Shown here piece by piece: positions 1 through 64,000 of a stretch of 64,000 bases of DNA. The stretch spans positions 2,947,361-3,011,360 of the forward strand of contig CM074805.1 of NCBI GenBank assembly GCA_037447605.1. Reading direction: 5' to 3'. Positions within the stretch are counted from its first letter, which is position 1. Every line of letters begins with the position of its first letter. The notes under the pieces are model-generated. The model did not search any database. It saw nothing but the letters and a program-made list of their open reading frames with translations, and was not told where the DNA came from. The position numbers and the translations under genes are program-made. The DNA comes from Zygnema circumcarinatum SAG 698-1b. Taxonomy: Eukaryota; Plantae; Zygnematophyceae.

Positions 1-456
1 GCCCGAATGTCCGACACCTGTGGTAGAGACAGAAAAGGAGATAGAGTCACATTCGCTTAGGAAAAAGAGTGCCGATTAATGTGCACACATGCTCTCTACA
101 CAGCAGCGACAGACACTGCGACTTTAGCAGAGAAAGACTTAAGCAAACGAATAGCTTGATTCCTTTCAGTAATCGACACTGAACCCACAGAAGGTTGTGG
201 ACTCCGTCAGTCAGAACAGCGGCGTACCTGTGGTGTCTGCATTATGTCGCTCAGCACTCGCACATAGCGTGGCCTCAAGAAGTTGTTCCAGTGGTTCTGC
301 ACATACAAACAGGCTTGACTGAGTGATATGAGCCATAATGCACAGGAGAAGGAAGTGACGAGGTAAAATTTTCATGATTACAAACATCATGGAATTGGAT
401 ACAGCTGCTTAGATTGTAATGGCAGCTTGTCAAAAAAAACAAAGCAAAACGAAACA

Positions 457-1124
457 TTAAAACAAGGGGAAAACATTGCTACGAAGTTTGGATATTCTAT
501 CGCGAGAAAGAGGAAGTAATTTCTGGAAAACGGCCATTATCCATACACGCGTTTCAACATTTTTTTTGATTTTTTTTTTCATAGAGATGAAGTGAGAATG
601 CATATGCGGGTAGACTGACTTTGACCGCGCTGTCCGTCCTGCCGCGGAGCTCCTTGGCGATGTGCGCCCATCGCGGGCCGTGGCGCGTGTAGCCGAGCGC
701 GACAATGCGGCTCTCCTCTTCGCGAAAGCGGTCCTTCACCACCTGCACCGCGCCGCTCTCTCCCACGTTAGAACGCCGCCGGCCTACAATTCAAGCGCGC
801 GGCACGCGAGCAGGCGGAGGGCGGAGCTCACCGCGGGGTTGAGATGGTTGAGCCAGCGCAGGCGGCAGCTCTTGGGCGTGCGCGCCTGCAGGCCGGTCTC
901 CTCCGCGACCTGCGCCCACCCGTGCGCGCCGAGCCGCAGCACGGCGGCTCTCAGGGCTCGGTCTTCCGCGCGGCTCCTGCAAAATGCATGATCGACCCAT
1001 TCCCCTTGGTCAAAACCTATCTCAATTGCAGCGCCAGAAGTGTCTCATGGGACCTCCACCACGTTCTCTCAGACTGTAGCTTCGCAAAGGCCCCATTGCG
1101 GCTGCAGCTTGGCCCAATCCAAGC

Positions 1125-1156
<32 letters not shown>

Positions 1157-1352
1157 GGGGGGAGGGTCCCACCAGCACTTGCGGCCCTTGCGCTTCCCCG
1201 CCGCCATCGCCAGAAGGGCGCGGTGCGCTAGCCGACGGACGAGCAGACCGCGCTCCGCCCGTCGGAGCAAGTGCTGCGAGCTGCCGCGGCGCCACGTCGG
1301 CCGCGGGCGGCCACAGGGCGCGGGGCGGCGCGGGGCCGCTGCGCGCATTCAA
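457..1352 (-). CDS. R2R3-MYB transcription factor, divergent. Exons about 1352-1060, 976-832, 742-620, 522-457
   Basis: GT-AG splicing gives RTW/SRAEDRALRAAVLRLGAHGWAQVAEETGLQARTPKSCRLRWLNHLNPA/VVKDRFREEESRIVALGYTRHGPRWAHIAKELRGRTDSAVK, matching MYB R2 (W-W-W) and R3 (F-W) repeats. Start codon and last exon are uncertain. Confidence 0.85.
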
Positions 1353-3262
1353 GAAGGGCTCCTCCCGCCGTCAATGCGCGCGCCGCCCGCCGGGCCGCGC
1401 TGGCGCGGGAGCGTCCCCGCGCTCGTGCGCGCCCGCCGGCAGCGGGACTCGAACCGGCGACGCCCCCCGCAACGTGCGCGAGATCGCGCGAATCCGACTC
1501 GCGTTGAATTCGCTGACAGGCGGCGGGCGGGCGGGCGAGGCTTGATCCGCGGGTGGATCCGAGGGAATCCGATCGCGCTGCGGCCAAGCGCGGGGGCGAC
1601 CGGCAAGCTGCCAAGTGGCACTCTTGGAGCACTCCCCGACAGCGTAGTTATCATAAGGATGTCGTCACCATATAACATATTGACGTCATTTTTTTCACAG
1701 AATTTCACAAGGAATTCAGCAGTCCGTGCAGGGCTTGTCAATCTTGAAAAAATCTGTCGACTGAGTTGTTTCGAGAACGGTACTCTTTCCTCCGTCGTGG
1801 GAGTCCAGAACAAGTACTACTTCCGAAAGTGAGTTCTTACGGGATCATATGAAGATTGCCAAGCTCCATTCCATGTTCGCCAAAAATTGCGGCGGCTGTA
1901 CGGCATAGCCAGCACGTGAGCTGAAAGCAGGCGGATATATACCAGCGCCGTACAGTCGTGCAGGCCACGTGCTGCCTCCGCGGGCCCCCATTGATGGACG
2001 CGCCGCCAACAGGGCTCCAGTGCGGCACCGCGTGGGCTGACGGAGCTACGCCGCGGCCATCATGACCTCCGCTCGCGCCAAAGCTAGGGTCGCAAAGGGT
2101 CAGGCACCTTCTGGCTGCGGCCGGCCGGGGTCGATTCCCTGGCCAAGAAACAAGTAGCCATGTAGGCTATGCGAGGGCCTAGGGTGCTCGTAGGGGGATA
2201 GGCTCGACGCGCTCGAACGGCCCCCTCCGATTGGCCGGTCGCGCCCGCCCGCCCGAGTACCTCCGCCCGCCCGCCCGCCCACCCGGCGGCGGCGCATCCC
2301 TGCGGGCGAATCGCGGATCGCTCTGGCCCCGGGCGGCGCCACGACGCGGTCCCCGCGGGGGAAGTCAACAAGTGCACGCGCGTATCCCCCACACGTGTGG
2401 ACACGTGCACGCACACGGCGGATCTCTCCCCGCGAGTGGGCTCCGCCACGTCGCGCGGGCCCGCGAGCGGCCGCGGGAGGGCGCCGCGTGGGCGCGCGCG
2501 GATTTGTCCGACGGCGCCGCTCGGGGCCGTCATGGCGGGGGGCGGGCGGGATTCGATTCGCCGCGGGACGTGCGCGCCATTGAAGCGGCGGCCGTACTTA
2601 GCGGTTTGGGCCGTGGAAGACGGGAAGTGCAAGTACTGATCCTGTAACGTTGATCGCGCAAATTCAGATTCGGATCAAGGAAAAGATGTGGCATTGATCG
2701 AACCAGCTCTTAATTCGAATCCGTTCGCGTATTCGCTTGTTTCCATGATATTGTACGCCCTTCTTGCGGCTGACGGAAGGGAGTACGCTCTGGGGTGGGT
2801 CCGTCGCAGTAGGTCGCGTCACATAAAAATAAGACATCGTGAGTAGGGCGTGCCAGTCTACGAAACGTTAGTATGCGTGTTCGTAAGTTTGACACCAGAA
2901 TGGGTACTCCAGTAACATCGCGATCTGCCTGCGGCATACTTTCGTAACTTTTTTTTTCATAACGCTTTTGTTAAGTCTGACAGCCCCTAGTTCTACCGGT
3001 ACTGTCACTTCGATACCAAAACGAGTACCCTACTACTAACTTTGACTTTTGGAATTGTTCAATTTGCAAATGACAAGGTTTCATTTGAAATTTTGAACAC
3101 TCGATCTGAGTAGTCTTTCAAAATGAACAATTAAACAAAGTTCAAAGTCTGAATATATTCGGTCACACGCGTGGATTCCAATTTTGCCACGTAGGATTCA
3201 AGCAATCTGAAGGATTTGCTTACCTCCGGCCCAATTTTCGCCGTACTGTACCACTTTTTGCT

Positions 3263-3762
3263 GGGTAACTCTACTGCACCCCCGCGTTTTGTCTTTCGCA
3301 CCCCCGTTTTGAAAAATTTTCCTGCCCGTTTTGGTTACTCCCCAGTTTTGAATATTTCGGGAAAAAATCTTTTTCCCGCCCCTTTCGTCCCCTCCGCTGC
3401 CCCCTGTTGCGAAACGCGATAAAACTAAATGTATGATCGTTCGTTTATGTCCGCGGTTGCCTTTTAACGGTAAAGTTTATGGGTGGGTACCGGGAGGTGT
3501 CGAGTTCGGTTGTTAACATTCCCCCTCCCTTCATTATTTTTTGGACATTCCATCCCCTCGTTTTCTCCTTTTCACTATTGACTTCCCACAATGTGCGACA
3601 AAAGAAAAGGGATTTGCATTGGTCTCAAGATGGTGAGGCCATCAAATAAACATGGACAAATCAACATGGGAACCACAAGAAATTAGTCGCAAATGAAACA
3701 AGCACAAAATAAAAAAACTAGAAACAAAAAACTAAACTAAACTAAGCTTAAGTACAAAAACG
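3263..3762. mobile_element. Mutator-like MITE (family A), partial copy cut by an assembly gap
   Basis: Starts with GGGTAACTCTACTGCACCCCCGCGTTTTGTCTTTCGCACCCCC, the TIR of the element at 14555-15222. Its internal part 3676-3762 is the reverse complement of about 15070-15160. Confidence 0.7.
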
Positions 3763-3772
3763 NNNNNNNNNN
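3763..3772. other. Assembly gap (10 N); other gaps at 7541-7550, 8715-8724 and 15161-15170
   Basis: Runs of N in the sequence. Confidence 1.
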
Positions 3773-3790
3773 GAGTATTCAGATGGAGAC

Positions 3791-5414
3791 TTGGGACCTC
3801 AAGAAGAACAGGCGATCCGAAATCCAAGGACGGATTCAGACTCAGAGGAAGAAGCAGTCAGAGAAAGACTAAAGATGGGCATCACCGAAGAGAACCCTTA
3901 TCCCAGTCTGGCTTACCTTGAGCAGATCGAGTCGATTGAAGAGCTGCAGCGACTCCATCTAGGCAGTGATGGCCATAAACTTCGCTGGCAATATGCACGC
4001 CGGATGATCAAGCTTGCAGCCTGCCCAGTCGCTGTCACGGCCGCAGATGCCATGAGGAGAGGAGTGCTGTTTGAAACTTGGAGGTCCCCACCGCGGCTCA
4101 CCAGAAGGCACAAACCTACGGAATCCCAATCATACTACTGAATTGCTGAGTCCCTTCAACACAGGCAGTGCACGCAGCCCACAGCAGAGCAAGGGATTCC
4201 TCAGAAGACACCCTCACCTCCGGCGTTCACAACTTACCCATCCGGCAGCCCCAGGCGAGCGACTTCAGGGGCAAGGGCAGGACGATCGCAAGGACCCTCC
4301 AGCTTTCGCACCAACCTGCAGAGAAGCACACGAGTCAGATCTGAGTTTCCCAGCAAGATGGAAGAGATGATGACCAAATTGATAGCAATGATTCCTGAAA
4401 AGAGTGAGGTGAGGGATACCACGGGCATCATCACAAGAGGCTTCACCGGCAAGCAGGAAGATGCAGAAGCCTGGCTGAGACATCTTGAGGAGAAGGCAGC
4501 GCAAGCAGACCTGAAGGAAGACCAGTGGATCAAGCTGGCCCTTGGAGCGCTGGAAGGAGAGGCAGTCAACTGGAAGCTGTCCCGAAACTGGCACAAAGCG
4601 GATGTCGTCGGCAACCTGACAAGGGACACATTCAAGCAAGCTTTCAGACAACGCTGGATTTCAGATCCGATCACTGTGCTAGACCGACTTCGCTACATAG
4701 AATGCTACAGTGATGAGCGGCTGTTTGAATTCACTGAGCGTTTTGTGCGCATGGCAAATACGATCGAGAACTTGCCTGACTTTCCCGAAGTTCTCCAGTG
4801 GTTCCGCAAGGCCATCAGCGAGAAGGATCTCCACCTGGATCGTGAGCTGCGCGACAACCCACCAGCAGATGCCCAGGCATTGTTAGAAAGGGCAGAGCGA
4901 ATTCAGAAGGATCAAGAGAGAGGGCAGTTGACATGTACGACTATATTACATGAACGCTAGACTCATTGCAGAGATCGACTCTATGCTGAGTTGAAGACAC
5001 AGAATCAGAAATACTTGTATGACCCTATGCTACATCTTCTAGGAACAAGCCGTCTTTCTCCGGCATCCCTGCTCAAGACGTCCGGTCAGCCCCTATGGTG
5101 CAGCCTCTGGCTATAGCCAGCGCGATCAACCCCTTCCCATTTCCCCGTACCCTCATGATCCTGCACATCCCATTGAGCCGGCGGTGAATCCTCACATACC
5201 AGATGTTTCTCGTCCAGGATATCGGGCTCCTTATTCCGATCGCACACCCGAAGAGAGAGAAGCTGCCAGGGCCGATCTGCGCCGTCGGATGACAGAGGCA
5301 CGGGTTCCAGAGGGCGTCTGTCTGGCCTGTGGCCTAACTCACAATCCGCGGCTGCGTTGCGGACCATGGACCTGCACCTTCTGCCAGATCACGGGACATG
5401 ATGCCCGTGTGTGA
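3791..5414 (+). pseudogene. gag: Retrotransposon gag with CCHC zinc knuckle, frameshifted
   Basis: FTGKQEDAEAWLRHLE...WIKLALGALEGEAVNW...TFKQAFRQRW (retrotransposon gag-like) and CTFCQITGHDARVC (CX2CX4HX4C) near 5375-5414. Confidence 0.85.
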
Positions 5415-7699
5415 TGCGAGGTTCTCAAGCGAGAAGGCCGAAAGAAAAAAGAAGGAGGAGATGAGCCTACCTGGAGATTGCCTTCATGGACATGTTTTTG
5501 GCCACTCCCACACTTTGCGAGAACTCCAGCCTTCCCTCGCCCGCTCCACCTCTCCTTCACCCGCTACACCATCCTGAACGCGTATCCACCTGCACCCCAT
5601 GGACTCCCCTTCCCTGACAAACGCATTGGGTGCTGAGCCCGATCCTGCTGCCCGCTCACGCACTGCCCAGATTGCCGCGGCATTACAACCGGCTTGGTCC
5701 GAATCCCCCATCACTTCTGAAGAGGGTGCTCATGTTGGTGTGAGGGGCAGCAAGAAAGGAAAGAGTCAAGGAAGGGCATCACATGCCTTGGTATCAGAGC
5801 TCTAAACTTTTCTTTTGCTTCTCCTTGGGCCACATACCGCTCCGCTACGATATGCCTTCTCGTCCACCTCTCACCAGGTGCGCACAGCGGAAAACTAAAA
5901 CACCCCACCTACAGGTGAACTCTCTCATCCTCCATGGTCCTGCCCTCAACTCCACGCTCCTCGGATGATCTCCTCGTGTGGAGCAACACACCGCCCATAC
6001 AATGGTTGCCTCCACTCATCCACCACGTCAATCCAACATGAGGACTCACATGACGAATGATACAGAGGAGAAAGCCCTGTGACAGCTCAAAACTCCATGA
6101 GTGTAATACAAGCTCTTGAGGAAATCTACATAGATCCCTTATGCTAGATTCTCCTCCTCTCATGAGCACTATCCTATCCTCTCATAGATAGCCTACACCC
6201 CAACTACAGTAGCCAAGCACTACTTGCCTCCATGAACTCCTCCTCTACCTCAACACATGAGGGACACACCATCTAGCTCCTTCATTAAGCTTACACATTA
6301 TTGAGAGCTAGTTCCTTCACGACCTTCATACACAAGGTCGGACTCCTCTAGGCCTCAGCTCTGCCCACCTTCCCCACACAACAACGGTCGAGCAGCATAA
6401 CATTCAGGGAGAGTGAGTGACTGCGCGAGCCAAGCTTGTTCCCTCTTAAACTATGGCGGCCGGCGTGACGTGACACCCGATGTCACGTCACAGGCGCACT
6501 AGCAAGCGCATGCATTCAACAGCCAGCAAGCCGTTCAACGGCCAGCTACGCGTTCAACAGCCAGCTTCGCGGTCTCACGTAAACCTACGCCAGCACCGAC
6601 CTACGCAAGGTCGTCCGTACTGTTCCGCCGCCCGGCCGTACACGTCCGCCGCCCAGCCGTACATGTCAGCCTCCCAGTCAAGATCTGACTCGGTCCCCTT
6701 CTCAGTTGACCTCGTCAGAGCCGCGGACCGCACTAAGGGTCCAAGCAATGCCACGTGCCACCTCCTCATTCGCCGCCGACATCTCCAATCTCTTCAACCG
6801 ACTTCCGCGTCACGTCACGCCCGAAGACTGCGTCGCTATCTGCATGCTGGCGCGACCAATCATGTCGCTTCGTGCAGATCCGCCTCTCGCGCCAAATATC
6901 TCCGCGTCCATTCGTTTCGCGTCGTCCGTACAGTCGCGCGCCGTCCGTACGGCCGCGCTCCTTTTCGGTCAAGCACATTCCGTGCACCCCCTTTGGTACG
7001 GTCTAAGCCTAAGCCGTAATCCTACGACCCTAGACCTTCCCTAGACCTGTCGTACCATGCCCTAACGATACGGGCACCCCCCATGTTCGGTCCTACACCA
7101 AACATGACCATTCATACATGATATTGTCCCTATACCACCACATTGATGTCCCGGACAACATCCATGCTAGGAACTAAGTACCAACACCTTGATGTACCCT
7201 ATACATCAACAGCTCAAGCCCGGATTGCCGAGATTGCAAATGCCTTGCGCAGGCTCCCTGTCAACCAAAGTGATCCTCATTCACATCCCCTGCCATTCCT
7301 CCCTGCCGATGTCAACAGCGCCAGCTCATCTGGCACGGCTCCACCGGTCGCCACCCTTGTCCGGAGAACTTCAGTCCTCCCTCCTTCCACGGGTCATCCA
7401 TTGGGATCCACGCCTGAGGAGGAAATTGACGATCTCAATGAGGAGGAGCCGACAGCGGCGCAGCCAGAGCCGAGAGCACCAGCGACAGAAGAGATGCACG
7501 TCAACCCTCCCCATCGCCCTCGGGCAGCCCGATTCTACCCNNNNNNNNNNCCGATGACGAGACTCCCCCTCCTTCTTCTCCGAGTCCAGCTCTCGGTGCG
7601 TCGACGGGAGAACTGTTGCCGCCAGTGCTACCTGCACCCAGCTTTCCCCCCCATGAGACCATCAGTGATGAGGAGTGGCTGGAAATAGAGGGGCAGATG

Positions 7700-8990
7700 C
7701 GATTGGGGCCTGCAGTCCTCTCAGACCCGATCAAGCATTCTCAACTACGCCAAGTGCTGCGCCGAAATCACCTAGTTTTCGCACGACATTCACTCGACAT
7801 CGGCAAGACTCACTTGATTGAGCACCACATCGATACGGGGGATGCGCCTCCCGTGATGACCCTGACTCCCTACCGCTTTTCCGCCGCGCAGCAGGCCGAT
7901 GTCGAACGACAGATCGACGAGAACGTGGCTGCCGGATTGATGGAACCTGGAGAAGGGCCGTGGGCCAGCCCGGCCGTTCTGCCCCCAAAGCCGGATGGCA
8001 CACTCCGCTTCTGTGGGGACTACCGAAAACTGAATGCAATAACGAAGTGGGATCCCTACACATTACCGGATGTGGACCTGATTCTCCACGGCGTCTCCCC
8101 TGATGACCGGTGGTTCTCGGCACTTGACATGCAGAAATCCTTCTGGCAGATCCCCCTGCGGCAGGCCGATCGCTGCAAGACAGGGCTTCGCACAGCCACG
8201 CGCTTTGTGCAGTGGACAGTGCTTCCATTCGGGCTCAAGAATTCCAGTCAGACGCACCAGCGCCTGGCCAACCAGGTGTTCGGCCCCTGTCGTGCCTTCT
8301 GCGAACCTTACGTGGATGATGCCTCCCTCCACAGCAAGGACTGGTCCTCCCACCTGCAACACATTGACCAAGTCCTCCAACAGCTCATCAGTGCGCGTCT
8401 GAAGATTGCACCCAAGAAGTGCAAATGGGGACATCAGGAGATCACTCACCTCGGGCACCGCCTCGGCATCAATGGCCTGAAACCATCACTCGACAAGATT
8501 GAAGCGATTGACCTTATGCCCATTCCACAGAATCTCACTCAGCTTAAGTCTTTCTTGGGACTCACCTCCTTCTATCGCCGGTTCATCAAGGGCTATGCCC
8601 TTATTGCGCGTCCCCTACATGCCCTGGAGAAGCACGGAGTCCACTACGAATGGAGCCGTGCGCAGGATTTGGCCTTCCAAGCGCTCAAGAGTGCCCTCCT
8701 TCAGGCTCCTTGCCNNNNNNNNNNGCGCAGGATTTGGCCTTCCAAGCGCTCAAGAGTGCCCTCCTTCAGGCTCCTTGCCTGCATCAATTCGACCCCACCC
8801 TTCCCACCATTATTGACGCTGATCCGGAACCAGACAGGTTTGGGGCAGTGCCACTCGAAAGCATTCTCAGATGACACCGTCATGCCACTGCAAGCAGGTC
8901 GTCCCACAACTCGACCTACGAGGGAGAGGCCGGGCTATCCTTGGGCATTTGAGAAGTTCAAGCCTTCACCCTTACCAGCCCATCATCCGG
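7700..8990 (+). pseudogene. pol: Gypsy pol: reverse transcriptase and start of RNase H
   Basis: SPAVLPPKPDGTLRFCGDYRKLN, LDMQKSFWQI, LPFGLKNS, YVDD, LKSFLGLTSFYRRFIKGYA, followed by PTIIDA (RNase H, frameshifted). Confidence 0.95.
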
Positions 8991-9559
8991 GATGACCTAC
9001 ATGCCCTCACCCGGCCGCACATCACGGCTACCTGACGCTGAAGCCTCACTCATGGGCCATGAGTCTTGGGCAGTACAATGTACTCAAAGTCACTCACCGT
9101 CCGGCCCAGTCCACGCATGCTTGATGGACCAATCGGATCCCTCGCTTCCCCTCTCGCCACGATCGGCCGTCCTGACCCATCCCTTCACTCACCCTCTGAC
9201 CCGAGACTTCCCCATTGAGATTCACGCAGAGCAAGACTACATGAGGTCACATTTAGACTGAATTATCGAGATTCCGGCCACGGCCACCACCCTCCATCGC
9301 TGGTAGACTTGACTTCACCCACGGCCACCCCCACGCGGATCCGTGGAAAGTCTCTCATGGAACGACGATGGCTGAAAATCCCTTTCTTCCCTCCCCATTT
9401 CTCAGCCAACTATGTCCATTCTGACTCTTCCTTCCTTGTCACGTCATGACTCGCACGCCGCCCACTCCCTGTCACGGAGATCTAGAGGGCCCACGGGCTC
9501 CGCCGCGCCCGGAACTTCTCTGTCGATGATGACGGACAGATTCTTTACCTCCCCTCCGG

Positions 9560-10640
9560 CCTTCCTGTTCCATTCCCTAACGAGCGTATGGAAATTCTCG
9601 ACGTCGCCCACGATTCCCAACCTGCAGGCTTCCACCTCGGACAGAAGAAGATGGTGGCCCTGTTGCAGGAGCGCTACTATTGGCCCGGCCTCCATGGCGC
9701 GGTGAGCCGCTACATTGAAACCTGCACCCGCTGCCAACGCGGCAAGCGCTCTGCTCCCCCCGACCGCCAACCCCTCGAGATGGGTGAGATCCCAATACGC
9801 GGCGTCGCCGAAGACTGGAACATCGACACCTTTTCTATCCCCCAGCTCGGCACCCCCTCTGGCTACATTCGGGTCTTCCTAGCCGTGGACAGATACACCA
9901 AGTGGGTAGAGGTTCACGCTACAGAATCTAAGCATTCCGCCCACTTCGCCGCCTCCCTGACGCTATCACTCACCGTTGATTCTCCCCCACCTTGTCCACT
10001 CTGATGGCATTGAGCAGGGGGGCCTTGCCAGCTATGCAGACTTCCCATTCACTGCACTCTCAGCTGTATCTCCCCTGGGATAATGGGCCTGAGACGTACT
10101 CATCCAGACGTCAAGGATGCGTGTGTCCGCGGTGCCGCGAGCTGGACGACTGCGCGAGTCATCCCCTCCCTGCTTCACGCACAAGATCTCCGCCCATCTC
10201 CACGGGCTTCTCTCCCCTACGAGCTCCTCTATGGACGTAAGCCTCGCATTCCCCTTGACCTCCTCTTTGCTGAACCCCTCTTCTACGATGACGCGCCTCC
10301 CCCGGATCGGGTCGCCCAGCTTCAGCTCCTGGCCCTCCGCTTCCAAACCCTAGATTCCATGGCCTCCCACCACCTCGAACGCGCGCACAGACGACAACTC
10401 ACCGACTTTGGGAGGCGCCGACGCGCTGCTCTCCCGCCCAATCAGGTAGCGCCACATCAGCTCATTTGGCTCAGGAATCTCGCTAAACCGACTCAACGGG
10501 CTTTTCCGTGGTTGGGCCCCTTCATCTGTGTCGGTCCGTCGGAGATCCCGGGTTGGGCCATCATTTTGGAGGGCTCACTTTGGAGTGGGGAAATCCCCTG
10601 CCCTCGCCGTCTGCTCATGACTGGGATCCATCCCGCCTGA
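9560..10640 (+). pseudogene. Gypsy integrase, frameshifted
   Basis: Zn-binding H..HLGQKKMVALLQERYYWPGL...CTRCQ, core WNIDTF...LAVDRYTKWVE, then PYELLYGRKPRIPLD and a WLGPF (GPY/F) module. Confidence 0.9.
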
Positions 10641-10945
10641 CTGCTGGCTGTCCTCCCTCCCCTTGCACTGCCTGCCCACATCGCCTTCACCTTGTCAGTC
10701 CATTCCACCTGCTTGCCAATTCTGCAGTTCCTGCGACTCCTGCCCCTTCGTCACAGCCCGCGCGCCGCCCCTTCCCCAGACGGTCCTCCCATATTCTCAT
10801 TCGAATGTACGTGAAGCTTCTTATGGCTCTCCGACCGTCTCGCTGGCCTCCGTCCACGCCATCATTGGCTCCTTCCATGCCCTTTGTCCTCTTCATTGTG
10901 CCCGGAGGGGTGTGCGCTTGTTTCCTCCTTGGCATGTGCTAGAGA

Positions 10946-11972
10946 TGGAAACGGAACGGAGCTGCGCTCGACGGATCCTGCGCCAGCTTAATCTGATGAC
11001 ATATGCTGCCATCCGTGCCATGGATCAACGGAGTCCTAGGAGCTTGCCAACGGAGATCCAGAGAAGGCGGCGCCATGCGCGGCGGTCACGGAACGGCACA
11101 CTATCCAGCAAGGCGCACTCGGGAATACACTGCTGCAAGGCTTGCCATTATCATTGTCACCTATCTGAAGGCTCCACGAGTTGTTCAGGGCCTCTCAGCT
11201 GGGAGAGTTGGCCAATCATGGTTGCCACGTCTAGACTCAATATCTATTGTCAGTGTTAAGTAGATGGGATGTCAGCGATGCTGTTTGTCTTTAGTGCTGG
11301 GCTTAGCATTTGTATTCGCCGTGTGGTTTGTTGTCTTGTTCTTCTTTCTTCTTTTCCTTCTTTTTTCAGTGAGATAAATATGCCAGTAAGAGAGATAAAG
11401 AGAGTTCCATGCCAGAGATAGAGAGAGAGAGAGAGAGAGAGAAAGAGTCTTCTGCTCTATAGCATTTGTGACGTCCCATCAGCCCCGCTTAGGACAAAGA
11501 TTTCAGCGGAGAAGACAATTTCATCAGACGAGCCCCCAAACCCAACCGGGCCGGGGTGAGTTTCCAAAATACCACCTTTATCTAAGTTGTGTCCTGTTTT
11601 CCCTCTGCTGTCACTATGCCAAGCCCCTATCTTGCTCTATCCTGCCTTGCATTACTCTCAATGACCAATGATCACTAGAGGCCTAGCTAAGAGACTAGCC
11701 GAGGAGAGGACAGGGGAGGAGGGTCCCCAAGGAAGGGCTCTTTGCGCATCAAGTCCAACCGCCGTGGGAACGCTCTTCGTGAACCTACGCCTTCACACAA
11801 GGCTGCACTTCCCTCTCAATCCCCCTGATCCCCGGCTCTATGCAGCAGTGCACTCCACAAAGACCAACACCCCAACCCTCACGCCGGGCCCAGCACGTGA
11901 CGCCGCTGCCGCATAAAGATCTCATGCATTTCAGCTCACAATTCCCTTTAACCCCACTTATCTTGTGCTACA
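10946..11972 (+). repeat. 3' LTR of the gypsy element (about 1.03 kb)
   Basis: Ends in TGCTACA and aligns along its length with the reverse complement of 13236-14241. The 5' boundary is inferred from that alignment. Confidence 0.8.
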
Positions 11973-12210
11973 GTGGTAAATACGAGGACCCCCCACTGTA
12001 CGAATACCGTACAGTAATGGAAACGGGAAAAATTTGAGGTCGGGTCCACGCGCTTTTGCAATTTGCCAAAGTCTCCTGGTTGATTGGTGGATGCGAAGTA
12101 AATCAAAATTGGACACGTGAGTTAATTGTTCAATGTTCAATTGGTTTCGTAATTAGACATCGTTGGTCAAAATACAAACAGAAACCTTCAGTGGAAACAG
12201 TTTTTTTTTT

Positions 12211-13009
12211 GGAAAATGATACAACCGCCCCACTTTTTGGATATCCGCGCCCCCTTTCGGGAAAATTTGTACTTTCATATTGGCTAATCACGCCCCCCCC
12301 CCTTGGATCTTTCGGGAGGAGAGATCTTGTAGACAATCGGACCCCGCGCCTCGCGCGCAGGATCCGACCGTGCACCGACGTACGGCAGCCGGTTTCGGTT
12401 TTAAATTTTAGATAGCCTCAGATGTTACCTAAGCAAACTTTCATGATTGTTGTGTAAATTATATTTTTATCAATAATAACTTGAGCCTTAAAGTGTTTTT
12501 CAGGCTAAATTTTATTACAGAATAATTTAATGGTTTTTTGTAAGAATAATTCATCTAAAAGGGATTTAACTTATAGTAAATTTTCAGTGCCAAAAAAGCT
12601 GATGTGATATAAGCCTTAAAATTTTCAATACATACGGTTAGGAACTACCATTTAGAGCTGTGGAAGGTGTCAATTTCGGCTTGGGAACAGGCTGAAATTT
12701 TAAAGCAGGCGGTTGCAATACTTTGATAACTCTTAAATAATTCAAGGCAAGTAAAAAGCAATTTTTTGAATCCTTACCGGTAATATCAATAAAATCTATT
12801 GCAAAAGCAGCTTCCGGCTGCCTTGAATCGCGCCGCCGTACGTCGGTGCACGGTCGGATCCTGCGCGCGAGGCGCGGGGTCCGATTGTCTACAAGATCTC
12901 TCCTCCCGAAAGATCCAAGGGGGGGGGCGTGATTAGCCAATATGAAAGTACAAATTTTCCCGGAAGGGGGCTCGGATATCCAAAAAGTGGGGCGGCTGTA
13001 TCATTTTCC
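12211..13009. mobile_element. Mutator-like foldback MITE (family B) with TIRs of about 175 bp
   Basis: Near-identical inverted arms 12211-12386 and 12835-13009 beginning GGAAAATGATAC, an AT-rich spacer, and poly-T on both flanks (compatible with an 8-bp T-run TSD). Confidence 0.85.
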
Positions 13010-13235
13010 TTTTTTTTCTGAACACCGATTCCGAATACTTTTTCGTTTTGAACAGCCCAAATCTTGAACTGTTCAAAATTCAAACCTATCTACAGTCAGC
13101 AGTCCTCATATTTTCCACCCTGTACAGTGCGTCCCCAAGAAATTCGCCCCGATTTTGCCAAAACCAACTTTTTGTACGGTAACTCTGCGTTAGCCGTACT
13201 ACCCGTACTATTCGTACATCTAAAACCCTAAAACC

Positions 13236-14241
13236 TGTAGCACAAAGATAAGTGGGGTTGAAAGGAGACTGCTGAGCTAGTTGCAGGTGCTGTACGGCCA
13301 CTCGCGCGTCCGTGCTGAAATTGATGAAGGGTTGGGTTGGTTCTGTGGGTCTGCCTGCAGCATAGAGCCAGGATCCGGGAGATTCAGAGGTACGCGCAGC
13401 GGAAGACGTAGGGATCCTGAAGATGTTCCCACCGGCGGCTGAACCCGATGCGCAAAGAGCCCTTCCTTGGGGGCTCTCCTCCCCTGTCCTCTCTTCGGCT
13501 AGTCTCTTAGCTAGGCTTCTAGTTATCATTGGTCATTGGGAGGAATGTAAGGCAGGATAGAACAAGATGGTAGCTTGGCATAGTGACAGCAAAGGGAAAA
13601 CAGGACTCAACCTAGATAAAGGTTGTATTTTGGAAAGTCACCCCAGCCAGCGGTTGGCCGGGGATTGTCATTACAATGAAAGTATCTTCTCACTGAAATC
13701 TTTGTCTGGCTGGGCTGAATGGGACGTCTGAATGCTATCAGCAAGAAGACTCTTTCTCTCTCTCTCTCTCTCTATCTATGGCATGGAACTCTCTCTCTCT
13801 CTCACACTTAGCATCTGTTGCTGGTCTTGAAGAGGAAGAAGAGAAGAACAAGACAACAAACCACACAGCAAATACAAATACTAAGCCCAGCGCTAAAAGA
13901 CAAACTAGCATCACTGACATCCCATCTACTTCTAACTGTTATGCAATCTTGAGTCTTAGTAGGGACAGTCTCTGATTGGCCAACTGCCCACTGAGAGGCC
14001 TGACTGACTACGTGGAGACTTCTGATAGGTCAACAAACGACAATCGGCGGCATTATGCGGCGCTTCCGAGTGCGCCTTGCTGGATGGTGTGCCGTTCCGT
14101 GGGCCGCCAACGCATGGCGCCGCCTTCTCTCAATCTCCGTTGGCAGCTCCTGGATTCCGCTGATCCGTGACACGGAAGAGGCATATGTCAAGTACAATTG
14201 AACTGACGCAAATCCGTCGAACGCAGCTCCGTTACGCTACA
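13236..14241 (-). mobile_element. Solo LTR of the same gypsy family
   Basis: TGTAGC...GCTACA termini, AACC duplicated on both flanks (13232-13235, 14242-14245), diverged homology to 10946-11972. Confidence 0.9.
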
Positions 14242-14554
14242 AACCCTAAAAACCCTAAAAACCGTAGTATCCGTACTAGCCGTACTAGCCGTCCTATCCG
14301 TACTTGCTGTACTAGCCGTTACGGGCTTCAGCAAAACTCACCGAATCTCCCCGCACGTGCCGCCGTAAGAGGCGCTCGCTCCTCTTTCCTCCTTCTTGGC
14401 TTCAATACGATACGATATGATACGATACTTAACGGTACGGTACGATATGGTACGGTAGGATACGTACGGTCCAACATGAACTCTAACATAATACCGCCCG
14501 TCTATTGGTAACACGAACCTTCTATTTGCAAAAATCAATATTTTCGCCTCATAT

Positions 14555-15222
14555 GGGTAACTCTACTGCACCCCCGCGTTTTGTCTTTCGCACCCCCCTT
14601 TTGAAAATTTTTCCTGCCCGTTTTGGTTACCCCCCCAACTTTGAATATTTCGGGAAAAAATATTTTTCCCGCCCCTCCCGTCCCCTCCGCTCCCCCCCTC
14701 CCTTGCCCTGTCCTCTCCTCCCCTCCCCTCCCCTCCTCTCCCCTCGGTTCCCCTCCCCTGCCCTATCTTCCCCGGCCCTCCCCTCCCACCCGCTCCCCTC
14801 CCCTCCCCTCCCTTCCCCTCCCCTCCCCTGCCCTCCCTTGCCCTCCCCTCCTCGTCTCTCCTCTTCTCGGTTTGCAATGTCCATAAAAATGCTACCAACT
14901 GAGTATGAGACCCGCGATGAGCTCGTACAAGTCGAAAAAATGTTCCAATTGCAAGCAAGCAGGCCACAACTTAAGATCTTGCCTTAATTAGGGGGTCTAT
15001 GATCCCAACCTGAAAACAGAGAGTAACAGTTGCCCAACATTGGTGACCTTTTGCAGCTGCGTTTAAGGCTGCGTTTTTTGTGCTTAAGCTTAGTTAGTTT
15101 AGTTTTTTGCTCCTAGTTTTTTTATTTTGTGCTTGGTTCATTAGCGACCAATTCCTTGTGNNNNNNNNNNTTTCAAAAGGGGGGTGCGAAAGACAAAACG
15201 CGGGGGTGCAGTAGAGTTACCC
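14555..15222. mobile_element. Mutator-like MITE (family A) with long TIRs and 8-bp TSD; contains a gap
   Basis: TIR GGGTAACTCTACTGCACCCCCGCG... visible for over 50 bp at both ends. Perfect TSD CCTCATAT at 14547-14554 and 15223-15230. Confidence 0.85.
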
Positions 15223-16088
15223 CCTCATATTTGCCAAAACCATGGCGAAAATATGAGGACTGTTGACTGTACCTATTAGTAGAGGTAGTAGGGTACGGTA
15301 CGGTACTACCGTACTCTCGGACATCACGATCCGTGTGCAATGGAGTATCCCGTAGAAAGTGACTCCAGTAATACTGAACAGACATCGCCCGTTGGATACG
15401 GTATTGTCGTGTCTCATATGCCCTACCGTTGCAGCTTACGTCAAGCTCGTCACCTTTCCTGACATTTCCCAACTTTGCTGACGAAATATGTGGGTCGCGC
15501 TTGATTCCTCGAGGCGGCCCCAGGTCTCTCGCCGAACCCAGACCTACCGGACTAGCAGGAGAGTTACTAGCGCTGTTGCGGCGCCATGCCGTGGGAAAAT
15601 TTGACATGCGCAGTGTTGTTCACGGGGCATGCATCACTACTACGCCACCTCCATCATCGCTCCATGGCGCTCACCCCCCCCCCCACCGTTGCGACAGGAA
15701 GCGACCCCTGCCTTCACTGAACGAGGTGACACGATTCGCTTCCCTATAATATGTTTCTCATACACTGCAACGAAACACACGTTATGTGACTGCAAAAAGA
15801 CTAGTCCATGACACCACAGCGCGCATCCGTTGACAATGGGGATACGGACCTTCATCGCACCATATAGAAACTTGCTCAAGCCGAAGTGTACAACTCCACG
15901 ACTGCTAATGAAGAAACACACCAGAAATTGATACTGAAAAGCACACGGTCCTTCTGCTGACAATAACGCCTACCGACAACTCGATTTGGAAAATCTTCGT
16001 ATCCACCAAGATTTGCCGTAGAAAAATAGAGAGACTGAAACAATAGAGAGTCTGCACACTTTGACAGGAAGGTTTGCAATTCTGGCGT

Positions 16089-16282
16089 TCAAGCCACTCT
16101 GACGAGGCTTCGTACTGTTAATCCACAACACTTTTTCCACTTCTTTCCGGAGCCGCAGGCGCACACTTCATTGCGTCCCTGCTTCGCTTTAAAAGGGAAC
16201 GCCTCCGAGCGATCCACCGTCCTGACTGTGCGCGTTCGTGCCGCAGGTTTGCCTGCTGAGTCGCCTGCTTTCTCGCCATCCT
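16089..16282 (-). CDS. Putative terminal exon encoding a SEC-C-type zinc-binding motif
   Basis: GRNEVCACGSGKKWKKCCG at 16122-16178, versus the SEC-C consensus GRNDPCPCGSGKKYKKCCG. Preceded by an acceptor-like TTTCTTTCATGCAG. Confidence 0.6.
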
Positions 16283-16482
16283 CTGCATGAAAGAAAGTGA
16301 CATTATTTCTCGTCAAATCCTGCGCAAGCATCCTCCCACGTGCCTACCCCGCTCGTGAACCACTTCTATCATTCAGAGCCTCCAAGTGACCTTTCTTATC
16401 CTCTTCTCATAGCTCTCTTCTTGACCTCTGCACGAAGAATTCAATTTTAGCCGCTGCCAATTAGGTGCCCCGGGGTATCCTG

Positions 16483-19400
16483 TTATTTTGTTGCTTCAAC
16501 CGCTAAGAAGGACACTTGGCTTAAGTTCTTCTTCCTTAAACTGCAGGACCCAGAGACAACACCTTCAGCATCCTGAGGCGACTCTTTCGGTTCCATGTTG
16601 TTTATGGAACCCACTAAAATATAAGGGAGTTTGGAAAACATACCATCTAGCCCATTTGAGGAAGATTCGGCCGCAGGTCGCTTCAAGAAACCTGGAACGA
16701 CGGCAGGCTTAGGGGTCCTTGTCCTCAGTTTGTTCTCCTGAGAGTTGGATTTCGAATGGGAGTCACGCACTGATGGCCCTAGACTTGGATACGAGTCTGG
16801 AAGTAATCGTGATTCCTTAGGGATGGATGAAACAGTGAACATGGTCGCAACTTCAGGCACCGGCCCTCTTGTGGATCCATTAAGGTCCGGATTAGAAGAT
16901 ACGAAACCAGTTGACGCACTGGCTGATGCGAACACATCAAAAGCCTCACGAGGCGCTTGCGTTTGATCAGGTCGGAAAGAGTCCAAGGAAAAGCTATCTT
17001 CAGAACTCTTCACTGCTGTAAACGAATGGAAATTGTCTGAGTCAGGGCTCGCTACGTTCGCGCCCTCACGCACTTGAGGACCTGAGCATAGATCTGTTCT
17101 CTCAACCTCTTCACAAACCTCCTTTGACCCGATACCTAGCTCTCCCGTTAAACAAGTATTAGATATTTCCTTCGATGCCGCTGCCCCATCCATAACTCGA
17201 AGGTCATGTGACTGCCCCTTCAGACCCTCCCAGTTCACTGCTCCCAAGGCGGCACTGCCAATTGTTTGTCTGACTTCCCATTCGTCTGCCAACTGAGTTA
17301 TCTCCGCCGCTGCCCTCAAAGATACCTCCACGTCAGTCTCAACATCACCTCCACCACGTCCTAAGCAGTGGTTATCACTTCCTTCGCCCAAGCTCGTCTC
17401 AGCACGCTCCACTATCTTCTCAAGCAATCTCCCATTCCCTGTAGCTGCTCTTTCACGTCCTATGCCTTCCTCTCCTCCATTGTAGAAACTCGGTCCAACC
17501 AACGCATCCTCTGAATCCAAGGATATATGATGCAAGTCATCCTCAACTCTACTACAGCAGACATCAAAGTCCTCGTGGTTTCCTAGCCTATCGTCTGAGC
17601 CATCATTCCCCAATTCAGCCGCATTTTCAGTAGCTTCTTCCGCGTTCATTCTAAGTCGAACTCCTCCTTCCTCCATCTCTGAGATCATCAACTTCTGTTC
17701 AACCACTAGCCCCTCCACCACCTCTGTACCATTCGGTGTAACAGACATGCAGAGAACGTTACTCTGGTCTCCAGATGCAAAGCCCTCCCCCCCGCAAGCC
17801 AGTTCATCCATAAAAAAATTCCTGCCTGATACGCTATCCCCTTCGTTTACAGGTCCAGTCCTTGGACATTGTTGTTCTATTGAAGAGTCCGCCTCATCTA
17901 CTATGCTAACGGCCTCATCCACTCCTACTTCTCCACCTTCCAACCTTGCAGTTAGCGTTTCTCTTTCCGCCGTCAAAGGAGCTGCTCTTGCCTCGCTTCT
18001 GCACTCCAAAGTCCACGATAAAACCACTCCCAATAGAGAGCATATTAAGCAGTGAGCCACATTTACAGGGAGACATTGCAGCTGCTCAACACGTCAGACA
18101 CGCTTTGAACATGGGCACCTTACATTTATCGTAGAAAGGTGCTTTGTAATAAGCAAAAATTCCTAAACTACGCATTGATGTGGAGATTTCTGCAAAAAGC
18201 GCATGGCTTCCACCATGTGTGCAGCCACGGCCATACCTCGCGTAGAAGAGAAGGTACGGCCTTTGCTCCAGAACTGTCTCTAGACTTGTTTCCACGACCT
18301 GCAAAAGCAATACAATAGCAAGAAGAGACCACCTTAAAATACAGGTTTCACTTACGGGCGTACGAGCAGGACATCGGTCACTTAAATAATTGCATTCTCA
18401 AAGCTGCCTAGTATTTTCTGATAGCTCAGGAAAAAAAAAAAAAACCAGATACTCCCGGCTTCCTGTCTCCTCCTCACCTTGCAGTCGTCCACTTTGAACC
18501 AATTCCCAGAGGAATCCTTTACAAAACATACGTAATGACCAAAAAAAGACGAATTGAACATGTCCAGATGAACCACAACTGCATACAGATCGTATACAGG
18601 CTCGCCTTTCCTCGATTGCGGTTGGCCACTCAAGTACGGTCCCATATGGAGTTTCATAGGAAAAGTGACTTTCTTGTTAAGCTTTCCAAACCTGCCTGCC
18701 TGCACACAAAGAATCGTGACATGGACAACATAAAAGTTCATCAATGCGCTTCTAAAAAATGCAATGTAAGGTAAGGCTACGTAGACAAAAGCGGGCATAA
18801 AGGTCTACAAAATGCGTTCAACCATGAAACGCGGATACAGTCAACCCGTGAGAGGAGCAGGAAGGTGTGAAGCGGAGGCCCATCAGTATAACAACATGAA
18901 AAGAGGACAACCTAAACACAGAGGCGGAGTTTGGAAAATGGATGAACTAGATGGACCGTTCCAAAACCTCCTTTCTAGCCTTTCTCAAAAGACAACGAAG
19001 ATCCCAGCACGCATGAACACACCTGAAACCTTTTCAAGGCAATCATCAAAACGTTTGGTGCCACTTCGATAGCGAGCCTTTTGCCTGCCCTTACATAACG
19101 TTTGCATCTGGTTCCCTCCCACCTTGACACAGGTTATGTACTGCTCGAGCATTACAGAGATGTCTCAATACTCCAATGGTTGCCAACGCTTCATTTTTAA
19201 CCCAGCTTCAGCTTAACTCACCCTGATTTGAGATAGTTGTCAAACAAAAGTAAGCATGTGCGAGCTGTTCAATCAGCCAGAGTGGACAGGGTTAAGGTAG
19301 CGTGTCTCCAAAAAATTCCAAATCAACAGCTCGCTAGTCATAAGCAGGAGATTATTTGATGAAAGGCAAAATCACATTTCTCTCTGAACACTGTCATTCA

Positions 19401-22400
19401 GAAACTCCAGCTTTCTATACCTGTCACATTTGTACTTGTTGTCTCCATCCAACCACTCGGGCAAAGTGAAGCGCTGAAGCGCCTCCTCCAGCGATGAAAT
19501 GGGCCCGTCCACCTCCACGGCTATGTCCAGCACGCTCTCGTACCGCACCGACTCGTGGCGGCAGCTCAAACACTGAACCTGCACACCAAACAAACGGCCA
19601 GCTGACGACAACGGATGAAACAAAGTCATGAAGAGGGGGCAAAGCAAAACATTGATCATCTGAAACATTTCATGCCATCGTGAGGATTCACGAGTCTCAG
19701 GCGCGCGTGACAGATTACGGCGATTGAGGGAACTGCAAGAATGATTACCTGAGACTTCAAGACCCCTCCGAAAACATGGTGAACAAAGCTTGTTTCTTGT
19801 GTGGCTATATCCAGATTCTTCTCCCCTCCTGCTGCTTCCAGACATACGTTCTGCATGGCGTCCACGGCAAACCTGAAAAGCAAGAAGCATCTGGCCTATG
19901 ATGGCAGTCCATTTCAATGTTTGCTTTGGCAGTAATCATCACCAACTGCCAGTAGTTAAGGAAGGTCCTTGAGAAATGACGATCATAGAATTTAAATTCC
20001 AAGGAACAAGCTAGGCATAAGGTCCGGCTGAGGTCCTCGACCGTCCAAAAATTTGAAATCACACAACGTTCAGGGAACAAACACAACCAATATGAATGAG
20101 AGCCTGGGCACTTGCCCTTGAATTCCAGCTCAAATACACTCACAAAAGTCCGCATAGTGACATTCTGTAGATTGCAAATTAAAGGAAACAATATTCATAC
20201 ATTCCAGATAAACTGTTTTTTGAATGACGTGCTATGTTTGCTCTCACCTCATGAACTCGTGCGCATCCTCCTGTCGTCCATTTCCAAGATGACTGCCACT
20301 TTTCTGCAGGCCATTGAGGACACGGGCTGCCGAAAACGATGCTCTATGTGCTCCTTCCCTCCGGACCTGCTGCACATGCGCCTGCAGTTCACACAAAATG
20401 CAGGTCCTACGCCTCCTACCTGCAAAACTCCACTCCCCAACTGGTCAGGAATGAGGGGCACAATATATGTGGATACCAGATATCCATGTATCACATTTAA
20501 AGCACTCCATAGCGAAAACTGCAAAGACTAATCAATCATCGAATTCTGGTGCCTCAACATGGTGCATTGCAAAACAATACACCATGTTGACGTATACACC
20601 GTGTTGTTGTTGCTTTTGCCGATCGTCACTTTCCGGGTCAATAACTTACAGGATGCAGTATGGGCTCCATGCAGCAGGTACGCTGCCAAAGGACGCGTGT
20701 AAGTCAGGCACTGGAGCACCGCATTCGCGAAGCAGCTGCACCCAACCTCATGCAGCAACAAATACGTAGCCCAACACGAACTTCAGGGCCCAATTGCTTT
20801 ACTTTCATACACTAGGATAAATAAGCGCCACAATAGCAATGCTCTCCTTCAGTTTGACTAGTAGAATCAAAACTCCTTAGCTCTTCGCTCCATGATAACC
20901 CTTGAGATTCGAAAATTTACACCAGAAACCTTCAGGCCAAAAGACGGAGAAACCTGACATCCAATTAAGTCAAGATATGCACATGTCCATGCACAATGAA
21001 GCATGCTATTCGTCTTGGCTGCCCTAGCCCGATTCAGAAGAATACGCTTAAAGATGGCAATGCCGGTATCCTCGATAAATTAAAAAAAAATGCCACCTGA
21101 CTTTCCTAAATTAGCAGAACCAGCACCGGCTAGGATTCTCTGTTATGTAGATGTCTGCCTTCTTAAGGATGGCCTGCTTGTGGCCTCCCAAGTTCTCCAC
21201 TATCACGAAAAATCTAAAACAATAGTAGATTGAGAAAAAGGCTCCTTTATACGGGTTCAACCTTGACTTTCTCAAAACGCATGAAATCTTTGCCGCTTCG
21301 AAAAGGGATCGTGGATCCACCTATTCTACGTGGATCCACCGTGCTGTGAGCAAAAGATTTGCCTCACGAATGATGTTCTGTATACTTAATGCTAGGTAAA
21401 GAACAGCCATTTCAAGCATGGCACCTCTTGGAAAAAGCAGGGTGCTTCCGGGATGTTTAGTTGTGCAAAACTGATACTGGCTACCCAACTGTGCAACGTA
21501 ACTTACTGCCGATCACACACTCTGCTTACCCTTCCTGTGATTTTTTTTTTCCTTTTTTTGGTTAATTACTGAAGAAAGTCAAACTTCCAGATATGGTGCA
21601 AATCTTCCAACTGAGAACAGAACTCGGGGCAACATTTCGCACTAGAGCTACTTATTACTGATGCCATGTTCACAACCACTTCCTACATTGCCTTTGGTTA
21701 CGCTGCCTTTTTAGCGTTATCCAACAGCATTTTCTAGAATGCATGGCCATCAAAGCAGTTGGCGTTTTTGCTAAATCCCGATGGCAGCAATAGAAGTTTA
21801 ACAGATGAACGGCATGTGGTGCTTCACAACGTTAAATAACTCCATCAAACGAGAACTACTTACAAGAAATCGAAAGCATAATGCCTTAAGCACATACCGC
21901 CCATAGTCAATACAACTGCTTGAAAGCTAGTATTTCTGAACACTTGGTACTAAAGACGATAGAAATAAAAATTTCTGGACTGAATGCAATAAACGACAAC
22001 TCAAACCCTAAATGGATTTCAATTTCGCACGTATGACAGCGAACGAGGAAACCGGCAGCTTAACATGAGAGCTTGCACCACGCATCATGACGATGTGCAT
22101 GCAAGTCTTAGACTTGCAGCCTCCAGAATTCAAGAATCTTGAATCTTTGATTGAAGGTGTGAAGGACATTTCCTAAAGCCAGAACATTATTGACATTAGG
22201 CGCGCTATACTATATCTAGATACCTTGTTGGTGTCAACTGGAATGTATGTTTCTTCCTCAGTTAGCATGCTAAATCAGCTAGCATACTGTGTCCGTCACA
22301 TTACAGCACAACAGTATGAGAACTGTATGCATGTTATCGCGCGTCTAAGCAGGCAACTGCACTATTGTAAACAGGAACAAAAACAGCTACTTATAGCTGG

Positions 22401-23719
22401 TGCTCAATAATGTTTCGAGATGACTCTCACCTGTTCCCGTTATTGATAAGCCCAGCCGGCGGCTGATCCAGTGCATCCCACCTGTAGAACTCCAAAAATG
22501 CATCGTATGGAAACAGAATCTGTACCAGTCATTCCAGAAACACCATGGCCTTCTCCTGAAACATAAGCAATGTCCTTTGGCCTATTAACTTTAAACGCAG
22601 TAGGCGACAGGTATTTGCAACCACTCCAGCAAAGGGAAAATGGTCAAACACCTTTGGAAAAAAGAGATCCATTTAAGAGAGGGTGCTGGAACTTAAGACA
22701 TGGCTGACTTTAACCATGGAGGCCAAGCAGGAATAGCAGCCCAGAATGATTCCCCGCAAACACTTCAACGACCAAGAAAAGCCAAACTGGAATGTCAAAC
22801 ATGGCTTATTTAAGCATCCCCTTACCTGCTTTGGCAAAGCGACGCTTCCCTCTGAGGTCAGAGGTGGTTGCAGCTGCTGACGTGAGTCAGTTGAGAAAGC
22901 AACACCTCCTTCCACTTGTTTTGCATGTCCTTGCTTGCTACTTCCTGAACAAGTTTTCGATGAGCACTCGCCCTTGTGGCCTTCACACCAATGCTTGCGC
23001 TGACAGACTGCAGAACTGCTCCCAATACCTCGCAAAGAAAAAAAAAACAATCAGTCAGGCTGAAAAAAAATGAAAAGTAAGCCAGTGAAACTCACGTCAT
23101 ACTCAAAGACCTCAGCAACTCCAGAGCACTAATGATAAAGGAGGTCACTGCGAAGGCTCGAATTCGGCTCTGCCACTAATTCAAAGACAAATCAAGACTA
23201 ACATGCTCAGAATAGGTGACGACAGGACAAAGCACTGACAAAGTTGCTCGTAGCGAAAAACGAGAGAGCAACACAAAGGAGGGGGGGGGGGAAGAACATT
23301 TACCAGTAACTGACCACCTTGCAGCGCGAGCATCGCAACTTTGTTGGACCTTTGCAAACAAAACAATCATTTATTCCATACTGCAGCCGGGAATGCGTAC
23401 TTTCTTCAGAATCTCCTGAAAAGTAAGTGATGCCCAGGGACTTAGATACACAGGAAACGCCGACGTCCACCATGGTGCGCCAACTCCTACCTCCAAGCAG
23501 CTCGTTCCTCGGTGGACGAACAGAGAAGCTTGTTGTGGAGGGCCAAAGGACCGGAAAGACTCGCCAGAATAGATAGAGCGCGAGAAAGGAGCAAGCAAAT
23601 GCTATGAGCGTGTCTAGAGTGACGACTGGAGCTAAGGACGCAGACAGCTGAAAGAGGTGCATTCGAACACGGTGTGGCAGACGGCGACGTGTGAGATCAA
23701 ACGCAGGGAAGAGAGCCAC
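16483..23719 (-). CDS. Ubiquitin-specific protease, UBP15/16-type (N-terminal hydrophobic segment, MYND finger, USP domain, long low-complexity tail)
   Basis: MYND CFVCKGPTKLRCSRCK...CQRKHW...HKGEC; Cys box PAGLINNGNS/CFANAVLQCL; GRQEDAHEF; His box LYAVVVHLD...GHYVCFVK...WFKVDD; YLLFY. GT-AG introns. The 3' end is uncertain. Confidence 0.92.
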
Positions 23720-25023
23720 AGAGCTTCGAACGCCGGCTCATGGCGGCGAGGGGCACTGCATCGCCGTCCGACACAGGGGCTGGCAGACTTTTCTTCTACT
23801 TTTTGAAAATTCCCGCATGTGATGATGCCTGTCCATCATCGCCATCATCCACCGCATGCAGCATCAACATCGTGCAGATTGCCCTAAACAAGTAAAAGCA
23901 GCAACAGTAGTGCTGATGCAAAGTGGAGTGTCTACATAACCTTATGGACTCGTGGAGCATAATGATGGATCATCAGGCCTCCTCAAATAAGGGACATCCC
24001 TTAAACATCGTAAATAGGTTATTCAATGAGACAACGTGACATTAGTTTTTGGGATTTAACCTTAAATACCATAAAAGTCCTAAAAAAGACCCTTTTTATG
24101 GTTAAAAAACGTAAAATGAATTGGCGTTGCACTCGCGATGGCGATGTCATCATATGTACATGAACTTTACTTGTGGGCTTAACAACATGGCTAACATTGA
24201 TCGTGAGAACAATGGCACATCTTTCGTTCATTCTAATGCCAATTGCCGTTTGGCTTCAGTTTGATGTTGGTGCTCTGCTTCTGAATGACTTCCCTATTCA
24301 AGACTTTCTGACGTTCTAATCATTGCGTGTTACTGTACTGCAGGGGTCCATATTATCCTGTGACTTCACATACGCAGCTGCTGGGACTGCGCAGGGCATC
24401 AAACAGACAAACAAAAAGCAGGCGGATTTCAGCACCACGGTGCCATTTTCATCAGCTTTAACGATGGAAAAAAGGAATTAACCCTCAGCATAGCCTCGTT
24501 AGAGTAGTGAAAATGCCCGAACTTAGAAACTTGGAAAGATTGCACAACAGGAGGTTACAAAAACTTGCAATCTGAATTCAAACAAAGCAAGAAGAAAGAA
24601 AGCACTACTGGCCCTGCGGCGGTGCCAGTAAAGCCCCAAAAGCAGGGTCTTAAGTTGCCTGCCAGCGGGGTGAGTACCAAAGAAGCCGGATCAGAAGGCT
24701 GGCCAATTGCCTGTTCGAACATCTTACCTTAACCATAATTGTCTCAAGAAGAAAAAACAAGAAGAAACCACCACCAGCAGCGCTGGTAACATAGAATGCA
24801 CGAACGACGAGGCGCGAATCCTAGAACACAAGTGAGGCATGTGAACGTAAACCAAAGAGAAATCTTGCTTGGTTGCAGCGTGGAACCTCGGGACAGTATT
24901 GCGCCAGTTCTATTTACATTTTATGCCCTGCTTACTGACAAAAAATAGACAATTTATACATAATAACGTTGAGTTACCAGTCAGGTATTCAGCTCGAGCA
25001 ACAGCAAAGCGTCGAGACTCGCT

Positions 25024-28000
25024 TCATGCAGTCTCCTTCAGCAGTGACCGAGCTATGACTACCCGGCGAATTTCGCTTGTACCAGCTCCAATCTCGTAGA
25101 GCTTTGCATCTCGCAGCAGTCGGCCTGTGGGATACTCGTTGATGTAACCGTTTCCTCCCAGGCATTGAATCGCCTGCACTCCCTCCAATCCAGCCATTTT
25201 TCAGTTTACATGGAAGACAGGGACGGACATAAGTGACATTCTGTCATGAAAAGAAAGAAAACAACCATTTCACATGGCACACGCCCTGCCACGTGACGGA
25301 CACTGACTTCGCCGTCTACTGAGACAACTTAAGCCTTCACCGAACACAAGGCACAGCTCAGAGACATCAAAATCGCAACTCACATTATCAGTTTCAAGAC
25401 TGCATTTCTTGAAACTGATACTGCAACTAAAACTCTTCTTTCATGCTCCATCTACCTGTAACTCTGAAGCTAATACCATGATATCAGATAATATTTACGT
25501 GATTAGTTACACACTGAAGGAATTGCAGATCACATCTAATAGAATGCAATGAAGTTGCTAAAAAGTACCTGCAGAGCCATCTGTGTAGCATTCTCTGCCG
25601 AGTACAAAATTGCTGCAGCGCAGTCCTGCAAGCCCAGAATGCCCAGTGTGTTCATTTAATGACGAGTGTCAGCAGGCAGTATGGTATGGCTGATCGACTA
25701 CAACTACTAGAAACAGAGTAAGCCTGTCTCAACAAAGTAGTAAAGGCCTCTAACTGCGCAATATGACAATCATCGCATACGGAGTCTCCAAATTCAAGCC
25801 GAACCGACGAAGTGATTAGCACCATGACATTATTTTCCTAAAACCTTAAGCACAAATTTCTATACAATACTGCTCCATACGTGAACACATATCCAGTTAC
25901 AGAAAATCTGATTACTGTTCTGCACCTAGTTCTGGCCTATCTAAGTGCTTCCATCAAGCTTGACGGCACAAAGGAAAGAGGAAGATTGTCCTTCTCACCT
26001 TACTGTCTACGTGCCCTGCGTCGCAGGCTCTCGCGACAGAGTACACGAAAGAACTGCGTTCAGCTCCAAAGGCCAATCAGGAAACAAACAAGTGAGAACA
26101 TTCATTGGCTGCAACAGTCAGAGTAAGCATCCAAACAATATACATGCATACACTGTTCAAATTGTGGAGACCATCAAAAGAAGTAACCTTCATAAAGAGC
26201 CTACCAGCTATTTTTCAAGCTGTGAAGTTGATACAGAAAAATTCTTTGACAAATCAACATTCAATAAGCATGTACTCTTGATCTGGAGTGTGGAGTATCC
26301 AGTGGACTTTCTGTAAAATTAAACACTTGTTCTTTGTCCATTGCCCCCCAAAAAAATCCCACAAAGGACTTGTTGGTGCATGAAAGGTACTAGCCAATAT
26401 TAGAGATAGACAAGAAACCTTGAATATAGAACACAAGGACACCTATTAGGTTGCCTGCGCCATGTGGAATATACATACATAGCACGGTAACTTTGCTCTT
26501 ACCGCGAAGTTTGCAAAGATGTATACATGTCCGCCAGCTTTCCCTGCACAATAAGGTTATGAAAATCATATAGCGAGAACCTAGAAGAGCCATTGGACAG
26601 CCGCATGAGGGAGATAGCCATCACAGGACTACTGGGATAATGCTATCCCATCAACTCTGATGGCGAAGGTTCCAGTCGCCGGATTCCCCCAAGTTGTGCG
26701 AAATGCAATCAATCAATCCATCAATCTTGTAAATCTTATGGATCTTTATCACTGAAAGTTGCAGAGGAGAAAACATTTCAATACATGGTTTAATCTCCTA
26801 TAGGCAGTGCAGAGAACACTAGACCAGAGGAACAAAGACTAGAATTCAGAAGTGATGGCTGTCCTTGTAACATTTGAAGCTGTGCGAGTAAGCATAAGGC
26901 ACGTGTGCCTCATTTAATGTTACAGTCACAACACGTACAAGTAGCGCGAGGTGAAGAAAAAAGAGAGAACAAAAAACGGAATCCAAGAGTACCTGCAAGA
27001 GTTGGAATTGACCGATTTTTTGACCGAACTGCTCTCTCTGGTTGACATAGGGAAGCACCACATCGAGACACGCCTGCATGATGCCAACGGGCCCTCCTGC
27101 GAGAACCAAGCGTTCCAAATCCAAGCCTGTCATCATCACGTACACACCTGCAGGACGAGAAACAGTGCTTTTAGACGATGGGGTGCTCGATAAGAACACC
27201 AAGTCCTCCATTTCGACTCCCCCTCATAAAACCCCACCATAGTGCTGCTTTGTTGAATTGTAGAGTGTTTCCGAGAACTATGCTGTCAACTGCAGGCGCA
27301 ATCAAATGTTAAATGCGTGGAGGCTTTTATACTGATCGTACCTTTACCCACTTCACCAAGGACATTCTCTTGTGGAACAAAACAATCCTGAAAGACCAGC
27401 TCACAACTGCACCCGTCATGCACATAACAGCCACAGTGAGGGAAAAATACCTGCAGCTCAACTTCCTGCAAAGCATCTGTGCTCCTCCCATTCATTTGTT
27501 TCAATGATTTATAGCTCGCCACAGCAGTTGGCATGAAATAACGATATTGCCTCCATGCTATCCCTTCATTTAATCATTCGATGACGAGAAAGCGTTGAGC
27601 ATTCAATTGTTAGAAAATTGCAAGCAACAAGCACTTCTGGTAAACATAAGTATCTCACGCCACAGAACTATTATTGATTGAAGGAGAGCAGGTTCAGCTC
27701 ACGTGTCACTGCCCCTCATGCCGAGCTTGTCCAGCTTCTGAGCGGTACTGAAGCCATTCATGCCACTTTCCACAATGAAAGCAGTAATTCCCTTTGACCC
27801 GGCCTTAGCGTCTGTTTTTGCATAAACTACCTGCAAGAATCTGCGCCTAAATGAGCTATCGCGCAAGCACCAAAATCAGTTCAAATCAAAGTCATTGGAA
27901 ATCCGCAAAGTAGAGAAGGCTCAGGGACAGCTTGTAATACCAGAGTGGATGCACAAGGCCCGTTAGTGCACCACATTTTGCTTCCGTTTAGCATATATCC

Positions 28001-31000
28001 ACCGTCCACTTTATCGGCTCGGCAGCGCATGCTGACAACATCGGACCCCGCTGTATACCATCCGGCCCGAAATACAGCCCAAGATCCCAAGGGTTGAAGG
28101 CACAAATGAAAAGGGGTGTCTTTGTACGGGAGAAAATTTGGAATGATCCCCTTCAGTAAGAGATAAGTTCTAATAGGAAGCACTTCCGCAATAGCAGTAA
28201 AGGAAGAACGCAACAGCACCAAAGACTTCCACACTAGCCTTTCTTGTAAAGTGGCTAAGGTGCCAACCCCATATTCTCTTGTTTTTTACTCTACTTGACT
28301 CCTTACAAACGTTGAAGGGACCTCTTCTAACATTTTGACTGCTAAATACAACTATCACTGTCACCCATCTCCCTTCTAGTGCGGAGAGAGCCCTATACAC
28401 CTTTTCAACATAGAGACTGTGCTCCTTATAAAATTACGCTGGCTTTCAAAGACGATTCCATAGCAGAAATACTTTCAGATCATCACAAACACTTCAAGCA
28501 TAGCATCTCTCCCTGCCACACAGAATCCGCACTAACCCACCCCAGTTCATCTCCTTTCTTGGCCTATTGATGTACATAGCTCACTGCCATACTACTGACT
28601 TTATGTTCGTTAGAAGCTCCAGAGGGCTTACAGTTTGCTTCACTCATTGAAAGCGCACCAATGTGCTCACCACTCACAAGCTGCGATTGCAATTCCACAG
28701 TGACACGCTCAACAACAATTTAGTACCCATTCATTACCTCAAATATCCCGCATGCCAATCACGTGAGGTGCCTAGGCTTGTGGTTTATACAAACCGCAGT
28801 TGTCTAGCAACTTTACAAACTTTATTGCACGTTTCGACCATTCATGCCCCATCATCACCAAAGGCTCAAACTACAGATCAGGGAACCTACTCCACAAATT
28901 CCAGGTTCCAGGCCACAGCCAACTATGAAAAGTTGGTACACCAGTTGAATCAGAATAAAATATTGTATCACAGGCTGCAGACAGGACCATCACGATTAAT
29001 GTTTGTGGATGTCTTGAAATTCATTACCAGATCAGCTCAGATCCTGCTCACAACGTAGGGCGTCAACAGTACTAAAGGGTTTAGGTGCAAGATAGACGCA
29101 AAGACTCTGTGTGGACTGCACCTTTGGGAGGTACTTCTCTTTCTGTGCTGTAGTGCCATGGCGTACCTGCACGTCCAAACATGCATGCTGGTGTCATGGA
29201 GCAGTGCTGCAAAGCCAGCAAAACCCCAAACCCCACAGTACATGCAGAAGTTTGAATGGCTCTCGGACATGAACCTCATACCAGCTGTGCATGAATCGCA
29301 TGGGCTAAGCGCTCAAGGATAAGAAGAAGCATGGACTAGACCAATTGTGAAGTAAAAACGACATATAAAGTCTATTATTCATGAGTACCCCAGGGATTTT
29401 TAGGGTTCCTTGTTGGTAAACTTAGAGAATTGATGGAGCAAACCAGTGGAAATGGGTTTGCAAAGGAAAAGACGCTAAGCCATCCCTAACCAGACAACTT
29501 TGCTTACTAGCTGGTTGATGCAGAGGTTAGAATGCGCGCCGTACGAGAGGGCGACTGACGCGGAGGCTCTGCTCAGCTCCTCCATAGCAATGCAGTGGAA
29601 GAGATAGCCAAGGCCCAAACCTCCATATTCCTCTGTCCTTCCACCATAGCGTCGAAACTGCCACTTTACGTTACATCTCACAAAATCAACTGAAAACAAC
29701 AGAAATTTTACATTCCAAATACGATGCAGGTTGAACCTTTTGCAGAAATCAACAGACTGTTTACCCATGTCATCTCCCCAAAACGGTTAATACATTGGTA
29801 CAATCAACAAACATAAGCTTGTGAACTTCTTCCATTTGAGGGGGCGTTTCTGACATACCAATCTAAGGTTTCACGAATGAGACTTGAACTTATGCAGCAA
29901 TTCCATGCCTACGACTATAAGTCCCAGATCATTATTGTATCGCACCAACCCTGCTTAGCCGAAACAGGTACAACCAGCGAAACTTCAATTGTTCTTCAAA
30001 CCGATCAGAATGAGAAGAAGCCTCTTGCCACAGCAAACTTAAGATATGAAACCATTTTGAAACCACCTAAGTGCCAAACTTCAACGAGGCAGAAAACTAA
30101 TCGTGGGTCCAGAGTTTATCCAAAACCTATAAGACTATTGGCAAATATGCCAACACATTTTGACTTGCCAGTCATCCATGAGTGACTTCACTCAAAAACC
30201 GTGGTTATCAAAACAGAATCTCAATAGCTGCCCACTAACCTGGCACGGTAATGCCATGAAGATTGAAGTCACCCATACGGCGCCATAGGTCAACCTCCTG
30301 CATTGGCATAGTGAATATTGACCAGGAAATCAATCACATGATTTTACTTCGCATATACATTGGCCAACACAGTCCAAACATTCTTTTGCAATTTATACAA
30401 TTTTGCACTGCTAGCTGGTTGTAGCATGATAAGTTTGTATACAAAACGAACAGATTTTAGTGAAATGTCAATCGAGAAAATGTGTTCGACCGCCCATAAT
30501 ACACATAAATGAAGCTATAAAAGTCCTCGTCAGCAATAACTGCCGTTCTTCAGATGCTTTCGTGCCATTCACACTCACCCGAGGGAACGAATTGGATTGG
30601 TCAATGGCAGCTGCATAAGGTGCAATCTCCACTTGTGCGAAGCGTTTGACACTTTCTTTAAACTGATCTCAATCACACAGATGAAAATGGAGGGACACGC
30701 CAGCACAGGAAAAAATGGTGAACAACGAGCTCTAAGCAAGGAAAACTCAACCTATCCACTCATTCCCTGATGAACCAGTCACTAGCGCACATGAAAAACG
30801 CTTTTCAGGTTTGACCGATGAACTACCGGTGGTTCCTTAAATTTGTCGATGGGATTTTTTTCTATCCTGACTGATGAAAGATTGAGCAGTGGTGAGTCTG
30901 CCCTTTTTTAATGCAGCGAATACCATATTGCTGCTTTGCGCAAAGACATTGAGATGTTGGTCTGGAAAAGGAAATACTCAGGCCTCATCCGCATGCCCAT

Positions 31001-31837
31001 CAAACTGAAAGGAATGTAACTTATGCCTGCAGAAACTATGTCACTTGAATATGACAACAGAAGACAAATGCGTACATTAGATTCACAGTCTATACCTGCA
31101 GTGCAGTCTCGTCCAACACTGAAGTGAATGAAGAAAGATTCCGCATGTTCTTCTTTCCATCGTTCGCATAAAGCATCTGTGACAAATCAAGTTGTGTCAA
31201 CAGGAACAATCCCTATGCGCAACATTTATGAAAAGCATGATACATGGATCATCAAACGCTACATTCTGGACCGTAATCTGCACAACAGCTCAAAAGGACC
31301 AAAGAAGCTCCGTATGTCCTTAGCTTCCTCGTCCCTGTGGCATATGATGCGTGTTTTCCCATTGGTGCATCACACCACGCAGGTGAAATTTGCGAGAATC
31401 AACTTTCAAATTGAGATGATTACACGCAGAACCCGCGGCTTTTACCAACAGAGGCATGAGTACAGCTGTAAATTGGAGATTCTTTTGCAATAGAACAGTT
31501 TGAGTTTGTTTGTGTTTGTTTGTTGTTTTGTATTTTTTGTTGGAGTTCAGTTAGGGGAAGAGAGCGCTATAGGTTTGCAGTTGAGACGAACAGGGAATGT
31601 ATATTGCTGAACACACCTCCACAATCTCATACGTTGCTCGAGGCAAACATATTAAGTCATAACCTTACACCGGACTCAGTACTGCAACGTAGGGCGTTTG
31701 AAACTCTTAGCTTCTACTCATTGACATTGCAAATGGAGCTGGAAGAACGTTCGAACTAGGAGTAGCACCTGCCAGGTAACAGCCACAGGACTCCGCCATG
31801 GTTGAATGCGGCTGCGCAGCCGTGCGAGCGTGGCCAT
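25024..31837 (-). CDS. IVD: Isovaleryl-CoA dehydrogenase, mitochondrial
   Basis: Exons encode [130 protein letters not shown]. The first exon ([14 protein letters not shown]...) is inferred as a transit peptide. Confidence 0.95.
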
Positions 31838-32058
31838 GGCGCCTGGATGGCGGCCAGGCCTCAGGGCGCAGGCAGGCAGGCTCCGAGGTGCGGCGGGCGC
31901 CAACTGGCCGCCCCCTTCTTCCTTCCCTGCGAGGTCCCGCCGCGGCCATGGCCGTCCAAGGCCGCTCCGCGTCACGGCCTGCCACGTCGGCGCAGGGACC
32001 CTGGGGAAGGCGGGGGCGGGGGCCGCTGCGATTGGAGGATTGGCTGCCAAAAATGACT

Positions 32059-32079
32059 GCCACGTGGCAGCCACGTGGC
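32059..32079. promoter_or_regulatory. Tandem perfect G-box/ABRE palindromes (GCCACGTGGC x2) in the IVD/SELENOU divergent promoter
   Basis: GCCACGTGGC at 32059-32068 and 32070-32079, between start codons at 31837 (-) and 32237 (+). Confidence 0.6.
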
Positions 32080-32236
32080 GTTGACTCTCATTTGGTCGAC
32101 GCCACGGTGGTCGACGACCGCGGTGATCGTCGTCCGTCCGTCCGTCCGTCCGTCGTGGAGCGGTCGACCGGGTGCAGTGCGCCTGGAGGGAGGAAGGGAA
32201 GAAGACGCTCCTTCCCTGCTGAAGGCTGAAGGCTTC

Positions 32237-34074
32237 ATGGCTGCGCGGAGGCCGGAGGACCGCATGGCGGTAGCCATGGCCCTTCGAAATGTGGAGGTGG
32301 AGCGTGTCGTGGGGCCAGAAGGCGCTCTGTTTGTGCCCATGGGGACCTTTTGGAAGGATCAGGTGATTTTTTTGGATATGGTGGAGTCAATACTTTAAGA
32401 CTTAATACTCAAATAACTGCACACACCCTCCTTTTACGCGCCCTTGTACAAAAATAAACCAAGAAATGACGGCGTTTTATTAGATGATGCTTTTTAATCT
32501 CTTCGTTTTGGTGTTTTTCTGTTTTGTCACCTTTAAATCTGTTTCTGCACACGGGCTGTCGCAATTTCTTGCTTAGGCTTACGAAATACAGGCGATACTG
32601 TAGCCTCGCCGAGTCCCTTCGTATGCTTGTGTTTCAAAGGCCGGTTCTGTCGAGGGTCCTACTCTAGACTTCTAGAGTTTGAGTCTGGCAGGTGTATGGA
32701 ACATTTGATGTGAAGCACAAGTGCCCCATTGAAATCTGGAACGTTAGTTGGCAACACACTGACTGACAGGCTTAACATCATATGTTTGGAAGCCGGCCTG
32801 CCTCACCTTTTCCCACTCACGTCGTCATCTTTTGTCTATGCACACTTGTTTCATTGAAGAGGCCTGCCGAGAATATGTAAGCCGTTGTTTCTTTTTTGGA
32901 TCTTCAGTGTTCTCGCTTTGTTTCTCCCATGCTGACTATACAGGCAGTTGCCTTGTTTTTATATGGATGAAAGGTGGTGGTTATACACCTTCTACGACGG
33001 TTTGGGTGACGTCTTTGCCGTGGAGGAGCAATGGATATCTCGCGGGCGATTCCATACCTCCTCCAAGCTGGTGTTCGTGTAGTGGGCATAGGTGCGCTTC
33101 TTGGGGGAAAACGCCATCGCTTTGTCTGTTTACAATGTGCTTCAATGGATAAGAGGAGCTTGTGAAGGTCTCCGTGAGGAACTGCTGCATATGTCCTTTC
33201 AGTCTTGTTCCTAAAAGTAATTCTAAAGCTTCTGAATTTACTGAGATTGCCTCTGATCGGGACTCTACGGTTGGTCCATCACCGTGCAAATGATGGAAAA
33301 GGGTTTTTGGTACTTGACATTGAGATGATCTTGTGCTTGCCCTATGCAGGTCTTGAGACTCTTGGTGTAGAGGATTTTGTCGAGGGTGGATTCTGGAAAG
33401 GGGAGCTGTATATCGACAACGACAAGAAGGCATATAACGCCCTGTTGTTGAAATCGGTCGGCATTTGGGGAGCCATCTCACAGCTTATGTTAAATCGAAA
33501 AGTGAAAGCTGCACTAGCGCGTACCAAAACTGTTTCTGGCAATTTGGCGGGGGATGGCCTGTAAGTCACTTTCGCTTTCTTGCGCGCAATGGAAAGGAGA
33601 AAGGAAATATCAAGCGGATGGAGAGGATGCAGGACATCCTAATGTGTCATTTTTCGTTGTACTATTCTTGATACTACATAATCCTATGCTTTGTAGATGC
33701 CGTTTCAGACTGCATGTCCAACAGCCGAGCTTACAAGATGCATCATAAAGAAACTAATGACCCATCCTCATTTTTCTGTCAACCAAGGTCAACATGAGTT
33801 TTCGGCTGAAGTTTCAAAAGTCCGTAGTGCCTCTCTCAAACACCCCCATGCTGTTCGGGTGCTGGGTGGTTGCAGCCAACTTGGAGCCACGTTTGTTATG
33901 GAGGCGGGAGGGGCGACATTGTTGGACTATCGTCAGCAGAACTTCGCTGACCATCCTTCGCCGGAGCTTCTCTTGGAGACTTGTGGACTGCCTTCAACCC
34001 TCCTCCGCGAATCAATTGCCCAAGCTGTCAATGAGACTGAATGCGACGAGGATGTCTGTCGTACCGATCCATAG
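32237..34074 (+). CDS. SELENOU: PRXL2B/SELENOU-family thioredoxin-fold protein, predicted selenoprotein (217 aa, Sec54, UxxC). Exons 32237-32362, 32974-33091, 33350-33560, 33876-34074
   Basis: Spliced product ...GTFWKDQ/VVVIHLLRRFG[TGA]RLCRGGAMDISRAIPYLLQAGVRVVGIG/LETLGVEDFVEGGFWKGELYIDNDKKAY...SGNLAGDGL/QLGATFVMEAGG...FADHP. Total 654 nt, consistent splice phases, one internal TGA at the first Cys of the family CxxC motif, and a SECIS downstream. Confidence 0.88.
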
Positions 34075-34214
34075 ATGTTTCCAATCGAGAATGTCCGCCG
34101 CGGTCCAAGGAAAAAAATCGCATGGGCAGTTCAATTCTACGTGCCTTCTCATTGTATAGCATATGGAGGATGATCAAACGAGTATCTGGGATTCCCTGCA
34201 CCGGCAGTGCTTGA

Positions 34215-34288
34215 CAACCTGCATCAAACATGATGTCCCTTTTGGAAAATGCGCAAGCAGAACAAAAGCGACTGAAGTAGTGTGGTTG
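34215..34288 (+). promoter_or_regulatory. Type II eukaryotic SECIS element in the 3' UTR
   Basis: ATGA at 34230-34233, AAAA 12 nt later, 3' TGAA at 34273-34276. Helix II GTCCCTTTTG/CAAAAGCGAC (9 of 10 pairs), mini-helix TGC-GCAA-GCA, helix I CAACC/GGTTG. Confidence 0.85.
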
Positions 34289-34624
34289 CTGAGAGCTATC
34301 ACGTAGCTGTTGCTTGTCAAGACTGCTCAACGTAGTATAAAGCGCCGGTGACGCAAATTCCAATCATTCGTATTATCTGGCAGCTGTGCTGTTGTTCATG
34401 TTCGTCTTGCAAAGTGGAATGAGCGATTGTGGTGTGTGTGCATGACTTTCTGTGCAAGATGGGAACACTATTGTTCTTTTTCTTTTTTTCCCTCTGCCCA
34501 AGGGAAAGCAGTTAAAAAGCTCGTAGTTGGATTTTGGGTTGGAGCGGTCGGTCTGCCTCTACGGTTGAACTGGCCTCGCCATCCTTCTTGCCGGGGACGC
34601 GCTTCTTCGTATATGCAGACATTA

Positions 34625-34921
34625 GGGGGAGTCAGACCTTGACCATCGCCAAATCAATTTCGTAAGGCTGTCGGGCGAATTAAGCATTGGCTACGTACGC
34701 ATTTCGGTACGGCTGGGCTCAGCGAAGCCGCGGATCCCGAGCCGGAATTCGTACACGAACGAAGTGACTTTTAGTATAAGGAATTCGGGAATTTCGTAAG
34801 CGATGGTCAAGGACTGACTCCCCCTGTACACAACCGTAGCGAAATGCGTACCTAGCCAATGCTTAATTCACCCGACAGGCTTACGAAATTGATTTGGCGA
34901 TGGTCAAGGTCTGACTCCCCC
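34625..34921. mobile_element. MITE with about 90-bp TIRs and TA flanks
   Basis: GGGGGAGTCAGACCTTGACCATCGCCAAATCAATTTCGTAAG... at the left end and its reverse complement at the right; TA at 34623-34624 and 34922-34923. Confidence 0.85.
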
Positions 34922-35360
34922 TATCATTTAGTCTGCGGGCTGGTTTCCAGATGTGTGCTGTCGACAGCGTTGGCAATCGCTCAGCGACTGTCAGATTGTC
35001 AATGACCAACTCCACTGGTCGGCCACAGAGAACTGCCGCTTCTGGTCAACACGCATCACCGCTTAGTTCTGACCGAACTGAAGTCTCATTTTAGGGCGGC
35101 TGCAAGGACAGCAATTCCTGGGATAACCATTTCCATTTCCCGCGGGAGCATATATCCGGATGACGACTGATGCAGCTGCCGCTACGGAAAAGCGTCCGAG
35201 CAAGACGCAGCGAAACTTAAAGCTTGAAGCCAGCGCAATGCATACAGCGAAATTCAGTCCAATAGAACATGCCAAACAATGGCAAAGAGGCGTGAACAAA
35301 CAAGCCGAGGGAATGTGCCTTGCAGTACAGCATGTGACATAGCTGGCTGCCACAGTGTCC

Positions 35361-35546
35361 TTAAGCACCACAAGCAACTCCAATCAGAATCACTGAATAA
35401 TTAAAAACCATTCCTTCTGGTTGGGGAGGTGCGCTCATGAGCACCGCCGGCGCCACAATCCCTCCAACAGATTGGAGATAGTCACGCGGTGCAAACACGT
35501 CATGTAAAGCGTCTGCTGCCAGCAATGGGCACACTGGCGATGACAA
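35361..35546 (-). CDS. Possible small membrane protein resembling DPM2
   Basis: LWLLSSPVCPLLAADALHDVFAPRDYLQSVGGIVAPAVLM loosely resembles the DPM2 pattern W...PF...H.YF.P.EYA followed by a hydrophobic helix. Gene structure not resolved. Confidence 0.3.
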   Translation of the reverse strand: MSSPVCPLLAADALHDVFAPRDYLQSVGGIVAPAVLMSAPPQPEGMVFNYSVILIGVACGA

Positions 35547-36303
35547 CAGCCACAGCTAAAGAAAAGGCTAAGTTCATTTTCGCCTCAAAAAAAAAGAGAG
35601 GGAAATCACTTAGTCTTCAAACAGCCTTGCCTTGCGCAGTCACCCAGGCTGGACATCGCATTATCCGTGCGTTAGATTTACGGACCAGATCCAGGTCAGC
35701 ATCACAGCCTCCTAAGGAAAAACTCGACACAGAAGAAGACAAATGACAGAACTCACACTGTCGGTGCACGGTGCAATTAGTACCTTCACCTCATGGCCCT
35801 TTGATCGCCAAATTTCAATAGTGTAAGAAAATTGCAGAAAAGTACATCTATCTGATTAACGAACGAGAGACCAGTGATCCACAGTTCCTCAGACTCCATC
35901 TGCCTTCCACCACTCCCAAGCTCAAAGCATACTAAGCAAAAAAACCGTCGCAAACTCGGACGTTTCCTTTTGGAACGTCTCGCAACTCTCGGACTCAGGA
36001 ATGCCGAGCCATATGGTCACCTTTTCTTAATGGGTCTACGACAAAGCTACCGGCAATATGGGAAAGGAATGAAGTACATTGCACAGCAATAAGAAGTTTG
36101 ATAAGGAAAAAAACGAGTTCTTAACCAAATACAAACAGCTCTTGCGACAACTCTTCGCCAACAAAATGCTCATCCAACAAATGCTCCTAGGTACAATATA
36201 TAGCCCCATTCCTGTGCTTGTGCCTGGTTCTATCTCGAATAAAATTGGAGAAAGCGAACTCAACTTATCTGCATGGATCAATAGGCAGTTCGCCGATTGT
36301 TTT

Positions 36304-39005
36304 CTACTCCGCCGCCTTCAAAGGCTTGACAGTCTCCCACGTGAAATCGGGGTCATTTCTACCGAAGTGGCCATAGGCAGCCGTCTTCTGGTACCTCTTG
36401 TTACCGCCGCGCTTCAAGTCGAGGGAGATGGCAATCATTCCTGGTCTGAAGTCGAAACTCTCCTTGACAAGCTTTAGAATTTCCTTGTCGGGAATCTTGC
36501 CGGTGCCATACGTGTCCACAAAGATAGACAACGGCTCCGGAACACCAATGGCGTACGAAACCTGGACAAAGTGAAGAAAATTCCAATAAAACATTCCAGT
36601 AAAGCTTGAGAAACGTGGTCCCATGTAGAAGGAAATGATAGACCAGCTGCAAAGGAGAGAACTTAACAATCGCAAAAGTTGAAAAAGGGATTAAAGAAGC
36701 ACTTTTTTTCAGAACAGAAGCCGGCAGCCTACTTCGATATGTCATGTGTAGCAGGTTCGTAGGTTGATTACGATGAAATAAAACCATTAGGTTCAAGCCT
36801 CATCCTCCATGCCACAAGGCGGAAAGTCTGAAAAGTCAGTTCTATACCTGAACAATGGCTCGGCGGGCGAGCCCAGCAGCAACGATACTCTTTGCAGCCT
36901 GGCGCACAATGTAGGCACCTGAGCGATCCACTTTAGTCGGGTCCTTCCCAGAGAAGGCACCACCTCCATGGGCTCCCCAGCCACCATAAGTATCAATAAT
37001 AATTTTCCTTCCAGTGAGACCCGCATCACCATGGGGTCCACCAATAACGAAACGACCGGAAGGGTTCAAATGGAAAATCGTGTTTTCATCCAGGTACTTG
37101 GCAGGGATGACGGGCTTGATGACATACTCCATCAAGTCGGCAGCAATTTGGTCATTGGTGACCGTTTCATCATGCTGGAAAGTAAAAGAAAACATGTACA
37201 CAGACAGATCAACAAGAGGTGAAACTCGCAACATAGAAAATGATATGCAAGTAACTAAGTATTCATAAATGATTGGCACTAGTCAGAAACTCCTCGAGTT
37301 AACCAATGCGAGCGTTAGTTCAGTACTTAAATCACTGCTGCCGTCAGTGATTAAAAACCGAAAAGCAGCACTACAATGACGATTCAGCTCTAAATAGATC
37401 ATAGACGTACAATCCCGTCAGAGATTGAACAGCCTAGACTGCAGCACCGTTCATCAGCACAAAAGTTGAATACCCACGAACTAAGTAAAACACTCGTGAT
37501 CAGTAGCAGGAGAGCATTCACAAACCTGAGTCGAAATAAGGACAGTGTGCACACGAATAGGTACCATAGCGCCACCCTCGTTCTTGTACTCCGCAGTCAC
37601 CTGTGTCTTTCCATCAGGTCGCAGCCACCTGCATTTTCCCTCAAAAAAAAATCAATTAGAAGCAGCAGGACGCAACATAGTAGGTCAGATCATTGAAGGT
37701 TGACAAAAATGCAATGTACATTCACATCCTGAAACGAGTTGACAAGGTAATCAAATTCAGTCCGCCCAAGTTCAAGAAACTGGAGTGCATACGTTCATGG
37801 ACAAGACAGCGTAATTGCTTCCGGTACTTACTTGCAGGTTCCATTTTTCCTGACTTCAGTCAGCTTAGCTCCAAGCTTGGTAGCAAGAACGTGAGTCAAA
37901 GGCATCAGCTCCTCGGTTTCATCAGTAGCATAGCCAAACATGTGCCCTTGGTCACCAGCACCAATTTCTTCGGGCTTCTTTGTGCCCATTCCGTGCACGC
38001 CCTGGCCAATGTCGGGACTTTGAGCTTCAATGTTCACCAGAACCTGTGACGAACAGATAATTTATCAGGCATTGAAGTAATAAAAGACAGAGCTTACAGA
38101 ATACCTTTAGTGAAGCAAGAATATAACCATGAAAGAAAGAAACTGTTAAGAGGGAGACGAAGATCCGCGACAAAATAAAACCCCGCCTCACTGTCACGGC
38201 GTCCAATAAAAAGTTCTTGAAATATGAATCAATCCGCATTGTCACAAAATCCTACGGAAAAACATTTCTGATCTGAGATCTTAAAAACTCTCAAGGCTTA
38301 AATCTGCAAACCGGATCGGCAAAATAAAGAGGAGCTCTAACCTTGCAGGTGTCAGCGTCCAGTCCCACAGCCTCGGAAACAAATCCGATCTCACGGCAAG
38401 TGTCCCTCACAATTTTTTCGTAGTCAACTTGCGCGCTTGTGGTGATCTCACCAAAAATCATCACCATTCCGGTCTTTGTGCAACTCTCACAGGCGACCTT
38501 GCTATTAGGGTCTTGCTCCAAGCATGCATCCAAGACGGCATCTGAGACCTGCAAGCCATTCACGGCAAAGCGGGCAGAAAAGTTACAGCTTGCAGCAGTT
38601 ACAGTTACAAAGCTATACCAGACATTTCTGTAATCAATAATAAATAGAGTTTACAATCAGAGCACACTCCAATTTCTGTTCATCGCACTGAAGTAACCAT
38701 CTGTTATCTACCAATATCTGGAACGATCAACACGCAGTGCAGAATATACGTATCCAACTATGAAATAATCATCCAACACCAACGCAATGGAATAACGAAT
38801 CAGATCCTTCCGCCAGTCCCACCTTACACCGTTTCCGGGAATCTGCAAATCACAAACCAGACATCGATCACACATATTCACCAAACAATACAACCATGCA
38901 GAGCACTACCGGCCGTCCACAAACTTCCGCACCCCTTACCTGATCGCAGAGCTTGTCGGGATGGCCCTCATTCACTGATTCAGAGGTGAACAAGAAAGTC
39001 TCCAT
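36304..39005 (-). CDS. SAMS: S-adenosylmethionine synthetase (6 coding exons)
   Basis: [104 protein letters not shown]. Confidence 0.98.
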
Positions 39006-39310
39006 CTCGCCCGTAGACAGAGCGGAGGAAGGAGCGGTCGAAAGTAGACCGAGCTGCAGGCAGGAGGCGCTGGCGGGCAGGCAGAGCAGCGCGCAGCGAC
39101 ACGGCTGACCGCTGGTGGGAGTGAATGAGCGCAAATACCGTCTTCCTCCCTCCCTATGCAGCCAGCAGCCACCCAGCCGACGGATGCGCGTGCGGGGGCG
39201 GTCGGGACGGACGGACGGACGGCTCCGATTGAAGCGCTGCGGTCGGCGCTCTCTGCGCTGATCGCGCGACCTCCCGCGTGCGAGGTATCCGCGCGGCCGC
39301 CCGGCGCCCA

Positions 39311-39347
39311 CCCGCCCGCCCGCCCGCCCGCCCGCCCGCCCGCCCGC
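39311..39347. repeat. (CCCG)n tetranucleotide repeat
   Basis: About 9 tandem units, directly visible. Confidence 0.95.
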
Positions 39348-39352
39348 TGAAG

Positions 39353-39931
39353 CATACATACATACATGCAGTACATACATACATACATACATATATACAT
39401 ACATATATACATACATACATACATACATACATACATACATACATACATACATACATACATACATACATACATACATACATACATACATACATACATACGT
39501 ACATACATACATACATACATATATACATACATATATACATACATACATACATACATACATACATACATACATACATACATACATACATACATACATACAT
39601 ACATACATACATACATACGCATACATACATACATACATACATACATACATACATACATACATACATACATACATACATACATACATACATACATACATAC
39701 ATACATACATACATACATACATACATACATACATACATACATACATACATACATACATACATACATACATACATACATACATACATACATACATACATAC
39801 ATACATACATACATACATACATACATACATACATACATACATACATACATACATACATACATACATACATACATACATGCATACATACATACATGCATAC
39901 ATACATACATACATGCATACATACATACATA
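39353..39931. repeat. (ATAC)n microsatellite, about 580 bp
   Basis: Near-perfect array with occasional ATAT, ACGT and ATGC variants. Confidence 0.99.
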
Positions 39932-40406
39932 CAGTCATATTTTCCACCCTGGTTTTGGCCAATATGAGGCGAAAATATTGATTTTGCATATATAAGGTTC
40001 GTGTTACCAATAGACGGGCGGTATTATGTTAGAGTTCATGTTGGACCGTACGTACCGTACGATATCGTACCGTACCGTATCGTATCGGTTACTATAGCTC
40101 GTACCGGTAGTACGGATAGTGCCATATCGGAGCGTTTCGTATCGTATCAGTAGTATCGTATCGTATCGTATCGAAGTCAAGAAGAAGGGGAGAAGAGCGA
40201 GCGCCTCTTACGGCGGCACGTGCGGGGAGATTAGGTGAGTTTTGCGTAAGCCCGTAACGGCTAGTACAGATAGTACGGCTAGTACGGACAGTACGAATAG
40301 TACGGCTAACACAAAGTTACCGTACAAAAAGGTGGTTTCGGCAAAGTCGGGGCGAAATTCTTGGGGACGCACTCCTCAGGGCAGTAAATACGAGGACGGT
40401 TGACTG
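39932..40406 (-). mobile_element. Tc1/mariner-like MITE (475 bp), same family as 13093-15269, inserted at a TA inside the microsatellite
   Basis: TA|CAGTCA...TGACTG|TA termini. The body is the reverse complement of 13093-13220 plus 14265-14554. The left TIR has a short internal deletion. Confidence 0.85.
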
Positions 40407-40601
40407 TACATACATACATACATACATACATACATACATACATACATACATACATACATACATACATACATACATACATACATACATACATACATACATA
40501 CATACATACATACATACATACATACATACATACATACATACATACATACATACATACATACATACATACATACATACATACGTACATACATACATGCATA
40601 C
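40407..40601. repeat. (ATAC)n microsatellite, about 195 bp
   Basis: Same unit and strand as 39353-39931. Confidence 0.99.
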
Positions 40602-42459
40602 GAAAAAGAAAGAAAGCAAAATTAGAAGGAAGTGACATTGATCTCACGATGGCGAGGCCATCAAATGTACATGGACGAAGTCCTACATACATGCAGGCAG
40701 GCATGCAACATACGGGCGGAGGGCGCATGGAGCGCGGCGCCGGCGCTGCTCGCGCACGCGCAGCGGCGCAGGACTCAATGTGGGTCCGACCAGTCAGTCA
40801 GTCGGCGGGCGGGGCCGCAGCGACAGCGCGCGGCCGTTCTGAATTCGGGCGGGCGGCCGGGCGCTTGTTCCAGTCGGCAGGACGACATCGAGGGGGGGCG
40901 CCGGCGTGTCGTATCGTATCGTATCGCCGATGGCCGTCAGACGGCGGACGGCGGGGGAAAGGGGGGTGGGGCAGGCTTCGAGAGATTTCCTGGTGGTACG
41001 GTTCACGCCATGCGAAGCAGATCTTGTGCCGGCTGTCGGCGGATCTTTGCTTTTACGGATACCGTACCGCATTTCTGCTTCGGATCGCTCCGGAATTGGG
41101 CCCCCCTGCAGCCGAAGCCGTACGGTATGCCGTCGAGTGCGTGGTTCCCCGGCAGAATGCGCCCATCCATCGCGGGCGGGCGGTAGCGCGGGGGAGCGCG
41201 AGGACGAGGACCCCCGGGCGACAGGAGTGCTCCACGCGTTTCGTTTTTTCTCCACGCGTTTTTTTTGTTGATACATTACATTGCTGTACTACTTTAAGGT
41301 CGTATCGGGATGTGAATGTGATAATATTTGTTTTGCATTCGTATCAGCTGATTTGTTTCAATGCTAATGATAGACAACCGACTAGGAAGAAGTGGCAGGA
41401 ATTTCGCACTTGGATTGAAAAGAGCTATGGTTTAGTAAAGTTTGTATTATAAAGTTTGTAATTGGAAGTATGGAACAAACAAGAAGGGATTGTGTGGTTG
41501 CATGCCGTATCTGCCATACACACACATGGATACATAGATACTTATCTACCGAACATTGGCGGAACGATGGGATAGATACCTCAATTTGGCATCGCCAAGG
41601 ACCAAAACTAAGGTAGATTCAGCACTTCTGGCATACAAGAGCCCCCCGTATGTCGAAGAGGAGACACCCAATGAGTTTTGGCACTCAAGATACATGTCAC
41701 ACGGTGTTACCAAACTTGTGAATGCAACACACGACCCTTTAGCATCTTGTAAGGGTTGTGTTTAGTTGATGATTTGCAGGCAACATCAGCTCTGGTCTGA
41801 CCTTTGAATTCAATTTTATTTTTTCATTAGACGACTTTGACAGCCTTTTGTTACATTGCTAGAGTACATTCTCTGCATTGACCAATCCCCAGCACATGGC
41901 AATCTATCAACGAAATTAACAGGGTGATGAAACAGTCTATACTCTTACAACCGCACTTCCTAACGTCAACTCTAAAGGTCTAAACTAAACTATGTACAAC
42001 AATCCCTCTCGGAGCAACGCCCTGGGAACCCAGTGTTCGCTTCGAAGCATTGACAGTGTTCTGTAAAGAATCTCAGCCCCGCACTATGCTATTGACAAAG
42101 CGGAATTAGACGCTGATATGTACAAAGCGGCACATCTGACGAGCATTTCCCGTCAATTGTCTGCTGACAGGCAGAAAAGGACGAGGTCAGCATAAACGTT
42201 TATATTGCATGGAAACCCCATTCACCTGTTCCACATTGACGCCTCCTCAACCACGTTTTGTGCGCACGCTACCCGGAGCAGCAAAGTGTTTCTTAGTACA
42301 AAAGCCTGCAATCAGAGAACCCGCGCATCCCGGTCCCCCTGACGACGAAGACGAACAATCCCAGCCGTAACAAGTCGAAGCAGCCACGAAAATTCAGGGA
42401 AGACGGTGGTGATTATTGCAACCACCAGCTTCCCTTTGCCACTTTCCTTTTTCACTCGG

Positions 42460-45400
42460 TCACAGCGGCCGGTTCCTTGGAGTAATCACTTGTTGGCTGC
42501 CGGCGAGTGGAACTTGTGGATTCCGATCTTCCCGAATGCAGCGGCATCTGACTGTGGTGAGTGCGAGGCAGCCGCTGATGTTGAGAGAGTTTCTCTCTGA
42601 GCATGTGTGAAGGTCCGGGAAAGTGTCGCAGACAGCCTGAACCGCCGCAGCATGCAGCAAAATGCAGCCGCTCAGGTTCAGTGACACGAGGCCAGCAGCC
42701 CGCGGTGCATGCGGCCTGTTCAGCATGGCAAGGGTGAAATAGCTGCACACAGACAAACAACAGGAGATAGCAGTGAGGAATTGGAAGCTATTTACAACCT
42801 GCTTCAATGTTTTTCTTGCTGGACTATACTTCCCTGTGTTTGTCCAGAAGCAGAAATGCGACATGTCCAACAGAGCACAGAGGAACACCTTTCTCCTGAG
42901 CTCGATAAAGCGCCACTGTGACGGCTGCGGCCGGATAGGTTTTCTCTGTTTTCAGCTACAGACCCGCCTTCAGTCCCTGTCCCAAAGGTGCCTCGTGTTC
43001 CTGAGATTCTCAGCCTGGAAAGAAGGCCCACCCTACTACAATCAAGGTCTGCCCAGATGGCTCTTTGCTTGCAAGAGTAGTGCTCAAGAATGTTTACATT
43101 AGACCATGGATTCACCAATTGCTTCTGTGCCTCCAACTTCTCCCAACCATGCCAATATCCTGGCCCTTTCTCCCTTTTTCCGGCCGTCAAAATTCACCCA
43201 GAGCAGTTGTACCTGTTGGATGCCAAAAAGCGAGCTCGGCCTCCCACGAGGGCGCGCATGGAGCGGTCTGTGATGAGGCGGCAACAGTGCAGACCAAAGA
43301 CCTCCAAGTTGGGGCAGTGGTCCGCTAAAGCCATCACACTCCTATCTGAGCCTCCCAACACACTCAATCAGTCACAGTTCCTCTACAAGCCAAAAGCAGT
43401 AGGGTTGTTACAAAAGCCATGATCCCAACCTTAATACTCCGTGAACTTGGCAAAAGGTCAAAATATCTTCCGCGCTCAAGCGCTTCGTTCTTGTAAGAAA
43501 AGAGAGCAAGTGAGTCCTAAAGAGCAGCCCTCAACATCACAAAACTGTATACCTGTGATAAGAAGGCATCCGCAGAGGTCGATGATCTCGAGGCTCTGGC
43601 AACCTTGTGCCAAAGCCACAATTCCGTCATCGGAAACGCGTTCGCACCAACCTAAGTTGAGCGATTTTAATGACGAGCAGTTCCTTGCCAAAACCTGCAG
43701 TCCACAGGGTCACGTGTTCGCCTCAGGACAAAGCTCTACCACCGTTTGCATCCGGCCCAAGAATACTAGCTGCTTCCCTGCTTGCCACTTCAAGCTGATT
43801 GAGAACAGATAACTACCTTTCACTCGAAAGACAGTTCACATCATCTAGTATGGCCACTAACCAGAAACTGACTGCTTTTACTTCCCCCTCTCACCTGCAA
43901 GGCCCAATCCGTGGCAGCTCGTTCGCAGCCGCAGAGATTAAGCCAACGCAGTGACGAGCACGCCGCGGCGACCGCTTGCAGGCCCCTCTCTCCGATGCCG
44001 AGGCAGCCGCTCAGGTCCAAGCCCTGCAGGCAGTCATTCAGCTTGAGGGAGAGTTCAGCTTCAGGGAGGCGAGCACAGCCGGTAGACCACGCTCTTCTCC
44101 CAAAGTCTGTAGTTCACTGTGCATGCACGAGGGTGTAAGATCTCAGGCTGCACAGCTGGTGTGCTCAAAAAGCTCGGAGCCAGTCGGCGTGCGCTTTGCA
44201 ACTCTAGCCAAAACTCGAACCCTTGTCGTCATTGGCCGTTATCTATTTTAGTTTTTTTTTTTTTTTTAAGGTTCACTAGAGGTTTTTTCCGCTGTACATT
44301 CACTCGAAGTTCTTCGTAATTGATTACTGCAGCGCTGCTGTACACGTTTTCTATTGTCAGGGAAAAGTGCACCCAGAACCCTGTGACACTGTTATAAACA
44401 AAGTAAGCATGAGTTTCCTCAAAAGCCGCTGCAGACTAGGTGATGTATGAAACAAGGTCAGGGAGCTCGCTATAATACAAGCTCCTGACAGAAGACGTCA
44501 GGTGTCTGAGTCACCTGCCTTCCGACTGCCCATCCCCTCACTTTAAGCACGTCATAGTTGTTGCAGACACTACCAAACTCGTAAACTGAACAGCTACTTT
44601 CTAAAGGAATGTCAATAATGGGGCAGAATCAACTCCTAGTCAACCCAAGACTGCTGATTCTTGCGCCTGATGCCTCATATAGTGGAGCATGTCCTGGTGA
44701 AGGTTCTTCCCCGCTCACCTCAAGGGCCGGGCAGCCGCGGGCCAGCGCCTCCATGGCGCCATCGCTGAGCTGCAGAGCAGTGGAGAGGTCAAGCGCGCGA
44801 AGGCTGTGGCAGCTTACAGCCGCCGCCTCCACTGCTTCGTCGGTCAGGGAAGGGCAGCGCCGAAGGCACAGAACCTGCATAGCCAGGTAAATAAAAGACC
44901 CCACATACTCAATTACCACAACATCCCACCTTGCAAACTGCTATTCTTAACCAGATTCTATGTGACAGTTTGAAGGGAAAAGGGCTTTTCAATTACCTGC
45001 AGGCTCTTGAAGTGGCGGATGACTGATGTCAACAACGGACTCACCCCTACACCGCACCTGCTCCAAACCCCTCGCCTTCATTCCTCCATCAGCATAAGCA
45101 TTGTTTCATAAACGGACACTGACATCGTAAAGTGATCAACGTCGGCGCCATGTCACACAGTCCAGGTCTCTAAGCAAGCTCGATTGACTTAGCCAACTAC
45201 ACTACAAAAGCCAGATACTAAAACAGTAGAAATCAAACACTCTGGAGGACGTACTCCTCCCGTTGTTCCCAAATTCTCCAAACGCTGCATTCACAAACAC
45301 TGCATAGTATCTCCTTTCCTCGAGGACGCACCATGAGAAAGAAAGCTCCAACACCCCCTGTCCGAGGGCCACCCTCCAGTCTCTGCATACTCCGGATGCG

Positions 45401-45744
45401 GCCACCGCCGCGCGCATGTCCGCCCGCTCAAGCACGCTCCCAAGGACCTCCTGCGGGACGCCCGCCCAGGCGCCCTCCCTGCAGGCGGCCCGCTCAGCCT
45501 TGCCAATGGCTGCCAGCCCCTCTGCTGCTCCCTTCAGGAGATGGAAGGGGGGTCCATTTTGCAGCCCGTGCAGAGGACTGCCTCGCTGCTTCCTCAGGAG
45601 ACGAAGGTACGGCGGGAAAGAGTCTGCGCCCGCTTCATCTTTCGAAACTTCAAAGAAGGCGCTCAGACTGCAGGCATCAGACATGCGACAGGGCTTAGCT
45701 GGGGGAGGATACCAGACAGCTTTGACTCGTGCAAAATGGCGCAC
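42460..45744 (-). CDS. SKP2: F-box/LRR protein, SKP2A/B-like
   Basis: F-box WAGVPQEVLGSVLERADMRAAVAASGVCRDWRVALGQGVLELSFSW; Cys-containing LRRs (LRALDLS, LKSLNLGWCERVSDDG); C-terminal AVQAVCDTFPDLHTC...SLNISGCL as in plant SKP2. Start codon uncertain. Confidence 0.88.
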
Positions 45745-48700
45745 AAATGGATGAGAAAGTGCAACAGCAGAGGCAGTGGATATTCGTTTGTTTCAGAAGT
45801 AGGCTAGGCACTTTAACTTTCCGATAAAACGGCTGCTATAATTACTCCAATGTCGAGGGGCAGCCAGCATTTGGCAGCCGTTGACTCCGCCAAGCAGTCA
45901 TCCACCACTACAATCGAGTTCCTAAACTATGCTGCTTTGGCAAGAAGAAAAGTGAGAGTCACCTCGAGGAGTCAAGGGCAAGCCCCTGTGCTCGTAGCTT
46001 CTCCATAATGCTAAGCGCACCATGAAGATCGCCCGAGTGCACACACGCCTGCAGCACCTCCTGGCACGAGCCATGGAGCCACTCTGCTGTTCCTGCTCCA
46101 CCAATTGCCACCGCGGACGTGCCATAACTCAAGCAGTCGATAGGATTTTCGACTACAAATGCTGTTGTACTATCTACTTACTTCACTTCAACAATAGTCA
46201 AACACGGAAGAGGTTCGACTTATGCCAGAAGCAAAAAACGACACTCGCACATTTGACATGCAACAATAAAGCTCCATCTCCTTTCTCGTCTAGATATGAC
46301 TAAGCTTTGCCATCTATGCACTTAGACCATGGACAATTGTTTCGTGCATGAGTGGAAGGTTAACTTTATTCTATTCAAGTTAGCGTCCTCCTCAAAATTC
46401 GTTTCCTTCTGTCAGCTCCTTCACTACCCTAAAGGTGAAGAACACAGCCAAGCAAAAGTGCGAGCTTTCCGGCTCCTTGAATTTGTCAATTCCGATAAAA
46501 ACGGTGAGCATATGCATTGGACTTCATTGTCCCGCACAGGAAAGGGCATCCTATGCAATTCTGGCTTTTCGTAATTATTCCTCCTCTTTGCCTGACTCCG
46601 TCCAAGGTCTGGGGGAGAATAAATATGCAGAGATTATAGTTTTTAAGAAAGGAAATGCCCCTACGTTACCTGCTTCTCGTTCCATGAGCGCCTTCACAGC
46701 TCTCCACGGAAACTCAGCAAGTCATTCCAACGGCAGGCGTAATCTGCACGCGTCCCTTTTATCCGAAGTCACTTTCTGCTCACATATGGTAGAACAACAC
46801 GTTTCTAATAAGCCAAAATATGGTCGTCGTGAATTCAACTGGCTAACTGCTAACGAAAAACGAGACGCTAAATGTGATGAATTTGAAGTGCGATAAAGCC
46901 GAAAAGGATGATGCAATACTCTGAATGATTTCCTGCCTGTTTTAATCACGATTCAAACAACTGCGATAAATTGGTTTGGGATTCTGGGCAATTCCTTGTT
47001 TCACGCATCAACAACTCCACCAACTCCCGATGATTTTTTTTGTGTTCAGACATATTAAGCTGGTTAGTGGCCTGTAGATTTCTCCATTCTCATTCACGGA
47101 ATTCATACTTCTTGGGAGCTTCGTTCTATTCCAACGCCTACTTGTGTTCTACTGTTTTCAATCTGAGAAAATCGCAACCGAAGTAGAGCCTCCTAATAAG
47201 ACAACGTAGAAGTACAAAAAAAGAAGAAAACTAAATCTCACGTAGAGCAACCACTGTAAGGCCATAGTTTCGCTTTTGGAAGTCGCTCACGCAAATGCCG
47301 TCCAGCTTTTGCTTTTGAATTGTAGGATGCATCAGCTAAATTCTGCCTCGAACGCCTAAATGTTTTTATGTTGGAGCGACTAGGAGTGCCTAGCGTATAA
47401 TCAAAAAAATTGACATTGATAAGATTCAGCAAGCATGGAGATACGCCTATAAGTGGAATTGAATTACAAAAGCAGCGCGGTCTTGCCAACAGCTAATTAC
47501 AAAGCATGATGCACCGCCGCCAGTCCTTCATCATCCTTGTGACGAACAGAACACGAATGATATACTGCGCATATAAAAGAGTTTACGAGGGAATGCATGG
47601 GCCTTTCCTACGCTTCTAAGCAAATATAATGGCATAATTTGCTCATACCACATTCCTCTAACAGCGCTGAGGTTGACAAGTTCTTATTCGCCTGCAATTC
47701 GAGGCAACTTCTCGTCTGTACATACATGCTCTTGTGGTTTCCATATGCGAGATACCTTGAAACCTATACCAGCATTTCACTCAGCAAAAGAAGAACAATT
47801 CTCCAACACTCCGCCTAAAGAAACAGACTTCTGCGCCGATAGAGGAGCGCAGGAGGGAGGGAGGTGCACTTCCGCTCCTTCACACTCCCTCGCCGGAGGA
47901 CAACTTACCACTCTCTTCCCAAAATCCCTCTCACGCGCACGGCCCTCCGTCACCCTCCAGCTCCCGCCTCCCGCTCGGCCGCCCGCGCAATCAAAGGGGA
48001 CCGCTAGAAGTAGGAAAGAAAAGGAAAGTGAGCCGCGGCGAACTGTCTTCCGAAGCCTTCAAACTCCCCCTCTCAGCCTCTCCTCCCTCCCTCTCTCCCT
48101 CTCTCCCTCTCCCTCTTCCTCCCTCCCGCCAGCCACAGACAGACAGAGACATTGGCAGGAAGACAGGCCGACAGCGGCCGGTCCATACATTGCCCACCTG
48201 TCGGCCCTCGCTGGACGGGCTTCCAGGAGGGTGGGAGGAGCCGCCACGTGGCATGCCTTGCGTCACCCTCAGCTGTACGGCCGCGCTGCCATTGGTCGTG
48301 CAGGGCCGTACGGCCGCACGCCCCCCTCTGCCGCAGGCGGCCCTGCCGAGGGAGGCGCCTCGTGGTTTGCGGGCAGCCGCTGCGCCCCGCCGAGGGGAAC
48401 CGCCGAGAGGAGAGGGGAGGAAAGAAGTGAGGAGAGGAGGGAGGCAGGGAACGAACGAACGAACGACGGAGCGGCATTCGTTTAGTCTCACGATGATGCC
48501 ATCAATAGCACCTGACGAAGGTGCACTGCAGCGCAGAGGAAGAATTGACGTGACAAGGTGACAGAGGACCGGAAGGAGGACCGAGGGCGAAAAGGGTGCA
48601 ATGGCTGAACTGAATTCCAGTTGCAGAGAGGAAAGGAACGGAAGAGAAGCACTACTTTTCACACCGTCGTGTTTCTGCGTAAAGGACGCGGGAGTGTTCT

Positions 48701-49919
48701 GGGGAACCATCCTTCTGCGCTGTATGTAGTACGCCAGAGAGAGTTGGCATTGCTGAAAGGTACTGAAAGGAGGTGGAACACGGAGAAGGGACAGCTTCGT
48801 GTTGGCGGAATGTGAAATGTCGATTGAAAGTTCTTTAATCCTGCCTTGGCACGTACAACGGCCCACCGATGACAAGGTGCCGTTACTCGAGAGTTGGATG
48901 GTACTCGAGCATTGTGGGGGAAAGCCTCGTCCAGCAGACGCTTTCCGTGCGTAGTGTTGGGTTAAAACTTGAAGTCAACAGGCTACCACCGCTATTTCTT
49001 TATTGCTGACATATTTTAGGAGAACGGTAACTGTAGCGCATTGCGCATCATCTTGGCTGATTATACAAGCAGTCTGTCGGCCAGGAAATGTCGACAGCGT
49101 TCTGACCTTTGCTGATATCAACCGTTCTGTTTCCAGCTCACGGTTTATGCCTCGTGCTGCAGTCATCGGCCGTAGCTAATAATTGGTAGAACCTGCATGT
49201 GTAAATGCTTTAAGTGATATCTAAAAACTAGCTAAAATCAGAAAGGGCAAAAGGATCACATCCATCACGGCATTGAGCTGAAACGACTCTGCTTTTCAAC
49301 CACGGCTCACGAACACACAATAAGCACATTCAACTGAAAGAATCACTGACATCCACTATGGTTGCAATCAGTTTCACAAATCAATTTTAAATAAATCTAG
49401 TCACAACAATCCTATCAACGGTCATATTCTTTTAGAAACTATTCTGGCGAACTTCATATGCAAATACTGAGACGGCAGGGAGACTGAAGGAACCACATAC
49501 TAGGCGAGCTACCTTAACCGAGTCTAGACACGGCACCCTGCGCGCCTGCAGCTATCTTATCATTATTGCTTGAACAATATCGAAACTGGCACACGTGAAC
49601 GATATACGATTTTCCAATCATTCCTACATATGCGCCAACTTGCGGCGCATTATGCCAAATAGAAACAGTGAAAAGGGATGCCGACACCATGGCTATGCCA
49701 ATCATTATGAGAAGCCCCCCAGAGATCAATACCTGCTATCCAATATTAATGAAGCTTCGCTGAAGCACAGTTGTAATAAGAGAGCGAAGAGCCTGCGCGA
49801 GCCTGAACCATAATTCATCCGCCATTCCCGTTGGAAGCACGCAATTTATCCAAGAAGAAGATGACATATTCACAAGAAGAGAGGAGGTCAAGGGACTACT
49901 CAATAGTCAGTCATGGTCA

Positions 49920-52900
49920 TCAGATTTCCTCCAGATCCTCCTCTTCCCCTTTTCTTCCTGCTTGCTCCTTCCAGAAAAGTAGTTGCTTCCTCAGTTTTTG
50001 AATCTCTCGTGTTTGCACATTGCGTGAGGCATCATTGGTAATCGATCGGACACGAGTGGCGTAGCTGCACTCAGATAACAGCGGCTTCACAGATTAGTGC
50101 GGCTCCTTTTGTCAAGTTGGAACGTCAATCGTCAATCTTTGCTAAGGTACAGCTGCAGAAATGCGCACACTAAAACGCAAGGTTCTTTCACTTTCCTCTC
50201 TCAGCAATAAACGTAACGAGGTGCAACACCAAACTCACCTTAAAGAATTGTGCGTTTCGTCCAGGTTGGACTCTGCTGGCGATATATTGACAAACATAAG
50301 TGTCTTGGCATTGCCTCCCAATGAATCACTCATCAGCATCGTCAGCTTGTGATTGCGGTAGGGAATGTGAGGATCATCCTGAGCGAGCGCACTGATAACA
50401 TCACCTAGAGCCGAGAGCGACTTATTGATTGACTGTGCCTCTTTCAGCTGCTCTCCCGTGCTGCCCGACTTTTTGATCCGCTCTGATCCCGCAAGGTCCA
50501 CAAAGCTCAGCTGCACAAACACCATACCAGAATTTCCAGCTCACAAACATGCGCCTGATTGCAATAAACCAATCCATACCCCATAGGCACAGCGACAGCT
50601 CTGAGACCAAGGCATTTCAACATATCCCTTGCCTCAACTGCTGGCATGCAGACCACTAAACTTGTGGATTTGCTCATCTTCCTGATTCGTCAAGGCCCCC
50701 GCAAATTAGTGTTTGCTAAGGCGAAGTTTACCTTGCCCTTCAAAAGGGTTTGCGTCTGGTAGTTAGTAGCCTCAATGATGATCGAAAGAATGAGATGGGA
50801 GCGTGAACTCTCCGCATTCATGTTGGTTCCTGCTGTCACTCTGCGCTCCATACCCTTCTCTACAATGGTCTGAAGCTCCTCCAGCTTCTCCACTGAGATG
50901 ATAGTCGCGTTTTCCACAACCACCATTCCCTGAACCGAAAAAAGACATAATTTCAATATGTACCTTTTCAGGCACGGACAGTGTCACGAACATTAGAGAT
51001 GCCCTAAAACATGGCAGCTTGCAATCGGATGCTCAGAGATGTGATAAACCAATGACAGGTACTTCGCTCATACAGAAGTCAAGTATGCCAACCAGCCGAC
51101 AACACAGTTCGCCCATTCCAAACAGACAGGAGATCTCACCTTGATGTCTTTTTTTATCTCTAACTTCTTCTTTGCTGCGCCCTTCGGAACCAGGAGGTCT
51201 TGAAGATTGTCTTGGTAAAGCTCCAACATGTATACCTGAATTAACCTCTCACGAAGCACAAACGAAATCAGGACCATACTCTAATGCAATGACAGTAGCA
51301 CATTTACATTCCTCCACCGTGCATTAAGATTCCGAGGACCTATGATGTTATCGAAAGACGAGGATTGCAGTCACTTGTCGTGTCAAACAAGAATAAACAA
51401 CATCTGTACAAGGACTCCACTGAATGAAAACTTACTGTCGAGGTAAGCAATGCGCATTCTACAGACATTGAAAAAGTACACATCGGGAGCTCACAAAGTA
51501 AAGGTCATTCCATTTCAGCCATTACACTTTCCTTAACGGATTTATTCAATTGCCGCCTCGATGTAGGCAGGAGAACTGCAAGCATGCCCCGCTTTCTTCA
51601 TAACGATCCTTCGAGGCTCAAAATCATGCACAACACTTTCCGTCCGAAACTTTTCGCCCAACAAAAGCATGGCTGCTCCTACATGTGCAAGAGAGTGGTG
51701 GCAACCAACCTTAAGAGCAAACGAGATTTTGCCCGAGTCCCTGTCCAAACAGCGGAACAGCTCTTGCATGGCGCGGGCAGTAAGGCCCTCATTCCCCGGT
51801 GCACCGTAAATGGTGTATGTCTTTCCCGACCCCGTCTGTCCGTATGCAAAAATGCATACGTTATAGCCATCAATGGCAGACTGCACCAAATACTGCACAG
51901 TACATCACCAAAAGACTGAATTAGGTGCGAAACATGTGATTCAACTAAATCATAATAAAAAATAAATTCACGTCCCAAAATGAAATGGCATGCAAAGTCA
52001 GCTTTGTGATCCGCTCAAATTGGGTACTGGTCCCACCCAGACAGATAAGTAGTTTTTCCTAAAATGTGTCCAGTCGGAAAAAAAAAGAAGCCATTTCCGG
52101 TTGTGCAATTCCTCACCTTCGTGTCTTCAAACACTTCCTCCTGAGATGCTCGCTCATCAAATACATGGTCAAATTGATGCTGTTTGGGCTTTTCTCCATC
52201 CTTCCATGGGTGCACCATGGTGAACTCGTCTGGTGAGGAAATGACATTCTTTTGATTCTCCACGATCTCTTTCTCGCTGAGGGGCCGAGATCGTGCGTAC
52301 ACTCTGATTTTACCTTTCATGTCTTCCATCATATTAAAGTAGCGCTTGCGAAGCAACTGCTCGTCCATGTACAGCCTTTCCAGCTCTGCTATTTGGTCGC
52401 TCTGCTTCTGTATGACCTCAGCTGCGACTGTGTTTTTCCGTTCCATATCCTATGCACCATCGTCCCGCCCCACGAAAACTTAAGAACAGTCAGTCTCAAA
52501 AGCCAAGCCTTTGCAGAGCTAGCTGCCGTTCTTCAGAAGAAGAAGCACCAAACGAGAAATTTACGCCTTTCTGACAAAAAATAAATGCAAAGGGTGCACC
52601 TTTGCACGGTGCTACATATGGTTTTGTCTTCATACCGTGTACAAAGCGGTCCATAAAGCCGCGACATGCCAAATAGAGTATACGGGGAAAACTCTTTATG
52701 CATGTATTTTACCAAGCAACAATAGCAATGTACTTTCCAACCCTCACCTCTTTCAGTTCACGAAGTTCTTCAAGTTCTTTAATAAGATCATCAATATGCT
52801 CCATTTGGTGTGTTTTCTCCGCCAGTTCTGCTTCCAGCATGGTGATGTGCTTGCTCTGCTCCTCAGCTTTTCTCTCTGCTGCTTCTACTCGGTTTGCCAT

Positions 52901-55900
52901 ATCTTCCTTGTCCTTAGCCCACTTAGCTTCCAGAGCCTTCATCTGCAAATACAGCAGAAACAAACAGGAATCGCATTTTGAGAAACAACAATGGAATATT
53001 CATATATCCTCACCTTTGATACCAACTAGGTAACGTGGTGAATGCAAGTGAGACATTCCCTGAGTTTACTTCACACATCACACAAGAAAGAGCCCATTCA
53101 GTCTGAGAAGCAACTGTTACAAACCTCGCCTGCCTTCGCATTTTGAAATCTGATCAGCTTCTGGTCTGCAAGCTGGCGCTCCTTAAGAGCACGTTTGTGT
53201 TCCTCCTCCAATTTTCTTGCTGAATCGCCTTTCTGTGCAGAGTCCTTTCTGGCCTCTTTGAGCTGCGAAGTTCAGATCAGATAAAGGCTTCATGTCATGA
53301 CGACAAAGAAGAACAAACATAAGTAAAGATGAAAAATACACTTATTTTGGAAATAGCTATCGATGTCAGTGCGGATACGACAGGAAGTTGTGAATTGATG
53401 AGAAATAATTCATCCGCCAATTGCCATCAGATGACGTAGAGCTTTAGAACGTAGAGAGTTTTAGCTTCAAAACACCGATTCGACTGCTCAGAACGCATCC
53501 AACAGGTTGACATAAACACAAGAACTGTTAAATGCAGATAGAGTCCTTGCCTAGCCATCTGAATGAAGCCAATGAATATAACTCTTCAATTCAAGAGTCG
53601 ACGACCTCATACCTGTGCTTCGAGGCTCTTCATCCGTAACTGCGATTCCTTCGTGTCAGGAGTCACTTCTCCCAACTTTTCAAAGCCCTTCTTGCCTGAA
53701 GATAAGCCTCCGATGCTACGACGGCCCATAGTTGAGCTATCAGAATCCCACTGGACCTCGCTCATAGATTCTGCTGCAATGTTCTGTAAGAACAAGAAGA
53801 CATCAGCAAGAAAGATTCAATGTGTTACTGCCCAACGATACGGAAACAAAGAAACGACTTCCCCTATCAGTCATCTCTGTCCCGAAGCACGGGAATAGCT
53901 TACGACCGTTGAGAAATACAATGACTTCTTGACCTAAGCTGATTAGGTTACAAACCTTTTGTCCAATTGTCCTGATTTATTTCCTCGCAAAACACTGGAT
54001 GCAATATTCATTTACCAAACTTCTTGAATCTGAGCTCAGGGCCTGCAGTCTCCACGGATGGACATACAGCCTTTCATATGCACACAAGCTGTGGGCCTAT
54101 TCACTAAACCAGCAGCATAACTGAAAGAAGCGGGCATACACTCGGCATGGGCAGCCACCTGAGCAACAAATTCTTGTTCTTGCACAGCCTTGGCTAGCCC
54201 ATCTCGCTCTGCTATCAGTTCCTGCCGCAATGTGTCCTCTGCCTTCAAGCGCTCACGCATATCTTCCACTTCCTCTTTCAGTCGCTTCTCTCCCAATTCT
54301 CTGTCTACCAATGTTTTGGTGAGCTGCTCAGCCCAAAACAGCCAAGGTAAACAACCAATCAGTCCGGTGAGACATGACATCAGTGAAAGAGTAGAGTCAG
54401 CGACTCGAATGATCAATCTACCAGAGCAACAGATAATGAAAACATAAATGCACGAGAGGCGATAGCATATGTCAATAGTAGCCTTAGGAGAAGAATCCTT
54501 TGGAAGTGAGCCAAAAATGACGTAAAATGCAAGTGGCAGAGGAGAAAGAGAAACAGCAAGGGAAATGCTCTACTTTGGGCAGGTAAGGCATCTGCATTGC
54601 AATGTTATTCATGACACAATCACATTACTGCAAATAGAAGCCTCGTCACGACACACCGAAATAGCACACATACGTTGGGGCTGTGAGAGACATCAGGTGC
54701 ATGCATACTGCACCAAAAATAAACTTTTCTCGTCACAACTTCAACGATTGTATTCAAGCCTTACGATAACTTTAGTTGTTCATACTCAGTTCTTTAACTG
54801 ACCCATACAGAATTAAGTTGAAATTGTAGACTAACAGACCAGGTTGGCACAACCACCTACTAGCACAAGCACCCGTTCCTATGTTCGATAAGACGTGTAG
54901 AATCCCACAAACTCAGTAAGAAACTCTGATACTCACCTCCTCAATCTGTCGATTTGACTGCTCAAGCTGCTTCGCCATCTGCATCATCTTCTGCTCATGT
55001 AGCTGCAGGTCTGCAGCATTCTGCTTTAAACCTTCTGGAGCTGGCCCGTTTGGAGTTGCAGCATGACCGTTGGTTTTTGCAGAAGACACGACTGGAGATT
55101 CACCGTTTGCAGAAGGCAAACTGTTGACCATTTGTGGGGAATGAACGAGGATAGGGGCACCCTTTTTGGAGTATCGGCGCAGCATGACATCGTTGATGTG
55201 TGTCTGCAAGGCCACACATATATCCTCTCCCTGCAAACATACGGCAGGAGATAAGTTATGACTACTAAAGACTAGAATACATGGAGTCTCTCAATTTGAT
55301 TCGTTTGCTAAGTCTTCTAAAAAACATTTTGGAGGGTATATGCAGATTTTGTACCACTGACGCTTCCACATACCTGCTTTGTTTCAAACTGAAATATATG
55401 CATGACGCCAGCTACTCGCATCTTGAAGAAGACAGCTGAAGCACTGCTCCCAAACTGCATGATGTCACGAAGCTCTGCAGAGTGCAGGTATTCTTTTGGT
55501 GTAGGTCGGAAAAAGTGCACCTGCATGAGGACACAAACACAAGGGACTCAAATGCAGAAGAACAAAACAGGGCAAAGACATGATCCGAGGCTTGTCGTTC
55601 AGCAAAAAATGTTGAATTGAAGTGGCTCACTTACTCCTCTCTTGTTTATGCCAATAATCATCTTTCCGGGCAGAAGACCAATGGGATCCTCCATTCGTCG
55701 CACAGTGAAAAAGCTCGAGTTGCCATACGGCAGTGCTCGGAGTATGCGCAAAAGTTGCTGCCGTGCGTCGTCTTTCACCAGATGTCGCTGCACAGAGGAA
55801 ACGCGACCAGAATTGGGTTCTCAAGTGAGACAAGACACTTGAACAATAAACACATGTAGGCCGAAGATATCTGCAGATACAGACTCTGCCTACAGGTAGC

Positions 55901-58900
55901 ATACATAGCAAACATGACGACAACAATGAGCATAATGTTGTGGAGAACATCATCGACCGGCTCACATGGTCCCTCTGTAACAATACCAAAACATCATTTA
56001 CTCCGAAATTTTCACATCGCCCAACTAGACAAGAGCACGATTGAGAGAGTTACCAGCAGGAGCTATATACATTAATGTTCACCCTACAGAAGCACATGGA
56101 ATGCCATCAAGCCCATCACAAAAGTGAATGCCGACCCTAAGCTTACAAATAAGATCAAAAAATGAGATAGCACATAATTCTAACAATTGGTAGCGCCAAA
56201 ACTGAGGCCGCCTTGAATATCACCAGGCAAGACAGAGAGTTGCTGCAGTGTGGCAGCATTTTTGCAGCTCGAGTGTTTACAGACAAAAAGGTCGATATAC
56301 TGCGAATGATTCATTTTCCCCAAACAAAAGCTGTTTTCTGTTTGCTTTTGTCTACTTTGAGGGTAGTGAATGTAAGGTGTGAGGTGCTTCTATGAGATAT
56401 TCATAACCTTCATGATTTTTTATGAAAAAAGTTAGCCGCAATACCAGGGCTCCCACATGTGTAAGACCAATTAACAATTGCTCAGCGACGGGTACGAAAG
56501 CATTACCATATTCTTGTAGCGATTGAGTACTTCCCCCTCCCACTCGCGTTTTGGCCGCATCATTATTGCCTGCTTTGGAATCACACGATCTACTTGAGAC
56601 GGCCAATCCCTGCACAATGCCATGCATGAGAACCATGTAAAATCAGTCATGCTTCCGATTTCTCAGTTCTCGCTCGTCTTTCTCATCTCTTAACTACACC
56701 ACGAAATTCATACGTGGACCTCACGACAACGAACCAACCAGACCTACTCAGCAGCATTGACGTCAACCATGGTTATAAAAGTGTCTCTTTTTTGCACATA
56801 GGCCGAAGTTCAAACTCATTCAATGATCATTTCTTATAAGAAAAAAAACAAGGTGACTCGATCGCAGAAGATCCTGGATGCCGAAACACTGGATGCTAAT
56901 TTAGTAGATTATCAAGGAAATGAATGATGCAAGTCAATCAGCCAAGGAGAAGCCCAATGAAGAGCAAGCTCCAAACAACATGGGCCTATGCTCCATGCTA
57001 TCTGGGGAGCCCTTTGTTTGCGCACCTACAGACCTGCTTTCGAAGAGGCGTCTGCACATACACTAAGGCATACATACACCGTATGACCTATGTCCACTTA
57101 CATTGAGCTCTCTGGATCTGCTAGAGGTCCGAACTCGGCAGCAATTTGCAGAGCTGCAAGCTGCGCTGCATCCTCGCGATTAACAGGATAATGTCCTGCC
57201 AAGTAATCATGCTGAGCCTGTCACACCCATCCCAGACACTTGTCACTTAATGAAATATGTTCCTGTACTGATGTGTCCTGAAGTGGATGTCGCTTTGCCC
57301 CTGTTCGACCTTAACCAATCAAGCCAGATTTATTTCTGACGACAATCCGAACTCTCACTTGGCAGAAATTTCACAAATATGTTGAGAAGTTACAAGTGAA
57401 GTCTATGAAAGCTACTCAGAGTGCACAAAATGTGTTCTCTTTTTCCTGACACGAGACACATAGTGTAGCAAGCAAGGAGCACAAGCTCCACAATTTTATC
57501 AGAAATAAATTTGCGCAATGCCCAGTAAATGTCGTCTTCCAAATCTGAGATGCAATGCAGAGACACACCTTGCTTGGTCCTACTTCCTATGAAAAACCAT
57601 CACTCACCTGTACATAAGACAATTGGATGAACACTGGTTCTGTGATTGCTTCATCTGCTTCTCGAAAGAGTTTTTTCTTGAAAAGCAGACGACGCACAAC
57701 AAACTCTCCCTTCGTGCGTTCGGGCGTGGCTTTGAACTCCGCTACCACATCTCCTATGTACCGGTTATCGTCGAGTACCAAGTGCTCGTCTGCAGGTTCA
57801 GCTGCACTATGCAAAAAAGCCATGACAGGCTGTCAGACAATTTCACTAGACAATGTATCTAGCAAGTTACATCTGTCCAAGACGTGTTCTACAACATTGC
57901 AAGATCGAGCACTGGCAGCACTGCTACAGCATTTTCGCTCACATGTGCTTGCCGTTTACTGCACTAGAGTCAGGTCTAACTCAATTTCGCTTCTCAATCA
58001 TTGAAAACGTGAAAACATGTGCTCAGCTTGCAGGATAGTTCACACAAGCAGGTGAGCGAGTTGATATACCTCCTGACGACTCCTGTGACCTCACGGTTGG
58101 CACAAATTTGCGGCACTCGAAGAGTCCAAAGGTTTGGAAGTTTTGCAACCGGATGATCCCCGCCACCTCCTGCAAAGCATCGTGTTCTCAGGTAAGCAAG
58201 ATTCTCGAATTGGCATACCCCGTACGACACCGTATAATCGTGCAAAACTCTGCAACTCCCCAAATTTTTGTGAAGGAAGCAGAATTTACGTACAGAAGCC
58301 TCAAATTCTTTTTCAAAATTTTCTTGAAAGGTAAAGACAATCTGCAACTCTTCATAAACTTATAAAGCTCACCTCCACGGCCTCAGCTACAGTGGTAGTC
58401 ATGTCATATGAAACCTCTTCAAATGTGTCATCCAAGAAGAAGGCAAGTGCTGTAAGCTTCTTTCCCCGCATGAGAACCTCCACCTCGTCAAAACTAGGGG
58501 GTACCCGTCGTGGGCCTGCCTTTACCGAACGCTTGAGAGCCTTCCAAGTCGCAAGAGCTTTAGCGCGGATTTCAGGGTCCACCTTGCCAGCATGAGCTTG
58601 CTCATGAGCATATTCTGAGAGCGGGCCAGCCAAAATCTTGCCAGGTGGCATTGCGGACGAACAAACATGTAGCAGGTCCCATGCCTTGAGGGATGACGAC
58701 CTGACATCAAAAGTAAGCAAAGTCCACCACCAATAACAGAGAAAACCTTATTCTCTCACTGTGATGTTCTTCGGTTGCTGTAATGTCTTTTCTAGTTCCT
58801 GCTGCCTTTTCAACAACTGCATTTCGAGACTACCAACCAAGTTTTTTGATTACCAATCAGGGTGGAAATTCTTGCTTGCAAGCCCACTTGATTCATTTTT

Positions 58901-61012
58901 AGACAGATGATTCGACACACCTTTCAGGATTGTTGCTTGTCTGTTTGTGCAACTGTGCAAAAAGTTCATCCCGTAGTTCTGCCCTTCGAAGTGTGTGTTT
59001 TAACAGCTTCACAACAATAGCAATCTCCTCCGAGGCATCAAGTGGGGAGCCATCAGCAAGCCCCATAAAACGTAGGACTTCTTGGAAAAGTTTGACAGCC
59101 TTGCTTTGCAAGTCACCTGACATCTTCAGAAGAGATACAGGGATTGGCTCCTGCGGTTGAACAGACAAAGATGAAAGCAAAACCAACATACAAAATCATT
59201 TTCAGGTTTAAATAAAGCTCCCCTATTGGGCTGCAGTGCTAAAACAGCAGGCTGAGCAAGTTACATCCAGCAGCTGTGCCAACCGAATGCAAGCATACGA
59301 GGAGCATCGACAGGTTTAAGAAAGGAGTTAATCTACAAAGGAGAAACACTGACAAGAGAAACTAACTTTTGAGTTTTCCAACCTTTTGAAAGTTGAGCAT
59401 ATCTTCAATCGTGTATCTTTTTGCAGCTCGGCCAGCAGTTGGTTGAGGCGCAATTTTTCCACCAAAAAAGCCTCGCCGTCCGCCAGTTCCAAGCTGCTTA
59501 TTGCTCGCCTTCAAGAAAGCCTCCACTTGATAATACTCCAGAAGAGGGAGTCCTGCCATACTTCCTCCTAGCGAGGAACTGCAAGATCCATCCCACGGAT
59601 TACCTTAGTATAAGTTCAACATATCCAGTTTCTAAAGGGCAGATATGCTTGACAGACTGCATACTCCACAATTGAAACCGATATGCTAGATAGGCGCTAA
59701 AGCAATTTGGAAATCAATTGGTCATCGATTGAGAACAGTTTTGAGGAATGCTTTGCACGACACATGTTATGCAACCGGGGTTTGCCGGCCTTTTAACACA
59801 CATAGCCAGCTGCACACACCTTGTGTTCGACAAACTTGCTGCCTCACTCTCCTCATCAATAGCGGCAGATTCTCCAGTTGAGAAGTCCTTTCCTAAGCTC
59901 TGAGACCTGGTACTGCCACAACATATGAGAGTCAAAATTTCAAATTAAAGAATGAAACAAATGCACTTTCTCCTTAAGCAGTCGGGTTTTCCCCTCTTGA
60001 TGAGCCAATACGGCTCTAAGGCCTTTATACCTATACAACTAACATACTGGACAGGTCCGCTTAGAACATAGTTAACAACCACTAAATGCCCACTCATGGT
60101 TCTAACGCCTCTTTCAGTCAACCCATTAGTTTCGGCTAAGTCCACCCTGACGGAGTGACCGACAGAGAAGTCGTATGCATTGCATATGAAAGCTCTGCAA
60201 CAGCATTGACATCCACTGGTCTCCCACCTTTACCCCAGTCAAGAAAGTCTGCACTGTTCTCCAATGCATCACACAAAAAAGGCCTCCTTATCGTCACTGA
60301 AAGCTGACTGATGGAAGCAAGCACAGACGAAGCTGCTCTGGTAGTTGAAAGCTGCAGTAGAGAACCTACTTACCAATCACAAGGTTTCCACAACTATACG
60401 AGGGAATTAGTCACTATAAAACGAGGATAAACGATTTCTCCTCTTCAAGCCGTTTTCATTCTTTTTAATTATAAGAAAGGCATACGGTGCAGAGAAATGC
60501 AGTTATGCAATTAATGACCTCCCTGAGGAGAAGTGCCCTCTCCGGTCCTCAGAAACTGAAGCCGAAAGAGGTGAGGATGAAGTAAAGCAAATCTCATCGT
60601 GAAATTAGAGCATAGTGAGGTCAAATGCAAAAGAGAGCAAATACAGTCACAAAACCTATTTGCGATCGAGTGGACCGACGATTTCGACAAGCTTTAAACG
60701 CCGGAAAAGCTGCCGCATGTCTCTATGTTGCAGAGTAGCTTTACATGCCGGAACAGCTGTCGCCCATGTCTAGAACACTACATCCGCTGTCCAGCTATTG
60801 ATTCTATCCGCCAAGTCCTTTCATTTACCAGTTATAACCCTTGGGACTTTCCTTCGATGTGGCTGCAGCTACAAAAGTGTTTCATTGCCCACAAACCTGT
60901 CTGATTGCTTCTCAGAGTCCTCAGAGTCGTCCCATTCTCCAGGCCTGTGCTTGCCGCCTCCATCCGTAGACCCTAATGATGTACTTCGCTCCGGTGGATC
61001 TCCTCCCGCCAT
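49920..61012 (-). CDS. KCBP: Kinesin-like calmodulin-binding protein (MyTH4-FERM-coiled coil-kinesin-14 motor-CaM-binding helix)
   Basis: [20 protein letters not shown]; MyTH4 [14 protein letters not shown]; [29 protein letters not shown]; motor [55 protein letters not shown]; CaM-binding [14 protein letters not shown]. The N-terminal exons are tentative. Confidence 0.95.
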
Positions 61013-63032
61013 GGCCGGTTGAAGTTATTTGACTTCTGTTGAGCTAAGAAGCCAACGACCAGCAATCGACAGAAGAAGAGGAGGAAATGCAGCTAAAGCT
61101 CCTCACAGACCCGATTGAAGTCGACGTTACCTCCTGCGGCATAGCCAAGCTCCCCTGCAACATAGAAGCAAGAGGCAGGATTTGAACTATTTTGTAAGTA
61201 TGGTTCCCTTCTTCCCGCTCAAGAAAACATCCTTCGGGAAGAACAAGAAAGAGAATAATGCGATACTAAGTTCATTGTCACATTAATATGGCTTTCAGCC
61301 GTTTCTTTGCAGCTGCTTCCGCCGTAGCTTTCTCTTGTTTCATCCAGCGACTGAAGTTAAACAAACTATTTTCAATCACCATGAAAATGACATAAGCTTT
61401 CATCCAGACTAATTGGTTGAGACGCGTGCTAAAAACAAACAATGGAAAACACACCAACTTCTACAAATGGCTAAATCTTTCTCTCCTACAGAGCGTACAA
61501 GCTCAATAGATGTCAGCCGGGAAAATAAGAAGGGCCCAAAAGAGGCAGGGAATTTTTTTTCGAATGGCATGTCTTCCGTCAATTCTAGCAAAAGGCCATG
61601 ACTGAGGTTGGCCAGATTAGTCCCTGGCTAACACCTTCAAAGCCTGCATCGCTGCAAAGAGGACATTCTCAATCGTCCTGCGACTACAATCCAGCTTTCT
61701 AGACTGACAGAAGTCGAGAAAAGCATCTAGTTCCCGACAAAATGCGTGCAAGAAAGGCCTTCTCACGTGAGGATAGCGAGCCACGCTGGGTCCTCAGACG
61801 ACCAGCAATGAGAAACAAACGAATGAGCGAGATGCAAGGCAGGAGGGAGGAGGACGCTTTCGTAGCGGACAGTAGTAGACGAGATGGGAGTGGGAGCAGA
61901 GCAGAGGCGAGGCGAACAGGCAGGCAGGCGCAGGACGCGGGCGCGGGCGCGGGCACTGGCAGGCAGGCGGGCGGAGGGCGGCGCAGTTACCGTGCAGCTC
62001 CCCCCCGGCAGTAGTGTGCGCACACTGCGCGGTGTGAGCCGACCGAGCCGCTGGCGCTCGTCGTTGCGCTGCATGGCCGGGCCGAGCCGTACCGCACGGC
62101 TCTGTACGGCGGGAGCGGCACGGGCGGGAGAGCCAACGTCGCCTTCGTCACTCCTACCGTACGGTACCGTAGGTCTAGGTCTACTCTGTCGGCGTCGGAC
62201 GCTGGTTGCAGGGATTGGCTGGGTTTGCTTCAGCTTGCAACGGCGACGGGCAATGCATTACGAAGGAAGAGAAATTTGCATTGGTCACGCATTGCCGATG
62301 CCATCAGATAAATTAGGATTAGGTTCAGGATTATGAATCCTTGTGTGCACATTTCAGGAGTGCTAATGAAATCGTGAGTGGCATGGTACAGAGCAGACAT
62401 GCGATGGTAATGGTATCGTTGAGAGGCGCCGTGCATGGGAGCCCTCCTTGGACTTAAAAGCAGCCCCAACACCAGGCGTCCTCTCTTGCAGGGCAACCGT
62501 TGAAAGTTTCCAAGAACGAACGCCATTGAATTCAACATAGAAGCAGGTAGAAACCGAAGCGGAGAGCTTCGAGAATGTAAAGAGGATGGACTCCTTCGTC
62601 TCATGTGGCTTCCAGCGCATGATGCGCCACCGTCGTGCACAACTGCGCATGCGGTAGCATACTACCGTATCTGGCCGGCTGTACGGCGTGTGGACGCGTG
62701 AGACCGCCGCAACTCGAATCTTTGGTGCACGCTACACTTGCAATAATGTTGCACCTGCCCCGCCCCACCCTGCGCCTCACCGCCGCAGCTTCTACCGTAA
62801 AGCTGGACGTCCGAACGCGCGACTCGGATCGCATCTTCATCACAAATCAAAACTGTTGCAACTACCGTACTGCGGTACGGTACTGTTGAGCGGATGTGCG
62901 CCCCGAAGGACGAGGGGGTCCGCATGGGCAGTCCAGCGTTTCTGGGAACCGGCCGGCCCAGGATGAACCGCTGTTATGGAATTGAGCAATCCGTCGATTC
63001 TCCTTTTTTCAAAAAGTTCGTGGTTTGCGCAC

Positions 63033-63161
63033 TTTCCCGCGCTTATTTACCTCCCGGGTCTCCAGCATCCTCTCGCTCGCCCCCTCACACTGTTCCGCTT
63101 CTCCCATCCTCTGCCTCCCCACGCCGCTCCTCACACTTCTTCTGCCTTTCCACTTTCCCGC
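63033..63161 (+). promoter_or_regulatory. Two E2F-binding sites (TTTCCCGC) upstream of ORC6
   Basis: TTTCCCGC at 63033-63040 and 63154-63161, about 200-330 bp before the ORC6 ATG. Pre-replication complex genes are established E2F targets. Confidence 0.7.
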
Positions 63162-63366
63162 AGCTCCCTCTCCTGTCCGTTCTCTCTCTCCCCTCCATTC
63201 TCTCGCTCTCACTTGCACACACACACAGACGAGAGATGCGCAGTGGGAAGTATGAGTGATAGTTGCATATGCCAGGAAATTCATGTATTGAGATCACTTC
63301 CCCAGAGTATAATCCACGGTGAAAATTGGAGTATCTAGGTCTATCCTTTTACAACAAGATTCCACC

Positions 63367-63489
63367 ATGGATATGCAAATGATTTGTCGTAAGCTTGAGC
63401 TGGAATCACCCCCAAAGGACGCCCTTCGGAAAGCAAAGGAGCTCATTCGCTTATGCTCTGCACGCTTCAATGCGGCCTCTCTTGGAATT
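63367..63489 (+). CDS. ORC6: Origin recognition complex subunit 6, first coding exon (gene continues downstream)
   Basis: MDMQMICRKLELESPPKDALRKAKELIRLCSARFNAASLGI followed by a GT donor; resembles the plant ORC6 N-terminus (MDI..I.RKL.L.....IRKA.E.RRL....F.SS.IG). Confidence 0.8.
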
Positions 63490-64000
63490 GTTAGCTCTGC
63501 TTCCTTCCACCTAGCTTTCACAACATTTCACAGACTGCTTTGCAATACAAATTAATGACAGACAACGCTTTTGAAAGGCTGATGCTTAGTCAGTGACATT
63601 GCCACAGATCAATCACATCTTGTCGTCCCTCTTTCCTTACCTGCCCTCCTTCCGATCTTCGTTTTTTCCTTCCATTTCTCTCTGTTTCCGACGTTCTCCT
63701 TCCAATCTTTACCTCACGTCTATCCTGCCTGATCCTGTTGCCTCCGCCGCACTTCCCAGTTCTCCTCCCGCCGTTGTTTTGACAGATTTTAAGCCTGTTT
63801 AGTTGTGTATAGTGCCATGCTTTCTTGGAGAACGTCATTTATGCCCGAACTGATTTGAAGAAGCTAGAGTTCAGTATGCTTCATCCAGTTCGGTATCTAC
63901 AGATGCTCCTCTGTGTTTATGGCCGCTAAATTCCGAAGTAAACAGTTGCCATTCGCACCTACTACATTCCTGGTACTTTATTGAAACTCTTAAGGGAATG

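Follow-up and report, generated by a model that had tools for sequence, protein, structure and literature searches.

Genes and features of the window

The window, a 64,000-nucleotide stretch of DNA analysed over its full length, carries a four-exon gene of the SelU/PRXL2 family on the forward strand (32237-34074) that encodes a product of 217 aa. Its second exon contains an in-frame TGA, and its 3' UTR contains a type II SECIS element. The gene lies head to head with an isovaleryl-CoA dehydrogenase (IVD) gene and is adjoined on its other side by an S-adenosylmethionine synthetase (SAMS) gene. The features of the window are listed in Table 1.

Table 1. Features identified in the 64-kb window.
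Feature	Position	Strand	Evidence or remark
Two Myb repeats, R2R3-type MYB gene	557..1044	-	Pfam PF00249, both pieces
Ty3/gypsy-type retrotransposon	3752..11256	+	RT/RNase H, integrase; of the four assembly gaps, those at 3763, 7541 and 8715 fall inside it
Ubiquitin-specific protease (UBP) with N-terminal MYND-type zinc finger	16486..23737	-	UCH domain 18385-18804
IVD, head to head with SelU	26849..31990 (right end approximate)	-	Pfam Acyl-CoA_dh_1 and _N
SelU/PRXL2 exon 1	32237..32362	+	ATG 32237; MAARRPED...FWKDQ
SelU exon 2, redox motif RRFG-U-RLCR	32974..33091	+	RNA joints 32360>32972 and 33089>33348, both GT..AG
In-frame TGA, predicted selenocysteine codon (residue 54)	33007..33009	+	Alignment with orthologues; RNA and DNA contigs
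SelU exon 3, LETLGVEDFVEGGFWKGELYIDND...	33350..33560	+	Pfam PF13911, 33.1 bits; RNA joint 33560>33876
SelU exon 4	33876..34074	+	Stop TAG 34072-34074
Type II SECIS, 3' UTR	34222..34285	+	AUGA 34230-34233, helix II, AAAA, mini-stem UGC-GCAA-GCA, UGA on the 3' side; folding
96-nt fragment identical to the abundant 18S rRNA (V4 region) of the organism	34508..34603	+	RNA contigs
MITE-like high-copy inverted repeat	34623..34923	.	100-nt arms, 92% complementary; break point of short-read contigs
SAMS	36307..38960 (left, last coding base region; right approximate)	-	Six coding exons
F-box-like gene (SKP2-like of the earlier note), weakly supported	42455..45792	-	F-box-like E 0.0016, below cut-off
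KCBP-type kinesin-14 (MyTH4, microtubule-binding neck, C-terminal motor)	50238..59195 (ends approximate)	-	Pfam MyTH4, Microtub_bd, Kinesin

An earlier note on this DNA had described plant-type genes on both sides of SelU. Pfam identified the UBP, KCBP and R2R3-MYB genes among them; the SKP2-like gene was retained tentatively at the E value listed, with no Pfam match to its second piece, and ORC6, for which no Pfam match was found, is therefore unconfirmed. The two halves of the MYND finger of UBP were read by eye, CFVCKGPTKLRCSRCKVVSYW at approximately 23.3 kb and CQRKHW..GHKGEC at approximately 22.9 kb, and the split finger had no Pfam match. The six coding exons of SAMS, a gene with very high RNA depth, give the five coding-region introns reported previously. 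Two RNA joints of the CT..AC type (30662>31096 and 31176>31769) were identified in IVD. An ORF from a KCBP exon had no exact counterpart on record, and the protein atlas returned generic MyTH4 clusters only.

The RT/RNase H region of the retrotransposon has relatives at 34-43% identity, and its integrase domains were identified by Pfam. All four 10-N gaps of the assembly are confined to the GC-rich retrotransposon and repeat part of the window (3.7-15.2 kb), at least 17 kb to the left of SelU. The gap at 8715-8724 reflects flanks that overlap by 55 nt and were left unmerged; no overlap of the flanks was found at the remaining three. The MYB gene alone lies beyond the gaps; the part of the window with UBP, IVD, SelU, SAMS, the F-box-like gene and KCBP has none.

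Splicing, in-frame TGA and SECIS element of SelU

The three SelU introns (611, 258 and 315 nt) all have GT-AG borders, and the RNA contigs bear out each of them exactly, with zero differing letters; at the end of exon 1, the RNA contigs X20 record 10 and X7 record 23 stop at the joint 32360/32972. These transcripts extend to 34324 (X20) and 34372 (X7), that is, beyond the SECIS element. The word depth of the spliced SelU mRNA was approximately 100-180, compared with 20-40 for the IVD exons. Exon 3 alone yielded a significant match to the AhpC-TSA_2 profile (cut-off, 27 bits), and 80 family members were retrieved when it was used as the query. The SelU/PRXL2 family has a characteristic size of approximately 200-220 aa, which the window protein shares. 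Membership in the AhpC-TSA_2 family suggests that the protein adopts a thioredoxin-like fold, and it may act as a thiol/selenol oxidoreductase.

The TGA is codon 54 and the sole in-frame TGA in the gene model, in the context VVVIHLLRRFG-U-RLCRGG. No letter differed at this position in the RNA or DNA contigs, and the TGA is thus present in the mRNA. It aligns with a TGA at the same codon of an orthologue found in Logan contigs SRR8128904-SRR8128908 (L002-L005), in which the segment HLLRRFG-U-RLCRGGAM is identical, and with Cys in Closterium, in Marchantia and, through the Marchantia protein, in PDB 9us9. Mammalian SelU/PRXL2 members use Cys; fish, birds and some algae are known to have Sec forms. 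The PDB entry represents PRXL2B, a prostamide/prostaglandin F synthase of the same Pfam family, which has RRFG-(C/U)-xxCR in common with the window protein. Comparison of the (C/U)xxC motif, RRFG-U-RLCR in the window, RRFG-C-RLCR in Marchantia and RRFG-C-VVCR in 9us9, revealed that the predicted Sec replaces the first, catalytic Cys. Prostaglandin chemistry is not expected for an algal SelU.

Purifying selection acts downstream of the TGA. The dN/dS of the window gene was 0.155 for the 162 codons that follow the TGA and 0.069 for the 51 that precede it, and synonymous sites were saturated between the window and the second-species Sec orthologue (dS 1.9-4). The SECIS element lies within the transcribed 3' UTR, and its AUGA, helix II, unpaired AA and GA are all in register. 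The 3' UTR of the L002 transcript contains a homologous type II SECIS that has the architecture and the apex, UGC-GNAA-GCA, of the window element but other letters in helix II.

The TGA could instead be a true stop or be read through without Sec, in which case the locus would be a pseudogene or encode a peptide of 53 residues, and the match in the 3' hairpin would be fortuitous. Three results are in keeping with that reading. The Rfam model SECIS_1 aligned over its full length with AUGA, AAA and UGA placed, yet it scored 13.5 bits, far short of the gathering threshold of 35, and a scan of the whole window at the gathering threshold returned no match; the folding z-score of the hairpin was just -1.1 to -1.4; and neither a tRNA-Sec nor a Sec machinery gene (nor any tRNA at all) was found within the 64-kb window. 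However, the TGA is kept in a second species despite the saturation of synonymous sites, with the selection after it described above, and it occupies the very position of the family's catalytic Cys. Moreover, the SECIS core is in register and its apex is conserved between two species in which the helix letters have changed, and the spliced mRNA is well expressed. We consider a stop or non-Sec readthrough very unlikely on this evidence. The preferred reading is that the UGA at codon 54 would be decoded as Sec under the direction of the type II SECIS, which would put Sec where the (C/U)xxC motif has its first, catalytic Cys, in a protein of the thioredoxin-fold SelU/PRXL2 (AhpC-TSA_2) family; Sec insertion itself is predicted from the alignment, the selection pattern and the SECIS.

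Physical linkage of SelU to its neighbours

Two DNA contigs, X1 record 1 (10,433 nt) and X3 record 14 (10,440 nt), span 30600-34537 and 30600-34544, respectively, with 0-1 differences from the window, and both continue approximately 6.5 kb further to the left of 30600. SelU and the first IVD exons are consequently united on single contigs in two DNA runs from different studies. The short-read contigs break only at the high-copy inverted repeat of Table 1, the summed depths of which were 7,700-37,800, compared with 29-59 for the single-copy flanks. The next DNA contig, on the SAMS side (34895-36500 and beyond), has an equal depth: 29.1 versus 28.4 in X1 and 58.8 versus 53.9 in X3. Between the SECIS and the repeat lies the 18S fragment, which also had a weak Rfam SSU_rRNA_eukarya match (positions 615-751). 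RNA contigs covered it at a depth of approximately 50,000 with zero differing letters, and their loose ends run on as rRNA. A 30-mer taken from this fragment had no match in a metagenome scan.

The stop of the short-read contigs 460 nt past the stop codon (34537-34895) is what would be seen if SelU were a contaminant or a mis-join, foreign to a plant-lineage genome. The break falls at the repeat, however, and the depth is equal on either side of it. Single contigs from two studies join SelU to spliced IVD exons, a spliced SelU transcript is present in RNA runs of further studies, and the closest relatives of the SelU protein are from streptophytes. With SelU and IVD united on shared contigs in two runs and the SAMS contig at an equal depth, SelU is not a contaminant or chimera, an origin to which we assign a negligible probability. 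The earlier note had likewise argued that SelU is not a separate contaminant, and the 10.4-kb contigs and the equal depth beyond the repeat uphold it. SelU, head to head with IVD and adjoining SAMS, is on this evidence native to its genome.

Relatives of the SelU protein and the host lineage

The window protein is 63% identical to the Sec orthologue (L002), 59% identical to Closterium SelU over 183 aa and 50% identical to Marchantia SelU over 201 aa. Exon 2 has 82% nucleotide identity with the L002 transcript; this transcript is AT-rich and, with its synonymous sites saturated relative to the window, does not come from a close relative. The nearest labelled relatives are those of Closterium sp. 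Naga37s-1, NIES-53 and NIES-54 (CAI5486573.1, CAI7792175.1 and CAI7813335.1), which are Cys forms with RRFG-C-RICR. The Closterium locus has PRK/CYTH and RanBP1 as neighbours and no synteny with the window; its GC content is 56%, compared with approximately 46-49% in the window, and the two share no DNA similarity. A sequenced Closterium strain was ruled out as the host by its Cys homologue at 59% identity, together with its different neighbours, its different GC content and the lack of DNA similarity. No near-identical labelled protein emerged for the window: word-indexed protein searches gave no match to the 536-aa UBP exon or to the SelU exon-3 frame, and 43% identity at best to the retrotransposon RT. 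The proteins of Marchantia polymorpha (PTQ45918.1 and BBN18926.1) and M. paleacea (KAG6552345.1) are also Cys forms and sit within the streptophyte clade on its other branch. Two intron positions of the Marchantia orthologue, between VxIG and xE and between GDGx and QLGATF, coincide with those of the window gene, and the two loci have no neighbours in common.

In the free tree, the streptophyte clade had support values of 99/98, the window protein grouped with L002 at 97/92, and Closterium and P0003 joined this pair at 92/93, with the Marchantia group on the other branch. Support was weak (90/79) for the position of Spirogloea, a zygnematophyte, on the Marchantia side. The window protein has the pattern KAY.AL.LKS / DFV.GG, as do the labelled Closterium and Spirogloea sequences, and is missing the pattern GIEKLG..FQ of Marchantia and of the unlabelled ORF fragments taken as embryophyte. 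Assembly of the whole DNA runs gave contigs totalling 68.3 Mb at 29x and 76.6 Mb at 59x. Such a total is far below the 226 Mb of the Marchantia genome and below the sizes known for other bryophytes. It agrees with the 67-71 Mb of the Zygnema circumcarinatum genome (N50 approximately 4 Mb; simple repeats and MITEs abundant), which is the smallest among sequenced streptophyte algae (PMC11096116), although the match is not unique (Chlorokybus, 74 Mb).

The earlier note had posed the question of lineage as a fork between a charophyte alga and a seed-free land plant. The fork was the right one, and the tree, the genome of approximately 70 Mb and the expressed gene with a predicted Sec and a SECIS favour its algal branch. 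For the other branch, a bryophyte, lycophyte or fern that kept a Sec form of SelU together with the Sec machinery, one can cite the neighbours, which are generic streptophyte genes and non-discriminating, the two intron positions matching Marchantia, and the AU test, in which placement of the window protein, a single protein of 217 aa, with the Marchantia group was not rejected (p 0.12). In addition, hornworts, lycophytes and ferns had no labelled representative in the sequence set. Against a land-plant host stand the grouping with Closterium and the algal-type Sec orthologue away from Marchantia, the two sequence patterns and the assembled genome size. The literature weighs in the same direction: Sec machinery or Sec use has been reported for all streptophyte algal classes and for no embryophyte, and genome and transcriptome surveys have found complete Sec machinery in no embryophyte (PMC6627142, PMC13578239); the earlier note had likewise given the machinery as reported from green and streptophyte algae and regarded as absent from embryophytes. 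A land-plant host is thus very improbable, and it is highly likely that the host is a streptophyte alga of the zygnematophyte type, the leading candidate being an organism like Zygnema circumcarinatum. This call draws on one protein, the total of assembled DNA and the literature prior.

Taken together, the findings suggest, with a probability that we put at roughly 0.9, that the window contains a native, functional nuclear gene for a Sec-form SelU/PRXL2 protein with a type II SECIS, in a genome of approximately 70 Mb that is very probably that of a zygnematophyte, where it would be an expected algal trait. Because selenoproteins are documented in streptophyte algae, the case for a land-plant novelty very probably does not stand. 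SelU would accordingly be an expected algal selenoprotein, we found no evidence for Sec retention in a land plant, and the gene is probably unannotated. Were the host a land plant, the accepted loss of Sec at terrestrialisation or the origin of embryophytes would be wrong or incomplete, which is unlikely on the evidence. Liang et al. raised the question of whether the Sec system is functional in zygnematophytes that diverged later (PMC6627142), and the window gene bears on it.

A second Sec orthologue of SelU with a comparable SECIS is now available. Within one streptophyte gene family, Sec occurs in some algae and Cys in Closterium and liverworts; with Sec persisting in the former and Cys present in the latter, the replacement of Sec by Cys near the origin of land plants may be traced gene by gene.

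Neither the peptides nor the gene names were found in the supplementary material of the papers on the selenoproteome and on Zygnema. The analysis yields a gene model, now validated, of a Sec-form SelU, a kind of gene that is probably cut short or overlooked by automatic annotation. Among the annotated models, those of Closterium SelU are fused or have repeated exon-like segments, and the Spirogloea model P0025 is without the redox motif, an example of a mis-modelled SelU gene.

The SelU gene and its predicted selenocysteine codon

The window's SelU gene (31.7-34.7 kb) was hand-spliced into four exons encoding a product of 217 aa, and its introns of 611, 258, and 315 nt are all bounded by GT-AG. 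Exon 3 by itself matched PF13911 (AhpC-TSA_2), the Pfam entry of the SelU/PRXL2 family, above cut-off. The frame contains one in-frame TGA, at codon 54 (33007-33009), in the context VVVIHLLRRFG-U-RLCRGG. The RRFG-C-RLCR of the full-length Marchantia Cys homologue aligns with the RRFG-C-VVCR of PDB 9us9, the solved PRXL2B (prostamide/prostaglandin F synthase); the TGA therefore occupies the first redox Cys position of the family.

Contigs from two RNA-type runs, including a single 909-nt contig, matched the three predicted splice joints exactly, with no differing letters, and the TGA is therefore in the mature mRNA. The 3' UTR reaches at least 34324 and 34372 in the two runs, and a segment of it (34222-34285) folds into a type II SECIS comprising, in order, AUGA, 1 spacer base, a helix of ~10 pairs, unpaired AAAA, the mini-stem UGC-GCAA-GCA, and the 3' side UGA. 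Rfam at the gathering threshold returned no matches in the entire 64-kb window. The SECIS_1 model nevertheless aligned over its full length to the element with AUGA, AAA, and UGA in register, scoring 13.5 bits versus the gathering value of 35, and we ascribe this low score to a model based mostly on animal elements. A stable hairpin starts directly after the UGA (33010-33065). The fold of 33007-33075 (-25.7 kcal/mol, z -2.0) was equalled by 8 of 200 shuffles, and the hairpin could act as a Sec redefinition element, or it may reflect nothing more than coding-sequence structure.

A profile-free search using exon 3 as the query identified P0002, a 159-aa ORF whose first residue is the Met immediately after the redox motif. 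Its source contigs, transcripts of SRR8128904-SRR8128908 (loci L002-L005), encode a full SelU orthologue with TGA at the identical codon and in the same context (HLLRRFG-U-RLCRGGAM). Their 3' UTR element carries the apex UGC-GAAA-GCA with GAAGA and GAA on either side; the SECIS apex is common to these transcripts and the window, and AUGA lies 1 base ahead of a 10-pair helix whose letters are unlike those of the window. Synonymous sites were saturated between the two genes (dS 1.9-4), and dN/dS was 0.069 upstream of the TGA and 0.155 in the 162 codons downstream. The low ratio past the TGA indicates that translation beyond the UGA is under selection in both species. The window's SelU is a genuine selenoprotein gene with predicted Sec insertion.

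Coordinates of features in the window
Feature	Position	Strand	Basis or note
SelU exon 1	32237-32362	+	window sequence read, hand-spliced
SelU exon 2	32974-33091	+	window sequence read, hand-spliced
SelU exon 3	33350-33560	+	window sequence read, hand-spliced; Pfam PF13911
SelU exon 4	33876-34074	+	window sequence read, hand-spliced
Type II SECIS	34222-34285	+	fold within transcribed SelU 3' UTR
18S rRNA fragment	34508-34603		96 nt, V4 region
Inverted repeat	34623-34923		100-nt arms, 92% complementary, 101-nt centre
UBP	16.5-23.7 kb		UCH domain; split MYND motif identified by eye
Two Myb repeats	557-1044		profile search
Simple-repeat array	38870-40730		4-8-nt units

Lineage of the host

The earlier note had left the host as either a charophyte alga, in which Sec is expected, or a seed-free land plant that retained it. 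Among the window's genes, labelled relatives were obtained for SelU only: Cys forms from Closterium sp. Naga37s-1, NIES-53, and NIES-54 and from Marchantia polymorpha and M. paleacea, and a Spirogloea muscicola model without the N-terminal motif. The Sec orthologue shared 63% identity with the window's SelU protein, against 59% in Closterium and 50% in Marchantia. The maximum-likelihood tree recovered a streptophyte clade (99/98) in which the window and L002 grouped together (97/92) and joined Closterium and the EukProt protein P0003 (92/93); Marchantia, the unlabelled protein P0086, and Spirogloea formed the other branch (90/79). The AU test did not reject a constrained tree in which the window and L002 belong to the Marchantia group (p 0.12), so SelU alone is suggestive of lineage, not decisive.

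Contig totals of the entire DNA runs X1 and X3 (SelU-locus depth 29x and 59x) were 68.3 and 76.6 Mb, which bounds the genome near 70 Mb. Known genomes of bryophytes, lycophytes, and ferns are larger than ~70 Mb. The repeats seen in the window, a simple-repeat array, a MITE-like element, and a Gypsy element, are in keeping with published accounts of Zygnema repeats. Zygnema circumcarinatum, at 67-71 Mb with 20 pseudo-chromosomes and an N50 of ~4 Mb, and Chlorokybus, at 74 Mb with an N50 of 0.75 Mb, are the only streptophyte algae tabulated with genomes this small (PMC11096116). Sec machinery is reported from all streptophyte algal classes and from no embryophytes (PMC6627142; restated in 2026, PMC13578239). 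On the basis of the SelU tree, the ~70-Mb genome, and this literature prior, we place the probability that the host is a streptophyte alga at about 0.95; it likely belongs to Zygnematophyceae and is somewhat more likely than not Z. circumcarinatum or a very close relative. The algal side of the fork is favoured, and the land-plant side is unlikely.

The Sec trait of SelU is expected in this host, very probably an alga. Three things are new: a Sec-form SelU with good support from the algal group that is sister to land plants, the replacement by Cys within the same family in Closterium and liverworts, and a pair of algal SECIS elements fit for use.

The Closterium homologue is Cys-type, has neighbours unlike those of the window, and lies in a locus of 56% GC with no nucleotide similarity to the window; none of the Closterium strains sequenced so far is therefore the host. 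The Closterium Cys homologues (L001:10001-21582, the Naga37s-1 locus; proteins P0001/P0081) are annotated as long alpha/beta hydrolase fusions or with several repeated exon-3-like segments, and are probably merged gene models or local exon duplications. P0025, the annotated Spirogloea muscicola model in EukProt, has no exon for RRFG-(C/U)-xxC, and its N-terminus is unrelated; such a model is expected if a gene predictor skips a Sec exon, and another Sec form may be hidden there.

Linkage of SelU and its neighbours

In two DNA runs, each from a separate study, contigs of 10.4 kb span 30600-34537/34544 and differ from the window at no more than one position; they extend ~6.5 kb further left and carry both SelU and the 5' exons of IVD, whose splice joints were also seen in RNA runs. 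The short-read contigs are interrupted only at the high-copy inverted repeat, which looks like a MITE family and whose summed contig depth in the DNA runs exceeds that of single-copy sequence by a factor of hundreds. Depth was equal across the repeat between the SelU contig and the next contig into SAMS (29.1 vs 28.4 and 58.8 vs 53.9). The earlier claim that SelU is not on a separate contaminant contig is upheld by these contigs and depths, and an origin by contamination or through a chimeric join is very unlikely.

IVD (-) and SelU (+) stand head to head (31769-32237); the first IVD exon starts near 31.98 kb, SelU transcripts begin by 32161, and the common promoter region is GC-rich. Just 3' of the SelU 3' UTR, adjoining the MITE-like element, lies an intergenic fragment that matches the organism's 18S rRNA at every position. 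RNA contigs with a depth of ~50,000 match this fragment and then proceed as rRNA (loose end CTGGCCTTCGTTGGCTGGGGCG), and it is a ready lineage marker for rRNA database comparison.

Among the proposed plant-type neighbours, domains or exons confirmed UBP, MYB, IVD (Acyl-CoA dehydrogenase domains), KCBP (MyTH4, neck, and kinesin motor), and SAMS, whose six coding exons agree with the five coding introns described; the SKP2-like gene gave a weak F-box match, and ORC6 had no profile match. The window has no gaps from UBP through KCBP, and its four 10-N gaps all lie within the GC-rich retrotransposon/repeat part (3.7-15.2 kb). The gap at 8715-8724 (region 8660-8780), inside a Ty3/gypsy RT-RNase H ORF, has an identical 55 nt on either side and is an unmerged contig overlap with no sequence missing. 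Immediately upstream of the SAMS start codon, the long simple-repeat array (translating as MYVCMYVC/HTYIHTYI) is interrupted by a GC-rich patch.

Follow-up and report, generated by a model that had tools for sequence, protein, structure and literature searches.

Introduction

The SelU proteins, which are selenoproteins in fish, birds and unicellular eukaryotes and are represented by cysteine (Cys) homologues elsewhere (PMC2375036), belong, as SELENOU, to the four most widespread selenocysteine (Sec) proteins of algae (PMC7539508), and all of the Sec-encoding SELENOU genes detected in animals fall within the SELENOU1/PRXL2A branch (PMC3316567; bioRxiv 10.1101/2025.05.29.656587). For PGFS, the PRXL2B protein of humans, it has been described that Cys44 is the nucleophile and Cys47 its partner, and that Arg40 and Arg41 create a positive active site (PMC12938796). 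As to the streptophyte algae, all of their classes keep the Sec machinery, with few selenoproteins per species, and the authors who reported this also asked what the genomes of desmids would show (PMC6627142).

Annotation routinely goes wrong for selenoprotein genes, as gene callers take the UGA for a stop. A preliminary description, made from the letters alone, of a 64-kb stretch of the genome of the streptophyte alga Zygnema circumcarinatum SAG 698-1b (contig CM074805.1; hereafter “the window”, whose numbering is used throughout unless another contig is named) had proposed a gene labeled as PRXL2B, with an in-frame TGA that would be read as Sec54 of a UxxC selenoprotein rather than mark a pseudogene. 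The analysis presented here leads us to conclude that the locus is an expressed PRXL2-family gene of 217 residues, in which UGA54 is very probably recoded as Sec via a type II SECIS element.

Results

Gene Structure and Expression

The locus is a real, expressed four-exon nuclear gene (Table 1). Its coding parts of 126, 118, 211 and 199 nt add up to 654 nt, i.e., 217 codons and a TAG, and the sole internal stop is the TGA at codon 54, found in the context VVVIHLLRRFG*RLCR and followed by 163 sense codons; these exons, their phase and lengths, as well as the number of downstream sense codons, had all been predicted beforehand and were borne out by both the sequence and the RNA contigs. The N-terminus encoded by exon 1 aligns with those of two homologous mRNA contigs (L001 and L006) and of Closterium.

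Table 1. Features of the gene and its transcript, in positions of the window.
Feature	Position	Strand	Evidence
5' UTR (transcript start approximate)	32161..32236	+	RNA contig starts at 32161-32177
Exon 1, coding part, codons 1-42 from ATG	32237..32362	+	translation; joint 32362/32974 in 4 runs
Exon 2, RRFG-U-RLC-R redox motif (U predicted)	32974..33091	+	translation; both joints (the second one 33091/33350) in 4 runs
In-frame TGA, predicted Sec54	33007..33009	+	unchanged in RNA contigs, 4 studies
Hairpin, 11 nt past the UGA, possible Sec redefinition element	33021..33065	+	folds, synonymous-codon shuffles
Exon 3, AhpC-TSA_2 domain core	33350..33560	+	Pfam PF13911; PDB 9us9 PGFS
Exon 4, coding part, TAG at 34072-34074, C-terminal CDEDVC tail	33876..34074	+	translation; joint 33560/33876 in 4 runs
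3' UTR	34075..34372	+	RNA contig ends at 34324-34372, zero depth beyond
Type II SECIS	34215..34288	+	MFE fold (34205-34298), pattern match, covariation, covariance model

The three splice joints, all of them GT..AG, were found exactly as proposed in the Logan contigs of four runs, each belonging to a different study, with no skipping of, or splicing around, the TGA, and the contigs of these four runs over 32100-34500 contained no other joints and no indels or base changes in the exons. A single 909-nt RNA contig (run X20) extends over 32232-34324, includes all three joints and shows zero differences from the genome. As the mature mRNA contig carries the UGA unchanged, the codon is neither edited, nor spliced around, nor an assembly error, and as the first joint occurs in the RNA contigs of four studies, the GAAAG acceptor of exon 2, previously flagged as “weak”, is truly used. 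Depth in the RNA contigs is 140-670 over the exons and 0-17 over the introns, the transcript reaching from ~32161 to ~34372. Sampled 31-mers of 32100-34500 are present in full (100%) in six DNA runs from three studies, which may themselves be the source of the assembly, and 14 further runs contain 53-76% of them, this being the share expected for RNA. Where an assembly error would be betrayed by TGC or TGT, RNA and DNA contigs are identical to each other, and the TGA stands unchanged in the mRNA contigs of all four studies.

Surroundings of the Gene

Past the transcript end, at a distance of ~135 nt, there is a fragment of ~100 nt (34508-34600; GCAGTTAAAAAGCTCGTAGTTGGATTT...) resembling the V4 region of eukaryotic 18S rRNA (Rfam SSU_rRNA_eukarya positions 615-772, 11.3 bits, E 0.46), and directly after it comes a 100-nt inverted repeat (34623-34722 and 34824-34923; arms 92% complementary and separated by 101 nt) that looks like a MITE or a foldback element. 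A multi-exon S-adenosylmethionine synthetase gene follows on the minus strand (36304-39000), just upstream of which lies a (CATA)n microsatellite of ~145 copies (39353-39933), preceded by (CCGC)15 and giving rise to long spurious ORFs. The left part of the window is GC-rich, and there the plus-strand ORF at 7616-8995 encodes a reverse transcriptase domain (RVT_1, E 1e-25), which points to a retroelement. No tRNA genes were found in the 64-kb window.

Family Assignment

Exon 3 alone is recognized by Pfam as PF13911, AhpC-TSA_2 (E 7.7e-8, 33.1 bits vs. a cut-off of 27), and PGFS is the only protein in the PDB that it matched (9us9, E 4e-6). The active-site motif, RRFG-U-RL-C-R with the predicted Sec in place, occupies residues 50-58, and the R, R, G, C, C and R of this motif are nearly invariant in the family alignment (A2). 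When the Closterium Cys orthologue is compared with human PGFS (9US9), the match is strong (E 1e-27) and RRFGCRIC is aligned on RRFGCVVC, by which the predicted Sec54, Cys57 and Arg50/Arg51 of the window gene correspond to Cys44, Cys47 and Arg40/Arg41 of PGFS, respectively.

The AlphaFold model of this Closterium orthologue (pLDDT 87) compares with PRXL2B at TM 0.74-0.85, 31-35% identity and E 1e-17 to 2e-18, vs. 21-23% identity and ~E 1e-11 for PRXL2A, and 18-21% and ~E 1e-9 for PRXL2C. Judged by the proxy of the modeled orthologue, the window gene thus seems closest to the PRXL2B/PGFS branch, and the PRXL2B label it had been given can be retained, the orthologue being closer to PRXL2B than to either PRXL2A or PRXL2C and matching PGFS as stated above; orthology to the Sec-containing SELENOU1 (PRXL2A) branch did not emerge, the identity and fold scores favoring PRXL2B. 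At its C-terminus the family has a Cys-x(2-4)-Cys tail (34030-34071 in the window), which reads ECDEDVC here, ACEGGEC in Closterium and VCKDEVC in the metagenome contig L008, with one of the Cys nearly invariant across the family (alignment A2); it may act as a relay or resolving site.

Homologues and the UGA Column

Searches were run with exon pieces and with orthologues, the UGA being entered as X in the scripts. An exhaustive HMMER search with the exon 3 query gave 80 matches, many of them N-terminally truncated and beginning just past the redox motif, as is usually seen when a selenoprotein has been mis-called. TGA is present at the same codon in six homologues, namely, two mRNA contigs (L001 and L006), two genomic metagenome contigs (L007 and L008) and two marine contigs (L013 and L015); L001 reads ...HLLRRFG*RLCRGGAMEISRAIP, and the marine contigs read FFRRFG*QLCR and FMRRFG*MFCR. 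The protein calls made on homologues (P0002, P0084, P0022 and P0034) are, without exception, cut to begin after the UGA, and a protein search with P0002 returned only two proteins. Across homologues, the column which the preliminary description had singled out for comparison is occupied either by TGA or by TGC/Cys. Three matches to an RRFG-UGA-x-LCRGG pattern in metagenome DNA were set aside, as all of them were chance matches with no homologous context.

Selection across the UGA

The window gene, L001 and L006 all retain the TGA itself, and the comparison among these three gave, downstream of the UGA, a dN/dS of 0.14-0.15 at a non-synonymous divergence of 0.22-0.24, and, upstream of it, a dN/dS of 0.07-0.33, with the synonymous sites being saturated (pS 0.69-0.79). 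Relaxed selection beyond the stop had been named as an outcome that would speak against a selenoprotein; what is seen instead is purifying selection that persists, and this, together with the saturation of synonymous sites, rules out both a pseudogene and a tail that is not translated. That the TGA might stem from faulty assembly or sequencing, or the gene be a recently inactivated pseudogene, is suggested by the stop codon itself and by nothing more, and the chances of this being so are negligible, given that the sequence is identical in the RNA contigs of four studies and the DNA contigs of three, and that the TGA has been kept by lineages so far apart that their synonymous sites have reached saturation.

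A different matter is whether the UGA could be a true stop, so that the gene would yield a 53-residue peptide only, or, by a restart at Met62 (MDISRAIP...), a truncated protein devoid of the redox motif. The automatic calls on the homologous mRNA contigs (P0002 and P0084) do begin at that Met, and the insertion of Sec is here a prediction from sequence; still, we find termination at this codon very unlikely, as seven sequences retain the reading frame beyond the UGA, the part upstream of the UGA is also under purifying selection, and the truncated protein would be left without the fold-defining strand and the CxxC-equivalent. The mRNA, moreover, is abundant and gives no sign of nonsense-mediated decay, and the conserved SECIS described below would be purposeless if translation were to end at codon 53.

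SECIS Element

At gathering thresholds, Rfam reported nothing in the window, and its SECIS models had no match at E ≤ 10 over 33900-35600, which is why a SECISearch-like pattern of our own (ATGAN; helix II of 10-13 nt with ≤2 mismatches; AA; type I/II apex; NGAN; helix I of 7 nt) was used with simulated controls, along with a covariance model. When the two strands of the 64-kb window (128 kb in all) were scanned, the pattern matched once, in the gene's own 3' UTR and on the correct strand, where 0.083 matches per 128 kb would be expected by chance according to second-order Markov simulations of the window. The element scores 77.8 bits with the covariance model, whose second match in the window (49990-50043, minus strand; E 0.22, with deletions) we regard as a chance one.

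All of the canonical features are present in this 3' UTR SECIS: the ATGA...GA quartet, helix II, the unpaired A's and helix I. In the MFE fold, helix I is formed by 34215-34224 and 34280-34288, and the core is an internal loop in which ATGA (34230-34233) lies opposite TGA-A, with the GA at 34274-34275. Helix II (34235-34245 and 34262-34272) consists of nine pairs and a C·C mismatch, and is followed by the unpaired AAAA at 34246-34249 and by an apex (34250-34259) with a 3-bp mini-stem, TGC/GCA, closed by a GCAA loop, which makes the element type II. Its core is situated 155 nt past the stop codon and, in the spliced mRNA, 650 nt past the UGA.

A SECIS of the same architecture occupies the same relative place in L001 and L008. 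In the three-way alignment of these with the window (A1), 94% of the cells are paired, vs. 28-44% when the partners are slid, and five of the nine pairs of helix II have changed on both sides in a compensatory manner among the three sequences. One UGA homologue (L005/L006) yielded no convincing SECIS, only a weak GUGA-type candidate (L005 750-812, E 0.41). In the SECIS of L008 (L008 1125-1245), the core is separated from the 3' strand of helix I by an additional hairpin.

Hairpin Downstream of the UGA

Along the alignment of the coding sequences, the two most stable conserved folds are a hairpin beginning shortly after the UGA (GGAGGAGC...CCUCCUCC in the window, with counterparts in L001, L006, L007, L008 and L009) and a second structure that encloses the UGA in its loop (-23..+24). 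The hairpin was found in all five of the UGA homologues tested, where its stability exceeds that of synonymous-codon shuffles (z -1.4 to -3.0), and it was just as evident in the Closterium gene that has TGC (Cys) at this codon (z -2.85). As an equally stable hairpin is carried by a Cys gene, it is not specific to recoding and was not accepted as a recoding element; it could be a relic, or it could be unrelated.

This bears on the notion that readthrough of the UGA might be the work of a near-cognate tRNA (that for Trp, Arg or Cys), possibly aided by the hairpin, with no selenium involved. A stable hairpin 11 nt past the UGA in five out of five UGA homologues and a SECIS that Rfam fails to recognize would both fit such a scenario, but we attach little probability to it: the hairpin, being present in the Closterium TGC gene as well, is not specific to recoding, the SECIS is canonical in all features and shows covariation, and the codon falls exactly on the catalytic Cys column, where function would be kept only by Sec or Cys.

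Cysteine Forms and Phylogeny

Three Closterium strains (Closterium sp. Naga37s-1, NIES-65 and NIES-68) encode a Cys form, ...FLRRFGCRICRGGAMDMSRAIP..., the catalytic codon at the Naga37s-1 locus being TGC. The window gene is only 52-60% identical to the Closterium proteins and belongs to a clade separate from theirs. Both the window gene and the Naga37s-1 gene have a phase-0 intron after exon 1, and, apart from the gene itself, no synteny was detected between the two loci; the 17.6 kb of the Naga37s-1 locus contained no match to the SECIS pattern. Several degenerate extra copies of exons 2/3 are found inside an intron of the Naga37s-1 gene (L009 3600-4800), and the Closterium Cys gene is annotated as a fusion with a downstream alpha/beta-hydrolase gene (P0012 and P0001).

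Cys proteins also occur in liverworts, mosses, a lycophyte and ferns (Marchantia being among the sources), where they go by the name of prostamide/prostaglandin F synthase. The named land-plant members listed by a word-based search come from these groups, with none from seed plants, which may mean that seed plants have lost the gene, or else that such a search has its limits. In the maximum-likelihood tree, the window gene, L001 and L006 form a supported Sec clade (96/90), which adjoins Closterium with weak support (84/76), and the land-plant Cys clade is placed opposite. By this gene, the alga behaves like a member of the Zygnematophyceae other than the Closterium strains that have been sequenced.

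Discussion

The reading of this gene as a UxxC selenoprotein with Sec54, and not a pseudogene, which had been put forward from the letters alone, is supported by the UGA in the mRNA, the SECIS, the Sec/Cys column and the purifying selection, and the UGA codon at the catalytic site almost certainly encodes Sec. The insertion of Sec, its chemistry and its substrate are what we infer from these data: the SECIS in the 3' UTR would recruit SBP2, eEFSec and Sec-tRNA, and the ribosome would insert Sec at UGA54 rather than terminate. The product would be a UxxC thioredoxin-fold reductase with the active site R50-R51-F-G-U54-R-L-C57-R58, in which, by analogy with PGFS, the Sec54 selenolate would attack either the O-O bond of a peroxide/endoperoxide or a disulfide; a selenenylsulfide with Cys57 would then form and be reduced by a thioredoxin- or NADPH-linked system.

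Sec use by streptophyte algae has already been published, and so has algal SELENOU of the Sec type; the window gene, with its PRXL2B type, is therefore a modest twist and no new phenomenon, and it leaves the knowledge of Sec decoding unchanged. With the corrected model, the small selenoproteome of this alga near the land plants grows by one, which helps to chart the redox enzymes that retained selenium shortly before the Sec system as a whole was lost in land plants, and the window gene and its counterparts in Closterium and bryophytes constitute a natural Sec/Cys pair for testing the benefit of selenium to a PGFS-type site.

A more far-reaching scenario, which we put forward tentatively and do not hold to be the likelier course of events, would be that the orthogroup changed from Sec to Cys on at least two occasions (in Closterium and in the land-plant ancestor) as Sec was given up, the window gene being the Sec form that survived, that this gene encodes a PRXL2B-type (SELENOU3) enzyme with Sec, and that the hairpin is a “fossil” Sec redefinition element. 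If this were true, the gene would directly mark the final stages in which selenoproteins were lost during the move to land, and there would be a Sec enzyme in the PRXL2B (SELENOU3) branch, in which animals have no detected Sec gene.

Comparison with Known Systems

The Cys-type genes of Closterium, liverworts, mosses, a lycophyte and ferns are of the same orthogroup as the window gene, being 44-60% identical to it, and those of Closterium and the land plants share with it the phase-0 intron after ...FW(K/E)xQ; they differ in having TGC/Cys at the catalytic codon (and, in Closterium, no SECIS), whereas the window gene has TGA and a SECIS. The SELENOU of other algae (Ostreococcus and Thalassiosira) belongs to the same family and likewise has Sec first in the UxxC and a SECIS in the 3' UTR, but the window gene comes from a streptophyte alga near the land plants. 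The SELENOU1 (PRXL2A) of vertebrates, known from fish and birds, is of the same superfamily and follows the same UxxC logic, yet it is a different paralogue.

The human counterpart is PGFS (PRXL2B, called SELENOU3 in a 2026 preprint; PDB 9US9/9USA), which shares the thioredoxin-like AhpC-TSA_2 fold, to which the model of the Closterium orthologue compares at TM 0.76/0.85 with 33% identity, and which, like the window gene, has RRFG-[C/U]-xx-C-R with its Arg pair, a similar length and a C-terminal Cys tail. The prostaglandin chemistry of PGFS is not established in algae; where human PGFS has Cys44, the window gene has a UGA, predicted to be read as Sec, and a SECIS in its mRNA.

Follow-up and report, generated by a model that had tools for sequence, protein, structure and literature searches.

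Stem-loops that lie in the coding region a few nucleotides 3' of a selenocysteine (Sec) UGA, termed SREs, are documented in vertebrate mRNAs, by experiment in the case of SELENON and by comparative prediction in that of SELENOT (PMC8704476; PMC1440920). For SELENON, effects of the stem, the loop, and the spacer on both termination and Sec insertion are described (PMC8704476). The SELENOT coding hairpin, an EvoFold prediction, starts 8 nt after the UGA (PMC1440920). It is one structure, deeply conserved across vertebrates. Readthrough elements that combine a UGA-C context with a 3' stem-loop form a second class of described systems, cited in PMC8704476. These operate through near-cognate tRNAs and involve no SECIS. 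In the viral UGA-C type and in hymenopteran SPS1-UGA, the UGA-C is followed by an extended stem-loop ~8 nt downstream. The bacterial SECIS, finally, is the sole insertion signal of its mRNA, binds SelB, and belongs to intron-less genes. Our search of the literature found no paper on an element of this kind in selenoprotein U or in algae.

The hairpin considered here lies in a stretch of 64,000 nucleotides (hereafter, the window) from the streptophyte alga Zygnema circumcarinatum SAG 698-1b. On the evidence of its sequence, the host is a PRXL2B/selenoprotein U (AhpC-TSA_2) gene with four exons on the + strand, laid out as follows.

32237-32362, + strand: exon 1 (open reading frame, with a GT donor after 32362; a spliced contig covering 32232-32360 joins 32972).
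32974-33091, + strand: exon 2, encoding VVVIHLLRRFG-U-RLCRGGAMDISRAIPYLLQAGVRVVGIG and containing the UGA and the entire hairpin (translation, splice joints, and aligned Sec- and Cys-type homologues).
33350-33560, + strand: exon 3, the core of the AhpC-TSA_2 domain (Pfam PF13911 and splice joints).
33876-34074, + strand: coding part of exon 4, with a TAG stop at 34072-34074 (translation and splice joints).
34230-34275, + strand: SECIS-like core in the 3' UTR (core scan and direct reading of the sequence).

The start codon is ambiguous and may be the ATG at 32237 or that at 32264. Exon 3 alone scores 33.1 bits against PF13911, for which the cut-off is 27, and the product motif RRFG-U-RLC aligns with the RRFG-C-x-x-C of proteins named prostamide/prostaglandin F synthase (PRXL2B). 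Algal, plant, and animal PRXL2B proteins make up the relatives of the host protein, the closest named ones in the protein search being Cys-type forms from Closterium species. The Zygnematophyceae are reported to have kept a few selenoproteins (PMC6627142).

Spliced contigs from two public runs of different studies (X1 and X2, one guessed to be RNA and the other of a kind not recorded) cover 32232-32360, 32972-33089, 33348-33560, and 33876-34324, with GT..AG ends and zero base differences, and the mRNA contigs end at ~34324-34372. Splicing at GT..AG ends points to mRNA as the best explanation of these contigs; expression of the gene is accordingly very probable, with the entire hairpin retained in the mature message. 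A low-depth contig of run X1 (17, versus 156 for the spliced form) covers 32363-32864 of intron 1 and represents either unspliced pre-mRNA or DNA carry-over. Upstream of the gene and across its start, the sequence at 31800-32230 is very GC-rich and includes a short GTCC tandem run at ~32124-32160.

Within exon 2, the UGA and the hairpin are arranged as follows.

33007-33009, + strand: UGA, the predicted Sec codon, at the first position of the redox motif U-x-x-C (in frame; homologues have TGA or TGC/TGT in the same column).
33010-33020, + strand: spacer of 11 nt from the UGA to the lower helix (direct reading and fold).
33021-33028, + strand: 5' arm of the lower helix, 8 bp and perfect (sequence and RNAfold).
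33031-33055, + strand: upper helix of 5 + 3 bp, with one bulged U and an 8-nt loop at 33040-33047 (MFE structure).
33058-33065, + strand: 3' arm of the lower helix, in Leu-Leu-Gln codons (sequence and fold).

The hairpin had been pointed out in an initial annotation of the window, and its description is borne out by the letters themselves: TGGAGGAG (33021-33028), read directly, is the exact reverse complement of CTCCTCCA (33058-33065); ATGGA (33031-33035) pairs with TCCAT (33051-33055) and ATC (33037-33039) with GAT (33048-33050); the 11-nt spacer, 33010-33020, reads CGTCTTTGCCG; and a C at 33010 directly follows the TGA. In the hairpin as a whole (33021-33065), it is U33036 that is bulged. 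The RNAfold MFE structure for a 69-nt sequence coincides exactly with this arrangement, at -25.7 kcal/mol, and the fold offers four possible extra pairs, of 33017-33020 with 33069-33072, which are weak and of which two are G-U. In codon terms, the 5' arm runs from the wobble base of an Arg codon through two Gly codons to the opening base of an Ala codon. A stable coding-region stem-loop a few nucleotides 3' of a Sec UGA is what characterizes an SRE, and the gene has one.

As in SELENON (SEPN1), then, a stem-loop in the coding region sits a few nucleotides 3' of the Sec UGA in an mRNA that also has a SECIS, or here a SECIS-like core, in its 3' UTR. The two cases differ in protein family and host, the present one being PRXL2B/SelU in a streptophyte alga and other protists; in spacing, which is ~6 nt in SELENON and 11 nt in the algal gene; and in that the predicted structure is not kept pair for pair among lineages. 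Unlike the single conserved structure of SELENOT, only the presence and the position of a hairpin recur among the PRXL2B genes. The 11-nt spacing had also been likened to that of the E. coli fdhF SECIS. A hairpin just 3' of the UGA in the coding region is indeed common to both, with the resemblance confined to geometry, and we regard the matching spacing as mere analogy because the algal gene is spliced, eukaryotic, and furnished with a SECIS-like core in its 3' UTR. By its position and its apparent association with a Sec UGA, the hairpin is probably a new instance of the SRE class.

Taken by itself, the gene gives the hairpin limited statistical standing. Dinucleotide shuffling of the 69 nt yields a z of -1.98, with 8 of 200 shuffles as stable. 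The codon-preserving comparison proposed in the initial annotation does return excess stability at 63-66 nt (z -2.1 to -2.4, p 0.005-0.03), a result that is nonetheless length-dependent and marginal: under the synonymous null, segments of 60, 66, and 78 nt have p values of 0.01, 0.03, and 0.17, respectively. When synonymous codons are instead permuted inside the region, p is 0.035 (66 nt), and a perfect Watson-Crick helix of at least 8 bp arises in 0.5% of synonymous nulls. The hairpin is real, and on this gene alone it is only modestly beyond chance.

Such values leave room for an explanation that we consider somewhat unlikely, that of a coding by-product: the conserved C-R-G-G-A ... I-P-x-L-L would force partly complementary GGN GGN and CUN CUN codons, and the perfect helix in the window's gene would reflect lucky wobble choices without function. 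The peptide R-G-G-A ... L-L-Q does predispose the arms of the hairpin to complementarity. Synonymous nulls that encode the same peptide already fold fairly stably, at a mean of -17 to -18 kcal/mol, the RGGA...IPxLL motif gives G-rich and C/U-rich arms and is found in Cys-type proteins too, and the p values from this gene alone, 0.01-0.17, speak for the same explanation. Five wobble positions are involved in the lower helix, and every one of them is set to pair.

The stability of the hairpin in its mRNA context depends on which part of the message is allowed to fold. When the whole naked mRNA (909 nt) is folded without restriction, the lower helix meets competition from the GC-rich 5' part and its probability is 0.08. 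Limiting the base-pair span to 70-150 nt raises this to 0.63-0.89, and confining the fold to the message from the UGA (or +10) as far as the 3' end gives 0.96-0.98, even though everything downstream is free to compete. This last case mimics the mRNA that a ribosome at the UGA has yet to read, and we weight it above the unrestricted fold, whose low value we judge less relevant for the model while still counting it against the hairpin. In these calculations, the fold ahead of a ribosome at the UGA is dominated by the hairpin.

Comparison with relatives carries the argument further. Relatives were collected by word-based protein searches with the single-exon open reading frame and then with fragments, and their DNA by contig look-ups. 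Nine further Sec-type sequences with DNA were obtained (L002, L003, L004, L035, L036, L037, L038, L040, and L042), and in all nine the TGA stands in the same column and the conserved protein continues in frame. The folding statistics cover nine Sec-type mRNAs, those of the window, L004, L002, L035, L036, L037, L038, L040, and L042; L003, a partial genomic sequence, stands outside these statistics and was compared with the GC3-matched null only (z -1.25). The coding sequence is complete in eight of the nine tested, with L037 missing most of the part 5' of the UGA. Segments of 66 nt, aligned to codons, were taken along each coding sequence, and each was set against 150 synonymous resamples drawn with the gene's own codon usage.

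The segment after the UGA has a z of -1.89 in the window's gene, -2.10 in L004, -1.15 in L002, -3.60 in L035, -2.65 in L036, -1.02 in L037, -3.63 in L038, -1.71 in L040, and -0.29 in L042. The mean is -2.0 (n = 9) and is still -2.0 when the discovery sequence is left out. For 137 other segments of the same coding sequences, the mean z is -0.03 with an sd of 1.03 (Mann-Whitney p 2e-5), from which we take the null to be well calibrated. By z, the post-UGA segment ranks first in five of the nine genes, and by MFE in six. A null matched for local GC3 gives a similar picture, and segment lengths of 57-84 nt return mean z values of -2.1, -2.2, -1.7, and -1.4. Excess folding after the UGA is thus present in eight of the nine Sec-type mRNAs, the exception being L042. 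Local structure of a recoding type gains real comparative support here, of a statistical kind, across the sequences compared.

The lineages behind these values are well separated. On the protein tree, the Sec-type sequences occupy several deep, long, separate branches, interleaved with Cys-type forms from Closterium, bryophytes, a fern, and insects. Even in the closest group, conserved residues share only 30-42% codon identity, so that the synonymous choices of the relatives are close to independent. Against a coding by-product stands the behavior of z: although the null already fixes the amino acids and controls for codon usage or GC3, the values are consistently negative in independent Sec-type lineages; the peptides differ among those lineages (RGAALDLSSLKP, RSAAEEISSLQP, RLGAREVSALKP); and the other segments average zero.

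Two observations among the relatives call for a remark. L042, the sole Sec-type sequence without excess post-UGA folding, reads RRWG-U-SIA-R at ~340-350, that is, U-x-x-A and not U-x-x-C; its GC content is high, and its sample carries the label gut metagenome. Run SRR8128906 contains two Sec-type PRXL2B transcripts (P0001 and P0003; L001/L002 and L004) that are 64% identical, which implies two Sec-type paralogues in that organism or sample.

In the nine folds examined (L003 included, L042 excluded), the main helices have their starts 8-14 nt downstream of the UGA, and within that range the pairing varies. For the window and L004, the lower helix joins GGAGGAG-type codons with Leu-Leu-Gln codons. 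Relative to these two, the register in L002, L003, and L035 is shifted by 3 nt (i+j differs by 3), and in L036-L040, which have differing peptides, the arms are built from other codons and the register is different again. RNAalifold applied to the five closest Sec-type sequences returns a consensus two-part hairpin with a covariation term of only -0.2 kcal/mol. Compensatory changes, which the initial annotation had named as a check, lend weak support, with three pairs changed on both sides and little covariation among those five. The consensus, which was derived from the same five sequences that it is scored on, has 89% of its cells paired, versus 50-65% with the partners slid, and 11 of 500 shuffles reach its score.

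Synonymous-site conservation, another of the proposed checks, came out negative, the hairpin sites being no more conserved than sites elsewhere. The averaged pairing-probability profile around the UGA shows only small differences from the null and is given no weight here. Both the differing registers and the lack of excess synonymous conservation in the hairpin are what a by-product of coding would lead one to expect. As far as these predicted folds go, the recurrent feature is a stable hairpin at this distance from the UGA and not one homologous structure.

Cys-type members of the family offer a control. DNA was available from two Closterium genomes (L008 and L009), one distant transcript (L043), and moss-like metagenome or metatranscriptome contigs (L017, L021, L024, and L029), with full coding sequence in only four of these: L043, L017, L008, and L009. 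Over the same segment, z is -0.51 for L043, +0.28 for L017, -2.77 for L008, and +0.05 for L009, a mean of -0.7. The strong fold in L008 (Closterium sp. NIES-65), which is the top segment of its own coding sequence, is not shared by its orthologue L009 from strain NIES-68. A Mann-Whitney comparison of Sec-type with Cys-type z values after the codon gives p 0.07, with only four Cys controls. A scan of metagenome DNA for codons of the pattern RRFG-[U/C]-xx-CRGGA gave 25 loci and no extra Sec-type sequence; 6 of the 25 are real PRXL2B, all Cys-type and moss-like, and the others are chance matches.

The Closterium gene L008, with an equally strong hairpin in the same place, counts in favor of a coding by-product, and the three of four Cys-type genes that have the same or a similar peptide and no excess folding count against it. 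L008 bears in the same way on a further alternative, that the mRNA structure is selected for reasons unrelated to Sec, for example as a pause that aids folding of the thioredoxin-like domain or as an mRNA-stability element common to PRXL2B genes. A structured stretch does stand at the same protein position in all lineages, and L008, which has Cys at this position, also folds strongly there (z -2.8). The sister-strain orthologue L009 (z +0.05), the moss-like L017 (+0.3), and the distant L043 (-0.5) point the other way: with no excess in these three, the excess appears to track the UGA and not the protein position, few as the Cys controls are. We think a role unrelated to Sec quite unlikely.

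L008 has one further peculiarity. Its intron region at 2129-3070 contains extra partial copies resembling exons 2 and 3, which tblastn places at 2129-2188, 2229-2333, 2570-2656, and 3005-3070 and which the orthologous L009 does not have.

The reading that we favor, with middling confidence, is that the hairpin serves the mRNA of an algal, PRXL2B-type selenoprotein U as an SRE-like (selenocysteine/stop-codon redefinition) element. We infer that the folding after the UGA has been selected because of Sec decoding, and the mechanism suggested for it is of the same standing. With a UGA in the A site, ~10 nt of downstream sequence lie within the mRNA channel of the ribosome, as judged from footprint geometry, so that the 8-bp lower helix, which starts 12 nt after the UGA, would still be intact where the mRNA enters the channel. 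There, if the SELENON element is a guide, the helix might slow the ribosome or disfavor the action of release factor, and the resulting delay would lengthen the time window for Sec-tRNA delivery by the complex formed on the 3' UTR SECIS. The C that follows the UGA in 7 of the 10 Sec-type sequences would fit a weak termination context.

A wider reading can be put forward tentatively, as possible and short of what we would expect to hold: that Sec-type PRXL2B/SelU genes in deep eukaryotic lineages (streptophyte algae together with several unrelated protist or metatranscriptome lineages) retain a stable hairpin of one form or another, 8-14 nt downstream of the UGA, with its register free, and that this hairpin decays after a change from Sec to Cys. 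On that view, SRE-like helpers would amount to a structure-only layer of Sec decoding that is ancient and general in eukaryotes and not peculiar to a few vertebrate mRNAs. A real signal would mean that local tuning of UGA redefinition efficiency extends beyond animals. The algal gene makes a compact test case, one exon in which synonymous mutations are possible on both arms, and setting Sec against Cys in a single family of proteins makes for a clean comparison that public transcriptomes would allow to be scaled up.

The initial annotation had further supposed that the gene carries both a local and a distal recoding signal. The local part of that claim has the comparative folding behind it, as statistical support, and for the distal part there is the SECIS-like core at 34230-34275, which consists of AUGA, a 10-bp helix with one mismatch, an A-rich apical loop, and then GA. 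A simple core scan finds a SECIS-like core in the 3' UTR of five of the eight Sec-type relatives scanned. Rfam at gathering thresholds gives no match in the entire 64-kb window, this core included, and at permissive E-values (up to 10) over 33900-34700 it gives only chance-level matches of microRNA type and misses the core. The apical part is very similar in the cores of the window, L004 (1384-1429), and L035 (732-776), and in the first two it has the form GGAA.ATGCG.AAGCAGAAC-like.

The hairpin after the UGA is itself not a SECIS of either kind. A eukaryotic SECIS, which has a kink-turn core (an AUGA ... GA quartet) and an unpaired AA in its apical loop, is rejected on the grounds that 33021-33065 has no AUGA/GA core and that Rfam has no match in the window, and a bacterial one on the grounds that the host gene has three GT..AG introns removed and a SECIS-like core in its 3' UTR.

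In one last alternative, the hairpin would primarily stimulate near-cognate, non-Sec readthrough at a leaky UGA-C, giving a protein with Cys, Trp, or Arg independently of the Sec machinery. The algal gene shares with the viral and SPS1-UGA elements both the UGA-C context and the downstream stem-loop, and a 3' stem-loop ~8-11 nt downstream resembles known readthrough stimulators. Unlike those elements, the algal gene has a SECIS-like core, its UGA falls exactly at the catalytic Sec/Cys position, and nothing in these data points to loss of the Sec machinery. We regard this alternative as very improbable. The related suggestion in the initial annotation, that the hairpin serves as a fallback should the Sec machinery be lost, as with insect SPS1-UGA, finds no support here.

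Just 3' of the gene, at 34623-34923, lie two 100-nt inverted-repeat arms that are 92% complementary and 101 nt apart. Contig depth over this repeat reaches 10^4-10^5 in runs X1 and X2, versus about 150 across the gene, which suggests a very high-copy, MITE-like element.

What the first reader, a model, noticed from the sequence alone, without database searches (positions are those of the whole stretch)
34215..34288. Canonical type II SECIS in the 3' UTR, 140 nt after the stop codon
Seen: CAACC-T-GCAT-CAAAC-ATGAT-GTCCCTTTTG-G-AAAA-TGC-GCAA-GCA-GAA-CAAAAGCGAC-TGAA-GTA-GTGT-GGTTG. This folds into helix I (CAACC/GGTTG plus GCAT/GTGT with G-U pairs), an internal loop and the non-Watson-Crick core UGAU/UGAA with tandem G.A/A.G pairs. 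Above that are a 10-bp helix II with one C-C mismatch, unpaired AAAA 12 nt after ATGA, and an apical mini-helix closed by a GNRA (GCAA) tetraloop. Established: this is the architecture of eukaryotic form 2 SECIS elements bound by SBP2. Inference: it directs Sec insertion at 33007. It is independent support that the TGA is neither an error nor decay.
Basis: partly seen in the sequence, partly recalled or inferred. Interest (0 to 1): 0.92.

Follow-up and report, generated by a model that had tools for sequence, protein, structure and literature searches.

The report
Genuine SECIS element of algal selenoprotein U
This RNA hairpin is almost certainly a working selenocysteine-insertion signal in the 3' UTR of an expressed selenoprotein U (peroxiredoxin-like 2) gene of a Closterium-like green alga. 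It is a correct catch, but it is an ordinary example of a well-known element.

Summary

- **In the mRNA:** spliced RNA contigs from four public runs confirm a 4-exon gene. They keep the TGA at 33007 and carry the 3' UTR to about 34398.
- **Gene family:** it belongs to the SELENOU/PRXL2 family (PF13911). The TGA sits in RRFG-U-RLCR, where homologues have either TGA or Cys.
- **Conservation:** a related alga's mRNA (L001) has the same TGA and a homologous hairpin 187 nt after its stop. That block is the only significant similarity between the two 3' UTRs. Half the helix II pairs differ yet still pair, three by changes on both sides.
- **Independent model:** a covariance model built only from four homologues' elements, not from the window, finds 34216-34289 as the sole significant hit in 128 kb (26.2 bits, E about 0.002).
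- **Rfam:** its SECIS models give no hit here, but they also miss the hairpins in all 12 Sec-type homologue loci tested. That negative is therefore uninformative.

SELENOU is among the most widespread algal selenoproteins, and selenoproteins are documented in Zygnematophyceae. This scan has already reported other SECIS and selenoprotein genes elsewhere in this genome. It is a new member of a known kind, of modest interest.

The parts
32237..32362 (+). Exon 1 coding part of the SELENOU/PRXL2 gene. The ATG is at 32237 or 32264. The 5' UTR reaches at least 32161.
   Evidence: Spliced contigs begin at 32161-32232. The joint 32362/32974 has GT..AG ends in 3 runs. The translation MAVAMALRNVEVERVVGPEG...FWKDQ matches homologue N-termini.
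32974..33091 (+). Exon 2, with the in-frame TGA at 33007-33009 in VVVIHLLRRFG-U-RLCRGGAM.
   Evidence: RNA contigs cover it with no differing letters. Homologues have TGA or TGT/TGC at the same position in RRFG[U/C]xxCR.
33350..33560 (+). Exon 3, the core of the AhpC-TSA_2 domain.
   Evidence: PF13911, E 2.3e-8. Joints 33091/33350 and 33560/33876 appear in all 4 runs.
33876..34074 (+). Exon 4 coding part, ending in the stop TAG at 34072-34074.
   Evidence: Translation. It aligns with homologues, including the C-terminal Cys pair.
34075..34398 (+). 3' UTR, about 324 nt.
   Evidence: Contig pieces starting at 33876 run on to 34324, 34372, 34397 and 34398. Depth is zero at 34410-34480.
34215..34224 (+). 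SECIS helix I, 5' strand (CAACC, bulged T, GCAT).
   Evidence: MFE fold. With flanks, the helix extends outward to about 34206/34298.
34230..34234 (+). SECIS core, 5' side: AUGA plus U.
   Evidence: Sequence. The G.A/A.G positions are invariant in all 6 aligned elements.
34235..34244 (+). Helix II, 5' strand.
   Evidence: It pairs with 34263-72. All 9 model pairs of helix II show changes on both sides among homologues.
34245..34262 (+). Apical part: G, unpaired AAAA, mini-helix UGC/GCA with a GCAA loop, and the 3' bulge GAA.
   Evidence: 34241-34263 is 20/23 identical to L001 1395-1417 and is the only significant similarity between the two 3' UTRs.
34263..34272 (+). Helix II, 3' strand.
34273..34276 (+). 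SECIS core, 3' side: UGAA (the GA of the tandem sheared pairs).
34280..34288 (+). Helix I, 3' strand (GUGU GGUUG).

Best explanation
The hairpin at 34215-34288 is a eukaryotic form 2 SECIS element in the 3' UTR of an expressed four-exon gene for selenoprotein U (peroxiredoxin-like 2 / prostamide-PGF-synthase-like, PF13911).

**Shown here**
- The mRNA contains both the UGA at 33007 and the hairpin, which begins 632 nt downstream of the UGA in the spliced RNA.
- The UGA occupies the first position of the UxxC/CxxC redox motif.
- The reading frame after the UGA is under purifying selection.
- The hairpin is conserved with compensatory changes.

**Inferred from established SECIS biology**
- The AUGA/GA core forms tandem sheared G.A pairs, giving a kink-turn.
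- SECIS-binding protein 2 binds that core and recruits eEFSec with Sec-tRNA(Sec) to the ribosome.
- The UGA is then read as selenocysteine rather than stop, giving a 208-217 aa thiol/selenol oxidoreductase.
For: - **Structure and position:**
  - The structure and motif spacing are exactly as described, and it is the MFE fold.
  - It is the only [AG]UGA pattern hit in the window. About 0.002 or fewer are expected by chance in the 3' UTR.
- **Transcript:**
  - Spliced contigs in 4 runs from 3 studies confirm all three GT..AG introns.
  - Exon depth is about 100-550, against 0-17 in introns.
  - The TGA is unchanged in the RNA.
  - One 909-nt contig joins 32232 through 34324, so the UGA and the SECIS sit on one assembled contig. 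The 3' ends lie at about 34398.
- **Gene family:**
  - Exon 3 hits PF13911.
  - 11 distinct metagenomic or transcriptomic homologues have TGA at this position and many others have Cys, all in RRFG[U/C]xxCR.
- **Selection:** against the co-orthologues L001 and L006, pN after the Sec codon is 0.24 while pS is saturated at 0.70-0.80. The Sec codons align.
- **Orthologue hairpin:**
  - L001 carries a homologous hairpin 187 nt after its stop and folds the same way.
  - Helix II differs at 5 of 10 pairs yet still pairs: C-G to U-A, U-A to A-U, U-A to C-G, and the C-C mismatch becomes G-U.
  - The apical block is 20/23 identical and is the only significant 3' UTR similarity (0 of 300 shuffles).
- **Independent covariance model:**
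  - R1 was built only from L001, L005, L014 and L024.
  - It scores window 34216-34289 (+) at 26.2 bits, E 0.0017. The next hit is 11.2 bits, E 6.9.
  - It finds nothing in the Cys-type loci.
- **Pair counts on 6 elements:** the covariation score is 0.61, against 0.34 in shuffles (0 of 500) and 0.13-0.22 for slid partners.
- **Tree:** the window protein groups with the two Sec-type algal sequences (SH-aLRT 94).
Against: - Rfam 15 SECIS models give no hit at gathering or at E<=10. They also miss all 12 Sec-type homologue loci tested.
- The thermodynamic signal is modest (z -2.1).
- The 3-bp mini-helix has no covariation between the window and L001, because it is identical in both.
- R1 has only 4 seed sequences and a shortened calibration, so its E-value is rough. 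One seed, L001, is a close co-orthologue.
- The runs are held as assembler contigs, not reads. The exact poly(A) site and the strand are therefore not seen.
- No protein-level evidence of Sec insertion exists here.
Confidence: 0.9

Rival explanations
1. It is a chance hairpin. The TGA is a true stop or a sequencing or assembly error, and the 3' UTR stem-loop merely resembles a SECIS.
For: The loose pattern occurs 0.74 times per 128 kb in shuffled sequence. Rfam gives no hit.
Against: - The TGA is identical in RNA contigs of 4 runs.
- It is shared by co-orthologues and many homologues at the Cys position.
- The frame after it is under purifying selection.
- The hairpin is the only conserved block of the 3' UTR, and its helix changes are compensatory.
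- An independent covariance model finds it uniquely.
Confidence: 0.02
2. It is a relic SECIS in a gene that is losing selenocysteine. The element and the TGA persist, but Sec insertion is inefficient or absent and the mRNA mostly yields a 44-residue truncated peptide.
For: - Land plants, close relatives of this alga, lost Sec entirely.
- Later-diverging Zygnematophyceae were reported with 0-2 selenoproteins (PMC6627142).
- Closterium carries a Cys paralogue (P0100, P0104).
Against: - The mRNA is abundant, with even depth across exons, although the UGA lies upstream of two exon junctions. Such an mRNA would be a nonsense-mediated-decay target if the UGA were read as stop (the decay argument is inference).
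- pN/pS after the UGA is as low as before it.
- Unchecked scan notes report other selenoprotein genes and an eEFSec gene in the same genome.
Confidence: 0.05
3. It is a conserved 3' UTR kink-turn hairpin with a different job, such as mRNA stability, localisation or binding of an L7Ae-family protein, and is unrelated to UGA recoding.
For: Kink-turn motifs bind several proteins. Conservation by itself does not specify function.
Against: - The element has the full SECIS signature: AUGA, helix II of SECIS length, unpaired A-run at the canonical distance, and GA.
- SECIS-like hairpins occur in the 3' UTRs of TGA-containing homologues.
- R1 finds none in Cys-type homologue loci.
Confidence: 0.03

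Closest known systems
Eukaryotic SECIS element, form 2 (type II), as in most animal and algal selenoprotein mRNAs (Rfam RF00031 SECIS_1 family concept; SECISearch3 definition)
   Same: - It lies in a 3' UTR downstream of an in-frame UGA.
- It has helix I, an internal loop, an AUGA/GA non-Watson-Crick core, and a 10-position helix II.
- The unpaired A-run lies 12 nt after AUGA.
- An extra apical mini-helix is present.
   Different: - It does not reach any reportable score with Rfam's model.
- The mini-helix is only 3 bp, closed by a GNRA-type tetraloop.
- The U of AUGA faces an A rather than the more usual U.
SECIS of the co-orthologous algal SELENOU mRNA L001 (Logan contigs of SRR8128904-08, protein P0002)
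   Same: - The architecture is the same, with an identical 45-nt span from UGA to GA.
- The apical block (GGAAxAUGCGxAAGCAGAAC) is nearly identical.
- It sits at a similar distance after the stop, 187 nt against 140 nt.
   Different: - Helix II differs at 5 of 10 pairs, with pairing kept. L001 has no mismatch but four G-U pairs.
- The internal loop is more asymmetric in L001, and the 3' core is GGAA rather than UGAA.
SELENOU / peroxiredoxin-like 2 (PRXL2A/B/C; prostamide/prostaglandin F synthase) family, Sec forms in fish, birds and many algae
   Same: It has a PF13911 domain, the UxxC motif in RRFGUxxCR, a length of about 210 aa, and Sec/Cys interchange among homologues.
   Different: This is a streptophyte-alga member. 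Its nearest named relatives are Cys-type proteins of Closterium sp. NIES-65/68, about 54% identical and therefore paralogues. Land-plant relatives are all Cys-type.

Membership tests
Eukaryotic SECIS element (form 2) | It lies in the 3' UTR of an mRNA that has an in-frame UGA. | tested here: met
   Spliced RNA contigs carry the UGA at 33007 and extend to 34324-34398, past the element.
Eukaryotic SECIS element (form 2) | A core quartet with AUGA on the 5' side and GA on the 3' side (tandem G.A/A.G). | tested here: met
   ATGA is at 34230-33 and TGAA at 34273-76. The G.A and A.G positions are invariant in 6 aligned elements.
Eukaryotic SECIS element (form 2) | A helix II of about 9-12 bp above the core, kept by base-pair covariation. 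| tested here: met
   There are 10 positions and 9 pairs. Three pairs change compensatorily against L001. Covariation is 0.61 against 0.34 in shuffles, 0 of 500.
Eukaryotic SECIS element (form 2) | An unpaired AA(R) motif about 10-13 nt after AUGA. | tested here: met
   AAAA is at 34246-49, 12 nt after AUGA. L001 has AAGA at the same place.
Eukaryotic SECIS element (form 2) | An additional apical helix III beyond the A-containing loop. This distinguishes form 2 from form 1. | tested here: met
   A 3-bp UGC/GCA stem with a GCAA loop is in the MFE fold of both the window and L001. Homologues have 4-6 bp mini-helices of other sequence at this place. Support is by prediction only.
Eukaryotic SECIS element (form 2) | Helix I below an internal loop. 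| tested here: met
   There are 9 pairs, 34215-24 with 34280-88, extended outward when flanks are included.
Eukaryotic SECIS element (form 2) | It reaches the curated covariance-model threshold (Rfam SECIS_1). | tested here: not met
   There is no hit at gathering or at E<=10. The same is true for 12 Sec-type homologue loci, so the model is insensitive here. An independent model, R1, gives 26.2 bits and E 0.0017. SECISearch3 itself was not available.
Eukaryotic SECIS element (form 2) | It binds SBP2 and supports Sec insertion at UGA. | not testable with these tools
   This needs a reporter assay, an EMSA or 75Se labelling.
SELENOU / PRXL2 (PF13911) | An AhpC-TSA_2 thioredoxin-like domain. | tested here: met
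   Exon 3 hits PF13911 at E 2.3e-8, above the cut-off. Homologues are named prostamide/prostaglandin F synthase.
SELENOU / PRXL2 (PF13911) | Sec or Cys at the first position of the UxxC/CxxC redox motif. | tested here: met
   RRFG-U-RLCR aligns with RRFG[U/C]xxCR in 30 loci.
SELENOU / PRXL2 (PF13911) | A coding frame conserved downstream of the UGA. | tested here: met
   Identity is 62-65% over 162-163 codons after Sec. pN is 0.24 against a saturated pS.

The most novel reading that the evidence does not exclude
The Closterium-like lineage keeps a Sec-type SELENOU, complete with SECIS, beside a Cys-type paralogue, while all land-plant relatives are Cys-type. The locus may therefore be a living snapshot of the Sec-to-Cys replacement that came before the loss of the Sec machinery in land plants. 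In addition, the nearly invariant apical block (A-run, UGC-GNAA-GCA, GAA bulge) across saturated divergence may be a lineage-specific contact for the streptophyte SBP2.
Probability: 0.15. Interest if true: 0.45.

Novelty: new member of a known kind. Interest (0 to 1): 0.3.

Why it matters
- **Gene model:** the finding corrects the model. A gene caller that treats TGA as stop would truncate or mis-splice this gene. I did not see this gene's product in the protein searches, only the Cys paralogues of Closterium.
- **Sec decoding near land plants:** it adds genome-level and transcript-level evidence that a desmid-type alga still uses selenocysteine. Desmids belong to the sister group of land plants. 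A 2019 survey (PMC6627142) left this open for later-diverging Zygnematophyceae until genomes became available.
- **Method:** Rfam's SECIS models missed every SELENOU SECIS candidate tested here. Rfam-negative results should therefore not be used to dismiss algal SECIS candidates.
- **Otherwise it is ordinary:** SELENOU is one of the most widespread algal selenoproteins (PMC7539508), and the element is canonical.

Tried and rejected
- **Rfam:** the whole window at gathering, 34100-34400 at E<=10, and homologue loci gave no SECIS hit anywhere. I rejected this as a discriminating test.
- **Word-index search with P0002:** The search for homologous proteins found only one further relative. An alignment query was needed.
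- **P0003:** it is not on record for contig look-up.
- **MAFFT alignments:** alignments of 5-11 SECIS candidates of different geometry were misaligned. I used only the four elements with an identical 45-nt core span, which gave an ungapped alignment as the model seed.
- **Reach of R1:** with default filters it recovered only L010 beyond its seeds and the window. The candidates in L012, L013, L016/17, L035 and L037 rest on the pattern scan alone.
- **L005/L006 candidate:** it has a GUGA core, and its MFE fold prefers a competing 11-bp helix. It is less certain, although it was used as one of the four seeds.
- **L009 and L036:** no SECIS-like hairpin was found. L027 has only 17 nt of 3' UTR.
- **18S-like stretch:** an Rfam scan of 34400-34900 gave no rRNA hit.
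- **tRNA-Sec:** no tRNA genes were found in the window.
- **Species of the related alga:** I could not identify the species behind SRR8128903-08.

Full report
**Observation**

- Helix I: CAACC, bulged T and GCAT, pairing with GTGT and GGTTG.
- Internal loops: CAAAC on the 5' side and GTA on the 3' side.
- Core: ATGA plus T at 34230-34, opposite TGAA at 34273-76.
- Helix II: ten positions, 34235-44 with 34263-72, with one C-C mismatch.
- Apical part: G, then AAAA 12 nt after ATGA, a UGC/GCA mini-helix closed by GCAA, and a GAA bulge.

RNAfold gives this same structure as the minimum-energy fold (-19.4 kcal/mol, z -2.1). With flanks, helix I extends further outward. The stop codon TAG is at 34072-74, so the stated 140-nt distance is right.

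**Chance**

I wrote a SECISearch-like pattern: [AG]UGA, a helix II of at least 9 positions with at most one mismatch, AA 9-13 nt downstream, GA, and a helix I of at least 4 pairs.
- It hits only this site on both strands of the 64-kb window. The one other hit, on the minus strand, has UUGA rather than [AG]UGA.
- Dinucleotide shuffles give 0.74 such hits per 128 kb, and 0.06 at this element's quality.
- The motif alone is therefore not remarkable in 64 kb. The expectation inside the 324-nt sense-strand 3' UTR of a gene with an in-frame UGA is about 0.002 or less.

**The gene and its transcript**

Translation and Logan contigs of four public runs from three studies give a four-exon gene:
- Exon 1 runs to 32362, with the ATG at 32237 or 32264.
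- Exon 2 is 32974-33091.
- Exon 3 is 33350-33560.
- Exon 4 is 33876 to the stop at 34074.

All three introns are GT..AG and are spliced out in contigs of depth about 100-550. Intron depth is 0-17, so these are RNA-derived contigs.

No letter differs from the window, so the TGA at 33007 is present in the RNA. One 909-nt contig joins 32232 through to 34324. Other contig pieces beginning at 33876 end at 34372, 34397 and 34398, and depth is zero at 34410-34480. The SECIS therefore lies inside the mRNA. In the spliced RNA it begins 632 nt after the UGA and ends about 110 nt before the 3' end.

**Family**

- Exon 3 matches PF13911 (AhpC-TSA_2) above its cut-off.
- Homologues are named prostamide/prostaglandin F synthase, that is peroxiredoxin-like 2 or SELENOU.
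- The TGA sits in VVVIHLLRRFG-U-RLCRGGAM.
- A scan of 37 fetched loci shows the same RRFG[U/C]xxCR motif in 36 of them. About a dozen distinct loci have TGA and the rest have Cys, including Closterium sp. NIES-65/68 paralogues and land-plant proteins.
- In a quick maximum-likelihood tree, the window protein groups with two Sec-type sequences of a related alga (SH-aLRT 94). They sit next to Cys-type Closterium and Spirogloea-like proteins, and beside a starred all-Cys clade that holds liverwort and fern proteins.

**Orthologous evidence**

P0002 (contigs L001-L004) and P0098 (L005/L006) are spliced mRNAs from runs SRR8128903-08. Both have TGA at the same codon.

Against the window, amino-acid identity after the Sec codon is 62-65%. 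pN is 0.24 while pS is saturated at 0.70-0.80, and the region before the Sec codon behaves the same way. Translation therefore continues through the UGA, and neutral sequence between these species is randomised.

Even so, L001 carries a hairpin 187 nt after its stop with the same geometry and the same MFE architecture. A local alignment of the two 3' UTRs finds a single significant block: window 34241-34263 against L001 1395-1417, 20 of 23 identical, with 0 of 300 shuffles as good.

In helix II, five of ten pairs differ while pairing is kept:
- C-G becomes U-A.
- U-A becomes A-U.
- U-A becomes C-G.
- Two pairs change on one side to G-U.
- The C-C mismatch becomes G-U.

**Covariance-model test**

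Rfam 15 gives no SECIS hit for the window at gathering, nor at E<=10 on 301 bases. Rfam also reports no SECIS in any of 12 loci with TGA-containing homologues. In 11 of those 12, my pattern scan finds a SECIS-like hairpin in the 3' UTR. I conclude that the Rfam models are insensitive to these elements.

I then built a model that excludes the window:
- The seeds were four homologue elements with the same 45-nt core span (L001, L005, L014, L024), aligned without gaps.
- The structure given to the model was the core plus nine pairs of helix II.
- With filters off, over both strands of the window, the only significant hit is 34216-34289 (+), at 26.2 bits and E 0.0017. The next hit is 11.2 bits, E 6.9.
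- Over 24 sources, it adds only the window and L010, both Sec-type, and nothing in Cys-type loci.
- On the resulting six-sequence alignment, all nine helix II pairs show changes on both sides, and the G.A/A.G positions never vary.
- The covariation score is 0.61, against 0.34 for shuffles (0 of 500) and 0.13-0.22 for slid partners.

Three caveats apply. There are only four seeds, one seed is a close co-orthologue, and the E-values come from a shortened calibration.

**Mechanism**

- Shown: the UGA and the hairpin are on one expressed mRNA, the frame is conserved through the UGA, and the hairpin is conserved with compensation.
- Inferred from established SECIS biology: the AUGA/GA core forms a kink-turn that SBP2 binds, SBP2 recruits eEFSec with Sec-tRNA(Sec), and the UGA is read as Sec in the UxxC redox centre.
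- Unchecked notes from this scan report Sec-type GPX, SelT and SelH genes and an eEFSec gene elsewhere in the same genome. I did not test these.

**Comparison and novelty**

The element meets every structural criterion of a form 2 SECIS that I could test. The curated Rfam score is the only failure.

SELENOU is among the four most widely distributed Sec proteins in algae (PMC7539508). Selenoproteins were found in 15 of 40 Zygnematophyceae transcriptomes, with Desmidiales reported at 0-2 and genome data awaited (PMC6627142). I found no paper treating Closterium selenoproteins specifically.

This is therefore a new member of a known kind. It is a correct and useful annotation of modest interest.

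**Verdict**

My confidence that this is a functional SECIS serving the UGA at 33007 is about 0.9.

Noticed in passing
window 34497-34610 (+): Just beyond the mRNA's 3' end there is a stretch beginning GCAGTTAAAAAGCTCGTAGTTGGATTTTGGGTTGG. From memory it resembles the conserved 18S rRNA segment leading into the V4 region, as if a roughly 100-nt rDNA fragment were inserted in a non-rDNA locus. Rfam at E<=1 gave no rRNA hit. I deliberately left it out of read laying.
   Followed up: partly
window 31800-31940: A separate, well-expressed transcript (depth 125-150 in two runs, on contigs of 1.1-1.6 kb) ends at about 31940, upstream of the SELENOU gene. It is probably the neighbouring gene's end.
   Followed up: no
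window 52736-52772 (-): This is the only other hit of the loose SECIS pattern. It has UUGA instead of [AG]UGA and only a 4-bp helix I, which fits the chance rate of 0.74 per 128 kb.
   Followed up: partly
window 32363-32973, 33092-33349, 33561-33875: Contigs covering the introns have low depth (about 2-17, against 100-550 on exons) in all runs. This indicates a small share of unspliced pre-mRNA or DNA carry-over.
   Followed up: no
L005 758-805 / L006 871-918: The second Sec-type paralogue of the related alga has a SECIS candidate with a GUGA core and a 5-bp UUGCC/GGCAA mini-helix. Its MFE fold prefers a competing 11-bp helix (UGAAACUGCUC with GAGCAGUUUCG) that would disrupt the core.
   Followed up: partly
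P0001 (901 aa) and P0012 (577 aa), annotated proteins of another genome: These are Cys-type PRXL2 sequences fused by gene prediction to an alpha/beta-hydrolase-like protein. P0001 also holds four repeats of the LDHLGxDEFVDGGYWKG exon-like segment. This suggests tandem exon duplication or a mis-assembled gene model.
   Followed up: no
window 34036-34062 (protein C-terminus, ECDEDVC): A Cys pair spaced 3-4 residues apart, near the C-terminus, recurs in most homologues (CGELC, CDDVAC, CTDVC, CKEEC). It may be a second redox motif of this family.
   Followed up: no
L012, L013, L014, L024 SECIS candidates: Several protist SELENOU SECIS candidates share an AAAUUGC...GCAAU-type apical mini-helix. They lie 200-640 nt after the stop, much further than in the algal genes here.
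   Followed up: no
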